This document shows, piece after piece, positions 1-64,000 of a stretch of 64,000 nt of DNA. Positions within the stretch are counted from its first letter, which is position 1, and the number at the start of each line of letters is the position of its first letter. Made by a program: the position numbers and the translations under genes. Source of the stretch: Candidatus Latescibacterota bacterium (GTDB lineage Bacteria > Latescibacterota > UBA2968 > SICM01); assembly GCA_965217865.1 (NCBI GenBank), contig CBDCJO010000002.1, positions 3,968,001 to 4,032,000 on the forward strand, in the 5' to 3' direction. The notes under the pieces are model-generated. The model had not been told where the DNA came from. It saw nothing but the letters and a program-made list of their open reading frames with translations, and made no database searches.

Positions 1-114
1 TCCCGCGCTGAATTGCTGGAGGTTGCAGAGGTTATGGATCTGCTGAAGATTTGCAGGAGTCAATCCATCAAATAGCGGAATTTCTTTGAGTACTTCGAAA
101 GACTGGTCCATCAT
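1..114 (-). CDS. N-terminal fragment of a cyclic nucleotide-binding (Crp/Fnr-type cNMP) domain protein, continuing off the window edge
   Basis: Manual translation gives MMDQSFEVLKEIPLFDGLTPANLQQIHNLCNLQQFSAG. 'L+xIPLFxGL' is the typical start of a cNMP domain. RBS AGGAGG lies just upstream on the minus strand. Confidence 0.7.
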   Translation of the reverse strand, partial: MMDQSFEVLKEIPLFDGLTPANLQQIHNLCNLQQFSAG

Positions 115-350
115 AAACCCTCCTATACTTAAGAGAGGGCCTTACCAATAGGGAGGTTTGATTGCACGATTGTTATTTTTTCAGTCACACAAAGATTAAG
201 ATATCTGAATTTGGAGTGCGCCGCAACGCACAATATATACGCTTTTCAACAATATATACGCTTTTCTGAACTAATCTGTCCCCGGGGGCCACATGTCGAG
301 GGTGTTTATGAGCCTGTAGGAATCTTAAAAAGGCATTTCACCCAATCAGG

Positions 351-1790
351 TCACAGCCCTATACTCAAAATCAGGGCCTTTCCTGCCTCCTGAAGGTCCT
401 TGAATGTCCCATCTCCCACGGCCGCCAGCAAAGCAGCTCCGAAAGCCGCTTCTTCGGCGTGTGTGGGGACGGCCAGCGGCATACCGAATACAACCGGCAA
501 TATCTCCTGGAGCAGTGGGTTCTTTCTGATCCCGTTCCCCGCACCGACCAATTTGGAACGATTCCCGGCACCCAAATCTTCGATTTCAACGTACATCAGT
601 CGGAACTGTTCTACGATGCCTTCCAGCAATGACCGGGCCATGTGCCCGGGGGTAAAGTTCGAGGGGTTTATTCCGGACCAGGTTCCGCGGCGGTGGGGCT
701 CCGTGCGGGTTCCGGTTAACAGCGGTTCGGAACGCAGTCCATCCGATCCCGGAGGCACTGCGGCGGCCAATCGATTCATCGTATCATAGAGATCTTCGTC
801 CTCTCGACCGCCGAACATCTCCATCCCGATTTCCCGAAAGACATTCCTGAGCCAGGCATAGGTCCGGCCTCCGACTAGGCCCCCCCCGACGAGGAGATAT
901 CTCCCGTCCATGTACGGGCGGGTTTCCAGCCTGTGCGTCTGGATATGGTTATCCACGTAAACTGAAACCTGGCCTCCCGTGCCCACATTGATTAATAGGG
1001 TTTCCCCATATTCCCCTACGCTTCCGGCAAAACTCGCCTGGTTGTCACCGCACGCCACATAGACGGGTAAACCCTGGGGCAACCCGGTCTCCGATGCGAC
1101 AGCACGCCTCAGCCCCCCTGCGAGTGATCCTGAAGGCCTTAACTCAGGGAGCCATTCCGTGGAAAGTCCCAAGGCCTCGATCAACGGATCTTCCCACCTC
1201 TGGTTGACCACATCGAACAGTCCGGACCCGGCCGCATTGGTGGGGTCGGTCACCGGCCGGATACCGGTCAGGGTCGCGACGATAAAGTCGGGTAGGAAGC
1301 AGGTCGTGAAGGGTCCTGGGGGCAGTCCCTGGCTGGTGGCCATCCAGAAAAGGGTCGTCCCCAAATACCCCGAACGGGGCCTGCATCCCCGTTCCGAGGC
1401 ACCCAACCGATCGGCCAAGCCTTCCATTCGTTCGGCGTAGGAAATTCCGTCGCCCTCCATGGCCTCCATTCCACGCCGATCCTGCCAACCGATGAAAGGT
1501 CCAAGAGGATCTCCCTTTGCGGAGACGAGGAGCATCCCGTGCATCTGTCCGGTTACCCCGATTCCGGCCAGGGACGCCCCCGAAAAGGCGGTTTCCCGGA
1601 TGAGCCGATGGCACAGTTCGACCATCGCATCCGCATTCCATTCACTTCTCCCCCGGCCACGGTCAGTCGAAGAGGTGATTTCACATGAATTTGGAACGGT
1701 GCGGACCGTTCCGACCTCCCTGGCGTCCGTATCAAGGAGAAGGGCGGTTATCGTCGTCGTCCCGATGTCGAGGCCGAGGTATTGTGCCAA
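351..1790 (-). CDS. FGGY-family carbohydrate kinase (sedoheptulokinase/xylulokinase-like)
   Basis: LGLDIGTTT, GIGVTGQMHG, WQDRR, GDNQAS, INVGTGGQ and EEAAFGAA motifs. Confidence 0.9.
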   Translation of the reverse strand: MAQYLGLDIGTTTITALLLDTDAREVGTVRTVPNSCEITSSTDRGRGRSEWNADAMVELCHRLIRETAFSGASLAGIGVTGQMHGMLLVSAKGDPLGPFIGWQDRRGMEAMEGDGISYAERMEGLADRLGASERGCRPRSGYLGTTLFWMATSQGLPPGPFTTCFLPDFIVATLTGIRPVTDPTNAAGSGLFDVVNQRWEDPLIEALGLSTEWLPELRPSGSLAGGLRRAVASETGLPQGLPVYVACGDNQASFAGSVGEYGETLLINVGTGGQVSVYVDNHIQTHRLETRPYMDGRYLLVGGGLVGGRTYAWLRNVFREIGMEMFGGREDEDLYDTMNRLAAAVPPGSDGLRSEPLLTGTRTEPHRRGTWSGINPSNFTPGHMARSLLEGIVEQFRLMYVEIEDLGAGNRSKLVGAGNGIRKNPLLQEILPVVFGMPLAVPTHAEEAAFGAALLAAVGDGTFKDLQEAGKALILSIGL

Positions 1791-1851
1791 CCCAACAACC
1801 TCCTAAGAACTACCTTCTTCCAGTATCCGATACCAAAAAAAGGGGCATCCT

Positions 1852-2367
1852 TTACCAGGCTTCGTAGGGCAAAGTGTACCTGGCGCAAAAGGCTTCGAGC
1901 TTCAATCCGTCTTCTTTCAGTTTCAGACGATTAAAACTCTCCTCGATGAGATCGGCCTGTTTGCTCTCCTGTGTGATCCCGATAATCTGTTTTAGGGTGC
2001 GTGACCCGGTTTCTTTTTTCATCGAAGTAGAAAATACGACGAAGATCGATGGTTCTACCTTTCCGCGCGGCTGTTGTCTTGGGGGGATCGGGGGTGAACG
2101 AAACGTGGATTTAAGGGCAGGTGAGATGTAGGGTAGGGAATAACGTGAGGAGAAGGCCTTGATGATTTCATTCTTTGATTTGCGATCGGATCGATTGAAG
2201 GCTTCCTCAAATGCCTCCGCCCGCTCGGCCTCTTCGAAGACACCGATGACTTGTCTAGAGCGCTGCACCCCCGTCTCCGGATCTATACGTGCGCCCATCA
2301 CGATGTGGACGAACAATTTTCCATGTGATCTTTTAGGGGTTCGGCTACCGGAAGGTATGGATGCCAT
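1852..2367 (-). CDS. Hypothetical protein with two tandem copies of an unrecognised ~65-aa domain
   Basis: Internal repeat ETG...IG...EExFN...AF..RY.LPY; paralog at 57625..57942. Confidence 0.75.
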   Translation of the reverse strand: MASIPSGSRTPKRSHGKLFVHIVMGARIDPETGVQRSRQVIGVFEEAERAEAFEEAFNRSDRKSKNEIIKAFSSRYSLPYISPALKSTFRSPPIPPRQQPRGKVEPSIFVVFSTSMKKETGSRTLKQIIGITQESKQADLIEESFNRLKLKEDGLKLEAFCARYTLPYEAW

Positions 2368-2410
2368 TGAGGGTCTCAGGAGATGCAGTGCTTATCCCAT
2401 GGGTAAACTG

Positions 2411-3184
2411 CTACTCTCCTTTGGGATTGGCACGAAGCGTTTCAAGGTTTTTCTGAACGACCTGGACACCGAAGGCCATGGGATTGCCGATGTTCAGGAA
2501 CCGATAGCCCCAGCGGGCTTTCTCCTGGATTTCGGCCACTGTAGAGAGGGTTGTGCCGGCGGAGATCCCGGTCCCTTCGAGCCTTCTGGGCACATCGCGC
2601 ATAATCTCCTGTACCTCCGGCGACCCCGTGTTGGTAATGGTTCCGACGGAGGCCGACAGGTCGAGCGGGCCGACCAGGAGAACGTCGATGCCAGGAACAT
2701 TTTTGATTTCGTCGATATTGTCGTAGGCCTGCTGGCTTTCGATCTGAAGGACCAGTACGGTCTCTTCATTTGCAGTCCTGATCACGTGAAAAAAGTCCAA
2801 CCCCGCCACCTTGGTCCACCCCGGCGAAATCCCGCGCTGACCTTCGGGGGCATAACGTGCGTACTCGACAGCTCTGGCCGCCTCCTCGGGCGTGTTCACC
2901 TGGGGCACCATAACGGCAACGGCTCCAACATCGTAGGCCTTTTTAATTAAGGCCGGATCGTTCCACGCCACCCTGATCATAGGCGCAACGCCTTGTTGTC
3001 TGGCAAGGACGGGTATGACGTCCAGGGCCTCCGCTCCGAATGAGCCATGTTCCGTGTCGATCCAGAGAAAGTCCGGTTTGGTTTCAATGACCATCCCGGC
3101 GACGATTGGGATTGGGGCCGGCAACGAGGCTCCAAACACGATTTCCTTGTTTCTGAGTTTCTGCTTGAGGGGGTTGGGATACAT
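2411..3184 (-). CDS. HpcH/HpaI class II aldolase family protein
   Basis: WIDTEHG, IRVAWND, YAPEGQRG, QIES and LVGPLDLS motifs. Start MYPNPLK follows the RBS GAAGGAG. Confidence 0.9.
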   Translation of the reverse strand: MYPNPLKQKLRNKEIVFGASLPAPIPIVAGMVIETKPDFLWIDTEHGSFGAEALDVIPVLARQQGVAPMIRVAWNDPALIKKAYDVGAVAVMVPQVNTPEEAARAVEYARYAPEGQRGISPGWTKVAGLDFFHVIRTANEETVLVLQIESQQAYDNIDEIKNVPGIDVLLVGPLDLSASVGTITNTGSPEVQEIMRDVPRRLEGTGISAGTTLSTVAEIQEKARWGYRFLNIGNPMAFGVQVVQKNLETLRANPKGE

Positions 3185-3471
3185 GAAAGCTCCTTCAGGG
3201 AATAGGTGTGTTTGGATAACGTCGCTATCGAGGATCCAACACTGAATTAACCATGGCCGCCTGGCTAATATTGTCCGGATCGAATTTGATGTCAAGAAGA
3301 AACTAAAACTTTCAGGAATAGGGGGATAGAAGGAAATCAGGAGCCGGGTCCCGGGGGAAATTGCAAAGTGAAAAATGCAAAATTTAAATTTAAAGGAAGA
3401 TCAACCTGTGATCGTGGGGGCACGTGATAGGGCGGTTTTTTGGGTAATATTTAGAGGGCCAATAAAAGGAC

Positions 3472-3497
3472 TAAATGTTTTTAAAATCTGCCGATAC
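3472..3497 (+). promoter_or_regulatory. Possible sigma28 (FliA)-type promoter upstream of the SprA-like gene
   Basis: TAAA-N14-GCCGATAC against the consensus TAAA-N15-GCCGATAA. The spacer is one base short and contains a T run. Confidence 0.35.
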
Positions 3498-3545
3498 AAA
3501 GGAATAGAGATAAGATGACGCATCCCAAGGGTAGGGGTACCCTCC

Positions 3546-4427
3546 GTGAATATAGGCCTTCCACTAGAAAATTCCGGTATCATCCATTCCCCGAACAGGG
3601 AACTCCCCCAAGATAGAAATGTCCGCCGTCGTGGGCAAGACGGTGGGGTAGACCGGCCCTCCGGGGATCGTTCTGAACCATCAGAGGATACGTTTGTTCT
3701 CTTAGGATCCCAAATGCTTCAGGGTTCGCGACAGTCCTCGGCTTCCCCAGGGACCCGTGGAACAGACGAAGAAGAGAAGGGTAGGGGGGGGACACTCGGG
3801 GCCAAAGATGATGATTCAGCCGGGACGAATCAGGCCGGAGGCGTGAAGCTGACAGAGGAAGAAGAGGCAGAGGTAGAGCAGTTGAAGGAGCGTGACCGCG
3901 AGGTCCGGGCTCACGAGCAGGCACACGTGGCGGCCGGTGGTAGGTACGTCCGGGGAGGGATTCAGTATAATTACCAGACCGGACCGGACGGCCGGCAATA
4001 CGCTGTTGGGGGGGAGGTTTCGATCGACACCTCCGAGGTCTCAGGAGACCCCGGGGCTTCGCTACGAAAGGCACAGGCGATTCGTCGTGCTGCCATGGCG
4101 CCTTCCGAACCGTCGAGCCACGACCACCAGGCGGCCGCCGCCGCAGCCCGAATGGAAGCAAAGGCCCGCAGGGAACAGGCTAAGACGCGGTCTGAGGATT
4201 TTGATTCAACGAAAACCGGTGTGGAAGTAATGGAAGATTCTACTGAAAAAGGGGATTCCCGACGGATTGATCTCCCGGTTTCGGGAAATCGAATCGAAAA
4301 AGGGGGAGTCGCGGCGGGATATGAAGCTTCGAGAAAAAGGCCTTCTTCAAGCGCCCCATCCGGGCCCTCCCGCGCTCGACTCGAGAGTCCGGTTAAGCAG
4401 GACCGTTCAATAGATCTGTATCGATGA
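3546..4427 (+). CDS. SprA-related (CJM1_0395-type putative metalloprotease) protein
   Basis: LKERDREVRAHEQAH...YQTGPDGRQYAVGGEVSID...KAQAIRRAAMAPSEPS signature. Confidence 0.88.
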   Translation: MNIGLPLENSGIIHSPNRELPQDRNVRRRGQDGGVDRPSGDRSEPSEDTFVLLGSQMLQGSRQSSASPGTRGTDEEEKGRGGTLGAKDDDSAGTNQAGGVKLTEEEEAEVEQLKERDREVRAHEQAHVAAGGRYVRGGIQYNYQTGPDGRQYAVGGEVSIDTSEVSGDPGASLRKAQAIRRAAMAPSEPSSHDHQAAAAAARMEAKARREQAKTRSEDFDSTKTGVEVMEDSTEKGDSRRIDLPVSGNRIEKGGVAAGYEASRKRPSSSAPSGPSRARLESPVKQDRSIDLYR

Positions 4428-4624
4428 CGGAATTTTAGGCATCAAAAACTTCCTTCACCAATTCACGAGTTCCAAGTTGAACCTCCCCATCCCGAATTCC
4501 TCCCGTTTCGTGTTTCAATTTCCCTTCACGCTGATTTGAACTTCCACTTTGAACATACTATCCGGCATTTCCCCATAAGCGGAAATCCAAGTCCCGGTGA
4601 ATCGCGTTTGAACCCTTCAGGTTG

Positions 4625-6634
4625 TTACCCCTTACCCAGCGCTTTGGCCCCTGCGTCCAGAGTTTCAATGATAGCATCCACATCATAGACACACCCCTTC
4701 CAGGTTCCTCCGCCGACGTTCTGGAGGGCCGCCCAGAGCCGCGTGTCATCCGGCAGGTCCGGGTGGGGCGTCAGGTCTGTCCGGATAGGGCGCTTTGAGA
4801 GGATTTCCCCTCCGGCCTCCGGTCCAAAGATATCGTCCTTGTGGCCCACCAGGTCGACGCTGCCTTCGAGTCTCTCGGTGTCGATGATGATCTGGACGAT
4901 ATCCCCGTCGATCAGTTTTCCGATCGGGCCGCCGGCGAGGGCTTCGGGACCGATATGGCCGATACAGGCACCTGTTGAGAATCCGGAAAAGCGCGCATCG
5001 GTGAGGAGGGAAATCCGTTTGCCGAATTCGAGGTACTTCAGGGAAGTGGTGATCTGGGCGATCTCCTCCATTCCGGTTCCCATGGGTCCGATGCCGAGGA
5101 TGACCATGACGTCGCCCGGTTTGACTCCCTCCGAACCGGGGTTTTTAAGGGCTGCGATGGCGGCGACTTCGGATGTGAAGACCCGAACCGGCCCGGTCGT
5201 ACGGAAGATGCCGTCCGGATCGACGACCGAGGGATCGATGGCCGTAGACTTGATGACAGAGCCCTCCGGCGCGATGTTTCCGGTCGGAAAGCAGACGGTG
5301 CTCGTCAGCCCGCGCGACCTGGCGCGTTGCGGATCCATGATGACGTCCTCGGGATAAACCCCGTCCTGTTCTTTAAGCAGTGTTCGAAATCGAGAACGGC
5401 GTTCGGAAGTCTCCCACCAATCCAGATTTTCTCTCAGAGTTCGGCCGGTGACGGTGAGTGCGTCCTCTTTCATCAAGCCCAGGCGGCGAAGATGGCACAT
5501 CACCTCGGGTACCCCGCCTGCCAAAAAGGCTCGAACTGTGGGATGGTTGACGGGACCGTTCGGGAGGACGTCGACGAGGCGGGGCACCTGACGGTTTACT
5601 TGAATCCATTCGTCCACGGTGGGCCGGGTGAGGCCTGCCGCGTATGCGACGGCCGGGACGTGGAGGAGGAGGTTCGTAGATCCGCCGAAGGCCGCGTGGA
5701 CGATCATAGCATTGTGAATTGCGTCTTCTGTGAGGATGTCGCGTGTTTTCAACCCGGCCGAGTAGAGGCCCAGGATGGCTCGTCCGGAGCGGACCGCCAT
5801 ATCCCGCCAAACCGGTTCTCCAGAGGGGGCCAGGGCGCTATGCGGGAGGGTGAGTCCAAGGGCTTCGGCCACCACCTGGGATGTCGCTGCCGTGCCGAGG
5901 AACTGGCAGCCACCGCCAGGGGTGGCGCATGCCCGGCAACCAAGATCCATGACTTGCTCGATCGTCATTTCGCGGTGTGACAGGCGGGCCCCCACGGACT
6001 GGATCCTCCCCGCGTCTTCGCCGTTTTCGGGGGGAAGCGTGACGCCCCCGGGAACGATCAGGGTGGGAAGATCGTGCATCGCGGCCAGGGCGATCATGAT
6101 CGCGGGAAGTCCCTTGTCGCAGGTTCCGATGCCGATGACGCCATTCCGGGTGGGAAGGGATCGAATGAGCCGGCGAAGCACGGTGGCAGCATCGTTTCGG
6201 TAGGGTAGGCTGTCGAGCATCCCGACGGTCCCCTGCGTGCGTCCGTCGCAGGGATCGGAGCAGTAACCCGCGAAGGGAATCCCACCAAGTCGGTGGATCT
6301 CCCTGGCCGCCTCCTGCATGAGCAACCCCACCTCCCAATGCCCGGTGTGATAGCCGAGGGCAATCGGGCTTCCGTTGTCTCCCCGGATGCCCCCCATGGT
6401 GCTGAGGATAAGGAATTCGGGACGGCCCAGTTCTTCGGGATCCCAACCCATGCCCGCGTTCTGGCTGTAGGCGAAGATATCCCCGCTCGGGGAGTTGACC
6501 ACCATCTCTTCAGTGAGGGTGGCAAGGCGTCCCTGTGGCCCCGGGGCTTTTGTGCGGACTTCATATATTTCGGGGTTGTCCAGAACGACTTCCTCGAAGT
6601 TGACCGGCTTCAAATTCGATGGCTTTCTGTCCAT
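4625..6634 (-). CDS. YjhG/YagF-type D-xylonate dehydratase (IlvD/Edd family)
   Basis: [46 protein letters not shown] and C-terminal [20 protein letters not shown] motifs. Confidence 0.9.
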
Positions 6635-6700
6635 GATGTCTACTCAGGTCGTGGGAATGCGTTTCGCAATAGGTTCCCGGATTCGATAAGGGAGGAAGAC

Positions 6701-7612
6701 TTAAGGGAGGATTTCTTTCGATTTAAGGAATTCTGTGAGATCGGCCATCTCCTGATCCGTCAGGGTGGAATAGGGCATTCTGCGCCAGCGACTTGCGATC
6801 CCGAACAGCTCCAGCATTCCCTGCATGCCGGCATAATAGCCGCTTGGGAGACCGAAAAGGAAGTCGATCAGGGGCACCTCATAATCGGAGATGATTTTCC
6901 GGGCGGATGCCATGTCGAGGGCTAGCACCCCTTCCCAGTAAAGGACGGCGAGATCCGGCCTGAAGGTGACGAAGCGCGACATGTAGCCGTCGCAACCGAA
7001 CGGGAGAAGGCCCAGGTGAGAGGATTTTTTGCCCCCTGCGAAAATCGCACACCTTTCGTGGCAGAGCAGACACATCTTCTCGGCGAAGGGGCCGCCGAGG
7101 TCGTCCTTTATGGCCAGGACATTTTCGGATTTACCCAGGGTCAGCTTTAGGGTCTCGAGTCCAAACGCAGCCCCGGAACCCTGAAACACGTTCGTCACCA
7201 CCATGACGGGCATCACCTTTGCGACCGTTGCAAAGTGTTCGGAGAGGGTCTGAGGGGTGCACCCCCCCGGGGTGGGAGGCGAACACATGACGATATCCGC
7301 TCCCCAGGATTTCGCGCCCTCGGCAAAGGCGACGGCTCTCGCCGTTGCATGATAACGATCCGCGGCAACGACCATTGCCCGTCCGCCTGTATGCTCGCAT
7401 GTCACCCGGGTCACCTCCGCGATCTCGTCGTCGGAAAGACAGTGATACATGGCATTTCCCGCGGTGAGAATAATCGACCTGCTGCCCCCCTCGACGCTCA
7501 CATCGATAAAGCGTCGCAGGCCTGGATAGTCGATATCCCCGTCTTCTTTGAATGGCGTCCTGATGGTCGCAAGCGGACCTGTGAGGTTGTATCGAATAGC
7601 ATCCAGATCCAA
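6701..7612 (-). CDS. DapA/NanA-family (DHDPS-like) lyase, divergent
   Basis: TPFKEDGDIDY, LSDDEI, Schiff-base Lys in LAIKDD; tandem paralog of 7687..8613. Confidence 0.85.
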   Translation of the reverse strand: MDLDAIRYNLTGPLATIRTPFKEDGDIDYPGLRRFIDVSVEGGSRSIILTAGNAMYHCLSDDEIAEVTRVTCEHTGGRAMVVAADRYHATARAVAFAEGAKSWGADIVMCSPPTPGGCTPQTLSEHFATVAKVMPVMVVTNVFQGSGAAFGLETLKLTLGKSENVLAIKDDLGGPFAEKMCLLCHERCAIFAGGKKSSHLGLLPFGCDGYMSRFVTFRPDLAVLYWEGVLALDMASARKIISDYEVPLIDFLFGLPSGYYAGMQGMLELFGIASRWRRMPYSTLTDQEMADLTEFLKSKEILP

Positions 7613-7686
7613 AAGTTCGCTCCTCTCGGTTTAATACGGGGTACCCCGAAGGGTTGTTGGGGTGGTTGAAAACGGTCCTTCACTTA

Positions 7687-8613
7687 TCAGGAGGATGCCG
7701 ACAGAAGCCCTTTCGATCGCAGGAAAGCCGCGAAGGTTTCCATCTCCTGATCGTTCATGGAAACATACGGTTTTCTTCGCCAACGCCCCGAGATACCGTA
7801 GAGCTCGAGCATGGCGTGGGCCCCTGCATTCCAGCCGCCGTGCAGACCCATCAGATGATCGAAAAGGGGGGCATCGTAGTGGTCGATGACGCCGCACGCG
7901 ACCTCCAGGTCTCCAGCCTCCACCGACTCCCAGTAGCGACGTGCAAGATCAGGCTTGAAGGTGACCATCATGGACATGTAGCCGTCAACACCGAAAGGCA
8001 GCATGGCCATGTGGCCCTGTTTCTGTCCGCCTGCGAAGATGGCGCAGCGGTCGTGACAGAGCATGCACATCCGCTGGACAAAGACGCCACCGACATCGTC
8101 TTTAATGGCCAGGACGTTGTCGGACTTCTCAAGGGTTTTTTCAAGCGTTTGCAGGCCGAAAGAAGGAGGCAAACCCCCGCCGAAAATAGCGGTGACCACC
8201 ATGACCGGCATCACTTGAGCCACAGCAGAGTAGTGTTCGGCCAGGGTCTCCGGCGTACAGCTCTGTGCCCAGTTAGGCGGCAAACACATGTTGATCCCGG
8301 CACCCAGATCACGGGCGAACTTCGCGAACTCGATCGCACGTCCGGTCGCATAACCGCAGTCTGCGGACACGACCATCGCACGACCTGCCGCGTGCTCGCA
8401 CGTTGTGCGGGTCACCTCGGCGATCTCATCGTCCGAGAGACAATGATAATGTGTATCACCCGACGTGAGGATGATCGACCTGCTCCCGCCTTCTATGCTT
8501 ACATCGATAAATTTCCGCAGACCGTCGTGGTCAACGCTTCCATCCCGGTTGAACGGCAGAATGACGGAAGCGATTGGGCCCGAAAAGTGGTAGCGAACGG
8601 CATCGAGATCCAC
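7687..8613 (-). CDS. DapA/NanA-family (DHDPS-like) lyase, divergent
   Basis: LPFNRDGSVD and LAIKDD motifs; colinear with 6701..7612. Confidence 0.85.
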   Translation of the reverse strand: MDLDAVRYHFSGPIASVILPFNRDGSVDHDGLRKFIDVSIEGGSRSIILTSGDTHYHCLSDDEIAEVTRTTCEHAAGRAMVVSADCGYATGRAIEFAKFARDLGAGINMCLPPNWAQSCTPETLAEHYSAVAQVMPVMVVTAIFGGGLPPSFGLQTLEKTLEKSDNVLAIKDDVGGVFVQRMCMLCHDRCAIFAGGQKQGHMAMLPFGVDGYMSMMVTFKPDLARRYWESVEAGDLEVACGVIDHYDAPLFDHLMGLHGGWNAGAHAMLELYGISGRWRRKPYVSMNDQEMETFAAFLRSKGLLSASS

Positions 8614-8794
8614 GTTTCGTCCTCCCAGGTTAAAGACCGTGAAGCGTAAAACAACACAGAATTTTTGATGTCATTTCCGCGCAAGACTCAAAACCGAGAT
8701 CCTTTGCCTTCGGCTCAAGATGACATTTTTAATTTGAACTTTCGTCAATGACGAAGATAAATCGATAAACCCCTTTGCTATTTCCCCCATACAC

Positions 8795-10099
8795 CTACCC
8801 ACCGGCCTGATCGAAGTGCCGGATGGTTTTTCGGAGCGCGTCAACCTGCTGACCGACTCGCTCCAGGGTCTGCATGCTGGTTTTGAACTGGCACAATCGA
8901 GGCTGGAGTTCCTCGCACACCGGGCAGTCTCCCTCCTGGTAGCTTTTGACCTTCCCTTTGTAACGCGGGTCGAAGTTGGGCGCCTGTTCGGGACGGGCAT
9001 AGAAGGCGAGGTTGCGGAATACCGGCTCGAGATGAACGGGACGCCACGCGGAGTAGAGTCCGTCGCCGCCGTTCTCGATGAAGGTTTTTCTGAAGGCGCG
9101 CCAGTCCGCGCCGAGTTTTTCCTCATCCAGCCCGCAGGTGTAAGTCCAGTAGGTGTGGGTGCAGTCCTCCGGGACGTGTGGTCTGACCAGCCACTCGCAT
9201 CCTTCGTCGATTACGGCCTGCTCATATTGAGCCCCGATATGGCACCGTGCCGCCACCAGGTAGTCCAGACGCTCGAGTTGAGCCATACCGACGGCCGCCT
9301 GCACCGATGACATGCGGAACTGGTATCCCATCACGTCATGACGCTCGAAGGCCCAGTCCTGACGGACCTCTCGCGGGATCGTCACCTCGCCCGGCCTTGC
9401 CGTAAGCGTTCGAAAGCCGGATGCCCCGCGCTTTCGGATATCTCGCGCATATTCCGGGTCATTTGTAATCACGATGCCCCCATCGCCGGCGGAGGTCATA
9501 TGCTTGGAACCCTGAAAGCTGAAGCTGGCCGCGTGGCCTATGGTCCCCACCAACTTCCCTTTGTACGTGGCCAGAAAGCACTGCGCGTTGTCCTCGATCA
9601 CGGTCAGGTGGTGTTGTTCGGCCAGGGCCATAATCGGATCTAAGTCAGGCGTAAGGCCATAAAGGCTGACGGGGATGATGGCCTTGGTGTGTTCGGTTAT
9701 CTTTCGTTCGATGTCCGCGGGGTCGATGTTGTAGGTCCGCGGGTCGATATCCGCGAACACAGGAACCGCTCCGCACTGCACAACGACAAACGCTGTGGAG
9801 ATAGCCGTCAGGGGCGGAACGATCACCTCGTCGCCGGGACCGACTCCGGCCGCCAGAAGGCAGGACTGCATGGTCCCGGTGCCGGAGTTGTGCAGGATGG
9901 CGTAAGCGACGCCGAATTTTTCCGCGAACGCCGATTCAAAACGTCTGAAGATGTCCGCGGGATCCCTCGCGTTGCTGAAGCCGGCATCAAGCACTTCCTG
10001 CAGGTAACGTCTATCCGTCTCGCCGGCACGACCCGGGGGGAGATGTGAGAAGATTTCCACGGGGTCCACTGTTCCAACATTGGTCAACGCCGTCGACAT
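8795..10099 (-). CDS. DegT/DnrJ/EryC1/StrS PLP aminotransferase
   Basis: NSGT, GVGPGDEVIVP, VIEDNAQ, SFSFQGSKHMT (PLP Lys) and GYQFRMS motifs. Confidence 0.92.
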   Translation of the reverse strand: MSTALTNVGTVDPVEIFSHLPPGRAGETDRRYLQEVLDAGFSNARDPADIFRRFESAFAEKFGVAYAILHNSGTGTMQSCLLAAGVGPGDEVIVPPLTAISTAFVVVQCGAVPVFADIDPRTYNIDPADIERKITEHTKAIIPVSLYGLTPDLDPIMALAEQHHLTVIEDNAQCFLATYKGKLVGTIGHAASFSFQGSKHMTSAGDGGIVITNDPEYARDIRKRGASGFRTLTARPGEVTIPREVRQDWAFERHDVMGYQFRMSSVQAAVGMAQLERLDYLVAARCHIGAQYEQAVIDEGCEWLVRPHVPEDCTHTYWTYTCGLDEEKLGADWRAFRKTFIENGGDGLYSAWRPVHLEPVFRNLAFYARPEQAPNFDPRYKGKVKSYQEGDCPVCEELQPRLCQFKTSMQTLERVGQQVDALRKTIRHFDQAGG

Positions 10100-10203
10100 G
10101 TTTGGACTTCCTCGAGGGACAAATTCTCTTTCTTCCCGGAAGAATGATTGGCACCACTTCTCCGGACCGACTCTTCTGCATCTAGCCTGAGTTGTGTTCA
10201 GTT

Positions 10204-11361
10204 TCAGGTGGGCGCGATGATGGTGCCCTGTATACTGAAGAAGTATTCGTAGTCCACAGGATGTCCGGTGCGTTCCTTCCCCCGGTCGGTCGCCTGTTGC
10301 ACGATGAAGTAACGCCCATCATCCACAGGTACCATTACCGGTGCGTCACACGGTATGACTTCGGTGGCATCGTCGAGAGGCGGGAGCTCCAGGTCGCGTC
10401 GCCAGGTTTCACCCCCGTCGTCGCTGATGAAGAGCACGTTGAAGGTGCGCCGGTTCCGCTTGCGGTAGATTTCACGCCCTTTTGCGCAGCCCTCGCAGCC
10501 CACGGCCATCAGGAGGCGGCCGTCCGGTGTCTCCCAAAGATCCGGCATCTTTCCCTGGATTCCGATGGGTTTCGGCGTTGACCATGTCCGGCCACCGTCG
10601 GTAGAGCGGACCATCCCGAAGGTGCGACTGGGCTCCTGCCCCGGCATGTCCCGGATGACGGCCAAAAGCGTGCCGTCACGTCGCTCGAGGATGTTGGTCT
10701 CATTTCCCCAGGCCGTGTCAATGTCCTCGAAAGGCCCCCAGGACCACCCGCCGTTGCGGGAGCGGAAATACCCCGTCATTCCCTTCCGCCTCCCGGTTGC
10801 GGGGTCAGGCGGAAACCTCCCGTTGGCCGGAAGCAACAGGTCTCCGGACTGCAGCTCGATTATCCTGCCGAAATCATAGAACCTTGTACCTTCAGGTGCG
10901 CCACCCACAGCGATGTTGGTCCACGTCTGGCCATGGTCCCCGGAACGAAGACAGTGAACGTGGCCTACACCGTGACCCGGAGTGAGGTCGTACATCGCGA
11001 TCATAACGGCCTCGTAATCCATGTCGTGGTCACCCTTGGGAGGCTCACCGGGGGCATCGTCTCGCTTGGGCGTAATATGGTAGGTCACCGGCAGCAGGAT
11101 ATTGCCGTCACGCATGGTCATCAGACCGACATCCGCCAGGATTGAGGCTCGAGGGTCCAGGGCTTTCCAGATCGTTTCCGGGTGGCTCCAGGTACGACCC
11201 TCGTCCCGCGAGCGGATGATCTGGAGCTCGGAGCCGCGGGGAAAGGGCTCCCACCGGGTAGAGAGGGCACAAATCAGTTCCCCCACCGCCGAAACTGTCA
11301 CAGCCGGTTTGCAGGCCGGCGGTGGCGCCACAAGTCCGTTGTACTCAACCCTGTAATCCAT
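10204..11361 (-). CDS. BNR/Asp-box repeat (sialidase-fold) protein, no signal peptide
   Basis: Five Asp-boxes: SRDEGRTW, SGDHGQTW, SRNGGWSW, STDGGRTW, SDDGGETW. Confidence 0.85.
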   Translation of the reverse strand: MDYRVEYNGLVAPPPACKPAVTVSAVGELICALSTRWEPFPRGSELQIIRSRDEGRTWSHPETIWKALDPRASILADVGLMTMRDGNILLPVTYHITPKRDDAPGEPPKGDHDMDYEAVMIAMYDLTPGHGVGHVHCLRSGDHGQTWTNIAVGGAPEGTRFYDFGRIIELQSGDLLLPANGRFPPDPATGRRKGMTGYFRSRNGGWSWGPFEDIDTAWGNETNILERRDGTLLAVIRDMPGQEPSRTFGMVRSTDGGRTWSTPKPIGIQGKMPDLWETPDGRLLMAVGCEGCAKGREIYRKRNRRTFNVLFISDDGGETWRRDLELPPLDDATEVIPCDAPVMVPVDDGRYFIVQQATDRGKERTGHPVDYEYFFSIQGTIIAPT

Positions 11362-11481
11362 GACCAACCATTCTTCCCGAACAGTCCGGGGGGGTCTGAG
11401 ACAGCTGTTCTGCAGAACTACGTAGACTCCGCTCTTTTTGGTTTCTAATTGTATTCAGCTTCCAGGCGGTTAGGGCCTCGA

Positions 11482-12372
11482 TCACTGCCCGTCGAAGAAC
11501 CGAACGCTTTCGAGAGATCGGCGCAATGCTTTCGTCTCGGTCTCGTCGAAGGAGCGCATCGGGGTTCGAGGGACACCGCAAGGCAATCCCATCCAGGCCA
11601 GGATCTGTTTGATTCCCGCGAAACCAGACGGCCCCTCCATGGCGCTCATGATTTCGTTGAGACGAGACTGGGTTCGCGCTGCCAGGTCCATATCCTTTGC
11701 CTGAAAGGCGTCCCAGAGCGCGACGAAAAGGCCGGGCATGGCGTTGTAGGTCAGCCCGATTCCCCCACAGGCCCCGGTCAGAAGGCCGCCGAGCAGGACG
11801 GAGTCTTCGCCGCTAAAGATCACCGTGCCCTTTCTTCTTGCCAGAAACTTGCCCATCGAATAGACATCACCGCTCGAATCCTTCATCCCGACGATGTTCT
11901 GGACCTCGAGGAGCTGATCGAACAGCTCCAGCGTCATGGTGATGCCGGTGCGCTGGGGGATGTTGTAGACGAGCAGAGGACGGTCGGTAGACCCGGCCAG
12001 ATCGGTGTAATAGCGGACCAGGGCGGGCGTATCGACCGGGTAGAAGTAGGCTGGGGGCAAGGCAGCGATGGCATCGGCACCGGCCTCCCCGGCGTGTTTG
12101 GCCAGGGCGAGGGTGTCGGCTGTTTGAAACGCGCCCACGTGGGCGATGACGCCGGCTCGTCCCCGCACTTCGTCGATGACTGTCTCGAGCACTTCCCGCC
12201 GTTCGTCCCGGGTAAGGAGCATACCTTCACCCGTTCCCCCGCATACATAGAAGCCGTGTACGCCTGCTTCGAGCTGGTGTCGCACGATCCTGCGCATAGA
12301 CTGCGGATCAAAGGCCCCTGAGTCGTCGAACGGGGTGACGATGGCGGGGTAGATACCCTTGAGCTCTCGCAT
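11482..12372 (-). CDS. DapA-family lyase, N-acetylneuraminate lyase-like
   Basis: GFYVCGGTGEG, VYNIP and GMKDSSGD motifs. Confidence 0.88.
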   Translation of the reverse strand: MRELKGIYPAIVTPFDDSGAFDPQSMRRIVRHQLEAGVHGFYVCGGTGEGMLLTRDERREVLETVIDEVRGRAGVIAHVGAFQTADTLALAKHAGEAGADAIAALPPAYFYPVDTPALVRYYTDLAGSTDRPLLVYNIPQRTGITMTLELFDQLLEVQNIVGMKDSSGDVYSMGKFLARRKGTVIFSGEDSVLLGGLLTGACGGIGLTYNAMPGLFVALWDAFQAKDMDLAARTQSRLNEIMSAMEGPSGFAGIKQILAWMGLPCGVPRTPMRSFDETETKALRRSLESVRFFDGQ

Positions 12373-12486
12373 GGTTTTTCTCCTCTACAAAATTATAGGA
12401 AAATGAAAAATGAAAAATAGAAAATGGAAATTTTAAAATATGAATCACAAGCATCGCATCGGAATGAATTTCCGAACAGTGAAACC

Positions 12487-13359
12487 TTAAATTGCCTGGA
12501 GTCGGGATGGAAGCGCGATGGGTTCCCCGTTCCTGCAGACGTGAGGAAAGCTGTCCCCTGCCTCCGACATGGGGGCCCCGTCTTTTAGGTTAACGAACTG
12601 TTTCATGACGTGACCACCCTCCCCTACGAAGCGGGCTTCTCCGGTCATGTAATGGATGGCGATTGCCCGTCGATGGCGGTCGGAATGATTCGGGGGCGAG
12701 CTGTGCCACGTCAGGGAATGATGGAACGACACCGCACCTTTTTTGACAGGTCGGGAACAGGGAACAACGGTTTTGACCTCAGCGCCTTCGGGCGGGGTGA
12801 AGCCCTTGATATTCTTCAGGTCTTCCCGCTCGTTCAGGTGACCCTGTGCCCTGAGGAATTCCGATTGAATTCCCCAGTTGTGACTGCCGGGCACCATCCA
12901 CATGCAGCCGTTTTCCTCATCCGCATCGTCCAGCGCGATCCAGGCCGATACGGGCGTGCTGGGACGGAGGATCCGCCAGGCCGGTGCGTCCTGGTGCCAG
13001 TGAAGTCCCCCGCCGGAGTTCGGGGGTTTGTACTGGATCTGGTCGTGCCAGATCATCAAGTCCGGCTGGCCGGTCAGCAGGCTCATCCCCTCGACGATGT
13101 AAGGGTTGTAGAGCAACCGCTCGAAGGGTTGCGAGGCCATCCAGATGTTGACGATCTGCAGGCTCTCGCTTGCAGTGCCGGTATCGGAGTACTGGATTCG
13201 GGCGGGACGGGATTCGCCGGGAGCAAAACCGTCTGCACCTATTTCAATAATGCGATCCAGGTCGGCCCTCAGCTCGTCGACTTCGTCGTCGTCGAGGATC
13301 CGATCCCCGTCGAGAAAACCGGTTCGTTTAAATTCAGCCACTTGGGCAGGGGTGAGCAT
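12487..13359 (-). CDS. Phytanoyl-CoA dioxygenase (PhyH) family Fe(II)/2OG dioxygenase
   Basis: WHQD (HxD), WIALDDADEENGCMWMVPGSH and TWHSSPPN..RRA motifs. Confidence 0.92.
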   Translation of the reverse strand: MLTPAQVAEFKRTGFLDGDRILDDDEVDELRADLDRIIEIGADGFAPGESRPARIQYSDTGTASESLQIVNIWMASQPFERLLYNPYIVEGMSLLTGQPDLMIWHDQIQYKPPNSGGGLHWHQDAPAWRILRPSTPVSAWIALDDADEENGCMWMVPGSHNWGIQSEFLRAQGHLNEREDLKNIKGFTPPEGAEVKTVVPCSRPVKKGAVSFHHSLTWHSSPPNHSDRHRRAIAIHYMTGEARFVGEGGHVMKQFVNLKDGAPMSEAGDSFPHVCRNGEPIALPSRLQAI

Positions 13360-13763
13360 AGGAAAACCTCCTATCGTTCGTTAGTCGGGTTTCAGGTGTC
13401 AGTGATCAGGTCACGATCTCAACCTTCAGAACCAGACTCTATTCCTGCGTCTCACGTTTGCTTTTTCAAATTTTCCTATCGCGACCTTCGGTTCTCAGCC
13501 GCAACCCAAATCCTTGGCCTTATGTGGCCAAAAATTGTGGGACCGGTCTCCAGACCGGGAACTGGCTCTGAAGGGCCAAGATCCCTTCACAGAGGATTTT
13601 TTTGGCTGATGCCCTTATTCCCCGACTGGAGTCGGGTCTCACAAATCTAAGGGATTATTCCATTACCTATTAATGTGGGGTCCGGTATGCTCCCTCACCC
13701 CGCCTCGCAAGCCCGGCACCCCTATCCCGGTTGCCGGGAGAGGGGAAGTTCTGTTGAATGACT

Positions 13764-15239
13764 CTAAATCTCATCCAGGGGATAGAGGGGTCGGGTTACG
13801 TGTGAAAACTTCACCTTTCGCAAGTCCGCCCGGGTGGGACCCGGCGTGTCAGCCATCAGGAGACGATCCGCAAGGGGGGCGAAGGACACCTTGAAGTGCG
13901 AAGGGGATTTGACGAAGACCAGGGCCGCATCCTCAGGGTCCAAGCCAACTGCATGATACATCGCGGGATCCCATTCGAAAGACGGCTTAGATCTCAGGCT
14001 CAGCCGAATGCTCCCGATTGCCAATACCGCGGTCAAGCCCATATTCATATTCAATCCGGTGAGGCCCTGCCCCTTCAGGGAATAAGCCCCATCGGTCAAG
14101 AGGCGGACCGTTCCGGTGATGCTCAGCGGCTCTCCATCGTCGGTCGATACACTGTGTCCCACAGAAAGCCGGAGCTCCTTTCCAACCCCGGAAACCTGAG
14201 CGGCACGCGCAGCCTCCGCATCACAGAGCCCCAGGTAAGTGGACCGGTCTGCGCGATCCGCTCCCTGGACGAGCAGTTCGCGAAGAACCGCTACGTTGTC
14301 TGCGGAAGAGCCTCCGGTGGGGGCGTCACCGAGATCCCCGACGACGGTCAGGCCGCGTGGGGCCTCCAGACCGATGCGGACGGCCTCCTCAAGCGACACC
14401 AGGTCCGGATCAAACTCCTTCCGGGCGGTCCAGGCCATATCGGCCAGCTCGTCGGCCGCGGCCTGTGCTGCATCGGGATCGCCATCTGTTACGGCCACGG
14501 CTGCAAAAGCGAGGTCGGGTATGTCCATCCAGGGTTGGACGGGAAAGAGCGATGCGTGGAGGACGCGACCCGAATTCTCCATGGTGCGTGCGGCTTTCAC
14601 AATCCGGGACAATGGACCGTCGGTCGTACGTGCCGTAACGGCGCTGACGAGCATCGGCCGTTTGGCAAGTGCAGTCTCGGGGCTGCGATTGCCCCGAAGC
14701 GTTTCGATAAACAATCTGGCCGCCCTAACCCCGGTTTCATAGATGTCGATGTGCGGGTATTCTTGGTATCCGACGATAAAGGTCGCGTTCTTCACCATAC
14801 GGGGCGTGAGGTGCGCGTGGAGATCGAGGCTCACTCCGATGGGAAGGGTGTTCCCTACAACGGACCTTATCGCCTCAAGGAGCGAACCCTCCCCGTCGGG
14901 TTCGTCCTCCATGACCATGGCACCGTGAAGCGCCAGGAGGATGCCATCCACAGGGAGAGCCGCTTCAAGTCTCTTGATCAATTCTCCGGCAAGATGATCG
15001 AAGGTCTCCCGGGTCAGCGGGCCGCCGGCAGCGCCAAATGCCGCGATCAGGGGTATGGGTGTGGCGCCTTCCTCTCGAAAGACTTCGAGGAAGGCCGGGA
15101 CTTCAACCCGGGCGTCCTGATATCCGGTGAACAACGCTTGGTCGTAGAGCAGGTAGTAGGAGGCAAAGTCGTCCAGGGTGGTCCGGGTCGGAACAAAGCT
15201 GTTGGTTTCCTGTATAAGACTGCCGATGGCGATACGCAT
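13764..15239 (-). CDS. MlrC-like M81 metallopeptidase/amidohydrolase
   Basis: QETNSF, LALHGAM, SLDLHAH, YPHID, DAPTGG, VKSPSHF and RPLYPLD motifs. Confidence 0.92.
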   Translation of the reverse strand: MRIAIGSLIQETNSFVPTRTTLDDFASYYLLYDQALFTGYQDARVEVPAFLEVFREEGATPIPLIAAFGAAGGPLTRETFDHLAGELIKRLEAALPVDGILLALHGAMVMEDEPDGEGSLLEAIRSVVGNTLPIGVSLDLHAHLTPRMVKNATFIVGYQEYPHIDIYETGVRAARLFIETLRGNRSPETALAKRPMLVSAVTARTTDGPLSRIVKAARTMENSGRVLHASLFPVQPWMDIPDLAFAAVAVTDGDPDAAQAAADELADMAWTARKEFDPDLVSLEEAVRIGLEAPRGLTVVGDLGDAPTGGSSADNVAVLRELLVQGADRADRSTYLGLCDAEAARAAQVSGVGKELRLSVGHSVSTDDGEPLSITGTVRLLTDGAYSLKGQGLTGLNMNMGLTAVLAIGSIRLSLRSKPSFEWDPAMYHAVGLDPEDAALVFVKSPSHFKVSFAPLADRLLMADTPGPTRADLRKVKFSHVTRPLYPLDEI

Positions 15240-15323
15240 TTCGAATTTCGGATCGTTGATCTGTCAATTGGGATTGCTGAAGCAGGATGATTTTGCGGAA
15301 CATGATTCCACTGTCGGATCCGT

Positions 15324-16100
15324 TCAGCCGGAGATCTTTATATCCTGAATGAGCGATGCACTTTCTCTATCCAGGTAGAGGTGCGCATTCGGGTGTGTCT
15401 TGAGTATCGTCGCTGGACAGTCTTCAGAAACGGGTTCCGAAAGGAGTTTCCGGACGGCCTCGGCCTTGTTCTTGAAGGGGACCACAGCGATCAGAAAGGG
15501 GGCCTCCATCACTTTCGGAACGGTCGTAGTGATTCCCTTTCTGGGGATGGCTGCCCCCCCGAGAAATTCGTCCCTTTCGAGCTGTGATCGCGAGGTTTCC
15601 GGGAGCGTGATGATGCGCGTCAGGTTCGTGTCCTGGAAATCGGTCTGACCCTGTTCGTTGAGCCCGATGTGGCCGGACTCTCCAACCCCGATACAGGCGA
15701 TGTGGAGCTGGTTTTTTTTCAAGACATTTTCATAACGAGCCCGTTCAATTTCGGCATCCGGTGCGCAGCAGTTCACCCGATCGATCCACCCAGGACACGC
15801 GGAATCGTAAAGGAAGGCGTCAAGGCATGCACCGACGCTGAAGCGAGGGTCCATCGAGGGGTCCCAGTAGTCGTCGATGTTGAAGGCGTGGACCCGGTTC
15901 CAGTCGATTTCTTTTTGGGTCATAAGCTCACGCTGGAAGGCCTTCTGTGATTCCGCACCTCCGAACATGATGTTTACTTTTTCCGCTTCCTCGAAAGTCA
16001 GGTAAGCCTTTGTGACTGCTTTTGCGGCCTCCCGGGCCATGGCATCGGTGGTCGGATAGATGAAGACGGAAAGTTTGTCATTCTTGAAATGTGTCGTCAT
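15324..16100 (-). CDS. Glucosamine-6-phosphate deaminase/isomerase (NagB-like) family
   Basis: FNIDDY, IGVGESGHIGLNE, CPATILKTHPNAHLYLD motifs. Confidence 0.85.
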   Translation of the reverse strand: MTTHFKNDKLSVFIYPTTDAMAREAAKAVTKAYLTFEEAEKVNIMFGGAESQKAFQRELMTQKEIDWNRVHAFNIDDYWDPSMDPRFSVGACLDAFLYDSACPGWIDRVNCCAPDAEIERARYENVLKKNQLHIACIGVGESGHIGLNEQGQTDFQDTNLTRIITLPETSRSQLERDEFLGGAAIPRKGITTTVPKVMEAPFLIAVVPFKNKAEAVRKLLSEPVSEDCPATILKTHPNAHLYLDRESASLIQDIKISG

Positions 16101-16351
16101 AGATGGTTCCAGGTTGAAGTCAAGTCAAATTCCTTTTGCTTCTCCCAAGGTAGATGAACGATGATCGTTTTTGACCAGTTTAATATATTTTTTCAAGGAA
16201 AACAAGGTTTTAGCGTTAATGCTGACAACTCTTTGTGAATAATAGGACTTGGTTGACCTCTCGGAAGCCACCGTTGTTCTCTTGTCCGGAGTCACCTAAC
16301 CCGTTGAACCCAGCCTGCATCGAAAGGCTACTTGCCGGCCTTTTTGACTTC

Positions 16352-16380
16352 TTGACATCCAACATATCCCCCAGTACATT
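16352..16380 (+). promoter_or_regulatory. sigma70 promoter for the 16467 gene
   Basis: TTGACA-17 bp-TACATT. Confidence 0.7.
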
Positions 16381-16466
16381 CATCCACCTATTTCACTCCT
16401 AATGATCGTTCGTGCATCAGGCGAAACGGTCATATCACAAGCGAACACACAAGGAGCGCATGGACC

Positions 16467-18473
16467 ATGAGCACGTACTGTATCATTCTAGATCCGCTGG
16501 CCGGGCAGGACGCGGCGTGTGCCGTTGGTGCCGAATACCTGATAAACGCTATGACTCGAATTGGATACGAGGAAGCATCCTCTGACCGAGCCGAGGTTAC
16601 GATAAAGACGCACTGCGTCAAGGGCCAGGAAGAAGAATTCGTGATCGAACCGCTCAAAGACGGAAAGGGCCTTCAGGTCAGCGGAACGCCGGCGGGCGCA
16701 GCCTATGGCCTGGTCTCTCTTTCGGAGCGTCTGACGATAGATGGGCCGAACTGGGAATTGGGTTATTCGTCAAAGCCTGCCTTCAGCGAGCGAATGTTTT
16801 CGGAGGAGGGACAGTTGCTCGCTTTCCCCGATTGGGGGTTCTGGAGCGATGACCCGCCATACGTCAATGAAGAGGTTTTGGACGAGGAGATCGAGGAGGT
16901 CAAGAGACTGGTCCCACACCTTGTTCGAAACGGGTTCAACGCGTTTTGCCTCGCGCACATGAATGTCGATGAGTATATCGACTACCAATACGTAGGCAGA
17001 CCTGTGCTCCGGGAAAACGACCGTCACCGGGATCGCTCCAAGGTATTTTGCAGTAAGATGACGGACCTCATAGAGTATTTCCACAGGCACCACATCAAAG
17101 TTTACGTACAGGTTTACGAGTTTTCCTACCCCTACACCATGGCGGAACATGAGCTGGTGGAAACATACGAAGGACGCAATAAGTTTTATGCTGCGCGCTA
17201 TCGCGAATTCTTCGAGCGCGTGCCTTATGACGGTGTTGTCATGACCGTGGGGGAGCCTCATTGCCGGGCGGGTTATCTGGGTAAGCACGTTATTAAAAGG
17301 ATTCCTCCATATGAATATGATGCGGCAGACGCAGCACCCCTTGCAGACTTCATGCATGAGCTTATATCGGAGCAGCTCGGAAAGCGCTTGTACTTCAGGC
17401 TGTGGGGTTATTGTACGGCGAGGGCGAGTTTTGACGTCCAGAAGTGGCGGAGCTTCAGTGCTGCGCTCAGATCCAAAGTGGATTTGGCTTCCAAGTCTTC
17501 TAACGGTGACTTCTGGATTCACCAAAACGAAAGTCCATTGTTCCACGAACCTACTGCCGACGGTCGGATTTCCATGTACATCTTCGACGGGTACCGGCAA
17601 TACGAAGGGTGGGGCGAAATGTTCTGCGTCCCCAAGGATTGGGGGGCAAGACTGCGGCTCAGCCTTCTACGGGGAGCCCGTTGCGTCAATATGTGGGGAC
17701 CATGGAGCGGATATCTCCACTACACGGGTGCTGTTACGCCTGTAGATTGGCCCCTGTTTGGGAGCTGGCGGGGCGTTCAAAGTCACCACCATGTATTCAC
17801 CCGTGGCTTTAAGCCGGGAGAAGCAAACGTCTATCTGTTTGGGCGCCTGGCCTGGGATCCCGAATGTTCGATAGAACAGGCGGCACACGACTGGGCTGTG
17901 CTCCATTATGGTGAACGGAATGCGTCTGCAGTCCGGGAGATTTTGGAACTATCCGAGATCCCGTGGCGCCTGGTCTACCTGAAGGGCGAGCGACAGGCGA
18001 ATGTGAGAAATGTCACGACCTTCCAGTATGATCCGGAGAAGACCCGATCCTTCCTGACACACAATACGTTAGAAGAAGTGGAGGCCAAACACGATCAGGC
18101 ACTGTCCACAGCAAAGCGTATAGCACAATTGAGTGAAGGCGCGGATGAAGATGCGGTACCCAATCCCGAAGCTCTCTCGGCTCTGCGTCGCGGGACGCGG
18201 TTGGGGGAGTTGTATTTGGGGGTTCTGATGCGTTACATCGCCAATCTTTTCCGTGAGCGGCAGATGGAAGCGGCCTCGAAGGAGGAACAGAGCCGGCTTC
18301 TGTCCAGCATAAAGACATCGCTGGATGAGATGGACGATCTCTTCGAGTCATGGTCATCGTTTGAACCCGAAGCCAGCGACTGGAACATTACGGCGAGCCC
18401 GAAATGGCGTGAAGACAAAATGGTTACGCTCAAAGACCGGGCTATGGCACTGCGGAAAAGGTGGAACTTATAA
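16467..18473 (+). CDS. Hypothetical glycoside hydrolase-like protein (GH20/GH67-like N-terminal domain plus probable TIM barrel)
   Basis: EEFVI...VSG...GAAYG...PAFSER N-domain pattern; ANVYLFGRLAWDP resembles the GH67-type C-region. Confidence 0.6.
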   Translation: MSTYCIILDPLAGQDAACAVGAEYLINAMTRIGYEEASSDRAEVTIKTHCVKGQEEEFVIEPLKDGKGLQVSGTPAGAAYGLVSLSERLTIDGPNWELGYSSKPAFSERMFSEEGQLLAFPDWGFWSDDPPYVNEEVLDEEIEEVKRLVPHLVRNGFNAFCLAHMNVDEYIDYQYVGRPVLRENDRHRDRSKVFCSKMTDLIEYFHRHHIKVYVQVYEFSYPYTMAEHELVETYEGRNKFYAARYREFFERVPYDGVVMTVGEPHCRAGYLGKHVIKRIPPYEYDAADAAPLADFMHELISEQLGKRLYFRLWGYCTARASFDVQKWRSFSAALRSKVDLASKSSNGDFWIHQNESPLFHEPTADGRISMYIFDGYRQYEGWGEMFCVPKDWGARLRLSLLRGARCVNMWGPWSGYLHYTGAVTPVDWPLFGSWRGVQSHHHVFTRGFKPGEANVYLFGRLAWDPECSIEQAAHDWAVLHYGERNASAVREILELSEIPWRLVYLKGERQANVRNVTTFQYDPEKTRSFLTHNTLEEVEAKHDQALSTAKRIAQLSEGADEDAVPNPEALSALRRGTRLGELYLGVLMRYIANLFRERQMEAASKEEQSRLLSSIKTSLDEMDDLFESWSSFEPEASDWNITASPKWREDKMVTLKDRAMALRKRWNL

Positions 18474-18639
18474 CCCGTGGATCGTGGTTCGTGGATCGGA
18501 AAGAAGAGCCGTCAAACGTGAGACGTGAGACGGGAAAGGCAGGGATTGGAGGCACGTGGCCTGGGATGCTAGCGTCATTCCAAAATGACCCGGGATTCTC
18601 TTCGCTCAGCCGCAACAAAAAAGATGTAGGCATCTTTGC

Positions 18640-18705
18640 GTAGAAGAATCGCGCGGGAATGAATTCCCGCGCTACGTATACAAAGTCCGCCGCAGGCGGA
18701 CTCCC
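18640..18705. repeat. REP-like double hairpin, copy 1
   Basis: GCGCGGGAAT-GA-ATTCCCGCGC followed by AGTCCGCC-GCA-GGCGGACT; near-identical copy at 25884..25950. Confidence 0.85.
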
Positions 18706-18886
18706 ACCCAACATCACAATGGTATGACTTCTGCAGTTCTGTGGAAGGATCGAATTTGTCCTCTTTTGTTCCTTCTTCCTTATTAGTCCGGCTTGTCCGG
18801 ACTTCTTATTTGTAGCGAGGGAATTTGTTCCCTCGCCGTCTGGAGTCATTTCACCTTGACAAAGATGGGTAGGTGACGGGATTATA

Positions 18887-18955
18887 TGGGAGGGACGCCG
18901 TCCCCGGCGTCCGCTAACATCCCGGTCTTAAGGTCAGGGATTTTCAGAATCCCAA
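18887..18955. repeat. REP-like element with an inverted copy at 39121..39192
   Basis: GGAGGGACGCCG.CCCCGGCGTCCGCTAACATCC...GTCAG...TTTTCAGAATCCC is shared in reverse complement. Confidence 0.8.
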
Positions 18956-19219
18956 GGGGTCAAGGGTTTGGAGGTTTTCAGAGCGAATTGGGTGAATTTT
19001 AATGATGAACGGATCGATTAGGGGGGGAAGCGTTGTCGGCATCGGTTAACCGATTACGGCCCGCGAGGCCGCGGGCCCTCCCGGATACGGGTCGTTGATG
19101 ATGGGAATGCAACCTCGCGCCCAAAACCAATGGTTCAGGACCTGAGAATAGAAGGATCCTTCGACTACGCGGCAAAAACCGCCGCTCCGCTCAGGACGTG
19201 GCTTTCGAAACAATCTGCT

Positions 19220-22200
19220 ATGAATAAACAGCCCCCTTTTACTCGACCTCACGCGTTTGAAAATCGCAAATTGTGGATCTTCGCCTTCAGATTTGCAATT
19301 TCCTGATCTTTTCGGATGGCTGGTCCGCTGATCGTAGTGCCGCTCCGCGAATCGCCCCCACGATTGCCCGTCTGTCCTTCTGGTTGTCCCCTGACCGGTT
19401 CAGCGAGTTCGAGACGACATACCGAGAAAAACTTGTGCCTATCCTGAAGAAGCACGGTCTGGAGGAATCTTCGGAACGTGGACGCGCGACAATAGACGGG
19501 GTGTTCAGCCGTCTGTTCGAGGTGAGGGCGCCATCGGAGATTCCTGAAAGGAATAACGCCCTGCGAAATGACACAGCCTGGACTGCGATCCTGAAGGCGT
19601 TAGGGGAGAGTTTCGGAACCAACCGTAATGATGGAACGATTCGCCACAGCCTTCACCTTTATGCCGCGCCAGGAGCGCCTCCCAGAGTCGTATCTGCGGG
19701 TACAGGCAAGATCGTGCCCGCCGGGACAGGGAGGGGCCACTGGCGCACCTATGACGTGACGGACGGTTTGGCCGACGTGAATGTACAAGACATCCTACAG
19801 GATCGAGAGGGTGCCCTCTGGTTCGCCACCTCTAACGGTGTGAGCCGGTACGATCCCCTTCGACTCGCTGACGCTCGCTCAGGGCAGGCTTCGACAAGCT
19901 CAGGACAGGCTCTCCTTCGACTGTCCGGCACAAAGCGCAGCTCCGCTCGTGACATAGTGTTATCGATCATCCAGGACCGGGACGGGGAGATCTGGTTTGG
20001 AACCACAGGAGGGGTAGGGCGGTACGACGGGAAATCCTTATACCACTTTTACCAAGAAAGATGGACTGGCGGACAATTATGTGGTGACGGTCTTTGAAGA
20101 TCGGGATGGCACTATCTGGTTCGGAACCGAGGGGGGCGGTGTGAGCCGGTACGATAGGAAAAAATGGGAAACTTTCACCACCCGGGATGGGCTGGCGAAT
20201 AATTATGTAACAGAGATTTTTCAAGATTCAAAAGGAAATCTATGGATCGGCACGGAAGGCGGGGGGCTTAGTCGGTATAATGAACAGAAATTTGTCACTT
20301 TCACCACGAAAGACGGTCTTGGGGATAATCGAGTGGAGACGATCTTTGAGGACAGGGAGGGGGTTCTCTGGGTCGGCACCCAGGGGGGAGGTGTATCGCG
20401 GTTTGACGGGACGAGGTTTTCGACCTTCACCACGGAAGACGGCCTGGCCAATAATGTGGTGCGGTCGATCTTTCAGCACCGGGAAGGGCATCTCTGGTTC
20501 GGCACGGGCGGTGGTTTAAGCCAGTATAGCGGGCCGTCCTTTACCTCTTTTGCAGCCCGGGACGGCCTGGGGAACAACCAGGTGGAGACGATCTTTGAGG
20601 ATGGGGACGGGATTCTCTGGATCGGAACCGATGGCTCAGGTGTGAGTCGGTATGATGGGGGTGACCTTTACGCGCTTTACCGTACAGGATGGCCTGGCCA
20701 ATAATGAGGTTCGTTCGATCTTTCAGGATCGAGATGGAGTACTCTGGTTCGGCACCCGGGGCGGGATGAGCCGGTATGATGGCGTGACATTCACCAATTT
20801 TACGTTGGAGGGTGTGCTGGGGCATGATGAGATTCAATCGATTTTTCGAGACCGGGAGGGAAATCTCTGGTTCAGCGTTGAAGGGGGCGGGCTCATCCGG
20901 AATAATCCCTCCGGAGCCGAAAGGTCCTGGACGGTTTTCACCTCCGAGGATGGGGTGGGTCGGCATACGGTGTTTTCGATCTTTCAGGACCGGGATGGTA
21001 TTCTCTGGTTCGGCACCATGGGCGGGGGTGTGAGCCGGTTTGACCCTTCCGGCTCCGTAGGCCATGGACAGAGATTTATCACTTATACAGAACAGGATGG
21101 CGTTGGGCACAACGATGTGTTTTCTATCTTTCAAGACAGGGAGGGGTTCCTCTGGTTCGGTACGCAAGGCGGAGGGGTGAGTCGGTATGATGGTCAGGCT
21201 TTTACAACATTTACGACCCAGGACGGCCTGGCCAACAATGTGGTGCGATCGATCATTCAGGACCGGGAGGGCCATCTCTGGTTCGGAACATACGGCGGGG
21301 GCGTAAGCCGTTATGACGGGAATGACTTTCAGACTATGGACCTTCGGGACGGTCTTGCGGGCAACCAGGTGCTCTCCGTCATTCAGGATCGGAACGGTAA
21401 TCTCTGGTTCGGAACTTACGGCGGGTTGACGCGATATCGACAGCCTCTCTCGTCCGCTCCTCTGGTGTCTATCGAAGCGGTGGTGGCGGACCGCCGGTAT
21501 ACCGTCGGATCCGAACTGGAAATTCCCTCGAGTGTAAATCTGACTGCCTTTGAATTCAAGGGGATCAGTTTCAAGACCCGGGCGGAGTCGATGGTTTACA
21601 GGTATCGGTTGAAAGGCTACGACGAGGTCTGGAAGTCCACCCGCGCCCGGCGTGTGGAATACCCGGACCTTCCGAGAGGGGACTACACGTTCGAGGTGAG
21701 GGCAGTGGACCGGGACTTGGTGCCGTCGGACCGACCGGCATCGGTGACGATGCGAATACGCCTGCCTTATGAAAGAATCGCCTGGGTTTCAGCACTTGGC
21801 ATCGCTATAGGACTGATCGCCTGGCAGACAACCCGCGTGGTCCAGCGGGGACTTCGGCTGCGGGAAGGCGAGGCGCGGTTTCGGGGACTGTCAGAGGCCA
21901 CTTTCGAGGGGATTGCGCTCCACGAAGATGGTAAGATCCTGGATGCGAATCGGGCCCTGGCCACGATGTTCGGATATGATCCCTCTGGGATAATCGGAAA
22001 GACCGCCGCAGAGCTGTCTACTCCGGAATCGCACGGAATTGTCTACAAGAATATTCAATCCGGATATGATAGACCGTATGAGGTGGTGGGTTTGAAAAAG
22101 GATGGATCCACCTTTCCGATTGAGGTCATCGGCAGGGACGTTCCCTATCGTGGGCGCATCGTCAGGGTCACTGCGATTCGGGATCTCACGGATCGTAGAC

Positions 22201-23477
22201 GGGCGGAGGAGGAGCGGGCGAAGCTGGATGAACAGCTACAGCAGCTTCGCTATCTCTACCGGCTGCGGACCGCGATGGCGGGCGGACGGTCGCCGGAGGA
22301 GATCATTCGTAAGGCAGGCGAATCCGTGATGGAGGTTCTGTCGGTTTCAGGTGCGGGGGGCGCTCTGATCGATTACGATGCACGGACTTATAAGTTTGGG
22401 GAAACGGAGGGTGAGAACCTGATTCGTTACAAACGTCCGGTCGCCTGGGGGGAGCGGGAGCGGGGGGTCTTGCGGCTTTTCTGCAGCGTCAAACTGAGCG
22501 AGTCGCAGGAGCGTGCGCTCCTGGACGAGACGGCAGCGCAGATGGCACGGGCCCTGGAAGCGCGTGATCTGGAGCTGCAGCTTTTGGAATCCGCCCGATT
22601 GGTCTCCCTGGGGCAGATGGCTGCAGGCGTTGCCCACGAGATGAATCAGCCTCTGGGGGCGATCTCGGCCACGACGGAGGACTATTTCCTGAGATTAAGA
22701 GAAGGCATGGCGGTCTCTGACGAGCAGTGGACAGAGATGTTGAAACGGATTCTGGGCATGGTGGACCGCATGTCGGGCACGGTGGAGCATCTGCGGGCTT
22801 TTTCGCGAGACTCCTCAGAGGAGCGGGGTGTGCGGATGTCCGTAAAAGAGGTGATTCAGTCGGGTCTGGGCCTTATCGGGACTCAACTCAAGAACCACGG
22901 GATCGATCTGCATACCGAATTTGGGGAAGATGTGCCGGAGGTAAGAGGCCATCCTCGCCAGCTGGAACAGGTTTTTCTCAACCTGATCGGTAATGCGAGA
23001 GATGCGCTGGACGAGAAGGATGAAACCGTGGATCGTGGATCGTGGATCGTGGATCGTGAAATGACAGGCGGGAGGCAGGCGGTAAAGGCGCAAATAGGTT
23101 ATGACGAGTCACGAGTCACGAACCACGAATCACGTGGAGGGAGAGGGGATGGGACTAAGGGATGGGCGAAGCGTTTGATCATCCGGACCCGGCAAGAGGG
23201 TGACGATGTTGTGGCGGAGGTGGAGGACAACGGCGTTGGGATCGAGGAGGAGAATGTCGGACGGGTGTTCGAGCCGTTCTTCACGACCAAGGAGGCGGAT
23301 AAGGGAACGGGATTGGGGCTGTCGATTTCGTATGCGATTGTGAAGAACCACGGGGGAGAGATTGTGTGTGAGAGTCGGAAGGGGGAAGGTACGGTGTTTA
23401 GGGTGAGATTGCCGTGGGAAGAACGTGAAACGGCAAACGTGAGACGTGAGACTAGGAAAGTGAAACGTGAGACGTGA
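19220..23477 (+). CDS. Beta-propeller (Reg_prop)-YYY-TM-PAS-HisKA-HATPase sensor histidine kinase, split by 2-3 single-base frameshifts
   Basis: Repeated 'SIFQDRDGxLWFGTxGGVSRYDG'; YRYRLKGYD..W (YYY); PAS KKDGSTFPIEV; H-box VAHEMNQP; N-box NLIGNARDA; G-box GTGLGL. Frame breaks at ~20040 and 20657-20661, and probably at 19299-19301. Confidence 0.88.
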
Positions 23478-23538
23478 GACGTGAGAGGGGAGTCCGCCGC
23501 AAGCGGACTTTAGATCCTCAAACGGCAGACGTGAAACG
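23421..23538 (+). repeat. Left heptamer array (A[AG]ACGTG / AAACGGC)n upstream of the four-helix-bundle gene
   Basis: GAAACGTGAGACGTGAGACGTGAGA and similar units. The array also encodes the kinase tail (VRRETRKVKRET). Confidence 0.9.
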
Positions 23539-23549
23539 AGGGGATTGTC

Positions 23550-23912
23550 ATGTTGGATTTGCGTCATAAGAATCTGGAGGTTTGGAAAGCCAGTATAGAC
23601 TTCGTAAGTGACATATACCAATTGACAGGAAGTTTCCCCCAAAAGGAGTTGTACGGCATCACCAGTCAACTGAGAAGGGCTGCTGTCTCCGTCCCGTCAA
23701 ACCTCGCAGAAGGCTGTTCTCGGAGCTCTCCACTTGAGCGGAAGCGGTTTTACGAAATTGCCCGCTCCTCCTTGGTTGAGATGGATACCCATTTTGAGAT
23801 CTCCAGAAGGCTCGGATACTGCTCGGAAAATGATCTTAAAACGCTTTCAGAGAAAATGAATCATATTTTTGCCCTGCTTTCTCGGTTGCTTAAAAAAACG
23901 CAAGCATCATAA
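23550..23912 (+). CDS. Four helix bundle protein (23S rRNA IVP / TIGR02436-type)
   Basis: L.VW..S, FPQKELYGITSQLRRAAVSVPSNLAEG, FYEIARSSLVE and LGY signature. Confidence 0.93.
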   Translation: MLDLRHKNLEVWKASIDFVSDIYQLTGSFPQKELYGITSQLRRAAVSVPSNLAEGCSRSSPLERKRFYEIARSSLVEMDTHFEISRRLGYCSENDLKTLSEKMNHIFALLSRLLKKTQAS

Positions 23913-23958
23913 GCGTGATTTCACTGCCTGATATTGCCCAGGTATAGTAGACACAGAG

Positions 23959-24816
23959 TTAAGTGAATTTCTGTTCGAAGTCATCTGGGCTCATCTGGTT
24001 AATATAGGAGTGCCTGCGTATCTTGTTGTAAAATCCTTCGATGTATTCGAACAACGCCAACGCGGCTTGCTCTCGATCTGGATAGATCATTCCGTCGACT
24101 TCCTCTGTCTTGAGCCTTGCAAAGAAGGATTCAACAACGGCATTGTCATAACAATTTCCCTTTCTTGCCATGCTGGATCGGAAGCCGTTTTTGTCCAGCT
24201 CGGCTCTCAGGGCCTCACTGGTGAACTGGTTTCCCCTATCTGAGTGGAAGATGAGCCCCGGTTGCGGCTTGCGTCGCCGACAGGCCATCCGAAATGCCCG
24301 TAAGACCAGATCCGCCGTCATAAGACAGCCTGTGGACCAGCCTACGACTTTGCGAGCAAACAGATCCAACACCACGCACAGGTAAAGATATCCCCGTCGC
24401 GTGCGGATATAGGTGATATCCGATGCCCAGACCTTGTCCGGCTTATTCACCTGAAACTGCTGCTTCACCAGATCCCGGGACGCCAAACCGATGCCACCTT
24501 TGGTCAGCACCCGGAACCGACGCTTCGGCTTTCCCTGGATGCCGCAGGCCCGCATCAGCCGCGCAACACGATTACGGCTGCACATAATGCCTTCAGCCTT
24601 GAGATCTTGCGTTATCCGAGGACTGCCATACGCCCTCTTCCTGGAATGCTGATGCACTCTTCGAATGTGCTCAATCAGAGCACGATCGCGCTTGCATCGA
24701 CCACTTTCTGGCTCCTGGTGCCAGGCATAATAACCGCTTGGATCAACCTCCAGCACCCGGCACATCCGCCGTATCGGAAACTGACCCCGGTGCTCTTCGA
24801 TAAAGGCGTATCTCAT
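23959..24816 (-). CDS. IS3 transposase OrfB (DDE integrase core)
   Basis: YGSPRI, WASDITYI, HSDRGNQF, DNAVVESFF and YNKIRRHS motifs. Confidence 0.95.
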   Translation of the reverse strand: MRYAFIEEHRGQFPIRRMCRVLEVDPSGYYAWHQEPESGRCKRDRALIEHIRRVHQHSRKRAYGSPRITQDLKAEGIMCSRNRVARLMRACGIQGKPKRRFRVLTKGGIGLASRDLVKQQFQVNKPDKVWASDITYIRTRRGYLYLCVVLDLFARKVVGWSTGCLMTADLVLRAFRMACRRRKPQPGLIFHSDRGNQFTSEALRAELDKNGFRSSMARKGNCYDNAVVESFFARLKTEEVDGMIYPDREQAALALFEYIEGFYNKIRRHSYINQMSPDDFEQKFT

Positions 24817-25109
24817 TGGGACCGGTTGGAGAAGTAGGCCAGCGCTTTTTTTAGGATGTCTCGCTCTTGCTCGACCTGGGAAAGCTTGCGCTTCAGATCG
24901 TAGACCTCCTGGCCTTCCGTTGTCCGCTTCCCGTGACCCGGAAACACATCATCCGGATGCTTCTGAAACTGACCGATCCATCGATACAACACGCCTTCTG
25001 GAATGTCCCATTCCAGGGAAACTGCCTTCACCTTCTCGCCGTCCACCAGTACCTTACGAACGGACTCCAACTTGAACTGACGATCGTACCGCCTGCAACG
25101 ACGTACCAT
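24813..25109 (-). CDS. IS3 transposase OrfA (HTH)
   Basis: RRYDRQFKLESV...ERDILKKALAYF; A7G slippery site at 24845-24852 (minus strand); ATGA overlap with orfB. Confidence 0.92.
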   Translation of the reverse strand: MVRRCRRYDRQFKLESVRKVLVDGEKVKAVSLEWDIPEGVLYRWIGQFQKHPDDVFPGHGKRTTEGQEVYDLKRKLSQVEQERDILKKALAYFSNRSQ

Positions 25110-25165
25110 AGAGGACACCTCCCTTATCTGGGTGTCCACTAAATCGGGGCAAGATTAGCCTAGCC

Positions 25166-25199
25166 TTTTCCCGTCTCACGTTTCACGTCTCACGTTTCC
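25166..25199 (-). repeat. Right heptamer array, inverted relative to 23421..23538
   Basis: TTTTCCCGTCTCACGTTTCACGTCTCACGTTTCC is the reverse complement of GGAAACGTGAGACGTGAAACGTGAGACGGGAAAA. Confidence 0.9.
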
Positions 25200-25210
25200 A
25201 GGTCCATCTG

Positions 25211-25811
25211 ATGTCCCCACCTAACTCACATCGTGGCCTTTCTATTTTACTCATCGACGACGACTCCGCCGTCCTGACTGCTGTAGGCGATTATCTGAGC
25301 ACACGGGAACACCGGGTATTCCCCGCTGAGGAAGGCGCGGAAGGTCTGGAGATCCTGCGGCGCGAGGAGATCGACATCGTGATCACGGATATCAGGATGC
25401 CGGGGACGGGCGGGTTCGAGGTACTCCGGGAGGTTCGGAAAACGTCTCCGGGTACAGAGGTCATCATGGTGACGGGGTACGGGGACATCGACGGTTATTC
25501 TTTGCAAAGATGGCTGGATCACGCGGAAGGAGATGCGGTTTGAGCCATCCGGCGTGTCGCGATTCGATAAAACCAAGGACCAGGAAGAAGGGGGTTCGAG
25601 CGACGATACCGCGTCCGATCTGAGCGGTGCGCTTCGTGCGGTCTCGGAGAAGGGGTTGAACCTATCCGGAATAGAGGCGGAAGCGATCCGGGAAGCATTA
25701 AGAAGAACCCAAGGAAGTCAAGGACAGGCGGCGGCGCTTCTCGGTCTTTCCCGGTTCGCGCTTCGGAGGAGAATGGGGATTTACGGGATCGAGGCAGGGC
25801 GGAAAGAATGA
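25211..25811 (+). pseudogene. NtrC-type sigma54-dependent response regulator with the central AAA+ domain deleted
   Basis: The receiver (LIDDD, ITDIRMPG, VTGYG) breaks at ~25492 before the conserved Lys. Another frame then reads VILCKDGWIT...IEAEAIREALRRTQGSQGQAAALLGLSRFALRRRM (end of AAA lid plus Fis HTH). Confidence 0.8.
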
Positions 25812-25883
25812 GAACGAAATTATGAAATTGAAAAATTTCCAACTTATTGCGGGCTTCGCTTCGTTCGGTCACAACAAAAAAGT

Positions 25884-25950
25884 GTAGAAGGCATCGCGCG
25901 GGAATGAATTCCCGCGCTACGTATAAAAAGTCCGCCACAGGCGGACTCCC
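25884..25950. repeat. REP-like double hairpin, copy 2
   Basis: Direct near-identical copy of 18640..18705. Confidence 0.85.
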
Positions 25951-26037
25951 CACCTTTGACTACGGACTCCCCCGTCTCCCGACTATCCTGTTCATTCCCG
26001 CACACCCACGTTAAGTCTCCGCACTACATCCTTCCCT

Positions 26038-26059
26038 AAATGTGCGTATCCGCACATTT
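26038..26059. promoter_or_regulatory. Perfect palindrome, candidate activator (bEBP) binding site
   Basis: AAATGTGCG-TATC-CGCACATTT, with extra CCGCAC half-sites upstream. Confidence 0.5.
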
Positions 26060-26218
26060 CCTCCTTCAGATCAACTCCAGATTTACGTATAATCATCTGG
26101 CATATTGATTAATGAGAGCCGGCAGACGGTAAACGTGAAACGGCAGACGGAAAACCGATCAAGATTCTTTCCGTATGTCGTTTTCGCAAATTTTGGACAG
26201 GCTGTCCCCAGGGACTTC

Positions 26219-26596
26219 ATGAAAATCCTACTGGTCGACGACGATAAGATGGTCCTTCAGACCATCGGTGACTTCCTGACGCGCCACGGTCATGACTTGA
26301 GGACGGCCTACGACGGCGCAGAGGCGCTCATCCAAATAAAAGAATCGTCTCCGAACCTCGTGATCAGCGACATCCAGATGCCGGGGATGGACGGGATCGA
26401 CTTCCTGAAGGCGATCCGGGAGCGCTTTCCGGACCTGCCCGTTATTCTCACCACGGGTTATGCAACGGCGGACACCGCAATTTCAGCGCTGCGCAACAGG
26501 GCATACGACTACCTGAAAAAGCCGATTCGGCTCGAGGAGCTTCAGGCATGTATCGAGAGTGTGGAGGAAAAATTGGGGGCTGAGCAAAACGGATGA
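26219..26596 (+). CDS. Single-domain response regulator (receiver only)
   Basis: MKILLVDDD, ISDIQMPGMDG, TTGYA and YDYLKKP motifs. Confidence 0.9.
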   Translation: MKILLVDDDKMVLQTIGDFLTRHGHDLRTAYDGAEALIQIKESSPNLVISDIQMPGMDGIDFLKAIRERFPDLPVILTTGYATADTAISALRNRAYDYLKKPIRLEELQACIESVEEKLGAEQNG

Positions 26597-26645
26597 TCTT
26601 GGTTAGGGGATTAGTTCACCATTGTTCAATTCGGAGGGATCACCA

Positions 26646-29600
26646 ATGAAACTGTTCCGAAAATTTTCGATTCCAATGGCAACGCTGGTGTGCTGCGTAC
26701 TCGGATTCGCTGCCCAGGCGGGTGCCGGATCAGATATCATCACCACGATCGTTGGAGGCGGCGAGGCGGGCGGGCCCCTCGGGGACGGCGGCCCGGCAAC
26801 CAGCGCCGTGCTTAACAACCCGACAAGTGTGATCCTGGACAGTGCCGGCAATTTCTACATCGCCGACGAGAGAAACTATAGAATTCGCAAGGTCGATACT
26901 TCCGGAATTATATCAACGATCGCCGGAACCGGAGAATCGGGAAATTCAGGGGATGGCGGGCCGGCGATTGAAGCGAAGATGAGCCCAGAGGACATCGCAT
27001 TGGATTCCAGCGGCAACCTCTACATCCTCGGGAGTTCAGCGGAGTATGGGGTTGGGATTGTCCGCAAGGTCGATCCTGCCGGCGTGATCACCACGGTCGC
27101 GGGCGGTGGGCACTTGGGCATCCTGGGCGACGACAGTCTGGCCACGGAAGTCACGTTTTCTTTTGCAACAGGGATCCACGTTGATGAAGCCGGCAACCTT
27201 TACATTGCAGATGCTGGCGCTTCCCGCATCCGGAAGGTGGACCCCACGGGTATCATCACGACCGTCGCGGGGAACGGCACGGGCGGGTATTCCGGTGACG
27301 GAGGCGCGGCCATTGACGCCAGCCTGGGTAGCCCGCAAGATATTTTCGTTGACAACAATGGAGACCTCTACATCGCAGAACGGTTTAACGGTGTGATCCG
27401 CAAAGTCGATCCCTCGGGGATCATCACCACTGTTGCTGGAAACGGCAACAACGAAGCCCGATTGAGCGCGCCTAATGACATCTTCGTCGATGGAGGTGGA
27501 AACCTCTACATCGCCTCCAGTTCAGAAATTCGCCGGGTTGATCCATCCGGCATTATCACCACCATCGCCGGGGGAGGATTTGGAGATCTGGGCGACGGCG
27601 GCCCGGCCACCGAAGCCACCCTGAATAACCCGGCGGGTATCTTCGTGGACGGCTCCGGCAACCTCTACATCGCCGATACGGGAAACAACCGGATCCGCAA
27701 GGTGGCGCCGGCTTCTTTCCAGATCGCGTTGACTGCCACGCCGGATTTCATTTTGGAGTTGGAATCTTCGACGATTCGCGCGGAAATCCAGGACCGGGAC
27801 GGCAACCTGCAAAGCGATGACAATTCCACGGTCGTGACCTTCCGGATTACCAGCGGCGAAGGGACCCTGTCGGACGAAGAGGTGACCGCCTCGGGCGGGG
27901 TCGCGACCACCACCCTGACCTCTGAGACGGTCGGGGTCGTTAACATTGTGGCCGGTGCGCCAGATTCCGAAGATGGAATCCTGTCCGTCGAAGTGAAAGG
28001 CCCACAGGTGGTCATCTCGCTGACGGCCGACCCGAGTATTGTAACGGCAGACGGCTCCGATGCCTCCACCTTACGTGTGGAAGTCCGCGATCTGAGCGGC
28101 AACCTGAAGACCGGTGACAACAGTACCGTCGTGACCTTCCGCATCATGGGGGGGTTCGTATCCGAGGGCGGAGGGAGTCTGTCTTTCGAATCGGTAACCG
28201 CTTCGGGCGGGGTGGCCACCACGACCTTTAGAGGCAGCATGCCCGGTCAGGTGATCGTTGAGGCCGCCGCGTCGGGCGCGAGGGAGGTGACCGTGATCGT
28301 GTCCGTGTTGCGGGTTCCGTCGCAAACCGGGCCGTTCGGTCCCCCGCCGGTTTTGGAGATCGGGCCGGGTGAAATTGGCACGATTGCGGGGGGTTGGATC
28401 GGTGACGGGGGCCCCGCCACCGAGGCCGGCCTGAGCTCTCCGAGAGACCTTTTTGTGGACGGAGCCGGAAACCTCTACATCGCGGACAATGGAAACAATC
28501 GCATCCGCAAAGTCCACACCTCCGGCATCATAACAACGGTTGCGGGAACCGGCGATAAGGGTTTTAAGGTCGACGAAGGCGGACCCGCAACCGACGCGCA
28601 GATAGCCCTTCCGCTTGCCGTCACGGTCGATGCGTTGGGCAACATTTACCTTGCCCAATTTCGCACAGTGTGGAAGGTCGATACCTCGGGCATCATCACC
28701 AGAGTGGCCGGGTCGGGCTCTATATTGGACACTGGCGGCGACGGCGAACCGGCCACGGATACGAAAGTGGAGGGAATCACCGCAATTGCCGTGGACGGCT
28801 CCGGCAACCTTTTCATAGCACAAGAGAACAACCGGATCCGCAAAGTCGACCCGTCGGGCATCATCTCCACTGCGGCGAGTGTAGACGAACCGCTCAGCCT
28901 GGCGGTAGACGCATCAGGCAATCTCTACATATTGAGAAGGGACAGAAGCAGGAGCGTGACCCTCGTCGCAAAGATGGCCCCTTCGGGGACCATCACAACA
29001 ATTGCGGGCGGGGGCGGGGGGGGTGGCATACTCATCGAAGGCAGTCCGGCAACCGAGTTCCAACTTCTTGCCTCCTCGATCTCCGTGGACGCCGCGGGCA
29101 ACCTTTACATCTTGGGGAATGACAGGGTTTTGCGGGTGGATCTCTCGGGCGCCCTCACTACGGTGGCGGCCAATATCGGCCGTGGAACCGGCATAGCTCT
29201 AAATAGTGCGGGTGAGGTCTACTTCGCTGACGACGTTGATCACCGTGTGCGTAAAATCGGGACCGACGGCAGCATTGTCACCGTTGCAGGATCGATCGGC
29301 GACGGCCGACCTGCGACCCAGGTCAGCTTTATAAGCCCGCAGGGCATTACCATGGACAACGCGGGGAACATCTACATCGCGGATTCGGGCAACGGACGCG
29401 TTCGAAGAGTCGACCCGACCGGCACGATTTCCACAGTCGCCGGCGGGGGCACGGCGAGGGGGTCGGGCTTTCCCTTCATTGAATTCGTCGGTCCGGCCAC
29501 GGAAGCCGCGTTGAACCCCAGCGGGCTGGCCCTGGACGCGTCCGGCAACCTGTACGTGGTAGAATGGCAAGGCCACCGGATTCGGAAGGTGGACACGTCG

Positions 29601-32600
29601 GGTATCATCACGACCGTGGGGGGGACCGGAACACAGGGATTTTCAGGCGACGGGGGGGCGGCAACCGGGGCCAAGTTGAACCAACCTTATGGCGTTTTCG
29701 CAGACGGTTCTGGCAGTCTTTACATAGCGGACCAAGGCAACAACCGGGTGCGAAAGGTGGACCCCTCGGGAACGATTACCACGGTGGCGGGTAAGAGCGG
29801 GTCCGGTCCACTCGAGGAAAACATCCCCGCCATTGAAGCGAATCTTTTCGGTGTTTCGGCCGTGTTCGTGGATGGATCGGGCAACCTTTTTATCGCGCTA
29901 GGCTCTCGTGTCGTAAAGGTGGACCTGTCGGGCATCATCACGACCGTTGCCGGGGACAGGATTGCCGACCACGTGGGAGACGGTGGCCCTGCGACTGCTG
30001 CTGCTATGCAACCTGCAGACATCTTCGTGGACGATCTGGGGGACCTCTACATTGCGGACACGCGACACAACCGGATCCGGAAAGTCAGGATTATCCCTTC
30101 GCAGACCACGGATACCCCGGCCGGTACAGACGTTCCAATCGCATTCTCGGCCCAAACCTTGGGTGCCGCACCGGTCTCGATGACCTTCGGGCAGGTGACG
30201 CAGGCCGGTGAGACGACACTGGAGACAAGCGGCTCGGGGCCCGCAACGCCCGGAGGATTCCGGCTGATCGATCCCAGCGTGTTCTACCAGATCACGACGA
30301 CAGCCGCCTTCGAAGGATCGATCGAACTCTGCCTGGACTACACCGGGCTGAATGTCACAAACGAGTCCGAGCTGAAGCTGTTTCATTTGGAGAACAGCGT
30401 TTGGGCGGACGTCACCACCTCTCAGGACACACAGGAGGACGTCATCTGCGGCAGCGTGACGTCGCTGTCCCCGTTCGCCCTGTTCGAGACCCCGTTGCCC
30501 CCTCCCCAACCCGACTTCGCCGCGGACACGACCGCAGGGGTCGACTCCCTTACCGTGAAGTTTACGGACACCTCTGTTGGCAGTGTGACGGCCTGGGTAT
30601 GGTCGTTCGGTGACGGGGACAGCTCTTTCGTACAGAACCCGACGCATACCTACACGGTGGGAACCTTCACGGTGATTCTGACGGCCACGGGTCCGGGGGG
30701 ATCGAACACGATCGGGAAGGCGGACCTGATCTCGGTGCTGGAGGGGGTCAAGGCGGATTTCAGCCCGGACACCACCTCCGGACGTGTCCCGCTTGTCGTA
30801 ACGTTCAGCGACCCCTCCACAGGCACGGATCCTCTGAGCACGTGGTTGTGGACTTTTGGGGACGGGGACTCCTCCAGGGTTCAACATCCGACGCACACGT
30901 ATACGGAGGCCAATTCCTACGACGTAACGCTCACAGTCACAGCCGAAACCGGAACGGACACAAAGACGGTTCAGGACCTGATTGTCGTAACTCCGAACCT
31001 GTCGCCCACGGCCCCAGTCCCGCTCTCCCCTGCGGACGGCGCGATCCGGGTGCCCCTGAGTCCCACTCTTTCCTGGGGGAGTTCGATTGATCCCGAGGGG
31101 GACCCGGTCAGCTACGACGTGTTCCTGGGCACGGACCGGGTTGGGAGCACGTCGGACACGACGCAGATGGTGGGACCTCTGGACGAGGACACGGGCTACA
31201 CCTGGCACATCGTGTCGAAGGACGACCGCGGCGGCAGCGCGGAGGGTGCGACACGGGCGTTCACGACCGTGGGAGATACGCTTCCCCCTGTGGTCACGCG
31301 CGATCCTGTGGTGGAGGCGATCAGGCAGAGCGGTTTCAGGGTGGTCTGGCGGGTGGATGAGCGGAGCACGCCTTCTGTGTCGTATCGGGTGAGCGGAGAG
31401 ACCACCTTCACGACCTCTCCTGAGGGTTCATTGGGCAGGGACCAGCGAGTCGATGTGACGGATCTGTCGTCCGCGACCACGTACGAGTTCAGGGTGACCT
31501 CGCGGGATTCGTCGGGCAACGAGACGACGTTCCCGGATCCTCCCTATCCCACGGCCACGACGCTTGCCGAGGCGGACACCGAAGGTCCGCTCTTCACGGT
31601 TCTCCCGGCGGCCGAACACGTTTCCGACACAGTGATCGTGGTGGTGTGGAAGACGAACGAGAGCAGCACGACCGAGCTTCTGTACCGGGTCGAATCGGAT
31701 ACAGCGTTCGTTACCGGGCCTGCCGGTGCCGCGGGCACGAACCACCGCGGTGCGATCGGGGGGCTTACCCCCGGCACGAGTTATGTCCTCAGGGCCCGGT
31801 CCGTGGATGCCAGCGGGAACCCTTCGGTGGGGCCGGATCTGACGGTCACGACGGCGCCGCCTGTTGTGGAATCTATTCCGATTCGGGTTTCAAACGTGAG
31901 CGTGGTGGGTCGAACCGAGTCGCAGGCGATCATCGATTGGAGCACGAATCAGCCCGGCAGCAGTGTGGTGGAATACGGGTTGGGTTCGACGCTCAGGACC
32001 TCACAGACGGAGACCGGCGAGGACGGAGTGCTCGAGCACCGGGTCACGCTGTCGAGGCTGACCGATGACACGCCGTATTTCTATCGGGCCATCTCCGGCA
32101 CGGACACGAGCGATGTGTTCAGCTTCAGGACCCGGAAGGCGGTTCCGCCCGTACCGGCTGTGATCACGGAGGGCCCGCTTGTCCGGGGTATCGGGGAGGA
32201 CCGTGCGACGGTGCTGTGGAAGACGGACGTATTGGCCAGCAGCAGGGTGGAATTCGACACGACCGAGAATTCCTTGACACAGACCGTTTCCGATCCGGAC
32301 GGTGTGACGGATCACGCGGTGACGCTGACGGGTCTTTCGGCCTCCACGACGTATTTCTACAGGGTCGCGTCCGTAAACCTGTCGCGGCTGACGACGGAGA
32401 GCGACGTTTTCAGCTTCCGGACGCTGGACGCGCCGGACACGACCCCCCCGTCGATCCTGGAGCTGTCGGTTCCGGTCCGGACATCGGATGGATTTACGGT
32501 GACGTGGCGGACGAACGAGATCGGCACTTCGGAGGTGATCTATGCCGAGGACGGGGGTTCGGAACAGAGTCGAATCGCCCCGGGTTTCGCCGTGGATCAC

Positions 32601-35600
32601 AGTCTCAGCCTGTCCGGTTTGAGTGCGGAGACGACGTATGTGATCCGGGTGCGGTCGGCGGACCCAGCGGGGAATGGTGCGGAGAGCGAAGTGCAGGAGG
32701 TGACGACGCTGTCCGAGGCGGTGGTGGATGTATCGTCGCCCCGGCTGGTCAGAGCGCCCTCTGCTGCAGGGAGCTCACACGAAGGGGCTACGATTGTCTG
32801 GGGGACGGACGAGCCGGGCAACAGCCTGGTGGCCTATGGGGTGAGTGAGGATGACCTGCCCGAGGAACAGGGAGATTCGAGGCGTTTTACGACGGATCAC
32901 TCGGTGAGGCTGACCAATCTGGAGTCCGCCGAGATCTATTTCTTCCAAGTCTCCTCGACGGATGCCTTTGGAAACGGTCCGACGATTGGGACCGGGACGT
33001 TTACGACTCAGGCTGCTCCGGACACGATTTCGGTGAGCATCACAGAAGGTCCGACCGTGGTGTCGGTCACTGACGAATCCGCGGTGCTGTCCTGGAAGAC
33101 AAATGAGTTGAGCGACACGCAGGTGGATTACGCGGCGGGGTTAGACCCGACTGCGGCCGGCCTGACGCAAAGGATTATCCTGCCCGGGGCTGTAACGGAC
33201 CACCAGGTGACCCTGACGAACCTTTCCCCGAGCACAGGCTACGCGTTCCGCGCAGGATCGCAGGACGTTGCGCGGAACCCGCGGACTTTTAGCACGGACC
33301 GGACGTTCACGACGGAGGCAACGCCAGACACGATCCCACCGGACCTTGTGGGGGCGGTGACGATCAGCGAGCGGACGTCCACGACGATCACGCTGATCTA
33401 CACCACGGACGAGCCGACGAATACGGTGGTGGAGTTATGGGCTATCGGACTACAGCCTGGGACGCATCGAGCGTGGGTCCCTGAAGCTGACGCGGAGCGC
33501 GACGTTGACGGGATTGACTTCGGACACGGAGTACCGGTTTCGGATCAGTTCCCGGGACCGGGAGGGGAACGGGGTGACGACGGACCCCACGATCACGATC
33601 CCTCCGCCGAATACCCGGCTGCGATCCGATGACCTGCGGTCCACGACGACTGCGGAACCGGACGTGATTGAACCGGCGATTGTGGAGGGTCCGATCGTTT
33701 CGGTGAGCGGGAATAACGTGGTGGTCCGGTGGATCACGGACGAGCTGTCGGACAGCCGGGTCATCTACGCAACGATTGAGAATTACAACCGTCCGGGCCT
33801 GGAGAGCGAGGTGTTCGACGGTGCGTTGGTGACGGTTCACAGGATCACGCTTTCGCTAGATCTGAACACGCAGTACCTGTTCCGGACCCTCTCGACGGAT
33901 GTGGAGGGAAACACGGGGACATCGGGATCGACGGGGTCGACCAAACCGGCGGTTGATGGTCTGTCCCTGCAGGCGCCCGGGGCGGATGGGAGCTTTGAGA
34001 CCCCCATCGTGGCAGATACCAGTCCCCCTGTCATCCTCTCGGGGCCCACGCTGGTCGGGGCCACTTCGACATCGCTGATTCTGCAGTGGATTACGAACGA
34101 GGCCTCGAACAGCTTTGTGGAATATAGCGTCGGGGGACAGCCCGCCGGCCGTGTGGAGGATGGAACGCCCTTGACCCAACACCGGCTTGTTCTGACGAAG
34201 CTTGCACCCGGAACGACTTACACGATCAAAGTGGGCTCCACCGACCCATCAGGCAACGGTCCTTCGGTGAGCAGGCCCGGTGTGGCCTCGACGACGGCGG
34301 AGGTGGACGCCTCTCCGCCAAGGATCATTGAAGGCCCGGAGGTCTTCAAGAGCGACCGAGAGGCGGTCATCACATGGAAGACAGATGAGCCGGGAAACTC
34401 GACGGTGGAGTATGGAGCAGGGAGCGTGTTAGGCCTTACCCGGTCGATCCCGGACGCAGTGACCGGGCACCGGGTGATTCTCGCGAACCTGTCCCCGGAT
34501 GCCTCCTACAGCTTCCGGGTGGGATCCCTGGATATCTCGAACAACGGTCCGACGTGGTCATCGATAGAGGTGTTTCAGACAGACCCGACGCCGGATACAA
34601 CCCCACCGGACATCCCTGCGGATCCGGAGGTCACGGCGATCACGGATGAGACGGCTACGGTGTCGTGGGAGACGAACGAGGTGTCCGACAGCGGGGTGTC
34701 GTTCGGGACCTCGGCCTCGGATCTGGACTTTCAACATCGGTTCCTCCGAGGCGGTGAAGGACCACCGGGAGGTGCTGACCGGTCTTTTGCCTTCGACGAC
34801 TTACTTTTTGCAGGTGAGCTCGACGGACCGGTCGGGGAACGGCCCCACCTTCCGACCGGCCTCGGATCAGACGGTCTCGTTTACGACTGAGGACGCGCCG
34901 GATATGTCTGCTCCGGCAAAGGTGCAGGAGGTGCTGGGTGTGGTTGGGAGCCGGGCAATCCTTTTGACCTGGGAGGAGGGGTCGGAAGACGACCTGGCCG
35001 GTTACAATGTCTACCGGGCAACCGGGGAGGATGAACTCGGACTGATCGCCTCGAACCTGATTGACGCACGGTTCCAGGATGTGGGGTTGACGGATGAGGT
35101 GCCCTACCGGTATGCGGTGGCTGCGTTCGACGGCGCGGGCAACGAGGGGGAGAAGTCGGACGAGGCCTCGTTCACGCCCTCCGAGGCGAACGTGCCAACT
35201 GCCCCTGCCTTCCTGACGATCGAGGGGGAGGCGTTGATCCCCACTTTCGTTGTGGAGAATGCCACGGCCCCCGGGACCGCGGACCTGACCTACACTTTCC
35301 AGGTGTCGGCTCGAGATGACTTTGCGGACCTCGTGGACTCGGCCACGGATCTTCAGGAGGGGAACGAATCGACGGAGTCGGGGCTGACGGCCTGGACGAT
35401 CACTCGAGAGCTGACCCACGAAGCCACCTACTTTTTACGCGTGCGGGCAAACGACGGAACATTCGACGGTCCCTTTATGTCCCCGCATACCTTCCTTGTG
35501 GATACGACGGTCGTTTCGAATCCGGGTGACTTCAATGGGAGCTTCAAGGTGGACTTCGACGACTTCTTCCTGTTCGCGGCTGCGTTCGGACAGCCCGCAA

Positions 35601-36439
35601 CCGGAGACAATGCGGTTTTCGACATGAGCGGGGATGGACAGGTTAACTTCGATGACTTCTTCGAATTCGCCGGGGTGTTCGGCGTGGAGTATGAGCAACC
35701 CGGAGGCGCCACAAAGCCGGTGGCATCCTCTCGGACACCTGATCCTTCCCTGCGGGTGGGTTTCCGGTCGGTTGGAGGTTTTCCCAATGCCGGTGAGGCG
35801 TTCACGGCGCACATCGATCTTTCGGGCCTGCAAGGCATTAACGGTTATGGGATTCGGGTTGAGTTCGACCCCAATCACCTTGAGCTGCTGCACGTCGAAC
35901 AGGCGGAGGGTGTGTTGGGACAAGTCCTCGATACTGACATCGATGAGGTGGTCGTCTTGAACTATGGGGAGGGGATTGTCCCGGAGGAACAGTCGACGAG
36001 TGAACCTGATGGTTCTCATCGGGAGCTTGTTCTGCTCCGGTTCCGGGTGAAGGTCTCCGCTCTGGATCCGCCTGCGTGGGTGTCGGAGATGGTACTGCTG
36101 GATCCCGAAGGAGGGTTGCTTGCACCCGATCTGGCGTCCGCAAGGCTCTTCCTGAGGCCGGATCAGGTCTTGCTGATGCACAACTATCCAAACCCGTTCA
36201 ACCCGATCACGACGATTCGGTATGGGATCCCCGAAGAATCCCGGGTCTCGATCCTGGTCTACAACATCCTGGGTCAGGAGGTCGCGAAGCTCGTAAATGA
36301 ACCCCAGGCAGCGGGCTTCTATACGGTCGACTGGGATGGCCGGGACGGAAGGGGAAGGCAGATGGCGTCCGGGGTTTATCTGTACAGGATCAAAGTGGGA
36401 AATGTGGCAAGGGTGCAGAAGATGATTCTGTTGAAATGA
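26646..36439 (+). CDS. Giant secreted/surface protein (~3260 aa when rejoined): NHL propellers, 2 invasin-type Ig, PKD, many FN3, dockerin/EF-hand-like, cohesin-like, FlgD/T9SS-like tail; two frameshifts
   Basis: Signal peptide; repeated GDGGPA..A.L..P..VD.SGNLYIAD..N.RIRKV; ADG...ST (Big_1); WxFGDG (PKD); W.T.E....V.Y...H.V.L..L...T.Y (FN3); GDFNG..VDFDDFF; NYPNPFNP...GVYLYR...KMILLK. Extra T at ~33435 and at 34729-31. Confidence 0.88.
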
Positions 36440-36589
36440 GGAGAGCTGGCAAACGGCAAACGGCAGTCAGGGGTCGGAGGTCGGAAGTCAGGGGTCAGAG
36501 GGCATCCGATTTTGGGAGGGCCCGCGGCCTCGCGGGCCGGGATTTTGACGAAACTGCAAAATTCGATCGAATGTCAGACCCCCTGCGCC

Positions 36590-36720
36590 CCTCCTTCGAC
36601 TGCTCAGCGCTGGGGAGCTGCTCCGCTCAGGATGTGATCCTTCGACGGAGTTTATCCTGAGCTTGTCGAAGCCATGGCCCTGAGCGGAACGAAGTGAAGC
36701 CGAAGGGGGCTCAGGACGTT
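36590..36720. repeat. CTTCGAC...CTCAGG palindromic repeat cluster
   Basis: Nested CCTTCGAC/GCTCAGG/CCTGAGC/GTCGAAG units; relatives at 19155-19215, 19852-19954, 40880-40922 and 61540-61730. Confidence 0.8.
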
Positions 36721-36836
36721 GCTTCCCTAAAGGGAAGGGGGAACAAGGCCTTTAATAAATGAACTGCCCGTCACGAGCCTTCTGCTGGCGACTGCCTGCG
36801 AGGTATCCGGGCGACACTACATATCGGGAGGGAATC

Positions 36837-38699
36837 ATGAATTCGAACATGCTAAGCTCTTTGAGACTTTCTCTGCTCCTGGCTATCTGTTTTGTCCTAT
36901 TCTTCACCACTGCTGCTCAATCGTTTCAAGTCACAATTGACGGATCCGCCCTGTCGGTTAACTACATCATTCGAAATATGAGCACGGGACAGAGAACAGT
37001 ACGACAAGGTATTGCAACTCTGGATTTATCGGCAGGCACTTACAGGTTCGAAAGCGGACAAAAGCATCTCTTCGATCTGGATAATGGTGGTATCCTGACT
37101 GTCTCCGATCCCACTGCGCCCCTGCTCGGATCCGGCACAACACAACTCACTGTTGATCCGTCAAGGGTTCGCCTGATCAACATAGATGGATCTGCTATCC
37201 CGCAATTAAATTACCGTATCCGGGACCTGGTTACCAGCACTGGCATCTTGAGACAAGGTATCGTACAGTTCAACGCGCTTCCAGGCACTTACAGGTTCGA
37301 AAGCGGACAAAAGCATCTCTTCGACCTGGATAATGGTGGTATCCTGACTGTCTCCGATCCCACTGCGCCCCTGCTCGGATCCGGCACAACACAACTCACT
37401 GTTGATCCGTCAAAGGTTCTCCAGATCAACATAGATGGATCTGCCCTGACATTAAATTACCGTATGCGGGACCTGGCTACCAACTCTGGCATCTTAAGAG
37501 AAGGCATCGTACAGATAGATGCATTGCCCGGAAGTTATCGTATAGAACACAGTGGAAATACGGCCAGTTTCGCTGTGGATTCCAATTGCAACCTCACACC
37601 TCCTCCCCCTTATTCCCTCGGTGGTATACCCGTTCCGGTGACCTGCGGTGGAGCCAATTCACCACCTGTGGCCAACTGTAAGGACATCGACCTTGATCTT
37701 GACGCCTCGGGACAGGCAACGCTCGATCCTTCCGATGTCGATGACGGTTCCTCCGACCCCGATGGAGACCCGATTACCTTGAGTCTCGACAGAACGGCCT
37801 TTGACTGCGATGACCTGGGACCCCAGACCGTTACCCTCACCGTCACCGATGATAAAGGCGCCAGCGCGTCTTGTCAAACCACCGTGACGGTAAAAGATGT
37901 GACACGGCCGACCCTTTCGGTTTTGGCCAGTCCCTCGTCCCTCTGGCCGCCCAATCACAAGTATCAAGCGATCACCCTGACGCTCACGGCCAGCGATGCC
38001 TGCGATCCCTCCCCGGCAGTTTCAGCGGTGGTGGTCAGCAGCGAACCGGATGATGCCAAGGGAAACGGGGATGGGAATACCACCGGTGACATCAAGGTCA
38101 CGACAACCGGTGGCGGCATTCTACTCAGTTCCAATGATGACCCTGAGGTTCCCTGGAAACCGGGGGAACAGCTCGAGCTCCGGGCGGAAAGGGGCGGAAA
38201 GGGAAACGGTCGGGTCTACACGATCACAGTGACAGCTAAAGATGCCTCAGGTAACGAAACGCCTGCGACTGTAGAGATCTCCGTCACCCACGACAAAGGG
38301 AAGGCAGCCAAACCGGTAGCAGGTGTCGGGGTTGAAGGCGAGAAGCTGATCCTGGGTGACGATCCCGATGCTTTTGATGCTTCTCTGGGAGCCCGCTTTG
38401 GGCATGAGAACTCCGAGAACCTGAAGTTCAGGCTGTACCAGAATTCTCCCAACCCGTTCAACCCCACGACCACCATCCGATACTCCCTGGCCGAGCTGTC
38501 CGACGTGCATTTGACGATCTACAACGCTTTGGGTCAGGCTGTACGGCTGCTGGTCAATACGAATCAATCAACTGGCAGGTACAACGTGAATTGGGATGGC
38601 CGTGATGCCTCCGGGAAGCTTGTGGCGAGCGGGCTGTATATCTATCGATTGAAGGCGGGGACGAAGGTGGCGGTCAGGAAGATGATCTTCGCCAAGTAG
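36837..38699 (+). CDS. Secreted protein with 83-aa tandem repeats, HYR/Ig-like domains and FlgD/T9SS-like C-terminal domain
   Basis: Signal peptide; ~130-bp near-perfect DNA repeat at 37033 and 37282 (period 249); PPVANC..DDGSSDPDGD; LWPPNHK; QNSPNPFNPTTTIRY...RKMIFAK. Confidence 0.85.
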   Translation: MNSNMLSSLRLSLLLAICFVLFFTTAAQSFQVTIDGSALSVNYIIRNMSTGQRTVRQGIATLDLSAGTYRFESGQKHLFDLDNGGILTVSDPTAPLLGSGTTQLTVDPSRVRLINIDGSAIPQLNYRIRDLVTSTGILRQGIVQFNALPGTYRFESGQKHLFDLDNGGILTVSDPTAPLLGSGTTQLTVDPSKVLQINIDGSALTLNYRMRDLATNSGILREGIVQIDALPGSYRIEHSGNTASFAVDSNCNLTPPPPYSLGGIPVPVTCGGANSPPVANCKDIDLDLDASGQATLDPSDVDDGSSDPDGDPITLSLDRTAFDCDDLGPQTVTLTVTDDKGASASCQTTVTVKDVTRPTLSVLASPSSLWPPNHKYQAITLTLTASDACDPSPAVSAVVVSSEPDDAKGNGDGNTTGDIKVTTTGGGILLSSNDDPEVPWKPGEQLELRAERGGKGNGRVYTITVTAKDASGNETPATVEISVTHDKGKAAKPVAGVGVEGEKLILGDDPDAFDASLGARFGHENSENLKFRLYQNSPNPFNPTTTIRYSLAELSDVHLTIYNALGQAVRLLVNTNQSTGRYNVNWDGRDASGKLVASGLYIYRLKAGTKVAVRKMIFAK

Positions 38700-38738
38700 G
38701 CAACCCCTAGAAATAAGGAAATGGCTTCAAAGAACCAG

Positions 38739-38768
38739 GCCCCGGAATCATCTTCCGGGGCTTTTTTT
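38739..38768 (+). terminator. Rho-independent terminator
   Basis: GCCCCGGAA-tcatc-TTCCGGGGC followed by T7. Confidence 0.85.
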
Positions 38769-39284
38769 GGTATGAATGCCTGAATCTCCTCCGTGTTATC
38801 GGCCCAAGCGGCGCGCGGGATGAAAGGAAATTTAAAATTCAATCGATTCCCCCGGACTGACTTCTTGACTTCCCGTGTGCCTGCCAGTAAATTGCCCGTT
38901 AAGCCGGCAAACGGCAAACGGCAAACGGCAAACGGCAAACGTGAAACGGGAAGGCATAGATTGGAAAGGCCGTGGTTCGTGGATCGGAGAATCCGGGGTT
39001 CGTGGTTCGTGGCTCGGGGTTCGAAAAGGGAACCGGCAAAGTTCTGGGAGGGCCCGCGGCCTCAAAAAGACGGTCGATCGTGAATCGTGATTCGTGGATC
39101 GAAATGACCGGGAAGCGTATCTCGGGATTCTGAAAACCTCTGACAATAAAGGCTTGGATGTTAGCGGACGCCGGGGCCGGCGTCCCTCCACAAAAGACCG
39201 TGGATCGTGGATCGTGATTCGTGAAGCGTATCTCGAAAATGCTGTCTAACATTAATTTAACTTTCATGAAAGGAATGATTTTGT

Positions 39285-40511
39285 ATGAAAGAAATTCAGT
39301 ACTCCGACTTTCCAGTTGAAGAGTATCAATCCCGTTACTCGCGCACCCAACAGGTTCTCAAACGACGAGGGATCGACGCGCTCTTTTTAACCCAACGTCA
39401 GAACATGCGATACTTCGCCGGGTTTCGGGATGGTGCGTGGGATGCCTATCACTTCTACTTTTTGGCCCTTCTTCCGGCCGAGGGCGAACCGGTCCTTCTG
39501 ACCTCAAAAGGATTCCCCCAGATCGTGAAGCAGTCCTGGATCGAGGACGCGCGAGAATGGTCGCTGAGCAAAGAGTTCTATATGTCCAAGGAATCGAACG
39601 CCATATCGGCGGTGCTGGATGTGCTGAGAGAGAAGCATCTCGATCGGGGTGTCATCGGGATGGAGACAGGGCCTGAGATTCACGTTCACATGGGCCATAC
39701 CCACTTCACGTCCTTGCTCGAAGGCCTGAAGGGGGCTGAGATCGTGGACGGCAGCGACGCGATCTGGGAGGTGCGAAGCATCAAATCCGAGGCTGAGATC
39801 GATCGCATGCGAAAGGCCGCGGATATCACGACGAGGGGGGTGAAGGCGGGATTCGAGGCCCTCAAGCCGGGGATGTCGGAGAAGGAGCTGGTCAATATCA
39901 TGACCTCCGAGATGTGTTCCAGGGGGGCCAGCGAACAGCGATTCAACTCCCTGTATGCGGGCCCGCGTGCGATGTGGGCGGATGGTATGCCGACGGACTA
40001 TGTGATGGAGAAAGGGGATCTTGTTCAGTACGATGGGGGTTGTATCTACGAGGGCTACTGTTGCGACTTCAAGCGTATGGCATCGATCGGAGAACCCCGA
40101 GCCGATCAGAGACGATTCTATGAGCAGGCCAAGGCGGTATTGTTCGCGGCGATCGGGACGGTAAAGCCCGGTGCCCCGTTGAGCGCTCCGCTTCGAGCGG
40201 CCTTTGCAGTGAACGACGCAGCGGGATTCGGGTCATTCTCAAAGTGGTGTCTCGAGTCCGGGTGGTCTGCGATCGGCCATAGCCTGGGTCTGGATCTTCA
40301 CGAGCAGCCGGGGTTGACTGCGTTCAATGAAGCGGAGATGCAGGAGAACATGGTGCTGTGTGTGGAACCGTTCATCACGTTGAACGGTGTGACGCCTTTT
40401 TATGAGGCGGAGGAGAAATTCGGGCTTGAGGATGTGGTGGTTGTCACCAAGGACGGGGTTGAGACATTGACTTCGGAGGATAAGATTACTCACGATTTGT
40501 GGGTCGCATAA
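39285..40511 (+). CDS. M24 (Xaa-Pro peptidase/creatinase) family protein, copy 1
   Basis: RSIKSEAEI; candidate metal ligands in QYDGG, CCDFKR, GHSLG, VEP and GLED. Confidence 0.92.
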   Translation: MKEIQYSDFPVEEYQSRYSRTQQVLKRRGIDALFLTQRQNMRYFAGFRDGAWDAYHFYFLALLPAEGEPVLLTSKGFPQIVKQSWIEDAREWSLSKEFYMSKESNAISAVLDVLREKHLDRGVIGMETGPEIHVHMGHTHFTSLLEGLKGAEIVDGSDAIWEVRSIKSEAEIDRMRKAADITTRGVKAGFEALKPGMSEKELVNIMTSEMCSRGASEQRFNSLYAGPRAMWADGMPTDYVMEKGDLVQYDGGCIYEGYCCDFKRMASIGEPRADQRRFYEQAKAVLFAAIGTVKPGAPLSAPLRAAFAVNDAAGFGSFSKWCLESGWSAIGHSLGLDLHEQPGLTAFNEAEMQENMVLCVEPFITLNGVTPFYEAEEKFGLEDVVVVTKDGVETLTSEDKITHDLWVA

Positions 40512-41141
40512 AGACCGTGGTTCGTGGATCGTGATTCGTGATTCGGAAAGAAGAGCCGGCAAACGTCAAACGTGAAAGGCAGTAGCAGTGGCAGGTGCCA
40601 GTAGCAGGAAAGGCAAAAGCAGGGGTCGGGGATGGGGAAAAAATATAGTCAAAGCCCGTATGGTAGGAGCCGCCTCCTGGCGGCGAAAACCAGTGGATCG
40701 TGATTCGGGGATCGGAGAGAGCGTAAAGCGTATCGAGGCGCTTCGGTTGTACCGCAAGTTTGGAATTGCGAACACGTGTTCTCAATTGGGTTGAAGCCAC
40801 TACCAGGTGCTGTCGTAAATTTGCATTTTCCAATTTGGAATTTCCTCCTTGCGGTGCGGATTCCCCCAACCCATCTCGGTCCTTCGACTGCGTTCCGCAA
40901 AAACCGCGGAACTCCGCTCAGGAGGTTTTCATTATGGATTTGAAGGTTGCTAAAATAAAGGCGATATTCCCCTTCCCTTTAGTAGGGGTTAGGTCTGACA
41001 CCTGATCGAATTTTATATGTCCGTCATGAACATTCTAATATGATTCCCCTCGCAAGCTCAATTCGCTCAGTCGCAACCAAGAAGATGTACGAATCTTGCG
41101 TAGAAGTTGTAATGTAAGACTCTAATAAAGGGGTCTTTTGT

Positions 41142-42368
41142 ATGAAAGAAGTTTTGTTCCCCGACTTTCCCGTTGAAGAGTATCGATCCCGCTACTCCCG
41201 CACCCAACAGGTTCTCAAACGGCGGGGGATCGATGCGCTCTTTTTGACCCAACGTCAGAACATGCGATACTTCGCCGGTGTTCGGGATGGTGCGTGGGAT
41301 GCCTATCACTTCTACTTTCTGGCCCTTCTTCCGGCCGAAGGCGAACCGGTCCTTCTGGTCCGAATCGGATTCCCCCAGATCGTGAAGCAGTCCTGGATCG
41401 AGGACGTGCGAGAATGGCAACCGGGCAGGGGGCTCTACATGTCCAAGGAATCGAACGCAATATCGGCGGTTCTGGATGTTCTGAGAGAGAAGCATCTCGA
41501 TCGGGGTGTCATCGGGATGGAGACGGGCCCTGAGGTTCACGTTCACATGGGCCATACCCACTTTACGTCTTTGCTCGAAGGCCTGAAGGGGGCTGAGATC
41601 GTGGACGGCAGCGACGCGATCTGGGAGGTGCGGAGCATCAAATCCGAGGCTGAGATCGATCGCATGCGAAAGGCCGCGGATATCACGGCGAGGGGTGTGA
41701 AGGCGGGATTCGAGGCCCTCAAGCCGGGGATGTCGGAGAAGGAGCTGGTCAATATCATGACCTCCGAGATGTGTTCCAGGGGGGCCAGCGAACAGCGATT
41801 CAACTCCCTGTATGCGGGCCCGCGTGCGATGTGGGCAGATGGTTCGCCGACGGACTATGTGATGGAGAAAGGGGATCTTGTTCAGTACGATGGGGGGTGT
41901 ATCTACGAGGGCTACTACTGCGACTTCAAGCGTATGGCATCGATCGGAGAACCCCGAGCCGATCAGAGACGATTCTATGAGCAGGCCAAGGCGGCATTGT
42001 TAGCGGCGATCGGGACGGTAAAGCCCGGTGCCCCGCTGAGCGCTCCGCTTCGAGCGGCCTTTGCAGTGAACGACGCAGCGGGATTCGGGTCATTCTCAAA
42101 GTGGTGTCTCGAGTCCGGGTGGTCTGCGATCGGCCATAGCCTGGGTCTGGATCTTCACGAGCAGCCGGGGTTGACTGCGTTCAATGAAGCGGAGATGCAG
42201 GAGAACATGGTGCTGTGTGTGGAACCGTTCATCACGTTGAACGGTGTGACGCCTTTCTATGAGGCGGAGGAAAAATTCGGACTTGAGGATGTGGTGGTTG
42301 TCACCAAGGACGGGGTTGAAACATTGACTTCGGAGGATAAGATTACTCACGATCTGTGGATCGCGTGA
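41142..42368 (+). CDS. M24 (Xaa-Pro peptidase/creatinase) family protein, copy 2
   Basis: Same length (408 aa) and nearly identical to copy 1. Confidence 0.92.
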   Translation: MKEVLFPDFPVEEYRSRYSRTQQVLKRRGIDALFLTQRQNMRYFAGVRDGAWDAYHFYFLALLPAEGEPVLLVRIGFPQIVKQSWIEDVREWQPGRGLYMSKESNAISAVLDVLREKHLDRGVIGMETGPEVHVHMGHTHFTSLLEGLKGAEIVDGSDAIWEVRSIKSEAEIDRMRKAADITARGVKAGFEALKPGMSEKELVNIMTSEMCSRGASEQRFNSLYAGPRAMWADGSPTDYVMEKGDLVQYDGGCIYEGYYCDFKRMASIGEPRADQRRFYEQAKAALLAAIGTVKPGAPLSAPLRAAFAVNDAAGFGSFSKWCLESGWSAIGHSLGLDLHEQPGLTAFNEAEMQENMVLCVEPFITLNGVTPFYEAEEKFGLEDVVVVTKDGVETLTSEDKITHDLWIA

Positions 42369-42507
42369 AAAGAGCCGGCAAACGTCAAACGTGAAACGTC
42401 AAATAAACCCGTGGATCGTGATTCGGGGATCGGAGAACCCGTGGTTCGTGCATCGTGATTCGGGAATCAGGAAAATCCAGGGATCGTGATTCCAGGACGC
42501 GTATGGG

Positions 42508-44208
42508 TTACAGTCCTGAGCTCGGATAACCGCGGTCCATCCGGAAGCCGTTGAGTTCCTCGATCCGCCACGAACGGGCAAACGGATCCGGTCCAAATCC
42601 ATACTCCTTCAGGGGTTCGTCGACCCAGTCGGCGAATTCTTCCGCCCATTGCCGCACCTGGCGGGAGTGACCCAGACGACGCATAAAGGTCCAGTCGTTG
42701 AGCCCCTGAACACCTCCCGCGTTCCAGAAGGCCACCCCGTCGAAGCCTGCCTGGTATATCCGATCTACATCCTTAATGAGTCCGATTCGCACACTCGGTG
42801 GGACATAGGTTTCGCCCGGGTCCGGAGCAAGGGGTATGGGGCATACCTTGAGGTTTGCGGAGCGCGCTTTCAGATCCAGGAAGAAATTCGGATCGAACGG
42901 CCCCCCGAAGTGTCCCGGCCATGGGAGCTTGTAGGGCACAAGCACGTCGACCAGTCCACGGTCGACCCAGCCGGACAGGTCGAGGCCGTATGTGAGGTTG
43001 AGCTCCGGATTCGCGAAGACGAAGGCGGTGACCTCCAATCGATCAAGTCCTTGGCGACGGGCAAGCTCATCCGTCAGGGCCCGGATTTCCGTCATAAACT
43101 CCGTCAGGGGTGCCGTGCGGTAATCCAGCCATTGTTTCCACTCAGGGGAGTTTTCATCCAGGGACCGGGGGTCCAGCCCGTGGCTTTTTTTGAAGCCCGC
43201 GACAAGCGGTTCCTCGAACAGGACGAAATAGGGGCCCCGGATGTAAGTCAGAGAAATTCCCTCCACTCCCAGGTCCACGCATTCCTCCGTGTATTCCCGG
43301 ATCATGTTGAGCGCCCTTTCCCGTACCTCAGGGAACGCATAGCTCAGGGTCATCAGGGGAACACCGTCCCGATCCTTTACCCGGAACTCCGGGTGGTCTC
43401 TGTATAGTGGTCCGGTCCAGACTTCGTCGTGAGGAGGATGGCCGCACCATCCGCCCACGCGGAAGGCCGGTTTGAACCCCCGGCCCATGTCGTGTAACCA
43501 GGTGCAGGCCTCCCTCAAGGGATTGACACCCGCCTGAATCATTCGGTCGATCCTGTAATCCGGTTTTCCAACACTCCCGCGCCAGATTCGCCCCAGACGG
43601 GTGTTGTAGCCCGTGATCTCCATGGTACCGTAGTCCCAGAACAGGTGACTGAAGTCACTTTCCCGGAAGATCTCCAGCCATCGACGGATTTCCTCCGCGT
43701 TTTCGGGAAACCCGGGGTCCACGTCGTTCAGGACCAGTTTGTCGGGAGGCCCATCATCCGGTAAGGAATCCAGGGGAACCAGACGCACCCAGGCCAGGGC
43801 TGCCCGTTTCTCCGCCCGGACAAAGAGGTCCTTCCCGGTGAGGTCGGCCGCCCGCCATAGGCCCTCCTGGACGGTGGGGAATTTCGTCCGGTTGTCCTGA
43901 GTGAGGACAGAGAAGCATGGATCATTGGTCAGTTTCAGACCGATGGCATTACCCGGGAACCGCCCCGACGGCCCGTGCGTGTCGTATAAGGCGACGTGGA
44001 ATGCGCAGGGGCCGCTCGCGTTCAGGGGGAACTTGACCTGAGGCAGGTCCGAGAAGTCGGGACTTCGGTCCCCGGTCGTCAAGGCCACGCCTTCCACACC
44101 GTTGACCTTGTAGGGTAAGATCCTCCAGCATCCCGGTCGTCCCTGGGAGGATAAGGCCCCCTTGGGCTCGCCCGAGGACCAGTCTTTGATCATGATCTCT
44201 TTTTTCAT
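42508..44208 (-). CDS. Glycoside hydrolase-like TIM-barrel protein (GHL10/DUF187-like)
   Basis: HPEFR...LSYAFPEVRE...VEGISLTYIR...GLDLSGWVDRGLVD pattern. Confidence 0.65.
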   Translation of the reverse strand: MKKEIMIKDWSSGEPKGALSSQGRPGCWRILPYKVNGVEGVALTTGDRSPDFSDLPQVKFPLNASGPCAFHVALYDTHGPSGRFPGNAIGLKLTNDPCFSVLTQDNRTKFPTVQEGLWRAADLTGKDLFVRAEKRAALAWVRLVPLDSLPDDGPPDKLVLNDVDPGFPENAEEIRRWLEIFRESDFSHLFWDYGTMEITGYNTRLGRIWRGSVGKPDYRIDRMIQAGVNPLREACTWLHDMGRGFKPAFRVGGWCGHPPHDEVWTGPLYRDHPEFRVKDRDGVPLMTLSYAFPEVRERALNMIREYTEECVDLGVEGISLTYIRGPYFVLFEEPLVAGFKKSHGLDPRSLDENSPEWKQWLDYRTAPLTEFMTEIRALTDELARRQGLDRLEVTAFVFANPELNLTYGLDLSGWVDRGLVDVLVPYKLPWPGHFGGPFDPNFFLDLKARSANLKVCPIPLAPDPGETYVPPSVRIGLIKDVDRIYQAGFDGVAFWNAGGVQGLNDWTFMRRLGHSRQVRQWAEEFADWVDEPLKEYGFGPDPFARSWRIEELNGFRMDRGYPSSGL

Positions 44209-44275
44209 GTGTTATCCTTTCGCGTCCGTCGACCTCTGACCATTGTCCATCGTCTATGGTCTATCGTCTCCTGCT

Positions 44276-45286
44276 TCACGAGCGGCTGAGTTCGGCCGTG
44301 TAGATCGAGCAGGGGGGAAGGCCGGTTCCGCTTCCCTCGTGACTGGAGTACCAGGACAACAGACCCCGGGTTTCATCGAGCTGGACAAATCCGGGGTAAG
44401 AATTGTCACCCCCGCTCGGCAGTTCGGCGATTTCCCGGAGCCGGTCGTCGACCATCCAGTAAAGCACGGTCCTGGGTTCCTTCGGATTTTTCATCTTCCT
44501 TCCACCGACCAGGTAAACCCCGTCCCACTTCGCGAGAAGCGGACCGCCGATGTCCCTGTCGAGATCCACACGGGTCCAGTCCCGGTATGGCGGGCTGGAC
44601 CGGCATATCTGAGCAGGCCGGGTCAGCTTTCCCCGTGCGACGGCCAGGATCGAGCCGTCTTCCTCGAACAGAAATGCGGTTTCGCTCCCGAATTCCTCCT
44701 GAAACAGTCCCACGGTTCGCCACACGAATCCATCATCGCTCTGTAAAAGAGCCGACTCAATCAGGGGTACCGCTTCCTCCTGTGTGGGGGTCCGAACGAA
44801 CTCCCGGATCCTCCGGCCGCAGAGGTAGGCCTTTTCCCCGAAGGAGGCCGCGCGCCAGATGTAATGGCCGTAGGTCCCCTCCAGAAATCGAGGGCCCTGC
44901 CAGGATTCTCCGTCGTCGCTCCATGCGCAGTAACCCAGATGGTCATTGATATCTCTGTAATCCGACCAGGTCTCGGGCGGTCGGGACGGATCGCAAGACC
45001 AGCAGCCGGCATAGACGAACAGTCTGTCGCTGAAGACTAGGAAATGCGGGTCCCGAACGTCGCGATTCGGAACACTGAACGTGTGGACCGTGTCCCATTC
45101 CGAGCCGTCTTCGCTGCTCATAACAGTGATCCACGAGGAGGGGAATACCTTATGGCCGTCCGGACAGGTGCGAAAGGTGAGATAGTACCTGCCCTTAAAA
45201 AGGCAAAGATCCGTAAAGGCGTTGTGGTTTCCGTCGTCAAAGACTCTGCGAACCGAATCGATCCGGAACGGAACAGGTGTACTCAT
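44276..45286 (-). CDS. Beta-propeller BNR/sialidase-like protein
   Basis: HNAFTDL, SEDGSEW, DVRDPH, SDDGESW, SDDGFVW, LPSGGDNSYPG and SWYSSHEG motifs. Confidence 0.75.
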   Translation of the reverse strand: MSTPVPFRIDSVRRVFDDGNHNAFTDLCLFKGRYYLTFRTCPDGHKVFPSSWITVMSSEDGSEWDTVHTFSVPNRDVRDPHFLVFSDRLFVYAGCWSCDPSRPPETWSDYRDINDHLGYCAWSDDGESWQGPRFLEGTYGHYIWRAASFGEKAYLCGRRIREFVRTPTQEEAVPLIESALLQSDDGFVWRTVGLFQEEFGSETAFLFEEDGSILAVARGKLTRPAQICRSSPPYRDWTRVDLDRDIGGPLLAKWDGVYLVGGRKMKNPKEPRTVLYWMVDDRLREIAELPSGGDNSYPGFVQLDETRGLLSWYSSHEGSGTGLPPCSIYTAELSRS

Positions 45287-45415
45287 GGATGCACCTCATT
45301 TGTGAAGGACCGTCAAACGTGAGACGTGAGACGTGAGAACGGGAAAGGCAGTAGCAGTGGCAGGACCGGATCCTGACCCCACCGATTCACGATTCACGAA
45401 CGACGATTCACGGTT

Positions 45416-46222
45416 TTACTTCCACACGCTGAATCCGCCGTCCACGACGAGATTGTGACCTGTGACATAGTCGGAGGCGGCGGATGCGAGAAAGAGGGCT
45501 GCGCCCTTGATGTCCACGCCCATTCGGCCCCAGCGACCGAGCATGGCGGCATCGGCGAAATCCCCTGTAAATTGCTCGGGGAGATCTCCCGGTTTTAGGA
45601 ATCCTCCCGGCGAAAGCGCGTTCACATAAACACCCTTCGGCGAAAGCAATCCGGCGAGATCTCGCGTCAGGCCCATCACGCCTGATTTTGCGGCGGCGTA
45701 GTCGATGGGTTGACCCTTCATGCCGCTTCTTTCATACATCCGACGGTCACGTCCGATAAGGCCGGCAATGGATGCGATATTGATGATTTTTCCGCGTCCC
45801 TGTGCCACCATATAACGGGCGGCCTCCTTGCAGCAGAAAAGGACCCCGGTCAGGTTTGCAACGATCAGATCCGCCTCGTGCTCGGGATCACGCTCGAATA
45901 GATGAGCAACGCTCTTTCTGGAGTCCCCGCCCGCATTATTGATGAGGATGTCGATGTGTCCCTTCCAGGCTTGGGCCTTTTCGACCATCGATTTGACCTG
46001 ATCGTGACGGCACTGATCCATCTCTAAACCCAGGGCCTCCACCTCGTGTTCTTTTGCGATCTTTTCGGCCGCCTCTTCTGCCCGCGACAAGCTCCGCGAT
46101 GTGATGATGACGTGGCTGCCGGCCTCCGCCATGGCGCACGCCATGTCATAACCGAGCCAGGCATAAGCCCCGGTCACGATGGCTACCTGGCCGTTCAGTC
46201 GGAACATATCCAAGACGTTCAT
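45416..46222 (-). CDS. SDR oxidoreductase (gluconate 5-dehydrogenase-like)
   Basis: TGAYAWLG, INNAG, YAAAK and VTGHNLVVDGG motifs. Confidence 0.92.
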   Translation of the reverse strand: MNVLDMFRLNGQVAIVTGAYAWLGYDMACAMAEAGSHVIITSRSLSRAEEAAEKIAKEHEVEALGLEMDQCRHDQVKSMVEKAQAWKGHIDILINNAGGDSRKSVAHLFERDPEHEADLIVANLTGVLFCCKEAARYMVAQGRGKIINIASIAGLIGRDRRMYERSGMKGQPIDYAAAKSGVMGLTRDLAGLLSPKGVYVNALSPGGFLKPGDLPEQFTGDFADAAMLGRWGRMGVDIKGAALFLASAASDYVTGHNLVVDGGFSVWK

Positions 46223-46239
46223 AGGGTGTCCTTCCCGCA

Positions 46240-47535
46240 TCAAGCATAATGACGGATCGTGGCACGGAGCGCCTCCACCTCGTGTTCTACCTTATCGAGT
46301 GTCTGCATGCTGGTCTTGAACCAGCACATACGCTTTCGGAATGACTCGACGAGGGGATAATCATCCGGACTGTAGCCTTTGACACTCCCTTTGTATCGAG
46401 GATCGAAATGGGGGGCACGTTCCCGGGGTCCATAAAAGGCCATGGTTTTAAAGATGGGTTCGCGATGAGTCGGAAGACAACTGCCGTAGAGTCCGTCACC
46501 CCCTTTTTCGATAAATGTCTTTCGGAAGGTGCGCCAATCAAAACCCAGGGCATCTTCGTCCAGGAGGCAGGCATAAATAAAATAGGAATGGGTCGTACCC
46601 TCCGGCACAAAGGGCGGTATAAGCCAATCACACCTTTCCTCACGGATCACGGATTCGTACCGGTGGGCGATGTAGCGACGCGCGGCGACCAGGTAATCGA
46701 GCCGTTCGAGTTGGGCCATGCCGAGTGCGGCCTGGACGGCGGACATTCGAAAATTATATCCCAAACGGTCGAACCGCTCGAAGTTCCAGTCCTGGCGCTC
46801 ATCCCGCGGGATCATGGTCGCACCGGGTTTCGCCGTAAGCGTTCGAAAGCCCAAGACCGCGGCCTTGCGGATCTCAGTCCCATAGGCTTCGTCTGTCGTG
46901 ATCACCATCCCGCCGTCGGCAGCGGTGGTCATGTGCTTCGAGCCCTGAAAGCTGAAACTTGCGGCGTGACCGATCGTTCCGACGAGCCGGCCTTTGTAAG
47001 TCGCCAGGTAACACTGCGCGTTGTCCTCGATGACCGTCAGGTTGTGTCGCGACGCAAGGTCCATGATCGGATCAAAATCGACCGGAAGCCCAAAGAGACA
47101 AACGGGAATGATGGCCTTTGTCAGGGAGGTGATCTTACGTTCGACATCGGCCGGATCCAAGTTAAAGGTGCGTGGATCGGAGTCCACAAAGACCGGCACC
47201 GCCCCGGCATGAACCGTGACAAAGGCACAGGCGGGCATGGTAAAGGTCGGAACGATCACTTCATCCCCTGGACCCACACCTGCGGCCAAAAGACAGGACA
47301 GCATGGTACCGGTCCCCGAGTTGTGCGTGATGGCATACGGCACCCCGAATTTTTCAGCAAAAGCCGCTTCGAAGCGGCCCAGCATATTCGCGGATTCCCA
47401 GTTGCCGAATCCAAAGTCGAGCACTTCGCCGATATAGCGCCGGTCGGTTTCCCCGACGCGGGTGGGGGGAAGGTGGTTGTAGATTTCGGCAGGATCCAAC
47501 TCCCCTGGATCTCGTGTCACGAGGGAGCTGATCAT
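46240..47535 (-). CDS. DegT/DnrJ/EryC1/StrS aminotransferase, paralog of 8795..10099
   Basis: HNSGTGTM, IEDNAQC and SFSFQGSKHMT motifs; colinear with copy 1. Confidence 0.92.
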   Translation of the reverse strand: MISSLVTRDPGELDPAEIYNHLPPTRVGETDRRYIGEVLDFGFGNWESANMLGRFEAAFAEKFGVPYAITHNSGTGTMLSCLLAAGVGPGDEVIVPTFTMPACAFVTVHAGAVPVFVDSDPRTFNLDPADVERKITSLTKAIIPVCLFGLPVDFDPIMDLASRHNLTVIEDNAQCYLATYKGRLVGTIGHAASFSFQGSKHMTTAADGGMVITTDEAYGTEIRKAAVLGFRTLTAKPGATMIPRDERQDWNFERFDRLGYNFRMSAVQAALGMAQLERLDYLVAARRYIAHRYESVIREERCDWLIPPFVPEGTTHSYFIYACLLDEDALGFDWRTFRKTFIEKGGDGLYGSCLPTHREPIFKTMAFYGPRERAPHFDPRYKGSVKGYSPDDYPLVESFRKRMCWFKTSMQTLDKVEHEVEALRATIRHYA

Positions 47536-47583
47536 CGGTTTCTCCTTCCATTAAGATTCATCCCAGAAGGGATCGATCCCGGA

Positions 47584-48729
47584 TCAGTTGGGCGAAAGGA
47601 TCGTGCACTGAAGGCTGAAGTAGTAATCCCAGTCGACCGGGTGTCCCGTGCGTTCCTTTCCGCGATCGATCACCTGGCTGACCACAAAGTATCGTCCATC
47701 CCCGAGAGGGACCATGGTAGGCTCATCAGATGGGATGGCCTCGGTGACCCCGTCCAGAGGCGGAATCTCCACGTCCCGTTGCCACGTCTCCCCGGCGTCA
47801 TCGCTGATGAACAGCACGTTGAACGTCCTCCGGTCCCGTTTGCGATAGATCTCGCTCCCATCCGCGTTTCCCTCGCCTCCCACTACAAGCAGGAGCCGAC
47901 TGTCGGGGGTTTCCCACAGGTCCGGCATTTTTCCCTGGACTCCGATCGTGGGTTTGGCTATAGACCAGGTCTTCCCTCCGTCGGTCGAACGGGTCATCCC
48001 GAAGGTCCGTCCCGGCTTCTGTCCGGGCATTCCCCGGATGATGGCGAGGAAGGTCCCGTCGTGCAGCTCCAGAAGGTTCATCTCCGAGGTCCAGTCCACG
48101 TCCACCGGCTCGAAAGGATCCCAGGTCCAACCGCCGTTCCGGGAACGGAAGAAACCGGGGGAAGACTTTTTACCGTCGATACCCTCTTCCGGATATTTGA
48201 TATACGCGGGGAGCAGCAGGTCCCCGGATTGGAGCTCGAGGATCCTGCCGAATCGCATGATCCCACCCCGCGGGGGGGGACCTCCAACAGAGACGTTGAC
48301 CCAGGTTTGCCCGTGGTCCCCGGACCGGAGGCAGTGGATGCGGCGTAGATTTTTCGGCGAGCGAAGATCATACAATCCGATGACATTGGATTCCCCGTCC
48401 CCATCGGTAGAGGTCCCGGGCGGGTCCTCCCGTTTGGGGACGATGTTGTATCCCGCAGGGAGAAGGATCGTGCCGTCTCCCATCGTCATCATCCCGACGC
48501 AGGAGGTGATCGTGACCCGCGGATCGGGTGAGCGCCAGACGAGCTCGGGTTGGGACCATGTGCGTCCCTCGTCCCGGGACCGGACGACCCTGAGCTCGCC
48601 CCCGCGCGGGAACGGCTCCCAGCAGGTCGAATAGGCACAGAGCAGTTCTCCCACGGCCGATACCGTCACCTCCGGCATTGAGGCGGGCGGATCAACAACG
48701 GGGGCGTTGAATTCAATTCGGTAGTCCAT
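47584..48729 (-). CDS. BNR/Asp-box sialidase-fold protein, paralog of 10204..11361
   Basis: Five Asp-boxes; shares WEPFPRG, QGKMPDLWETPD and DRGKERTGHPVD with copy 1. Confidence 0.85.
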   Translation of the reverse strand: MDYRIEFNAPVVDPPASMPEVTVSAVGELLCAYSTCWEPFPRGGELRVVRSRDEGRTWSQPELVWRSPDPRVTITSCVGMMTMGDGTILLPAGYNIVPKREDPPGTSTDGDGESNVIGLYDLRSPKNLRRIHCLRSGDHGQTWVNVSVGGPPPRGGIMRFGRILELQSGDLLLPAYIKYPEEGIDGKKSSPGFFRSRNGGWTWDPFEPVDVDWTSEMNLLELHDGTFLAIIRGMPGQKPGRTFGMTRSTDGGKTWSIAKPTIGVQGKMPDLWETPDSRLLLVVGGEGNADGSEIYRKRDRRTFNVLFISDDAGETWQRDVEIPPLDGVTEAIPSDEPTMVPLGDGRYFVVSQVIDRGKERTGHPVDWDYYFSLQCTILSPN

Positions 48730-48800
48730 CCGGGTTCCTCCTGATTTGATGTAGTACGGAAATATGAGGTGATCTCTGATGATTGTGGCTTCCCTTTACG

Positions 48801-48908
48801 CTCGCCACTCCCAAATTCATTGAATATTGAATATCGGAAAATTGAATATTTGAACAATTCACGACATTCTTGGGGGTGCTCCAATATTCAATCTTCAATA
48901 TTCAATTT
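48801..48908. repeat. Inverted heptamer cassette (AATATTG)n...(CAATATT/CAATCTT)n
   Basis: About 55 bp match 61410..61467 in reverse complement. Confidence 0.8.
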
Positions 48909-51015
48909 CCTCTTGCCCCTGTTTGGCTGCCTCCTCCGTTCCGAGTCTCCTGAGGTCGATCGTCCAACCGTCTGATTCCCGGACGGCAAATCGCGGTTCG
49001 GACAGCCGGTCCAAGAGATCCGGCCTCGCCTTGAGCTTGTATATTCCCTCTACGAGCTCATACGGGGTAACGATTTCCCGCTCGGCCTGAAGCAAGCACC
49101 CGTACAGCACGAGTACATCCTCGTTACCAACAGCATAGCGGAATAATTCATAAACCTGCTGTGCCGTTGTCACGGGAAGTTCGGAACGATAATCCAGGTC
49201 AAAATTACGAGGCTCTCCGTTTCGCTGAAATACCAGGATCTTTGGATGATCGAACCGCCGCCAGGTTACGTCCGTGCTGCTGTCGTCGAAAGGGATACCC
49301 AGGAAGGTAGGCGTGACCCGGAACTCTCGGACGAGGGTGTGGCCGAAACTTCCGTCCATGAGCTTATCGTAATACATCGTCGCGAAGGGTCGGCGGCCCC
49401 GGGCAGCCAGGCGGTCATCGGAAATTACAAGATAGTTCGTGTTCGCAACATAGAGTTGGTAGAACGCCGAGGTATAGTAATTGAATCTTATCAAGACGGT
49501 AGGACGGACTATAGCCATGTGGTGGTCGACGTCCAGTGTCCGAGGAATTAAGTCTTTTTCGGAGAGGAGTTCCCGCATTCCATTGTGCCCCTGTTCCAGG
49601 AGCATAACCGATCCCTTGGGAATGTTGTGGGAGATCCATCGAGCGGCCTCGGTCCGAACGTCGGATCGCTGATAGATCCCCGCAAATGCTGCGCCATAAC
49701 CCAATGTGTAGAGACAGACAACCGAGGCGAAGGCGATACCGACGATCCGCAATGTCCGAGTCCCTGCACCGCAGACATCCACAAGGAAACGTGCGGATAA
49801 GATGGCCACGAAGGGGATCCACAGGACAAAATACCGGAAATACTTCCCCTGAGATCGCCCCGTTGCAAGGAAGTATAAAACTACGAAAGACAGTATCAAA
49901 AGATCCTCCCGGCGATGACGATATCCAGCCCAACCTATGCCCGCAAAGACCGCGATCTCCATGGGGATGCCCATCCTGGCCGGGAAGAGGTTTGTGACAT
50001 AGTAGGAGTACGCGGGTGTTCCTTCGAAGTGAAACGATCCCCGCATCAGGTTCTTTCCCATGTTGACCAGGATGGCGTTGGTCGCGGTCAACATATTTTC
50101 GGGATCGAAATAATCGGCAAAACGAAGAATCGAAGAGGGCGCAAGAACGATGAACAGAGCGATGCACGCTCCCAGGGATAGGTAGATTCTGATGTCCAAC
50201 AGGGCTCTGAGGAAAGACCGCAAGTCGGGTTTCCCGGTTTCACCTTCAGGATTCCTCTCCGTCCCCTTAAAGATGTTCACCAAATGAGCGACTCCAAGGG
50301 GCACGAACATTCCAAGCGCATTCAATTTGGTCGCGCAGGCGACTCCGATCCATCCCCCCGATATCAGGTAGTCTACGGGTTTCCCCCTATCGGCAACCGA
50401 CAAGAACGTGAGAAAAGCGACGGTCATCCAGAGGGTCACCAGGACATCGACGGTGCAGAAATGGGATGATTGGATGTGAAGCGGGGTCATGGCCAGGAGA
50501 AAAGCGGCGATGAGTCCCGCGGAACGTCCATAGCACCGCGTGCCAATCAGATAGGTAAAAAGGATCGTCAGGGTTCCTGCGACCGCGGAGAGGCAGCGAC
50601 CGGCCAGGCGTGTCAAATTTGAATCTCGGAAATCCTGAAGGTTAAAGAGGTCAAAACCCGCGACCCAGGAAAGTGGCTTCCCGACCAGCCAGAAGAGATA
50701 CATGAAAACAGGACCATAAACAGAGTAGATCCTTTCCTCTCCGTCGATCGTGTGATGGGGATGGATCGATTGGCTCAAGCTTTTCGTCGCAAGGGTCAGA
50801 AAGTTTGCGTCGGGATGAAATCCTGCACCCTGGATGGAGAGCTCCAAGCCGTCCACACGAAAGCCCTGTAACGAGGCGATCCCCCAGTCAATACCCGTAA
50901 ATCGAAGGATCGCGCCGAGGAGCATGATCAACAGGAGAGGGGTAACTGTTCGCAGGTTTGAGATGCGTTTCACATCCATCACCAGATTGATAAGCCTTTT
51001 GTGGGTCCGCTTCAT
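48895..51015 (-). CDS. GT39/ArnT-like (GT-C) membrane glycosyltransferase
   Basis: Multi-TM; LRFTGIDWG, FHPD, YGP, GRCLSAVAG, QSSHFCTVD, ATK and FDHPKI motifs. Confidence 0.85.
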   Translation of the reverse strand: MKRTHKRLINLVMDVKRISNLRTVTPLLLIMLLGAILRFTGIDWGIASLQGFRVDGLELSIQGAGFHPDANFLTLATKSLSQSIHPHHTIDGEERIYSVYGPVFMYLFWLVGKPLSWVAGFDLFNLQDFRDSNLTRLAGRCLSAVAGTLTILFTYLIGTRCYGRSAGLIAAFLLAMTPLHIQSSHFCTVDVLVTLWMTVAFLTFLSVADRGKPVDYLISGGWIGVACATKLNALGMFVPLGVAHLVNIFKGTERNPEGETGKPDLRSFLRALLDIRIYLSLGACIALFIVLAPSSILRFADYFDPENMLTATNAILVNMGKNLMRGSFHFEGTPAYSYYVTNLFPARMGIPMEIAVFAGIGWAGYRHRREDLLILSFVVLYFLATGRSQGKYFRYFVLWIPFVAILSARFLVDVCGAGTRTLRIVGIAFASVVCLYTLGYGAAFAGIYQRSDVRTEAARWISHNIPKGSVMLLEQGHNGMRELLSEKDLIPRTLDVDHHMAIVRPTVLIRFNYYTSAFYQLYVANTNYLVISDDRLAARGRRPFATMYYDKLMDGSFGHTLVREFRVTPTFLGIPFDDSSTDVTWRRFDHPKILVFQRNGEPRNFDLDYRSELPVTTAQQVYELFRYAVGNEDVLVLYGCLLQAEREIVTPYELVEGIYKLKARPDLLDRLSEPRFAVRESDGWTIDLRRLGTEEAAKQGQEEIEY

Positions 51016-53898
51016 TCCCTGAAAGTGACAATCCTGCTGGGATCAATTTTAACCGGTCCGAACAGCCCAGAGGGGAAGGGCCGATGGGTCTCATCCGGCA
51101 GCCCCGTTTGCCATGGGTCGGCCTTCTCTAATGCGGAGGACAAGGCGCCCTCCTTTTTCTCTCCCGGATAGGGGAAACGGATCGGGCCGTATCGGTTGAC
51201 GAGATCCTCGTAGTCCGGATCGGGGTCACCGAGCACCTTGTTGATCAGCAGGTTTGTAACCACAATGCGCAGCGCATTTTTACCCGGCCGGACCAGATCG
51301 GTTATGGCCAGCCTTCGCGGGGCCATCCAGGAGACGCCAGCGGGTCTTTCGTTGACGAACACCTCAGCGATCTCGTGTACCCTCCCGAAGTCCAGGAATA
51401 GGATAATCCCGTCCGACATATAAGCCTCCGAAAGCGAAAAACTCGCGGAGTAGGTTCCACTTCCCGAATAGGTCCTCGCAACAAGGAAATCCGTCCAGGA
51501 ACCGAGTTCAACCACTTCCAGACTTTCCCCGTCGTCCTCGAAACTCAAACGCCAGGGACCTTCAATTTCCACTGTCGGTGGCAGGGCCGGGACTTTTGTC
51601 CAGAGAACGCCTGAATCGGTCTGGATAAAGTATTTTCCTCCGGGGCCAACCCGCGCTTTCGCTTCACCGGTTTTCACGTCCAGCACCTTACGGGTGTTCG
51701 TATCGGTCGCGTGCGGTTTCCCGTTCGGGGGCCCGAAGACCAGGAGCTGCGAACCGAAGGCAGGTAGGTCCAGGGGGACAAAGGTCCGGCCCCCTCGATG
51801 GAAATAGAGGGATATGGGTTCCACATCACCCGTGAGGGGTTCCCAGGCCTCAGGGATTTTTCCTTCGACCCTGAACGAAGCGGTTACCTTTTTCGGTTGG
51901 TCTCCCTGATTGGATATGAAATAGATATCGCGTTCTTTGTCCTGCCGGTGAATATGGTAGAGATCGGGATCGTGCTTCGGCAGGTAGAGGTCCGGGTCTA
52001 CGTGCTGAGCGAGCACCTCGATCATCGTCCCCTCGTCCGGGACCAGATATGCAAAGCCTTTTCCGATGGGGTGGACCTGGACTACGCTTTCGGGCCCCCC
52101 TTCCCCAAACAGGTCGTTCACTGTCTTCCGGACTTTCCGGCTCTCCCCCTCGAAATCCCGAAGGCTGGGGGATCGGTCCGGGAGGCGACGGGTGGCGATC
52201 ACGATGCCGCCGGCAGCAGCAAACTCCCTGATCCGGACTATGGCCGAGGCGGGGATGGAGAAAAGATTCGGGAGCACCAGGACGGAATATCGCTGGTTTC
52301 GAACGACCATCGTCCCATCGACGACCTCCGCGGCGTTGATTAAGAGGTCGTCATTGATCAGGTCAAAGTCGTATCCCCCTCGCCGGATGGCCATCGGAAC
52401 CTCAAGGGCCCATCCACTTCTCGACTTCGGAGGAAAGATGCAGGGTGGGAAACGCCCCCTTCCGCCAGTGGCCCCAGGTGTCGTTGTAGGGAAGGTAGAC
52501 ACAGAGATCCGCCACGAAATGCCCCTGTCTCAGCGCATAGCTGATCCGGCCCATGTAGTCCGAGAGTGGACGGTAGTATTTCCACCAGGTGTTGTTGTGG
52601 TTCGCCAGGATCGAGGCATAGAAGACCCAACCCGGAACACCGACAGAGGGGGGGGAGTAGGAGTAGCCGTGATGAACGATGTGGTTGATCCCATCCTGGA
52701 AAAACGCGTCTGCGGAGGCCTTGATCTGCTCCATGGTGACGATATAGCGGGGCCTCTGAAGCCAGGTGAAGGCTTCCGCCGAGCAGATCTCGCGCCCGTA
52801 GAGGCGGGTTGCGGAGGCTGCCTGCCGCCGGACAGAGATGATCACGTGCGGGCCCGAACCTTCCCCCTCCGGAATCTGTGACACACCGTAGGAGCGGAGG
52901 ACGTCGGACGGGGTCCCGTGGGCTTGAACTCGGGCTTTCAGGCCGTTGTCGGCGCACCAGGCCGCGAAGGGCTCGAAGAATTTCTCCAGTGACAATTCGG
53001 AGAGCGTTTGCCAGTAGTCGAATCGCACCAGGGGTGTCTTTGGGCCGATGTCGTTCCACAAGGCGGGCAGGTAGGGACCCAGGTCATAGGCGCGCCGCTT
53101 CCTGAATTCATCGGGGAAGGCCGGGGTCCAGTCCGACCCGAAGACCTCCCAGCTGTCACAGAACATGGCTCGAACGGTTTTCCCAAACGCGGGGCCCACC
53201 GCTCCTCGAAAGGCCTCTCCCACCCAGTCGATGTGCTTCTGGAGCGCCTCGAGACTGAAGTGGTCGAGGACGCGCCCCTCACTCCCCACGGTCGCCCGCT
53301 TGACCATCTGGCGGGTGTGACTCCTGAAGAAGGCCATCATCTTCCAGGACCCCTCGGGGACCTCCCAGGTGATTCCCCCTTCGGCCGAGACCAGACTCGT
53401 CAGGTCTGTCATTCCCGCTTCCTCCAGCGCCCCCCCCGCGTCCCGGGCGGCCAAAACCCGTAGAAGCTCCTCATCCTCCCCCGTTCCGCCGGGAATCTTC
53501 CCGTTCATCACTGACGGTCCGCTCAGGTTTGAACTGTAGTATTTAAGGCATCCCGCGGACAAGGCTTTCGGAATATGCGGTCCCCCGAAGGGCCAACCGC
53601 TTCCGAACGTGATGTCCACGATCATCCCCAATTCTTGCGCCTTTTGGACCGCGAACTTCAACATCTCCAACCATTCGGGAGAGAGGTAGTGAAGGTGCGC
53701 GATTCCCCGACCCGGGTCATCCACATCGAGTGGGTAGACCGGCTGAATCTCCACCCCTCCGATTCCTTTGTCGCGCATCTCCTCCAGCTCCCGGGCAAGT
53801 TCCTCCTTTGTCACGGCGGTTCCGAACCACCACCAACGCATGAAGGGCCTGCAGTCCATGGGCGGATTCCGGAACTCTTCCAGGTTCAGGCCAGCCAT
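51012..53898 (-). CDS. GH106-like (alpha-L-rhamnosidase-type) glycoside hydrolase, one frameshift (~960 aa rejoined)
   Basis: RPFMRWWWFG, GIGGVEI, GSGWPFGGP, FCDSWE, AEAFT, GGYDFD, YSGSGTY and PSGLFGPV motifs. An extra base at 52406-08 breaks KWMG/LEVP. Confidence 0.85.
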
Positions 53899-54003
53899 AT
53901 CAGGATCCCTTTCGGAAAACCCGTAGATCGTGGATCGTGATTCGGGGATCGGAAAAGCAAAAAAAACTTTGGCAATTCATCCAATAATTCCCATCGATCA
54001 TTA

Positions 54004-54075
54004 ACGAATCACGAATCACGAATCACGAATCACGAATCACGAATCACGAATCACGAATCACGAATCACGAATCAC
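54004..54075. repeat. Perfect heptamer tandem array (ACGAATC)x10
   Basis: Counted directly; faces an inverted degenerate array at 53921-53952. Confidence 0.95.
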
Positions 54076-54098
54076 TATCCCCGGGTTTTGGATCATCC

Positions 54099-56060
54099 CT
54101 AGAAATTAACCTTTCCAGTGATCATGGCCAGAAGGGGGAAGAGGCTCTTCGAGACCGCTTCTGCCAGGATTAAACCCAAAAAGAACGGCCTCGTCCGACC
54201 GTAGAGCGATGGCCCCCCGTATTTCAACACGTTCCGTTTCACCAACCAGGCCACCAAGACATTGATCCAATAGGCCCAGGTGGGAAGGTTTCCTATGAGG
54301 AAACCCACCGGAAGAATCGGCCACCAATAGAACAGTTTCCGGGCAAGGATAAGCAAGCCCATAATCACCGCTCCCAACCCCGACCAGAAGAGGCGGATGG
54401 GCTGTCCCTCGGAGGGTTCGACGATGGCTCCCCCATAGTAATTCAGGTGGTAATTCAACGCCTTGATCACATAGTAGTGGTCCGTAAAACCGTAGGCTCC
54501 CAGGCTGTAGGCATAGTGCAGCATCGTGGCCGCAGCCGTCACACCCCCTACGAACAGCGCAAGGAAAGCGAGAGTCAACATCGGGCCAGATCGACGCCCT
54601 TTCCGATGGGTCAGCTTGAGAGTCGTCGATGTGCTGGCCATCACGTGGGTCCTTGCCGGAAATGACCAGGGTTGCGCCAGGAAAAAACCGGCTGTTGTGG
54701 GCCCACCAAGCATCCGGGTTCCGGCCGAGTGGAGGAACAATTGCATCGGGCTGAGGGGGGCCCTGAGCACCAACCCGGATTCGGCCAAGACCCGTGTGAC
54801 GCCCGTGAAGGTCACGACCATCACCCCCAGGAAGATAGGGATCACCCATAGTGAGATGCCGGTCAACCGGAGCCAGCCACCTATGAACACCACACCGACG
54901 AACGAACCGATGACCGCAGATCGATAGGATAGTATCTCATCCCCGTCATCCACATCGGAGGCCGACCCGAAGGCCTTTCGAAATACATCCCTCAGATGGC
55001 CCCGGGCTTCATAGAGGCCGAACCCGACAAGAACGACCAGGGCCCCGATCGCTTCCTGATGCAGGTGGGTATGATGTGCGTATGGGGTATAAGGAGGGCT
55101 TCCCAGGAGGGGACTCCCCGAGAGGATGATCAGGTAGGTTTGGAAATATGAGATGAGGGTGAACAGGAGGATGCTGCCCAGGATCTCGAGGGACACCAGG
55201 TAGCAGATCCCCAGGATGTAGAAATCGGTGTAGAAAGGCAATCCGATTGAATTACGGAAGAAGCGAACGTAGAACGAAAAGTTAATGGTTTTGATGAAGG
55301 GGAGGAAACCGTGGAGGATCCTGCTGAGCCCAACCAGGGCGGGGACAGCAAAGCCTGCCCAGAAGACTTTGTTTCGGAGGAGGGGCGGTTCGCCCGCATC
55401 ACCTTCGATCAGTGACAGGGGGAGCTGTGCGATGGGGAATGGAAGGCGCTCCTGATCCATCCAGGGTTTCCGCAGGATCACCATGACCGATATCATCGTT
55501 AAATAGAGCGCCCCCAACATCATTCCCCAGGCGAGCAAGGGGCCGACCCAGGATCGATACGGGGCTCCTTCACCGGACTCCATCCCTTCGAAGAATCCCT
55601 TTGCCACGGAGGGATCTTTGATCGCCAAACCGTCGGGCAGAATGGGTAATACCTGGCTGTCCCACTTGTTATCCGGAGTGGCGTAATGTGCGAATCCCAC
55701 CATGTGCGGGATCAGTTGACTCATGAGCCCCCTGGTAGAGACCCCGGACACCATCAGCAGCATGGAGAAGATGATCAGGAGCTCCCTTGGCGCCAATCCC
55801 GAATGGAGGATTCCGACCCGTTTCAGCAGCGTGGTGATGCAGATCAGCAAACACAGGAAAAACAGGGCGCCTGAGCCGTGTCCGTCAGAAGTCAGGGCCG
55901 CAAGTCCGGTTGCACCGACGGCCTGTACCCCGACGTCCAGATAGGCCAGGAGCCCGCTCAGGACAAGGCCGATAAGCGCAGCCCGCAGGGTTACCCCCGA
56001 GGATATTCCTGCCAGATTTTGCCCGGCCCCCCCGGGCTGATGTGAGGAATCCTGTTTCAT
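54099..56060 (-). CDS. Polytopic membrane protein, DUF6785/DUF6784-like putative transporter
   Basis: ELL.IFSML, W..PLLAW, ILRKPW...ERLPFPIAQLP, WWPILPVG, AWLVK...LKYGG...RPFFLGLIL motifs. Confidence 0.75.
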   Translation of the reverse strand: MKQDSSHQPGGAGQNLAGISSGVTLRAALIGLVLSGLLAYLDVGVQAVGATGLAALTSDGHGSGALFFLCLLICITTLLKRVGILHSGLAPRELLIIFSMLLMVSGVSTRGLMSQLIPHMVGFAHYATPDNKWDSQVLPILPDGLAIKDPSVAKGFFEGMESGEGAPYRSWVGPLLAWGMMLGALYLTMISVMVILRKPWMDQERLPFPIAQLPLSLIEGDAGEPPLLRNKVFWAGFAVPALVGLSRILHGFLPFIKTINFSFYVRFFRNSIGLPFYTDFYILGICYLVSLEILGSILLFTLISYFQTYLIILSGSPLLGSPPYTPYAHHTHLHQEAIGALVVLVGFGLYEARGHLRDVFRKAFGSASDVDDGDEILSYRSAVIGSFVGVVFIGGWLRLTGISLWVIPIFLGVMVVTFTGVTRVLAESGLVLRAPLSPMQLFLHSAGTRMLGGPTTAGFFLAQPWSFPARTHVMASTSTTLKLTHRKGRRSGPMLTLAFLALFVGGVTAAATMLHYAYSLGAYGFTDHYYVIKALNYHLNYYGGAIVEPSEGQPIRLFWSGLGAVIMGLLILARKLFYWWPILPVGFLIGNLPTWAYWINVLVAWLVKRNVLKYGGPSLYGRTRPFFLGLILAEAVSKSLFPLLAMITGKVNF

Positions 56061-56652
56061 GTCTAAAAGGTTGGTGGCATCATAGTGGTGTTGGACGGAG
56101 AGGCCAGGTTATAACTGTGTAGCAATGGGGGAGGTTAGACGGCCAGGCTTCGCTTCTCCCGGTCGCGACCAAAAAAGATGTATGCATCCTTAAGTAGAAG
56201 TTGGATTGTAAGACTCTAAACAATCGGACAATTCCTTTGGATCACCCCCTTAAGAAGGCCACAGTACTCCAGAGAAAAAGGATTGTCAACATAAAAAATA
56301 GAGAGATAAGCTCAACAAGGGTCGGGAGATGGGAAGGATTTCAACGGGATGTAAAGAGGTTTGGACGGGGTTCCGAGGGGTTCGGATTTTCTGCCCAATT
56401 GTGATTTGGATTACATTTTTTGGGGAGAAATTTGCCGATAATAAGAAGGAAATATTTCCCCGAATCAAAGAAATTTCGGTAAGATCATTTATTCTGTGAA
56501 AGTTATCGAATAGGAGACCGGTCGCGTCGGGCGATGGCCTTAAGATCATAAGAGATGCCCGAGAGCAATTGCCTCAGAGAAATGCACTCCCTGTTCAGCG
56601 GGTCGAAAATTGGCCATTTATTCGTCCCCCTGATCTGTATTACCAAATCTCC

Positions 56653-56680
56653 CCCATGCCGATATGGTATGGGTTTTTTT
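56653..56680 (+). terminator. Intrinsic terminator in the 5' leader of the lytic transglycosylase gene
   Basis: CCCATGCC-gatat-GGTATGGG followed by T7, ending 17 nt before the probable ATG. Confidence 0.7.
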
Positions 56681-56697
56681 ATGTCAGGCTTATCAGG

Positions 56698-57378
56698 ATG
56701 TGGAATTTAAAAGGATTCTTGAAAAACTTTCTCCTTTCGGCCGCGATTGTCGGCCTGGCCGCCGCCAGTCTCTCCTTCATACAGAACACCCGCAGCATCC
56801 AACAGGTCGGAAGTCCCGAAGATCTTCGGAGCCGTTTGGCCGCTCTAAAAGATATCCGCGATCAGATTCGAGCGTTCGGCGAACAACAGGAAGCGACCGG
56901 AGATATCGTTAAACGTCTCGCCGTGATTCGATACTATGCGGTTTACTACGGGATTGACACCGGGCTTTCAGCAACCGTCTTTGAAGTCGCGACGAAGAAT
57001 GGCTTCGATCCCGACCTGATCTTTCGGATCATAGAGGTCGAATCCAGCTTCAGGTCCTCCGTCGTATCCCATAAAGGTGCGGTGGGGCTGATGCAGGTCA
57101 TGCCTTCAACAGCATCGGGATATGGGGTGGATCGCCCCTCTCTGTTCGACTCCCTCACAAACTTGCAGGTGGGCGTTCTCCACCTGAAATATTGCCTTTC
57201 CGCAGAGGACAATGATCTGGTCCGGGCCCTGGACCGTTATAACCGGGGATATCGACCCGACCCACATCATCGCTACGCAAAACGCGTTTTAGAGGGAAGG
57301 GACGAGAGCTCTTTAATTCCGAATCCTCCCAACATCCCCTTAAAAGAAAATGTGGAAATATTGAAGTATAGAGGATAG
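56698..57378 (+). CDS. SLT-domain lytic transglycosylase
   Basis: N-terminal anchor; IIEVESSF, VSHKGAVGLMQVMPSTA and ALDRYNRG motifs. Confidence 0.9.
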   Translation: MWNLKGFLKNFLLSAAIVGLAAASLSFIQNTRSIQQVGSPEDLRSRLAALKDIRDQIRAFGEQQEATGDIVKRLAVIRYYAVYYGIDTGLSATVFEVATKNGFDPDLIFRIIEVESSFRSSVVSHKGAVGLMQVMPSTASGYGVDRPSLFDSLTNLQVGVLHLKYCLSAEDNDLVRALDRYNRGYRPDPHHRYAKRVLEGRDESSLIPNPPNIPLKENVEILKYRG

Positions 57379-57624
57379 ATCGTTTCTCCCAAACTTCCGC
57401 AAGTCCATTTCCCATACCCTCCTTTAGTACTCCCTGTCGTAATTCTCAAGGATCATCGCATCCTGCCAACCTTATTCTATTGATATCATTTGTGCTTGCG
57501 GGACGGGATCATATTTACTATCTTATTCTATGATTTTGGCTCAGTTCGATCGGGCGAAGTAGGCTGATGTCGTTAGGAAAGCTACGCCGGTCCGGTGTGG
57601 TTTTTTGATTTTAGGAGAAATCCT

Positions 57625-57942
57625 ATGCGCTCCTCTATGAGAGGGCGATCTCATCTAAGAAGCCAGAAGGTAAAGCCTGCGGAGAAGGAACCGCCAAAGG
57701 CAGAAAAACAGTCTGTCCACATCGTGTTCGCCAATACGACGAATCCCGAGACCGGCGCACAGATCTCAAGGAAGATCATCGGAATCTTTGGAGATCGGAA
57801 GGATGCCGAGAAGTTAGAGGAGACTTTTAATCAACAGGAACAGCAGGCCGATGATGTGGTCGTCAAGGCATTCTCGAGCCGGTATGCCCTTCCGTATGTC
57901 GCCCCTGTCGTCAAGGAATTGCTGGTGCAGCCGGATGAGTGA
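57625..57942 (+). CDS. Hypothetical protein with a single copy of the domain in 1852..2367
   Basis: RBS AGGAGA; VHIV..PETG.Q.SR..IG.F....AE..EE.FN...KAFSSRY.LPY. Confidence 0.75.
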   Translation: MRSSMRGRSHLRSQKVKPAEKEPPKAEKQSVHIVFANTTNPETGAQISRKIIGIFGDRKDAEKLEETFNQQEQQADDVVVKAFSSRYALPYVAPVVKELLVQPDE

Positions 57943-58001
57943 GGCTATCGGGGCATCCAGATTTTTCTGAACAGAACTGCGGGTTTATCGTTATTAAATC
58001 G

Positions 58002-58047
58002 AGTCAGGGAGCCTGAGCGTTAGAAAGGCCCTCTGGCTTTTTGTTTG
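58002..58047 (+). terminator. Probable terminator
   Basis: AGTCAGGGAGCCT...AGGCCCTCTGGCT imperfect stem followed by TTTTGTTT. Confidence 0.45.
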
Positions 58048-58146
58048 TCTGGGAGATCAAGAGTCATACGCAGACCGACCGTTCTGCATGAGAATGGGGA
58101 TGGAAAGATGAGAGAAGCCCAGGATCAGAAGAGGAGGAACACGAGG

Positions 58147-58641
58147 ATGCTGGTTCCGACGATTATTATGGGAACCCTGGCGATTATTCTTGTTCTGGTG
58201 GGATACTACCAAGGCCAGGGGCAACATATCGGAGGTCTAAGATTATCCATTCGTATGATCGCAGAAATTCTACCCCTGTTCATGTTTGCGTTTGTTGTTG
58301 CGGGCATGATCCAGGTCCTTATTCCGCAGGAGGCGATATCCAAGTGGGTTGGCGCCGAGTCGGGAATGCGAGGTATCATCCTGGGGACAGTCGCCGGAGG
58401 CCTCATTCCCGGGGGGCCTTATGTGAGCCTGCCTGTTGCAGCCGGGTTTTTGCGAGGGGGTGCAAGTGTGGGGTCGGTCGTCGCATTTTTAGCGGGATGG
58501 TCGCTCTGGTCCATCCCCAGGTTACCGATGGAGGTCGGGATATTGGGTTGGCAGTTCACCCTGGTCCGGATCGCGAGCACATTCTTTTTCCCCCCCGTTG
58601 CCGGGTTGATCGCTCAGACTTTTTTCCCAAGTGCGAAATAA
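58147..58641 (+). CDS. Predicted permease (ArsP/DUF318-like, half size)
   Basis: ISKWVGAESG.RGI...GGLIPGGPYVSLP...E..ILGWQFT motif; hydrophobic throughout. Confidence 0.8.
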   Translation: MLVPTIIMGTLAIILVLVGYYQGQGQHIGGLRLSIRMIAEILPLFMFAFVVAGMIQVLIPQEAISKWVGAESGMRGIILGTVAGGLIPGGPYVSLPVAAGFLRGGASVGSVVAFLAGWSLWSIPRLPMEVGILGWQFTLVRIASTFFFPPVAGLIAQTFFPSAK

Positions 58642-58703
58642 GCGAAAGTCCCGGGGACCCAGTTCGCGATCCTGGAAAATCGAACCCCTTTGACCTTTTC
58701 CGA

Positions 58704-61283
58704 TTATGTTTTTCGATGATCGGCGAGTCTCCGCACGGCCTGTTCCACCTGTCGTGCGGCTTCTTTGTAATCCCCGATCCCTTCGAGGGTGACCGGGGCA
58801 CCGAATTTTACCCCTACACGCCCCCTGCGGGGCCATTTTTTATGGATCGAGAAGACCTCGAACAAACCGTCGATATGGATCGGGATAACCGGAATCCGAA
58901 GGCCGATCCCCATCAGGCCGATACCCGGTTTGAAAGGGTTCAGTTCTCCGTCGGGGGAACGAACCCCTTCAGGAAAGACCAGTGGGCAGTATCCCAGATC
59001 CGCAAGCTCTCCAGTGTAGATCAGCGCCCGGCGAATTCGACCCATCTCCTGCGGAAGGGGGTAGGCATTGAAAAGGCCACAGGCGATATAAAACTTAATC
59101 GCACTTGTCAACCTTGCGGAAAAAGGAAATCCTTCCGGATGAAAATAGGGCTGAAAATAAGCCTGCATCATCGCGGGTGCCAGACGCCACCGCCATTCGA
59201 AGGGGAGGGAGGCCAGGATGGTGGGCGTATCGAAATGACTCGTATGATTGGCGGCGAAGATAACGGGGGGCCGGACCTTTTTGAGATTCTCGCCACCTTC
59301 CACGGTGATATCAACGATCCAGCGGAGTATGGGCAGGAGCGCGCACTGGAGAGCGGTCACACGGGACCAGCGAACGGGAAAAGACCGGGTCCACCGGGGA
59401 AGGTTGAACCGAACCGGTTTGTCCGGACCCTTCGGGATTGTCCGACCTCGTCGAGGTAAACCGCTTTCGAGCAATGAAGATTCAAGGCCTTCGGATGACC
59501 GGTCCAGCCACGCCTTGACTTCCCCCAGAGAAGACAGGCCGGCGAAGGTTTCCTCTTCCAGTTCCAATCCGTATCGATCCTCGAGCGCCGAAAGGAGATC
59601 GACCCTTTCAAGGGAGGACAATCCAAGATCTTCGACCAGCCGGTGGTCGTCCCTCAAATCCGACGTGTTCCTTCCGGCCATTCGAGCGATAATACCTTCG
59701 ATCCCAGGGGCCTCTTCCCCCTCTTTGTGTGGTTTGCTTGACGCCGTCGGGAGTAGGCGACCGGCCACTTCCCGCCTCAGGAGCTTCAGGGTCGATGGCG
59801 TTCGAGGAAAGCTCTCTTCAGGCCAGATGGACCAGGCTCGAATATGCTGGTGGGGTTCCAGCACCCGATTTGCCTTTTGAATGATTTTTTCGGGATTGGA
59901 CCCTTCATCTTCCAGGATCAAGGCGGCGTGAACGCGTTCTTCCCCGTTTGTCGGAAGGCCGACCACCACGCTCTCACGAACTTCAGGGAGGCGATTCAAG
60001 GCGGATTCAACGTCCTGCGGATGGACATTGAGCCCGTCAGAAGTCACGATGACGTCTTTTTTCCTTCCTTTATAGTAAAGAAGCCCTTCCTGATCGATTT
60101 CCCCGATATCCCCTGTGTGCAACCATCCGTTTTCAACGATTTTCGAGGATTCTTCTCCGGCCCCCATGAATTCCGTGACCACGTTCTCACCGCGGACCAG
60201 GATTTCACCGTCGGGGGCTATCCTGATTTCCTGTTCCCCGAGTGCCTTTCCGAGGGACCCCCGGCGCGTTTTGAATGGGTGATTCACGGACACCACGGGG
60301 CTGGTTTCCGTAAGACCGTAACCCTGAACCAGAATAAAACCGTGCCGGGACCAGAATTCCTCGATTTCAGGGTCAACCCGCGCCCCTCCCACGACGACGA
60401 ACCAGAACTTCCAGCCGAACTCCGCGTGGATAGATCGAGATCGCCAGGAGCGCCTCATGAAGGCCAGGGCGCCCTCTTTTTGAGGCGTTGTTGGAAGGAG
60501 ATCGAATCTCCGATCCAATTCGTTTTGGAGATTCATGAGGAGACGCGGGACGGCGACCAGGACCGAGATACGTTCCCGCCGTATGATCCGGATGATCGCG
60601 CTGGGGCGAAGGTCGCTCGAGTAGACCGCGGAGCCTTCGAGGAGCACGGGGATAAAAGCGCCAAGCGATTGCCCGAACATATGGCTGAGGGGGAGCATGT
60701 CCAAAAATCGGATGGGTTGGAAGGGACGTGCATATTTTTTGTAACGATCGATCTCCTTCTTGAACGGCTTCAGATTCGCGCAGATGTTGCGGTGACGATG
60801 GACGACGCCCTTGGGCTCTCCAGTAGTTCCGGAAGTAAACACGATTTCCGCGATGTCATCGGGTTCGACATCAGAGACTTCGAATTCCGCTTTTTCCGCG
60901 AGCCCATCGATTTGATCGAAAGAAAGCCCCTCTATCTGGAGCGGCGGGACGGCCTTTCCGTGAACCAGCAGGCGGGCTCCGACAATATCCTGGATCCTCC
61001 GGACAAGCCGGTCGGAGGATCGAAAATCGATCGGGACCACCGCAACACCTGAAGCCAGACACCCCCAGAAGGCGATCAGCCACTCCGGCCGGTTTTCACC
61101 CCATATTAACAGCCGGTCTCCCTTTCGGATTCCCCGCTCATCCAGAAAATCGATAAAGCCTCCTATTCCCGCCAGAAGCTCCTTGTAAGTGAGTTTAATG
61201 GTGCGAAGGCCGGTGTGGAATCGGACGGCCTCGCAATCACTAAGCCGACGCATATCGGGGAGGAGATCGAGAAGTGTTTTCAT
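58704..61283 (-). CDS. AMP-binding acyl-CoA synthetase / carrier domain / PlsC acyltransferase fusion
   Basis: FTSGTTGEPKG, QGYGLTE, LHTGDIG; DLGLSSL carrier motif; NHTSHFD and FPEG. Confidence 0.9.
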   Translation of the reverse strand: MKTLLDLLPDMRRLSDCEAVRFHTGLRTIKLTYKELLAGIGGFIDFLDERGIRKGDRLLIWGENRPEWLIAFWGCLASGVAVVPIDFRSSDRLVRRIQDIVGARLLVHGKAVPPLQIEGLSFDQIDGLAEKAEFEVSDVEPDDIAEIVFTSGTTGEPKGVVHRHRNICANLKPFKKEIDRYKKYARPFQPIRFLDMLPLSHMFGQSLGAFIPVLLEGSAVYSSDLRPSAIIRIIRRERISVLVAVPRLLMNLQNELDRRFDLLPTTPQKEGALAFMRRSWRSRSIHAEFGWKFWFVVVGGARVDPEIEEFWSRHGFILVQGYGLTETSPVVSVNHPFKTRRGSLGKALGEQEIRIAPDGEILVRGENVVTEFMGAGEESSKIVENGWLHTGDIGEIDQEGLLYYKGRKKDVIVTSDGLNVHPQDVESALNRLPEVRESVVVGLPTNGEERVHAALILEDEGSNPEKIIQKANRVLEPHQHIRAWSIWPEESFPRTPSTLKLLRREVAGRLLPTASSKPHKEGEEAPGIEGIIARMAGRNTSDLRDDHRLVEDLGLSSLERVDLLSALEDRYGLELEEETFAGLSSLGEVKAWLDRSSEGLESSLLESGLPRRGRTIPKGPDKPVRFNLPRWTRSFPVRWSRVTALQCALLPILRWIVDITVEGGENLKKVRPPVIFAANHTSHFDTPTILASLPFEWRWRLAPAMMQAYFQPYFHPEGFPFSARLTSAIKFYIACGLFNAYPLPQEMGRIRRALIYTGELADLGYCPLVFPEGVRSPDGELNPFKPGIGLMGIGLRIPVIPIHIDGLFEVFSIHKKWPRRGRVGVKFGAPVTLEGIGDYKEAARQVEQAVRRLADHRKT

Positions 61284-61539
61284 GGTGTCGCCACGGAGGA
61301 TTTCTATATATTACACAGGGGTCGGGGGCCAGGGAAAATTGAAGATCGACGATTGAAGATTATTGAAGATTGAAAATCGAAGAGATCCAAATGGCCACAG
61401 TAGTCCTGAGGTGTTCAAATCTTCAATTTTCCGATATTCAATATTCAATGAAGTTTGGGAGGTGAGGGGGAATTCAAATGCAAAATGCAAAAACCCGTGT
61501 CGCGCCCAAAAAGGAATGGTTCAAGAACTGTAATAGAAG

Positions 61540-61730
61540 GATCCCTCGACTACGCAGCGCTGAGGCGCTGCTCCGCTCAGGATGTAGTCTTTCGACTACG
61601 CGGCAAAACCACCGTGGAGTTTAACCTGAGTCCCCTTCGACTCCCCTTCGTTCCGCTCAGGGCCGGGGCTTCGACAAGCTCAGGATAGACTTTGTCGAAG
61701 GGCTCGGGCCTTGGCTTTCGAAACAATCAA
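61540..61730. repeat. CTTCGAC...CTCAGG palindromic repeat cluster
   Basis: Nested units; shares CGACTACGCGGCAAAA and TGGCTTTCGAAACAATC with 19155-19215. Confidence 0.8.
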
Positions 61731-61756
61731 CATTCACTTCAAAGAGGACGTCTTTT

Positions 61757-62605
61757 ATGCCCGCACGCAAACGGGGAAAAAAACAGAGGCGGCTCACAGA
61801 AGAGCAGAGGCAGCAACTGGCGATCGACGGTTATCTGGTTTTGAAGCAAGTGCTGTCACGTTCTGATATAGACCGGCTCACCGGGGAGGTGAACCGGCTC
61901 TACAGGAATCATTTAAGGCAACACAGTGACGAGAAATCGCAGAAGGGGATGGACCGTAGAAATGTTATGGAAGACAGCGATGTCTTCGTGGAGCTGATCG
62001 ATTTCCCGTCCACGTTCCACCTGATGCTGGACCTGCTGGGGCCAAACATCCAGCTGAGCATGTCCGAGGTCGTGGTGCGACCTCCCATCCCGGGTTTTAA
62101 AGGGTATATTCACACAGACGGCGGACAGGCGATGCGTAGGATCCGTGTGACCGAGACAAGCTGGCCGCTTCAATTGAAGATTCAGTACTTTCTGACGGAT
62201 TTACGGAAGCCAAATTGTGGGAACTTTGTGGTGTTTCCCGGCAGTCACCTCAGGCCTTTTCCGGAAGGGGAAAATCCTGTGAGCGTTGAGACCCCGGGAG
62301 CTGTGCAGCTCTGTGTGAGGGCGGGAGACGCGGCGGTTTTTTCCCACTCTCTCTGGCACGGTGCAGGGCCGAACCTGTCGCGCCGGGCCCGAAAAACGCT
62401 GATCTACTGCTACAGCCAGATGTGCTTCCGTCCGTTCGACTTCGAAAAACCCACACCGGACTTGTTGAAACGGTGTTCGCCGAGACAGCGCCGACTGCTG
62501 GGAGACACGGGCCGCGAATGGCGTCACGGTGCCTATTTCTACGCCCCGCCGGATCAGGTCAAGATCATGGCCCGGCGATCACCGGCTAGTCGGGGGCGAA
62601 TCTAA
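61757..62605 (+). CDS. PhyH-family Fe(II)/2OG dioxygenase
   Basis: IHTD, GNFVVFPGSH, AGDA..F...LWHG...N...RK motifs. Confidence 0.9.
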   Translation: MPARKRGKKQRRLTEEQRQQLAIDGYLVLKQVLSRSDIDRLTGEVNRLYRNHLRQHSDEKSQKGMDRRNVMEDSDVFVELIDFPSTFHLMLDLLGPNIQLSMSEVVVRPPIPGFKGYIHTDGGQAMRRIRVTETSWPLQLKIQYFLTDLRKPNCGNFVVFPGSHLRPFPEGENPVSVETPGAVQLCVRAGDAAVFSHSLWHGAGPNLSRRARKTLIYCYSQMCFRPFDFEKPTPDLLKRCSPRQRRLLGDTGREWRHGAYFYAPPDQVKIMARRSPASRGRI

Positions 62606-63099
62606 CCCTTTGCGATTTCGGTACGCAGCGCAAAGCTTCTAGCGTCGATTGCACGGTCGGTCGCCAGGATTCCATCCAGGTGATCGATCTCGTGTTGAAG
62701 CAGTTCCGAGAGGCCGTTTCTCGCTTCCAGTTGTTGTTCTTCACCACTTTGGCGGGTGTAATTCACGGTGATTTCGACGCTGCGTTTCACCCGGACCATC
62801 AAGTCAGGAAAGGAGAAGCAATCGTCCCACAGCTCCATCTGCTCCGCGCTCGCCTTCACGACGGCCGGGTTGATCATGGGAAGCGGCTTGCCCACGTCGA
62901 TGAAGACGATGCGTTGAAGGACCCCGATCTGGGGGGCGGCGATGCCCCGTCCGAAACCGTGTCTGGAAACGAAGTCGGCCAGGGTGTCGCTCAGGTGGGC
63001 GATGATTTCACCCGTCTGACTTGATTTCACGTCCGTGACGGGCTTCGACGGTTTCCAGAGGACGGGGTTACCCAACAGAAGGATGTCACGAACAGCCAT
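62602..63099 (-). CDS. def: Peptide deformylase
   Basis: GRGIAAPQIG, DDCFS (variant of EGCLS) and QHEIDHLDG motifs. Confidence 0.88.
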   Translation of the reverse strand: MAVRDILLLGNPVLWKPSKPVTDVKSSQTGEIIAHLSDTLADFVSRHGFGRGIAAPQIGVLQRIVFIDVGKPLPMINPAVVKASAEQMELWDDCFSFPDLMVRVKRSVEITVNYTRQSGEEQQLEARNGLSELLQHEIDHLDGILATDRAIDARSFALRTEIAKG

Positions 63100-63138
63100 T
63101 TGGCTTCTCGGCACGTGTGAAGATTCAGGGGATTTCGT

Positions 63139-63999
63139 CTAATTCGAATTTCTAGGGAAGGCCATCCTGATCGCCTTTGGCACCACGGTCACCTCCAGGG
63201 TTGAACCTCCAGTCATCGCCTCGCCGTCCACCTGGAACCGACCGGGGCCGGGCCGCACAATCCGAAAACCCCGGGTGCGGATTAACTGACTTCCCGGCAT
63301 CTTGTCGATCGTGCCTGTGAACAGGCGTCGCACGTGCCAGAGGGTCCGCGGAAGCGTGTTGGTCTCAATAACACAGAGATCCAGAAGCCCGTCATCTGGA
63401 CGGGCCCCCGGTGCAATCATTACGCCATTTCCAAACTGGGAGGTGTTGGCCACGGTCAATATGGTCGGATGCACACGTAGATCCAGGCCTTCCTCCAACT
63501 TCACGCAGATATCCTCGGGTTTGTATGTGCAGAAGGCACCCAGCGTGAAAATCGCATAGGGTAGAAAACCACGAGGACCGCCCGACCTTTTGTTGCACTG
63601 CCAGCTTACCTCCGCATCCAGCGCCACACCCGCTGTTGAAAAAAAGAATTCTTCTCCGATTCTTCCGACATCAATCGGTTGGACGATGGCCTGGAACAGG
63701 TTCTCGCATGCCTTGCCAGGATTCCGTGGAATTCCAAGGGCGTGTGCAAAGGCGTTGCCCGATCCGGTGGGGAGAAGTCCCAGGACCGTCTCCTTCTTTT
63801 CCAATAGTCCTCTTCCCACTTCATTCAGGGTCCCGTCTCCGCCCACGGCCACTACGAGATCGACTCCATCGTCGGCTGCCTCCCGGGCGAGAGCGGTCCC
63901 GTGTCCCCGATACCCGGTTCGGACTACATCGTAGGTTACCCTTGACCCCTGTAACGCCTTCCGTATGGAATCCTCCACATTGCCACGCCGTTTTCCCGC
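63139..63999 (-). CDS. Diacylglycerol/lipid kinase family (YegS/BmrU); start lies beyond the window edge
   Basis: GGDGTLNEV, PTGSGNAFA, DDGLLD and QVDGE motifs. The frame is open to the edge (AGKRRGNV). Confidence 0.9.
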   Translation of the reverse strand, partial: AGKRRGNVEDSIRKALQGSRVTYDVVRTGYRGHGTALAREAADDGVDLVVAVGGDGTLNEVGRGLLEKKETVLGLLPTGSGNAFAHALGIPRNPGKACENLFQAIVQPIDVGRIGEEFFFSTAGVALDAEVSWQCNKRSGGPRGFLPYAIFTLGAFCTYKPEDICVKLEEGLDLRVHPTILTVANTSQFGNGVMIAPGARPDDGLLDLCVIETNTLPRTLWHVRRLFTGTIDKMPGSQLIRTRGFRIVRPGPGRFQVDGEAMTGGSTLEVTVVPKAIRMAFPRNSN

Positions 64000-64000
64000 C

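Follow-up and report, generated by a model that had tools for sequence, protein, structure and literature searches.

The tandem heptamer arrays scattered through this stretch of a Candidatus Latescibacterota genome are probably the inverted arms of small gene cassettes encoding a four-helix-bundle (FHB) protein, arms that would have outlived the gene and been re-copied as short blocks within the lineage. Dispersed intergenic heptamer repeats are a published class, and these arrays are ordinary examples of it; what this genome adds is the joint presence of many unit families and a link of several of them with a single orphan protein family.

Period-7 arrays in the window and the genome

The window, by which we mean the whole stretch of 64,000 nt that was analysed, had been read from its sequence alone as carrying heptamer units at 18 coordinates, and units are present at all of them, the one at 3365 being short and degenerate. 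Period 7 accounts for 28 of the 53 Tandem Repeats Finder (TRF) rows of the window, and our own detector returned 15 period-7 arrays at a score of at least 11 against none in 20 shuffles, with no other period between 4 and 12 giving more than one array at that score. The excess is borne out genome-wide, with 103 TRF rows scoring at least 50 for period 7 and 0 to 8 for each of the periods 5, 6 and 8-12. Across the genome, period-7 arrays occur in all 27 bins of 250 kb and are mostly non-coding (346 of 386), the intergenic ones numbering 330 against 0.7 in three dinucleotide shuffles. The claim of a strictly constant period was not upheld, because a period-6 family, GCAGTA/GCAGTG (H), shares chains with the heptamers and forms 46 intergenic arrays against 0.7 in shuffles.

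There are 74 consensus units, the ten commonest of which account for 248 of the 386 arrays (AAGATTG, AAAATGG, AATACAG and ATTCGTG lead the list), and about eight unit families are chained on one strand in preferred orders. Patterns for these families gave a genome total of 1219 non-coding modules; the patterns were derived from the arrays themselves, and module counts are therefore not independent of the data. Gene coordinates beyond the window come from our own rough gene caller, which misses AT-rich genes, the window's FHB gene included. An assembly or long-read artefact is ruled out by arrays in short-read contigs and in related strains: one short-read contig, whose run may be the source sample, is identical to 19882-23957 without any difference, and strains about 96-97% identical have arrays at the same places. 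Two RNA runs contained 7-9% of the words. Quadruplex folding cannot be the common cause, since most units are without G-tracts; GGGG is confined to some E and D variants, and a G3-G4 tract in each unit was not found.

Cassettes around FHB genes

The sole FHB gene of the window (23550..23912, plus strand; 120 aa; TIGR02436 / PF05635) has one significant PDB match, 2GSC, which is XCC0516, with five chains. Its 5' arm, of family F (ACGTGAG/ACGGCAA; 23422..23486, plus), lies within the 3' end of a histidine kinase ORF (20652-23477), and a second, short F module (23522..23539, plus) stands ahead of the FHB ribosome-binding site. The inverted 3' arm is in two pieces on the minus strand, the first at 23917..23928 and the remainder, the family F complement, at 25161..25198, ending 12 nt ahead of the start of a receiver-domain gene. 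Between the pieces sits an IS3 element (23929..25157, minus) with a 3-bp target duplication, which is a later arrival than the cassette and stands outside the repeat family. The duplex of the cassette arms has a predicted energy of -59.7 kcal/mol, compared with -39.0 +/- 4.3 in shuffles. The same kinase ORF also holds a family D hairpin without a gene (23027..23134, plus; a CGTGGAT arm followed by its complement; fold z -4.5), through which the frame stays open, and kinase profiles match in two stretches that flank it.

All four FHB genes of the genome lie between inverted arms, each pair from another family (F, G, B and H), and these families are also dispersed without any gene. The link between heptamers and FHB cassettes that had been suspected is real, although no dose relation accompanies it, as described below for 24 genomes. 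The four genes sit at or in protein genes, and none in an rRNA gene; a PF05635 / S23p ORF between complementary arms is found at these four sites, and the gene-less arrays fall outside that class. Three of the four genes appear broken or without a clear start, for which an assembly error is possible. None of the genome's FHB genes is flanked by families A, C, D or E, which supply 719 of the 1219 non-coding modules; with our own patterns each of these four was found beside 1 to 3 of 183 outside FHB loci, and families G and H beside none of the 183. As for other passengers, nine pairs of same-family arms 150-1500 nt apart enclosed two IS transposase-like genes, one ordinary gene and otherwise no credible ORF.

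At 77 loci from relatives of the window gene, arms of period 7 with a score of at least 8 lie upstream at 44 and downstream at 60; at 66, a locus's own flanks pair better than swapped flanks. The nearest relatives of the window gene in other phyla carry its unit, family F, as well: F units flank 43 of the 80 loci nearest to the window gene versus 3 of the 83 nearest to another FHB clade, a clade in which the G-rich-first polarity is not universal. Family B flanks both clades alike (9/80 and 9/83). Protein identity is correlated with the 5-mer similarity of the arms (rho 0.38, control flanks 0.21; GC-matched, 0.40 vs 0.15), most clearly for the window gene (rho 0.68), and the link is absent for one of the three FHB genes tested (rho -0.17). 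Co-transfer of the gene together with its flanks explains this link between unit and clade without any function. The third FHB, used as a query against 301 genomes, gave two matches at the cut-off used, and no FHB relative was confirmed in viral contigs with two queries. Among cultured bacteria, Bacteroides thetaiotaomicron has a TIGR02436 match. A different gene family, GxxExxY, has arms of period 9-10 (17 of 20 arms scoring at least 8 in a hand tally, with period 7 in none); it has no match in this genome, which has no clear array excess at periods 9-10 either.

The orthologous DNA methylase site in relatives could be resolved at 52 of 53 loci: 44 are empty (48 nt), six hold full cassettes and two are arm-only alleles, in which the arms are kept and the FHB gene is internally deleted. 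No target duplication is visible at this site, the one resolved insertion site. Within the present genome, no clean empty/filled pair was identified by eye among 143 candidate rows, which are mostly repeats or larger duplications, and block copying to new gene ends was therefore not seen directly.

It had also been predicted that heptamer density would follow FHB copy number. This was not found among 24 genomes of the phylum, sampled at 95-100 kb each in five stretches and selected for few contigs and for contrast in FHB count: under the strict threshold Spearman rho came to 0.14 (p 0.53), under the loose threshold to 0.30 (p 0.15), and presence versus absence of FHB gave p 0.20 and 0.035, in a comparison whose members include non-independent kin and whose FHB matches are not copy numbers. 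Density among the relatives spans 0 to 25 arrays per 100 kb. The densest genome, G002 (91% complete), matches neither FHB nor GxxExxY and shows 25 arrays in the 95 kb sampled; another (G082) has six FHB matches and no array. A pattern does persist at the level of lineages: one family, f2, has an FHB gene in 1 of 54 genomes and no array in the five sampled; outside it, 16 of 19 sampled genomes have at least one array by hand tally. The number of FHB copies that a genome has today does not determine its array load.

Orientation, chains and hairpins

The observation that arrays often begin right after stop codons holds where the G-rich strand is sense and fails for the other orientation, with 85 arrays versus 7 within 15 nt of a stop. 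The mirror form precedes start codons (52 vs 12 within 40 nt), and of 472 cases 417 have the G-rich strand running outward from the closest gene boundary. By gap type, modules amount to 43/463 for divergent, 392/2549 for codirectional and 85/400 for convergent gaps, the divergent value being the lowest. Adjacent modules are on the same strand in 522 cases and on opposite strands in 94, of which 70 are same-family hairpins; many arrays are one half of an inverted pair. The order within chains is preferred (F before H 35:3; E before A 44:6), and REP-like palindromes occur among the modules of these chains.

The window illustrates these arrangements. On the plus strand, a short and degenerate family B module (AAAATG[GCA]; 3358..3378) lies in a divergent gap, and a family B array (12398..12434) stands 26 nt ahead of the start of a minus-strand gene, the C-rich strand being sense. 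A chain of D then F (18475..18545, plus) begins 1-2 nt past the stop at 18473; it is followed by a family F array (26120..26155, plus), by a chain of F then E (GTCAGAG/GTCGGAG; 36448..36501, plus) 8 nt past the stop at 36439, and by a chain F-D-D-D-D with interspersed palindromes (38905..39225, plus). The two copies of an M24 peptidase gene each carry a chain on the plus strand past the stop, D-F-H-(palindrome)-D after 3 nt in the first (40515..40712) and F-D-D in the second (42375..42490), the module order of the latter being unlike its paralogue's and unlike that of a related strain. The composite block reported at 18475 and 40515 does recur, with an 89% match over 53 nt. The minus strand carries a family B module (40816..40845) and, 6 nt past the stop of a minus-strand gene, a family G array (GACGATG/GACCATA; 44240..44269). 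At 45311..45412, F and H modules on the plus strand and a D module on the minus strand are each directed away from the adjoining gene.

Further hairpins are found at 48819..48906 (family A, ATTGAAG/ATTGAAT, with a conserved loop and one arm overlapping the stop at 48895; fold z -4.5), at 53921..54075 (family D, with a degenerate arm, a conserved loop and 10 perfect inverted units) and at 61321..61492, where a chain runs from E through a family A hairpin with the conserved loop to B. The last two belong to sets of core matches, 26 of family D and 68 of family A, that are dispersed over the genome and have inverted ends and a common interior. The non-repeat loops of these matches have mean identities of 0.71 (A, with 16 of the 68 rows listed) and 0.69 (D), and neither loop has a match in 167 other genomes. 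On folding, hairpins are more stable than shuffles in five of six regions (z -2.5 to -4.5). One frame of the family-A loop consensus gives a short basic peptide with a stop just before the 3' arm. The loops were considered as gene remnants and the idea was set aside, the peptide resembling FHB C-termini loosely and being too short to count as evidence.

Origin of the arrays

We propose a route in five steps. FHB genes lie between a G-rich arm and its complement, with a unit that the window gene has in common with its nearest kin in other phyla. The cassette is a discrete insertion whose arms stay after internal deletion of the gene, as seen in relatives at one site. Gene-less hairpins and chains are then probably copied as blocks to new gene ends, the simplest means being recombination or gene conversion among existing arms, from which same-strand chains, a fixed order and an absence of target duplications would be expected. 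Whole units are gained or lost by slippage, for which length differences between alleles provide direct examples. The orientation rule may persist because an insert whose arms are directed away from both neighbours would form a single RNA stem, much as rRNA intervening sequences do, and the genes would stay readable. In the block-copying and slippage steps the FHB protein probably rides along as a passenger.

Plain replication slippage, favouring 7-nt units anywhere while selection spares arrays at gene ends and FHB genes merely share the tolerant spots, appears distinctly unlikely to us. A slippage origin was proposed by Mrazek et al. 2007, as related in PMC4679880, and unit number is demonstrably altered in this way: a gap of 7 nt appears in contigs from two other runs in the region 45239-45482, which contains the stretch 45311..45412, inserts at the methylase site differ by whole units (479, 486 and 493 nt), and perfect arrays of 0 to 37 units stand behind one fixed core among the matches listed. 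The absence of a correlation between density and FHB count also agrees with it. However, the small unit vocabulary recurs in other genomes and phyla, same-family inverted pairs number 70 vs 2, chain order is fixed, and copies have non-repeat loops and junctions in common, by which this reading was already weakened. The sequence-only reading had invoked more than simple slippage, and the loops and junctions common to unrelated sites support that part of it, slippage itself remaining an active contributor to unit number. If the arrays were RNA elements kept by host selection, serving to bind proteins, to form stems for processing or to protect from Rho or 3' decay, with a host protein or the FHB pentamer as their reader, this would agree with the strict gene polarity, the scarcity of modules in divergent gaps, the folding of the hairpins and the reported homology of PF05635 to Avd (PMC10053308). 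We consider this unlikely, as module order varies between 95%-identical paralogues and between strains, three of four FHB genes appear defective, density varies so widely among relatives, and Rehm et al. (PMC4692102) reported no regulatory role.

A dedicated enzyme that writes or moves the units, either a telomerase-like reverse transcriptase (as DRT10) assisted by an Avd-like FHB or a transposase that would act on the hairpins in trans, seems still more doubtful. It would account for a period of 7 with FHB and of 9-10 with GxxExxY as the passenger, for a unit that tracks the FHB clade for the window gene, and for the lineage-specific burst of hairpins with a common loop; Avd is described as acting with a reverse transcriptase (PMC10053308). 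No such enzyme was found, however. Around the loci of three reverse transcriptases, both stand-alone GIY-YIG genes, the DUF559 gene and four atypical Y1 transposases, a single 2-unit match is the only heptamer module to lie within 1.5 kb, in a check outside which lie the individual members of 13 near-identical IS200-type copies and other transposase families. None of the three reverse transcriptase genes in the genome is near an FHB gene or module, unlike the layout of DRT10-like (telomerase-like) or DGR systems, in which a template RNA or Avd gene matching the repeat adjoins the reverse transcriptase; PADLOC gave no match for the window FHB and one other FHB of this genome. In addition, DRT10 is described, in the source as consulted, with a 9-nt repeat and no integration, no target duplication is visible at the one resolved insertion site, and the densest genome is without an FHB match.

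Beyond the cassette-arm origin that we prefer, a bolder possibility, to which we give little credence, is that FHB cassettes are widespread mobile elements bounded by RNA stems, the heptamer arms of a cassette being recognised by its own Avd-like pentamer, which would work with a host or retroelement enzyme to place copies of arm-bounded units at gene boundaries. If this were true, units would be specific to FHB clades and periods to passenger families (7 for FHB, 9-10 for GxxExxY), and the heptamer excess long known from bacteria would be the footprint of such elements. That over-abundance has been noted since 2007, and its cause is still described as unexplained in the literature consulted. 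A genome with many unit families turns the question into direct tests, namely whether an FHB protein binds its own arms and whether an intact cassette seeds new arrays.

Comparison with known systems

REP, BIME and REPIN mosaics and MITEs consist of short non-coding modules that are strung together at the 3' ends of genes and amplified in particular lineages. The present arrays have these traits, with REP-like palindromes among their modules, but they are direct heptamer repeats and not palindromes, and no cognate transposase flanked by heptamer arms was found among the atypical Y1, stand-alone GIY-YIG, DUF559 and reverse transcriptase loci. Cyanobacterial STRR are period-7 intergenic repeats of the same type as the TAACTGA class, and the analogy drawn with them in the sequence-only reading is supported.

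TAACTGA repeats of Beggiatoaceae, Cyanobacteria and Bacteroidetes, for which a translational role was proposed (MacGregor 2015, PMC4679880), resemble the present arrays in period 7, in 2-6 copies with some very long arrays, in their intergenic position with one strand just before start codons, and in a patchy distribution suggesting transfer; the units are other ones, and the text of PMC4679880 has no mention of four helix, IVP or intervening sequence. The Xanthomonas GGGAATC and Nostoc GGGGA(C/T)T heptamers form short, intergenic arrays genome-wide (Rehm et al. 2015, PMC4692102), the G-rich strand being the sense strand in the 50 bp that follow stops and the antisense strand in the 50 bp that precede starts. 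Array shape, polarity, inverted pairs and rarity between divergent genes are alike in the two cases. There, as far as that account goes, one unit family occurs per genome, whereas about eight are chained in preferred orders here. One Xanthomonas GGGAATC array lies between the bccP stop and the start of the FHB gene XCC0516, and the main text, in the part consulted, draws no FHB link (PMC4692102).

A close parallel to the cassettes is with ORF-bearing intervening sequences (IVS) of 23S rRNA, in which the same protein family lies between complementary ends (PMC4990558). The cassettes and relics described here differ in lying at or in protein genes and not in rRNA, and in having gene-less copies in the hundreds. 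In the S23p IVS of Coxiella, as described in PMC4990558, tandem heptamers with a strain-variable copy number lie upstream of the IVS gene, RNase III cuts there, and, as in the arm-only alleles of the methylase site, the ORF decays and the stem stays.

Results

Heptamer arrays and their arrangement

In this genome (6.43 Mb in two contigs, GC 55%), the window encodes sugar-catabolism functions, secreted proteins and signalling proteins, and it includes a single four-helix-bundle (FHB) gene (23550-23912) and one IS3. Period 7 makes up 28 of the 53 tandem-repeat rows in the window, and our own detector returned 15 period-7 arrays with a score of at least 11, against none in 20 shuffles. Genome-wide, 386 period-7 arrays were found, 346 of them non-coding; 330 are intergenic, against 0.7 in shuffles, and for periods 5 and 8-11 the counts hardly exceed background, if at all. 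The units named in the sequence-only reading were recovered at all 18 listed sites, and the excess of period 7 over other periods that it anticipated is confirmed. Its constant period needs qualification, since 46 period-6 arrays, mostly of one family, share chains with the heptamers. Arrays are present at matching sites in related strains, and a short-read contig is identical to the window over 19882-23957. It follows from this match that the break in a propeller-domain sensor kinase (19273-23477), seemingly split over consecutive ORFs, does not occur in this assembly alone. At 26622-36439, a very large secreted NHL/PKD/fn3 protein seems to be split likewise, and a secreted-protein ORF (37033-37514) contains a 249-bp near-perfect tandem duplication.

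The arrays comprise about eight unit families: A (ATTGAAG), B (AAAATG(G/C/A)), C (CAGAATA), D (CGTGGAT), E (GTCAGAG), F (ACGTGAG), G (GACGATG) and H (GCAGTA). Their patterns match 1219 non-coding modules (runs of one family's units) against ~33 in shuffles, a contrast overstated by the derivation of the patterns from the arrays. Neighbouring modules lie on the same strand in 522 cases and on opposite strands in 94, of which 70 are same-family hairpin-capable pairs and only 2 show the reverse arrangement. Chains show a bias in order, with F ahead of H (35:3) and E ahead of A (44:6). Of 472 cases lying within 40 nt of a gene boundary, 417 have the G-rich strand directed away from the gene, and this holds at stops, starts and every gap type; a position right after stop codons, as first proposed, is therefore true but accounts for only one side of a mirror-image layout. 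Several kinds of REP-like palindrome, also repeated elsewhere in the genome, are interspersed in the chains (23490-23511, 25897-25950, 36510-36537, 39160-39190 and 40660-40690), and no cognate transposase was identified for them. Hairpins of families A and D enclose conserved non-repeat loops (68 and 26 core matches respectively, each with a mean identity of ~70%), for which no match was found across 167 further genomes from the same phylum, five candidates being scored per genome. In one family-D element (G000:C2:4522805), the usual core is followed by a long perfect array of a variant unit, CGTGGTG; a single base change has therefore spread across the whole array. A heptamer hairpin without a gene (23027-23134) lies in the ATPase domain region of a histidine kinase ORF, whose frame stays open.

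FHB cassettes

Each of the four FHB genes in the genome stands between inverted arms, the families being F, G, B and H in turn. The other four families, which contribute 719/1219 modules, have no FHB gene here. Three of the four genes appear broken or lack a clear start, possibly through assembly error. The window cassette has its 5' arm within the end of the kinase ORF, and its 3' arm is interrupted by the IS3, with a 3-bp duplication. The duplex of the two arms has an energy of -59.7 kcal/mol, compared with -39.0 +/- 4.3 in shuffles. The second FHB locus (G000:C2:852906-854120) bears a hairpin on both sides instead of single arms, lacks a clear start codon and has a frame open into the downstream gene.

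Direct evidence that the cassette is an insertion, and that its arms outlast the gene, comes from one site in an N6/N4 DNA methylase gene: 52 of 53 loci in relatives were resolved, as 44 empty, 6 with the full cassette and 2 with arms and an internally deleted FHB. The filled loci are L002, L003, L004, L006, L334, L344, L350 and L360, in genomes G001, G035, G012, G008, G463, G114, G109 and G072 respectively. Inserts of 479, 486 and 493 nt differ by steps of exactly 7 nt. The host frame is open in 6/8 filled alleles, four of which span the whole FHB read in another frame; the corresponding frame is open in only 5/154 other FHB loci. The remaining two are one heptamer off (+7, -7) and out of the host frame, suggestive of a possible on/off switch.

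FHB relatives from other phyla yielded 80 loci, of which 77 were analysed and 3 left out for short flanks. A period-7 arm lies upstream in 44/77 and downstream in 60/77, and in 66/77 the pairing of a locus's own flanks is stronger than that of swapped flanks. Family F units occur beside 43/80 loci nearest the window FHB against 3/83 nearest another FHB clade, and protein identity tracks arm similarity with rho 0.38, against 0.21 for control flanks (125 proteins). GxxExxY genes, a second passenger family, have arms of period 9-10 instead (17/20 arms scoring at least 8, from 20 genes). The expected correlation of array density with FHB copy number did not materialise across 24 genomes, of which 95-100 kb each was sampled (rho 0.14, p 0.53; at a looser threshold, rho 0.30, p 0.15): one genome (G002) has 25 arrays and no FHB or GxxExxY match, another (G082) six FHB matches and no array. 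The only surviving density association is at lineage level, one family of the phylum (f2) having FHB in 1/54 genomes and no array in five sampled. The proposed tie to FHB cassettes is nevertheless well supported by the inverted arms at 4/4 genes, arm pairing and clade-linked units, despite this lack of density correlation, the four families that have no FHB gene in the genome, the apparently broken FHB genes and the absence of the unit-clade link for one of three FHB genes (rho -0.17).

Discussion

We favour, as the most likely account, a combination of transferred cassettes, gene decay, block copying and slippage. Cassettes, whose anatomy is observed here, would arrive via transfer and lodge where genes begin or end, their arms facing inward; the FHB gene, whose loss is seen in the methylase alleles, would then decay. 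Arms and small hairpins may subsequently be copied as blocks between gene ends, probably through recombination among existing arms, and slippage would adjust unit number; the block copying is inferred, as is any RNA-level effect. Tandem M24 peptidase duplicates (39285-40511 and 41142-42368), 95% identical in DNA, carry unlike repeat chains after their stops. Module order after the stop at 42368 differs in another strain, in a contig that may be a hybrid of both paralogues.

That slippage acts on unit number is evident from the 7-nt length differences, in the methylase inserts and in contigs from two other runs, in which a gap of 7 nt falls within 45239-45482. The proposal that slippage and selection alone make and place the arrays draws on these same steps; we judge it improbable, since slippage is unable to produce mirror pairs or the loops and junctions that copies share. 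That the arrays constitute a host-selected RNA signal is also unlikely, albeit slightly less so. We give least credence to a dedicated writer or mobiliser of units. Such a generating mechanism, suggested by the sequence-only reading, is not borne out: arms were sought at three reverse transcriptase, two stand-alone GIY-YIG, one DUF559 and four atypical Y1 transposase loci and were absent, no enzyme was found, and there is no evidence for a dedicated generator. A GIY-YIG gene (G000:C2:2606000-2607200) and the DUF559 gene (G000:C2:764000-765100) each have flanking repeats or palindromes of their own that are not heptamers.

Several known systems touch on these elements. In Coxiella, the intervening sequence is reported to have tandem heptamers ahead of the S23p ORF, where RNase III cuts (PMC4990558); PF05635 is reported as homologous to Avd (PMC10053308), and repeat synthesis is described for DRT10 (PMC12632851). 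MacGregor 2015 (PMC4679880) describes TAACTGA arrays ahead of start codons and makes no mention of the FHB family. Tabulated data of Rehm et al. 2015 (PMC4692102) put one array in the gap that separates the bccP stop from XCC0516, which is the one protein of solved structure with a significant match to the window FHB. No general association of FHB genes with intergenic heptamers turned up in the literature searched, which did not include subscription journals or preprint supplements, and the tie of FHB cassettes to heptamer arrays is, as far as searched, unpublished. The arrays are a real feature and represent a repeat class that is already known, though unexplained, in a variant with several unit families: Rehm et al. 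2015 describe, with no function found, the same polarity and inverted pairs in Xanthomonas and Nostoc, with one unit family per organism, whereas this genome has about eight.

Follow-up and report, generated by a model that had tools for sequence, protein, structure and literature searches.

A four-helix-bundle gene between inverted heptamer arms in a two-component operon, a candidate nuclease-less passenger cassette

Why does a gene for a small four-helix-bundle protein, enclosed by inverted arrays of 7-bp repeats, lie between a sensor kinase gene and its response regulator gene, and how did it get there? The locus lies in a window of 64,000 nucleotides, the whole stretch of Candidatus Latescibacterota DNA that was analysed, and all coordinates below are those of the window. 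Its features are as follows.

20652..23477, plus strand: sensor histidine kinase (beta-propeller, Y_Y_Y, PAS, HisKA, HATPase_c), from profile matches; catalytic domain intact
23026..23134, plus strand: gene-less inverted heptamer hairpin, (CGTGGAT)n ... (ACGAATC)n, in frame in the kinase HATPase; fold z -4.6
23421..23486, plus strand: left heptamer arm, a purine-rich period-7 array with the words ACGTGAG and AAACGTG
23487..23511, no strand assigned: REP-like palindrome splitting the left arm, from a pattern match
23513..23543, plus strand: inner portion of the left arm, with the Shine-Dalgarno-like GAGGGG (23538-23543) at its end
23550..23912, plus strand: four-helix-bundle protein of 120 aa, PF05635/TIGR02436, from profile, phmmer and predicted fold
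23913..23928, plus strand: inner portion of the right arm, with the first GCC target copy at its end
23929..25157, minus strand: IS3-family element of 1229 bp (orfA 24813-25139, orfB 23959-24816), not part of the cassette
25158..25201, plus strand: second GCC, 5 extra nt and the pyrimidine-rich right arm (core 25169-25198)
25211..25811, plus strand: NtrC-type response regulator remnant, a truncated receiver and an out-of-frame Fis-type HTH

Inverted 7-bp arrays around the four-helix gene had been reported in a first-pass annotation, and they were confirmed. Period-7 arrays were found at 23422-23486 and 25167-25198, and their core arms (23462-23491 and 25169-25198), each of 30 nt, show 93% complementarity, with 29 of the 30 positions pairing. 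The flank duplex was calculated at -72 kcal/mol, compared with -47.4 ± 4.8 for shuffled sequences (none of 300 as low; z -5.2), and the predicted stem has a mean probability of 0.94-0.95 with the IS present or removed. Stop codons occur in all three frames of the left arm; that of the kinase (23475-23477) sits within the predicted stem, where it pairs with 25183-25185, and a Shine-Dalgarno-like AGGT for the regulator (25200-25203) follows just beyond it. Promoter and terminator scans gave results at chance level. The GC content of the four-helix gene is 46%, against 58-59% in the flanking genes. The REP-like palindrome has 6 pattern matches genome-wide, mostly adjoining a GTAG-type palindrome.

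The element in the right arm was assigned to IS3 by its match to NF033516 (340.6 bits, cut-off 160), its orfA/orfB arrangement with an rve domain and the short target duplication; its terminal inverted repeats are imperfect. Eight sequencing runs were examined as contigs, one of them (X22) an RNA run and the other seven not on record as RNA. A contig of run X7 joins 23925 to 25163 and retains the four-helix gene without the IS, which makes the IS3 a later insertion. This allele is without 5 nt (TAGCC) that the window has, so that the clean GCC duplication proposed earlier holds for the GCC on both sides and not for a perfectly clean site. A joint skipping the whole cassette was found in none of the eight runs, of which the sole RNA run does not cover the four-helix gene, its coverage being limited to IS-like and kinase-like pieces. 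Run X9 covers kinase and regulator and not the middle of the gene; it has no joint across the gene and was not scored as an empty site.

Both neighbours of the cassette are altered. HATPase_c of the kinase is complete up to residue 922, and the few residues following ...RVRLP, together with the stop, are swapped for a 20-residue tail encoded by the left array; the array has thus replaced the tail of the kinase, as had been claimed, but has not cost it the catalytic domain. The position between the kinase and its cognate regulator also stands, but the regulator is a deletion remnant. It consists of a truncated receiver domain (25211-25543) and an orphan Fis-type HTH (25533-25811), the central part being deleted; its homologues are 460-495 aa long, and the contig of run X9 has about 480 nt extra at 25492 relative to the window. 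A metagenome scan with the regulator as query returned distant relatives only (identity 59% or less). At the position of the kinase-internal hairpin (23026..23134), homologues in genome G001 bear other heptamer words and remoter homologues none.

The first-pass identification of a four-helix-bundle (IVP/Avd-like) protein is borne out by full-length matches of ORF 23550-23912 to PF05635 (E 6e-36; 123.3 bits, curated cut-off 33.8) and TIGR02436 (E 8e-35; 119.4 bits, curated cut-off 24). The predicted structure has four helices (pLDDT 75) and resembles that of Xcc0516 (2GSC; TM 0.81-0.87, E 5e-8; phmmer E 1.7e-28) and the Avd structure 4DWL (TM about 0.79), the latter at an identity of only 7-8%. 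The protein has no match to Pfam bAvd at E 0.001 or better, the ORF none to Y1_Tnp, and a search of viral contigs with one query returned no relative. Basic residues R43, R58, R66 and R72 are invariant and the net charge is +4. Codon comparison indicates purifying selection on the protein, with a median dN/dS of 0.10 and no value above 0.23 among all 76 close pairs. By its likeness to Xcc0516 and Avd it is probably an RNA-binding pentamer, and the five-chain entries 2GSC and 2RLD suggest a homopentamer.

Whether four-helix genes have inverted heptamer flanks more often than other genes was analyzed in the best 80 of 239 homologous matches, less 3 at contig edges, which left 77 scorable and mutually related loci. 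An inverted-flank score of at least 30 was reached at 66 of the 77 (direct orientation: 5 of 77), compared with 76 of 5276 called genes of this genome, a control from a crude gene caller whose list misses the genome's own four-helix copies. Where a period-7 array was present on both sides, 31 of 33 loci had them inverted and 2 of 33 direct. The three other four-helix copies of the genome score 40-46, each with a different word, so that four paralogues carry four words. In genomes of the same class 7 of 15 copies reach a score of 30, several copies being broken or poorly aligned. A match to 23S rRNA was found at none of the 80 loci (best 80 of 239).

Left and right arms of one locus share their word (0.37, versus 0.07 across loci), and the arm word correlates with the protein (Mantel rho 0.41). 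Among cross-phylum pairs, arm-word similarity was 0.53 at a protein identity of at least 65% (29 pairs) and 0.016 below 45% (457 pairs); phylum labels were taken from record titles, and the protein tree, of few columns, was used for rough labels only. The shared pattern A-R-W-N-R-N-S set the register, which is partly circular, and was not counted as evidence. Judged from these sequence similarities, the arm word travels with the protein across phyla. At just 12 of the 77 loci (best 80 of 239) does a left arm find its best partner in the right arm of the same locus, and on this comparison arm complementarity follows the shared word and not position. G-U and A-C oppositions are about equally frequent in the arm pairs (90 vs 84, p 0.70; by locus 26 vs 22), and pairing at the RNA level is therefore without covariation support.

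Empty sites were looked for at homologous kinase-regulator junctions. At 13 of 36 loci examined the kinase C-terminus lies directly ahead of the regulator, and 12 of these junctions are empty and one holds a gene-less heptamer hairpin, 'empty' here meaning homologous and not established as orthologous. The empty junction L265 and the hairpin junction L096 are nearly identical; the insert lies just before the Shine-Dalgarno sequence and has no duplication. Within the best 80 of 239, 74 homologues lie downstream of 30 different upstream gene clusters, and at 57 of 66 determinable loci the cassette sits between co-directional genes. The outer end of its left arm lies a median of 4 nt ahead of where the upstream stop codon ends, and its right arm ends a median of 13 nt before the next ATG; folding the arms together reduces the median stop-to-start distance from 522 nt to 18 nt (n = 47). 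Arm ends near a stop and a Shine-Dalgarno sequence would be expected of any insert in an operon whose genes are closely packed. Empty, gene-less and filled homologous sites, 30 upstream clusters and a word that follows the protein across phyla all support the earlier idea of a mobile cassette without transposase. The cassette is not an IS or MITE: it has no transposase of its own, arm words differ between copies, and there is no duplication in L265 versus L096.

A second type of site was found inside a methyltransferase gene. Of 31 loci with this site 24 are empty, and the inserts at the 7 filled ones measure 486 nt (three), 459, 225, 479 and 493 nt. Five of the seven are multiples of three and the other two are off by one heptamer. 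The host frame is open across the nested four-helix gene in 4 of 4 copies, compared with 0 of 80 among the ordinary copies, whose AT content is higher (best 80 of 239). By synonymous shuffling the chance of this is 0.05-0.17 per gene, and three of the four nested copies represent one insertion. The open frame implies that these copies are, at least some of the time, read through without being cut. Together with arm mismatches that have no G-U bias, it speaks against the cassette being excisable from RNA, as had been suggested, in the sense of precise excision.

Period-7 arrays are abundant in this genome (306, versus 2-43 at each other period from 4 to 11), and at a lower threshold 622 were detected, mostly intergenic and unpaired; the pairing around the four-helix gene is far above this background. 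Polarity differs by position, with 253 purine-rich arrays close to stops and 131 pyrimidine-rich arrays close to starts. None of the four four-helix genes is flanked by the commonest words (AAGATTG 43, AATACAG 27, AATCACG 24 arrays). Arrays have a median length of 4.1 units, and their copy-number mode shifts with the detection threshold. At the strict threshold most are solo and few have an inverted neighbour. What lies between long left-right array pairs is mostly a later IS element or an ordinary gene, no other gene family in this genome was convincingly boxed by heptamer arms, and GxxExxY was not found in the genome.

Taken together, we consider it slightly better than an even chance (about 0.52) that the four-helix gene and its inverted arms, at a junction that is empty in related operons, form a nuclease-less passenger cassette which entered as DNA and whose arms, by prediction, base-pair in the mRNA so that the gene is looped out. 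Such a unit would move with its gene and arms together, through recombination by the host or a trans-acting enzyme and without target duplication. It would be tolerated because the left arm provides stops in every frame and the stem would shrink the stop-to-start distance from about 520 to about 18 nt, sparing the read-out of the operon; copies within genes would be translated through and not cut out. Internal deletion and 7-base slippage would then leave gene-less hairpins and solo arrays, in line with the range of insert sizes at the methyltransferase site, and decay of this kind is a probable source of the hundreds of heptamer arrays in the genome. Against this explanation counts the kinase stop within the stem, since a translating ribosome would melt it. 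As the regulator is already broken, the present copy may no longer be under selection to spare the operon, and with an IS in one arm it is probably decaying.

The same stem could instead be a substrate. As an mRNA-borne intervening sequence it would be cut by RNase III, freeing the gene's RNA unligated and splitting the operon transcript, as happens in 23S rRNA. The 29 of 30 paired positions and an RNase III encoded in the genome agree with this, an intergenic cut would leave both neighbouring genes translatable, and the Coxiella burnetii IVS, which encodes a member of the same protein family, has a terminal stem of 28 bp and tandem GACAGAT heptamers at the RNase III site, and undergoes cleavage in vitro (PMC4990558, available text). 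Since the host frame stays open across all nested copies and the arms have no G-U bias, we regard such cutting as possible but doubtful. Precise removal, whether by re-ligating splicing or by ribosomes that bypass the hairpin, is the most improbable of the readings: a long terminal stem would bring the flanks together and cassettes do exist inside protein-coding genes, yet neither the frame-keeping insert lengths nor the stop-free host frame would be needed were the insert removed.

Other readings place the activity in the protein or in the host. An Avd-like pentamer might bind RNA of its cognate heptamer, each subunit taking about one unit, and regulate array-flanked genes or recruit a reverse transcriptase or nuclease in trans, thereby spreading cassette and arrays. 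Purifying selection, the invariant arginines, the positive charge, the Avd fold, the array length of about four units and the four words of four paralogues suit this proposal. It is nevertheless unlikely: the three reverse transcriptases of the genome (RVT_1 matches, presumably of Abi/defence type as judged by eye) all lie megabases away, none of DGR type being adjacent, the commonest words flank no four-helix gene, the copy-number mode depends on the threshold, and co-inheritance would also explain the link of word and protein. In its favour, each of the five protomers of Avd touches the same RNA stem-loop (bioRxiv 2023.10.23.563531, available text). Alternatively, any small gene inserted into an operon might come to lie between a purine-rich array upstream and a pyrimidine-rich array downstream through ordinary, strand-biased host slippage near stops and starts. 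The mostly unpaired arrays and their polarity, which is the same in Xanthomonas (PMC4692102, available text), fit this, but just 1 of 5276 genes has an array at either side together with an inverted score of 30 or more, and slippage accounts neither for the word shared by the arms of one locus nor for its following the protein across phyla. Host slippage is thus largely refuted and very improbable.

A broader version of the cassette explanation is speculative and rather doubtful. In it four-helix genes would be autonomous members of an undescribed nuclease-less mobile class, each pentamer recognising its own word and spreading cassettes and gene-less hairpins with host enzymes in trans; rRNA IVS would be a special case and the bacterial 7-base excess a fossil record. 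The passenger-cassette explanation itself, if correct, would join the function of the S23p/IVP family with heptamer over-representation in bacterial genomes, two long-open puzzles, and open both to testing. Each protein would bring a word as its candidate ligand, and one site would offer natural alleles that are empty, gene-less or filled; a gene could also enter stop-start junctions or genes almost harmlessly, needing no nuclease of its own. The present copy is an example of the class and not its best test object. Separate publications cover the parts (Coxiella IVS; heptamers of Xanthomonas and Beggiatoa) and the link between them is apparently new: within the open literature, with the supplement of PMC4692102, no paper was found that connects PF05635/TIGR02436 proteins in mRNA operons with heptamer flanks in inverted orientation.

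Among the closest known systems, REPIN-RAYT shares scattered gene-less inverted-repeat hairpins together with a cognate gene linked to their repeat (PMC3337134, available text), but the cassette arms are periodic 7-mers and not palindromic REPs, and the gene is not a HUH transposase; none of 5 inspected Y1 transposase loci (19 Y1 matches) is boxed by cognate heptamer arms. With the DGR accessory protein Avd (4DWL, 8UB7; bioRxiv 2023.10.23.563531, PMC10053308; available texts) the protein has the four-helix fold in common, and its close homologues have five chains per PDB entry, but identity is 7-8% and no reverse transcriptase is linked here; for a template/variable repeat pair differing at adenines the view was limited to a general repeat comparison, which gave no long direct repeat within 22500-26000. 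Intergenic period-7 arrays, often in inverted pairs, are shared with Xanthomonas (GGGAATC heptamers, purine-rich after stops and pyrimidine-rich before starts; 70 inverted pairs in Xcc; PMC4692102), Beggiatoa (dispersed TAACTGA heptamers; PMC4679880) and Geobacter (heptanucleotide repeat families; PMC2700814), as far as the available texts go. The available main texts of these three papers do not mention the four-helix gene, nor treat the repeats as cassette arms or relics; in the PMC4692102 supplement, as available, xcc0516 itself follows a heptamer array, located 6 nt after the bccP stop between bccP and xcc0516. The ORF-bearing 23S rRNA IVS (S23p / 23S_rRNA_IVP) share the protein family, complementary terminal arms, here a predicted stem, heptamers upstream of the ORF, sporadic occurrence and horizontal acquisition (PMC4990558, available text). 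Unlike these, the cassette described here lies in a protein-coding operon, away from the sole 23S gene found (C2:2784112-2787138), and its nested relatives are apparently read through.

The first-pass annotation had placed a four-helix-bundle ORF between inverted heptamer arrays, and this arrangement was confirmed, with core arms of 30 nt that are 93% complementary. The features of the region (window coordinates) are:

23026-23134: gene-less heptamer hairpin within the kinase, in frame (z -4.6)
23422-23486: left period-7 array
23550-23912: ORF of the four-helix-bundle protein, 120 aa (PF05635/TIGR02436)
23929-25157: IS3 element, GCC flanking both sides
25167-25198: right period-7 array

All 300 shuffles fell short of the arm duplex in stability (z -5.2), and a stem with a mean pairing probability of 0.94-0.95 was predicted with the IS present or absent. 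The left arm carries stops in every one of the three frames and is broken up by a REP-like palindrome. A paired-palindrome family (one GTAG-type, ~7 loci) occurs at 25884-25954 and 23487-23511, the latter being half of a pair held in the left arm. The protein has Xcc0516 (structure 2GSC) as a clear homologue (E 1.7e-28) and belongs to a family under purifying selection (median dN/dS 0.10, 76 close pairs); its predicted fold of four helices matches the DGR accessory protein Avd (TM ~0.79, 7-8% identity).

The left array had been described as overwriting the kinase C-terminus. The HATPase domain is complete through residue 922 and, since homologues stop a few residues past RLP, just the tail and stop were replaced. 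The regulator reported downstream survives as a remnant: its receiver domain is truncated and its HTH orphaned (homologues: 460-495 aa); a contig of sequencing run X9 holds ~480 nt extra at its break point. GCC indeed stands on either side of IS3, but the duplication is less clean than stated, as the IS3-free allele in a contig of run X7 additionally lacks 5 nt found in the window. Because this allele keeps the four-helix gene, IS3, the sole transposase in the cassette interior, is later than the cassette. Elsewhere in the genome IS elements adjoin or split heptamer arrays (G000:C2:1028088, C2:2321228, C2:3037436-3038884), and a second copy of this IS3 ends at GCC and the identical arm word; such arrays may be insertion hot spots for IS elements. 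The hairpin at 23026-23134, with one mismatch in each 7 bp, varies in length between strains; in-frame heptamer insertions with differing words occupy the same HATPase-domain spot in homologues (L096, L097, L098, L099). The beta-propeller region 5' of the kinase (19273-20704) is spread over several frames, which may point to a frameshift or decay in the N-terminal part of the sensor. Further downstream, an ORF of 2336 aa (26622-33632) with apparent NHL, PKD and fibronectin-type repeats, judged by eye, probably encodes a secreted protein.

As the genome is full of period-7 arrays (306, compared with 2-43 for other periods), a control was needed. Under one scoring scheme, inverted flanks were found at 66 of 77 homologous loci, which are mutually related and represent the best 80 of 239 matches minus three at contig edges, and direct ones at 5 of 77. 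The identical scheme gave 76 of 5276 called genes in the window's genome, with a crude gene caller whose list lacks the genome's own cassette copies. Scored directly, these other copies reached 40-46, and one (C2:852894) is flanked by two complete hairpins. In same-class genomes only 7 of 15 copies reached the threshold, several being broken. In the window's genome, a frameshifted four-helix gene at G000:C2:1734300-1734616 has inverted arms of period 6 instead of 7. Upstream genes of 74 of the 77 loci fall into 30 distinct clusters. The cassette is real and widespread. Its arms travel with the gene: word similarity between left and right arms was 0.37 inside one locus and 0.07 between loci. 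The similarity of arm words from different loci climbed with protein identity, also across phyla (0.53 vs 0.016). The four paralogues of the window's genome have four different words.

The proposed search for empty sites was also carried out. Among 36 loci with homologous regulators a kinase end lies directly upstream in 13, and 12 of these 13 homologous junctions (54-75% identity, putative orthologues) are empty; one holds a gene-less hairpin with different words and none a four-helix gene. PF05635 is present in 10 of 41 related genomes. Within a single genome of the window's family, the near-identical junctions L265 and L096 differ by an insert that directly follows the RLP codons and directly precedes the SD, at the position used in the window and with no duplication. 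A methyltransferase (PF01555) site in the same phylum is empty at 24 loci out of 31 and filled at seven:

Loci L102, L103, L107, L108, L127, L135, L151 (genomes G001, G035, G008, G012, G089, G131, G139): cassettes nested in the DNA methyltransferase gene, out of frame, host frame remaining open

Five of the seven inserts are multiples of three, including an internally deleted one of 225 nt; the remaining two are each off by one heptamer, which shifts the host frame, a possible slippage on/off switch. In all four nested copies examined the host frame runs through the nested gene without a stop, as it does in 0 of 80 ordinary, AT-richer copies; the per-gene chance is 0.05-0.17, and three of the four copies stem from a single insertion. 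These lengths and the stop-free frame argue for translation through the insert and disfavour splicing or bypass, and with them precise excision at the RNA level, one part of the earlier proposal of a mobile or excisable cassette.

At 57 of 66 determinable loci the cassette is flanked by co-directional genes. The outer end of the left arm falls on the upstream stop (median -4 nt), and a median of 13 nt separates the right arm from the next ATG, so that folding would shorten 522 nt to 18 nt (n=47). This placement is suggestive only, since any insertion into a tight operon also ends near stop and SD. Solo arrays of the genome have the same polarity (253 purine-rich near stops, 131 pyrimidine-rich near starts). 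Genome-wide, intergenic chains of multiple heptamer families and a GCAGTA-type hexamer keep this single orientation, purine-rich 3' of stops and pyrimidine-rich 5' of starts, for example:

18476-18532, 36448-36501, 38905-39216, 45317-45412, 53922-54075, 61334-61492: intergenic heptamer chains

We favour, with a probability of about 0.5, a passenger cassette that would enter as DNA at stop-start junctions with no nuclease of its own, would likely be neutralised by loop-out in the mRNA together with its built-in stops, and would decay into gene-less hairpins and solo arrays. Arm mismatches at the homologous loci had no G-U bias (90 vs 84), and no more than 12 of 77 loci had the own partner arm in first rank, so RNA-level selection for the stem finds no support here. 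RNase III, for which the genome has a gene, may cleave intergenic copies at the predicted stem, a less likely alternative. That the four-helix protein binds the heptamers is a reasonable, putative alternative, although the commonest words of the genome lack a cognate gene. Three reverse transcriptases (G000:C2:451254, 487638, 814892; two near-identical) are unlinked to the cassette and, judged by eye, similar to Abi/defence types.

Components of this unit have been described separately. Geobacter heptamer families are catalogued (PMC2700814), Beggiatoa TAACTGA arrays are situated 5' of starts (PMC4679880), and in Xanthomonas the GGGAATC arrays include 70 inverted pairs and have a polarity equal to that found here (PMC4692102). 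The supplement of the latter marks as not inverted an array 6 nt past bccP that overlaps the xcc0516 start; a search of its main text gave no mention of xcc0516. The link between the four-helix protein and Avd is already published (PMC10053308, bioRxiv 2023.10.23.563531), and CPR bacteria carry IVP ORFs at scattered rRNA sites (bioRxiv 2024.02.27.582315). Searches of the open-access literature listed no paper uniting IVP gene, heptamers and mRNA cassette, and the unit is apparently undescribed. The Coxiella IVS encodes a four-helix protein of the same family and has a 28-bp stem, with heptamers where RNase III cuts (PMC4990558). No 23S rRNA match was found among the homologous loci examined, and the cassette is not assigned to the ORF-bearing IVS family because it does not lie in an rRNA gene. 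Its gene-less hairpins find their closest analogy in REPINs (PMC3337134), and the cassette itself would work like an ORF-bearing IVS transferred into mRNA.

What the first reader, a model, noticed from the sequence alone, without database searches (positions are those of the whole stretch)
23026..23160. Gene-less inverted heptamer cassette inserted in frame in the kinase HATPase domain
Seen: (GATCGTG)x4, a ~45-nt spacer, then GACGAGT CACGAGT CACGAAC CACGAAT CACG as an imperfect inverted arm. It translates as VDRGSWIVDRE...ESRVTNHESR between the N box and G1 box, adding roughly 40 aa without breaking the frame. Inference: a non-autonomous (MITE-like) version of the four-helix cassette tolerated in a surface loop, creating new protein sequence. 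It might alternatively be removed at RNA level.
Basis: partly seen in the sequence, partly recalled or inferred. Interest (0 to 1): 0.7.

Follow-up and report, generated by a model that had tools for sequence, protein, structure and literature searches.

The report
Repeat hairpin translated in kinase loop
A 108-base mirror-image run of 7-base repeats sits in frame inside a sensor-kinase gene, where it would add about 40 likely disordered amino acids to a loop; the same stretch holds different repeats in at least 28 kinases of a related genome, so it is likely a tolerant landing spot reshuffled between gene copies rather than a switch.

Summary
Observation confirmed. A 108-nt element (CGTGGAT x4.6, 45-nt spacer, inverted ACGAATC-type arm; 23027-23134) lies in frame between the N and G1 boxes. 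That interval is 70 aa against a median of 30 in short-loop homologues, and is predicted as a disordered loop on an intact ATPase fold.

It is most likely translated, not removed. Strain variants differ by -30, -51 and +3 nt, one losing most of the left arm. All 28 repeat-bearing kinase loops found in relative G001 stay in frame.

The MITE-of-the-cassette reading is weak: the spacer is unique, no target duplication was found, and the arms differ from those of the neighbouring four-helix cassette. Gene-less hairpins (about 90) far outnumber four-helix genes (4 loci).

The wider result: this interval is a repeat hot spot. In G001, 14 of 39 repeat clusters lie in it, with at least six unit types. 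Inserts appear to travel between kinase paralogues with adjacent sequence. How the hairpins first arrive is unresolved.

It works like Rickettsia palindromic elements. This scan earlier noted heptamer-armed four-helix cassettes and a similar kinase-loop hot spot on other DNA.

The parts
20652..23477 (+). Sensor histidine kinase ORF, 941 aa (Reg_prop propeller, Y_Y_Y, PAS, HisKA, HATPase_c); H, N, G1, F and G2 boxes intact
   Evidence: Foldseek top hits are HK853-type kinases
22980..23006 (+). N box (NLIGNARDA), left anchor of the loop
23027..23058 (+). Left (G-rich) arm, CGTGGAT x4.6, reads VDRGSWIVDRE
23059..23103 (+). 45-nt spacer, unique in the genome; likely holds a decayed second heptamer array (GGCAGACGG type; strains show A at 23079)
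   Evidence: the second-array reading is inference from P0003 (RQTADG) and the window array at 26120
23104..23134 (+). Right (C-rich) inverted arm, ACGAGTC/ACGAACC/ACGAATC x4.4, reads ESRVTNHESR
23135..23166 (+). G-rich tail (GGRGDGTKGW), similar to the post-insert tail of G001 paralogues that carry other repeat units
23217..23240 (+). G1 box (EVEDNGVG), right anchor of the loop
23422..23538 (+). Left arm arrays (ACGTGAG/AAACGTG) of the neighbouring four-helix cassette; 23422-23477 also encodes the kinase C-terminal tail
23550..23912 (+). Four-helix-bundle gene (TIGR02436 / PF05635)
25167..25198 (+). Right arm of the four-helix cassette (TTTCACG/TCTCACG), separated from its gene by two transposase-like ORFs at 23959-25139
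   Evidence: the IS3-like label was recognised by eye from the translation, not scanned

Best explanation
The element is one copy of the genome's gene-less inverted-heptamer hairpin family, sitting in frame in the N-box-to-G1 interval of the kinase ATPase domain, where it is likely translated as a predicted disordered loop of about 40 extra residues and is likely close to neutral. Shown: the sequence, the open frame, its absence from most homologues, the variants of 3n length and the recurrence of different repeat units in this interval. Inferred: selection keeps only stop-free, frame-preserving versions. Inferred: the loop's content turns over by recombination or gene conversion, with arrays copied from the genome-wide repeat pool and insert-plus-flank tracts copied between kinase paralogues using the conserved N and G1 boxes as homology, and with slippage and deletion trimming the arms. 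The pool itself likely descends from arms of the four-helix-cassette type. The enzyme that first placed hairpins in genes was not identified.
For: 1. Frame is kept in variants found at DNA level, not selected as proteins: -30 nt (X7, X10; most of the left arm gone), -51 nt and +3 nt (X11), equal length (X4, X8); none differs by 7. 2. In G001, 28 of 65 recovered kinase N-G1 intervals carry 7- or 8-nt arrays; 0 of 65 are out of frame or hold a stop. 3. AlphaFold with 101 sequences: residues 161-204 are coil, pLDDT under 50 at 171-198, flanking helix and strands at 90 or above. 4. Against one X11 variant, 14 of 18 listed substitutions in the loop change an amino acid, against 3 of 7 in the flanks (table truncated, small numbers). 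5. At least six unit types occupy the interval (ATCGTGG/AATCACG, AAACGGAG, ACAGGAG, ACCGTCG, CCGTGGT, AAGTGTC, ACTCAGG). Recent paralogues differ in which one they hold. 6. Hot spot: 14 of 39 examined G001 clusters of two repeat families lie in this interval, 14 in frame in other ORFs, 11 between genes. The intervals make up roughly 0.15% of that genome (my estimate). 7. Mosaic: the window's kinase is 51-54% identical to P0003-P0005 in the DHp but 87-91% after the loop, and these share its insert. 8. Unrelated octamer-insert kinases share the 39 nt after the insert (identity 0.75 against 0.54 for empty pairs) but not the next 90 nt (0.52 against 0.52); W at that strand in 15 of 16 against 2 of 30. 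9. No target duplication and a unique spacer.
Against: No RNA or protein data: translation is inferred. The G001 loci were fetched preferentially for long or split matches (65 intervals out of 130 match rows), and many are recent paralogues, so 28 is not 28 independent events and 28 of 65 overstates the share. In the window's own genome only 1 of 28 kinase loops has an array. The shared strand could be target preference instead of co-conversion: the W was already present in the best G000 match for 3 of 6 octamer kinases and absent for 3, two of which share one match. The hairpins have fixed polarity (G-rich arm first in 83 of 90) and related spacers within intergenic families, which fits discrete mobile units. 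The 5' part of this gene is in three frames relative to P0002, so this copy may be decaying or mis-assembled. The tree was the quick one, with many open forks.
Confidence: 0.6

Rival explanations
1. The hairpin is a true non-autonomous mobile element (MITE- or REPIN-like), moved as a unit by a trans-acting enzyme, possibly linked to the four-helix protein, with a sequence preference for purine-rich sites in kinase loops. The protein-level consequences would be the same as in the best explanation.
For: About 90 gene-less hairpins against 3 control hits, with fixed polarity in 83 of 90. Intergenic families share spacers and arm boundaries (A-rich, then C, CGTG...CG, then AAA). Compact CGTG...CACG units occur in G001 and G002. 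Heptamer arrays lie near four-helix genes in 9 of 10 relatives' loci.
Against: No target duplication (mean best flank repeat 1.07 nt against 1.03 +/- 0.24 shuffled, 27 elements). This copy's spacer is unique. Its arm unit matches none of the 4 four-helix loci in G000 and none of the arrays listed in the 10 relatives' loci. No transposase or nuclease family is enriched beside arrays (517 neighbouring genes, crude gene calls). The four-helix family has no known catalytic activity (recalled).
Confidence: 0.2
2. The arrays arose in place: a purine-rich loop (GAGAAGGA) seeded slippage expansion, and hairpin-templated copying generated the inverted arm.
For: Long perfect ACGAATC runs between genes show active slippage. 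The site resembles some G-arm units.
Against: The units in loops are the same families that are abundant elsewhere in each genome: the CGTGRWT pattern has 70 clusters in G000, and the GAAACGGA pattern has 34 matches in G001 and 0 in G000, G018, G069 and G091. Nested second-family repeats occur in the loops.
Confidence: 0.1
3. The element is kept for regulation: an RNase III-type cleavage or ribosome-pausing hairpin in the mRNA, or a 7-nt slippage switch that would truncate the kinase before G1.
For: A stable hairpin. RNase III cleavage at element arms is reported for Correia elements (PMC10969869, passage). Four perfect units could slip.
Against: A near strain lost most of the left arm. No sense-strand G-U bias in 65 oriented hairpins (153 G-U against 146 A-C; p 0.59). 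No 7-nt variant of this insert in contigs of 8 runs, though contigs drop rare variants. Inserts turn over between paralogues.
Confidence: 0.07
4. The hairpin is excised from the mRNA and the ends rejoined, or the ribosome bypasses it, giving the short-loop kinase.
For: The layout resembles the stem of ORF-bearing 23S rRNA intervening sequences (recalled; those are cut without religation).
Against: Removal would free length from frame, yet 28 of 28 G001 inserts and all 3 DNA-level length variants are 3n and stop-free where read. Between genes, hairpin lengths are spread over all three remainders. Arm loss is tolerated. No Rfam match. The single 23S gene is 3027 nt, with no large intervening sequence.
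Confidence: 0.03

Closest known systems
Rickettsia palindromic elements (RPE) inserted in frame in proteins (PMC10969869, passage seen; original papers not held)
   Same: Palindromic repeat of 100-150 nt, found both between genes and in frame in unrelated ORFs, predicted compatible with the fold
   Different: RPE families have one conserved sequence and peptide. Here the arms are tandem 7- or 8-mers with many unit types and unique spacers, concentrated in one loop of one protein superfamily.
Heptamer repeats of Xanthomonas (GGGAATC) and Nostoc (PMC4692102, passages); cyanobacterial STRR and SDR (recalled, papers not held)
   Same: 7-nt units, about four copies, convergent inverted pairs, mostly intergenic with a minority intragenic
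   Different: Different units that are not G-quadruplex-type here. The passages read make no link to kinase loops or four-helix genes.
REPINs with RAYT transposases (PMC3116915, passages)
   Same: Gene-less inverted doublets forming hairpins, many copies per genome
   Different: The arms are tandem arrays, not single REP palindromes. No RAYT-like gene is enriched beside the arrays. REPINs are described as extragenic.
ORF-bearing 23S rRNA intervening sequences and heptamer-armed PF05635/TIGR02436 cassettes (family; IVS biology recalled; cassette layout noted by earlier scan reports)
   Same: Inverted heptamer arms with the G-rich arm first; a cassette of this kind lies 300 nt downstream
   Different: No cargo gene, a different unit, inside an mRNA coding region, and apparently translated

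Membership tests
MITE | Terminal inverted repeats | tested here: met
   Inverted arms CGTG...CACG, hairpin z -3.06; they are tandem arrays, not typical TIRs
MITE | Target-site duplication | tested here: not met
   None at this copy; 27 CGTG-type hairpins give 1.07 nt against 1.03 +/- 0.24 shuffled. No exact empty allele was available.
MITE | Multiple near-identical copies including the internal sequence | tested here: not met
   The spacer's best other hit is 14 nt, E 0.63; other intergenic hairpin families do share spacers
MITE | Ends shared with an autonomous transposase-bearing element | tested here: inconclusive
   No enriched transposase family beside arrays (crude gene calls, families read by eye); arms differ from those of the four four-helix loci
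RPE-like coding palindrome | In-frame, stop-free insertion in protein-coding genes | tested here: met
RPE-like coding palindrome | Insertion in a surface loop compatible with the fold | tested here: met
   Predicted only: coil with low pLDDT between confident elements
RPE-like coding palindrome | One conserved element sequence and peptide per family; homology to RPE | tested here: not met
   At least six unit types and variable spacers in the same interval; sequence homology to RPE itself was not tested
RPE-like coding palindrome | Inserted peptide present in the expressed protein | not testable with these tools
   No RNA holder listed; no proteomics
23S-IVS / four-helix cassette | PF05635/TIGR02436 gene between the arms | tested here: not met
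   45-nt spacer only; the nearest such gene is at 23550 and has other arms
23S-IVS / four-helix cassette | RNase III excision | not testable with these tools
   No RNA data; indirect signs are against a need for removal
Known intron, intein or Rfam RNA | Match to a curated family | tested here: not met
   Rfam 0 matches at E up to 1; no intein domain among the Pfam hits
REPIN/RAYT | RAYT gene flanked by the same repeats | not tested
   No RAYT family search was run; the neighbour enrichment showed none

The most novel reading that the evidence does not exclude
Repeat hairpins spread through the histidine-kinase superfamily of this lineage by a homing-like route that needs no enzyme of their own: the insert plus a short G1-strand tract is copied between unrelated kinase paralogues, and the arrays act as crossover points that swap ATPase halves between sensors. 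A selfish repeat system tied to four-helix cassettes would then be an engine of signalling-protein shuffling and new loop sequence.
Probability: 0.25. Interest if true: 0.7.

Novelty: new variant of a known kind. Interest (0 to 1): 0.42.

Why it matters
In-frame palindromic repeats that add peptide to proteins are known from Rickettsia, so this single insert is a modest result. The lineage-wide pattern adds more. One interval of the kinase ATPase domain takes up 36% (14 of 39) of the sampled repeat clusters in a relative, holds many unit types and shows signs of exchange between paralogues. That gives a testable case of how unexplained bacterial heptamer repeats spread, which is still open, and of how new protein sequence accumulates in signalling enzymes. 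It also warns annotators that these loops split HATPase matches and break assemblies: several G001 contigs end at or in them.

Tried and rejected
The search for related loci in genome contigs was saturated by generic kinases. It gave only a background: 54 loops measured in 80 loci, all 20-37 aa. The metagenome pattern scan gave 3 loci, all matching sequences already seen.

No RNA holder was listed: no evidence either way on expression or splicing.

The single-sequence fold was useless (pLDDT 34.5); the alignment-based fold was used.

The first pairing test of arrays, needing 6 of 7 unit identity, showed no excess (18 against 24) and missed the window's own pair. Base-pair scoring gave 21 against 12.4 +/- 2.4 within 200 nt, and no excess within 1500 nt (27 against 29). 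The arm-versus-flank test gave 90 against 3.

The sense-strand G-U test was negative. No GxxExxY gene was found in G000. No candidate mobiliser was enriched beside arrays; the top family was ASPIC/UnbV-like proteins, which carry inserts themselves (name recalled).

I first read the G001 GAAACGG arrays as heptamers; they are 8-nt units. Two long-loop homologues (P0088, P0091) are not repeat-derived (L109) and were left out of the 12 repeat-bearing ones. P0082 and P0100 end inside the loop; P0100 ends at a contig end, P0082 could not be checked. The careful tree did not finish and no one-clade test was run.

Literature searches found no paper linking heptamer arrays to four-helix genes or kinase loops (0 hits; listings only). 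Elhai 2008, Mrazek 2007 and Ogata 2002 were not held, so what I say of them is recalled. Subscription papers and bioRxiv supplements could hold prior descriptions.

Full report
1. Observation. The element is as described: a left arm CGTGGAT x4.6 at 23027-23058, a 45-nt spacer, and a right arm at 23104-23134. The core CGTG...CACG is 108 nt, 36 codons. It lies in a 941-aa sensor kinase ORF between the N and G1 boxes and folds into a long hairpin with one mismatch per heptamer (z -3.06). Contigs from other runs reproduce it exactly. Period-7 arrays are a genome-wide feature: 383 against 4-13 at other periods, 540 after merging two detectors.

2. It is an insertion. Of 120 homologues listed (those with names are Handelsmanbacteria, Latescibacterota and a few other groups), 104 could be measured. 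Ninety have a 22-41-aa interval (median 30) and 14 have 53-89 aa. Twelve of the 14 carry repeat-derived peptides. DNA was seen for the window, for G001 paralogues matching P0008, P0009 and P0022, and for a P0002-type strain; the others are read from their peptides. AlphaFold with a 101-sequence alignment puts the insert in coil (residues 161-204; pLDDT under 50 at 171-198) on a confident ATPase fold, which matches HK853-type kinases.

3. It is most likely translated. Variants found by laying DNA contigs differ by -30, -51 and +3 nt or not at all; the -30 form has lost most of the left arm. In relative G001 I recovered 65 kinase N-G1 intervals, fetched preferentially from long or split matches among 130 match rows. 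Twenty-eight carry 7- or 8-nt arrays, and none of the 65 is out of frame or holds a stop. Between genes, hairpin lengths fall on all three remainders. The two units used here translate without stops, whereas the left-arm unit of the genome's commonest family, ATTGAAG, contains one. There is no G-U bias on the sense strand (153 against 146), no Rfam match, and no large intervening sequence in the 23S gene. No RNA run was available, so removal is disfavoured, not excluded.

4. Relation to the four-helix cassette. A PF05635/TIGR02436 gene lies 300 nt downstream with ACGTGAG-type arms, its right arm separated from it by transposase-like ORFs. The genome has only 4 such loci, and only 4 of 540 arrays lie within 300 nt of one. 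Gene-less hairpins number about 90 (control 3), and 83 have the G-rich arm first. So gene-less is the normal state. This copy's spacer is unique, its unit is not that of any of the four cassettes, and 27 CGTG-type hairpins show no target duplication. It shares architecture with the cassettes and probably a remote origin, but it fails the MITE tests that could be run. Intergenic families with shared spacers keep a mobile-unit origin open.

5. The interval is a hot spot. Taking all G001 matches to two repeat patterns regardless of location, 39 of 41 clusters were examined: 14 lie in kinase N-G1 intervals, 14 in frame in other ORFs and 11 between genes. The other ORFs include AcrB, UvrA, UvrD, MutS, Lnt and an ABC ATPase; 2 have no Pfam hit. 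The kinase intervals are about 0.15% of that genome by my estimate. Two neighbouring turns are used: before the first strand (the window's subfamily) and after it (other subfamilies). At least six unit types occur, and a second repeat family (CCCTCTCCC...GGGAGAGGG type) occupies or nests in other loops. Recent paralogues with one shared best match in G000 hold different inserts or none. In the window's genome only 1 of 28 kinase loops is occupied. The two patterns are absent from G018 and G091 and nearly absent from G069, whose homologues have short loops.

6. Exchange between paralogues. The window's kinase shares its insert with P0003-P0005 and is 87-91% identical to them after the loop but only 51-54% in the DHp, where its nearest non-twin relative is a short-loop protein (66%). 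A quick tree of the loop-less core also separates them (many forks open). In G001, unrelated kinases with octamer inserts share the 39 nt after the insert (0.75 against 0.54) but not the next 90 nt (0.52 against 0.52), with W in 15 of 16 against 2 of 30 (pairs are not independent). This fits short-tract conversion anchored on the G1 box. Target preference is not excluded: the W was already present in the best G000 match in 3 of 6 cases.

7. Mechanism. Most likely (0.6): a near-neutral translated loop, filtered for frame, whose content is replaced by recombination with the genome's repeat pool and with other kinase genes. Shown: the frame, the variants, the hot spot, the mosaic identities. Inferred: translation, neutrality, conversion. 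Unknown: the first insertion step; no mobiliser gene was enriched beside arrays. Rivals: enzyme-driven MITE- or REPIN-like transposition (0.2), local slippage (0.1), a regulatory hairpin or phase switch (0.07), RNA-level removal (0.03). One caveat: the 5' propeller region of this gene is split over three frames relative to P0002, so this copy may be decaying or carry assembly errors.

8. Comparison with what is known. It works like Rickettsia palindromic elements (PMC10969869, passages). Its arms resemble the inverted heptamer pairs of Xanthomonas (PMC4692102, passages), and the doublet layout resembles REPINs (PMC3116915, passages). It is a member of none of these by the tests listed. Searches for a link between heptamer arrays and four-helix genes or kinase loops returned 0 papers. 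The library lacks most subscription journals, and three key older papers were not held. Earlier notes of this scan describe heptamer-armed four-helix cassettes in other genomes and a kinase-loop repeat hot spot in an Omnitrophota genome. These are unchecked notes and not independent support, but they mean the scan has met both ideas before.

9. Verdict. Real, and a new variant of a known kind. Interest 0.42. The boldest reading not excluded is a homing-like spread of repeats through kinase paralogues that also shuffles their domains (probability 0.25, interest 0.7).

Noticed in passing
window 19273-20704: The 5' part of the kinase gene is split over three frames (19399-20058, 20030-20659, 20658 onward) relative to the intact 1484-aa homologue P0002: pseudogenisation or assembly error.
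   Followed up: partly
window 19877-19912: A second repeat family (GCTCAGGACAG type; reads PLRLADARSGQASTSSGQALLRLS) sits in frame in the propeller region; P0002, P0004 and P0005 carry similar peptides at several blades.
   Followed up: no
window 23422-23477: The cassette's left arm is translated as the kinase C-terminal tail (ETANVRRETRKVKRET), absent from most homologues.
   Followed up: partly
window 23913-25166: Two transposase-like ORFs (IS3-like by eye) lie between the four-helix gene and its right arm.
   Followed up: no
window 38905-39240, 53922-54075, 48819-48906, 61334-61449: Composite clusters of several heptamer families and gene-less hairpins; the ACGAATC run at 54004-54075 has 10.3 perfect copies, and much longer runs occur elsewhere in the genome.
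   Followed up: partly
G000:C2:745902-749668 and C1:549641-551524: Adjacent ASPIC/UnbV-like genes (name recalled) carry in-frame heptamer inserts, two of them at the same loop with different lengths.
   Followed up: partly
G000:C2:1176667-1177809 and L175:1218-1283: ABC ATPase genes in G000 and G001 carry in-frame repeats of different units at what looks like the same position, before EVET; not aligned directly.
   Followed up: no
L140/L158 and L147/L159: Apparent orthologue pairs between G001 and G002 share octamer inserts; L158 keeps only the left arm.
   Followed up: partly
P0004: Carries a duplicated N box around the insert, possibly a recombination scar or an assembly error.
   Followed up: no
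G000:C2:852691-853403: A four-helix gene flanked on each side by a complete heptamer hairpin rather than by single arms.
   Followed up: no
window 25211-25811: A receiver-domain ORF and a Fis-type HTH ORF abut without the central AAA domain, perhaps a deleted NtrC-like regulator.
   Followed up: no
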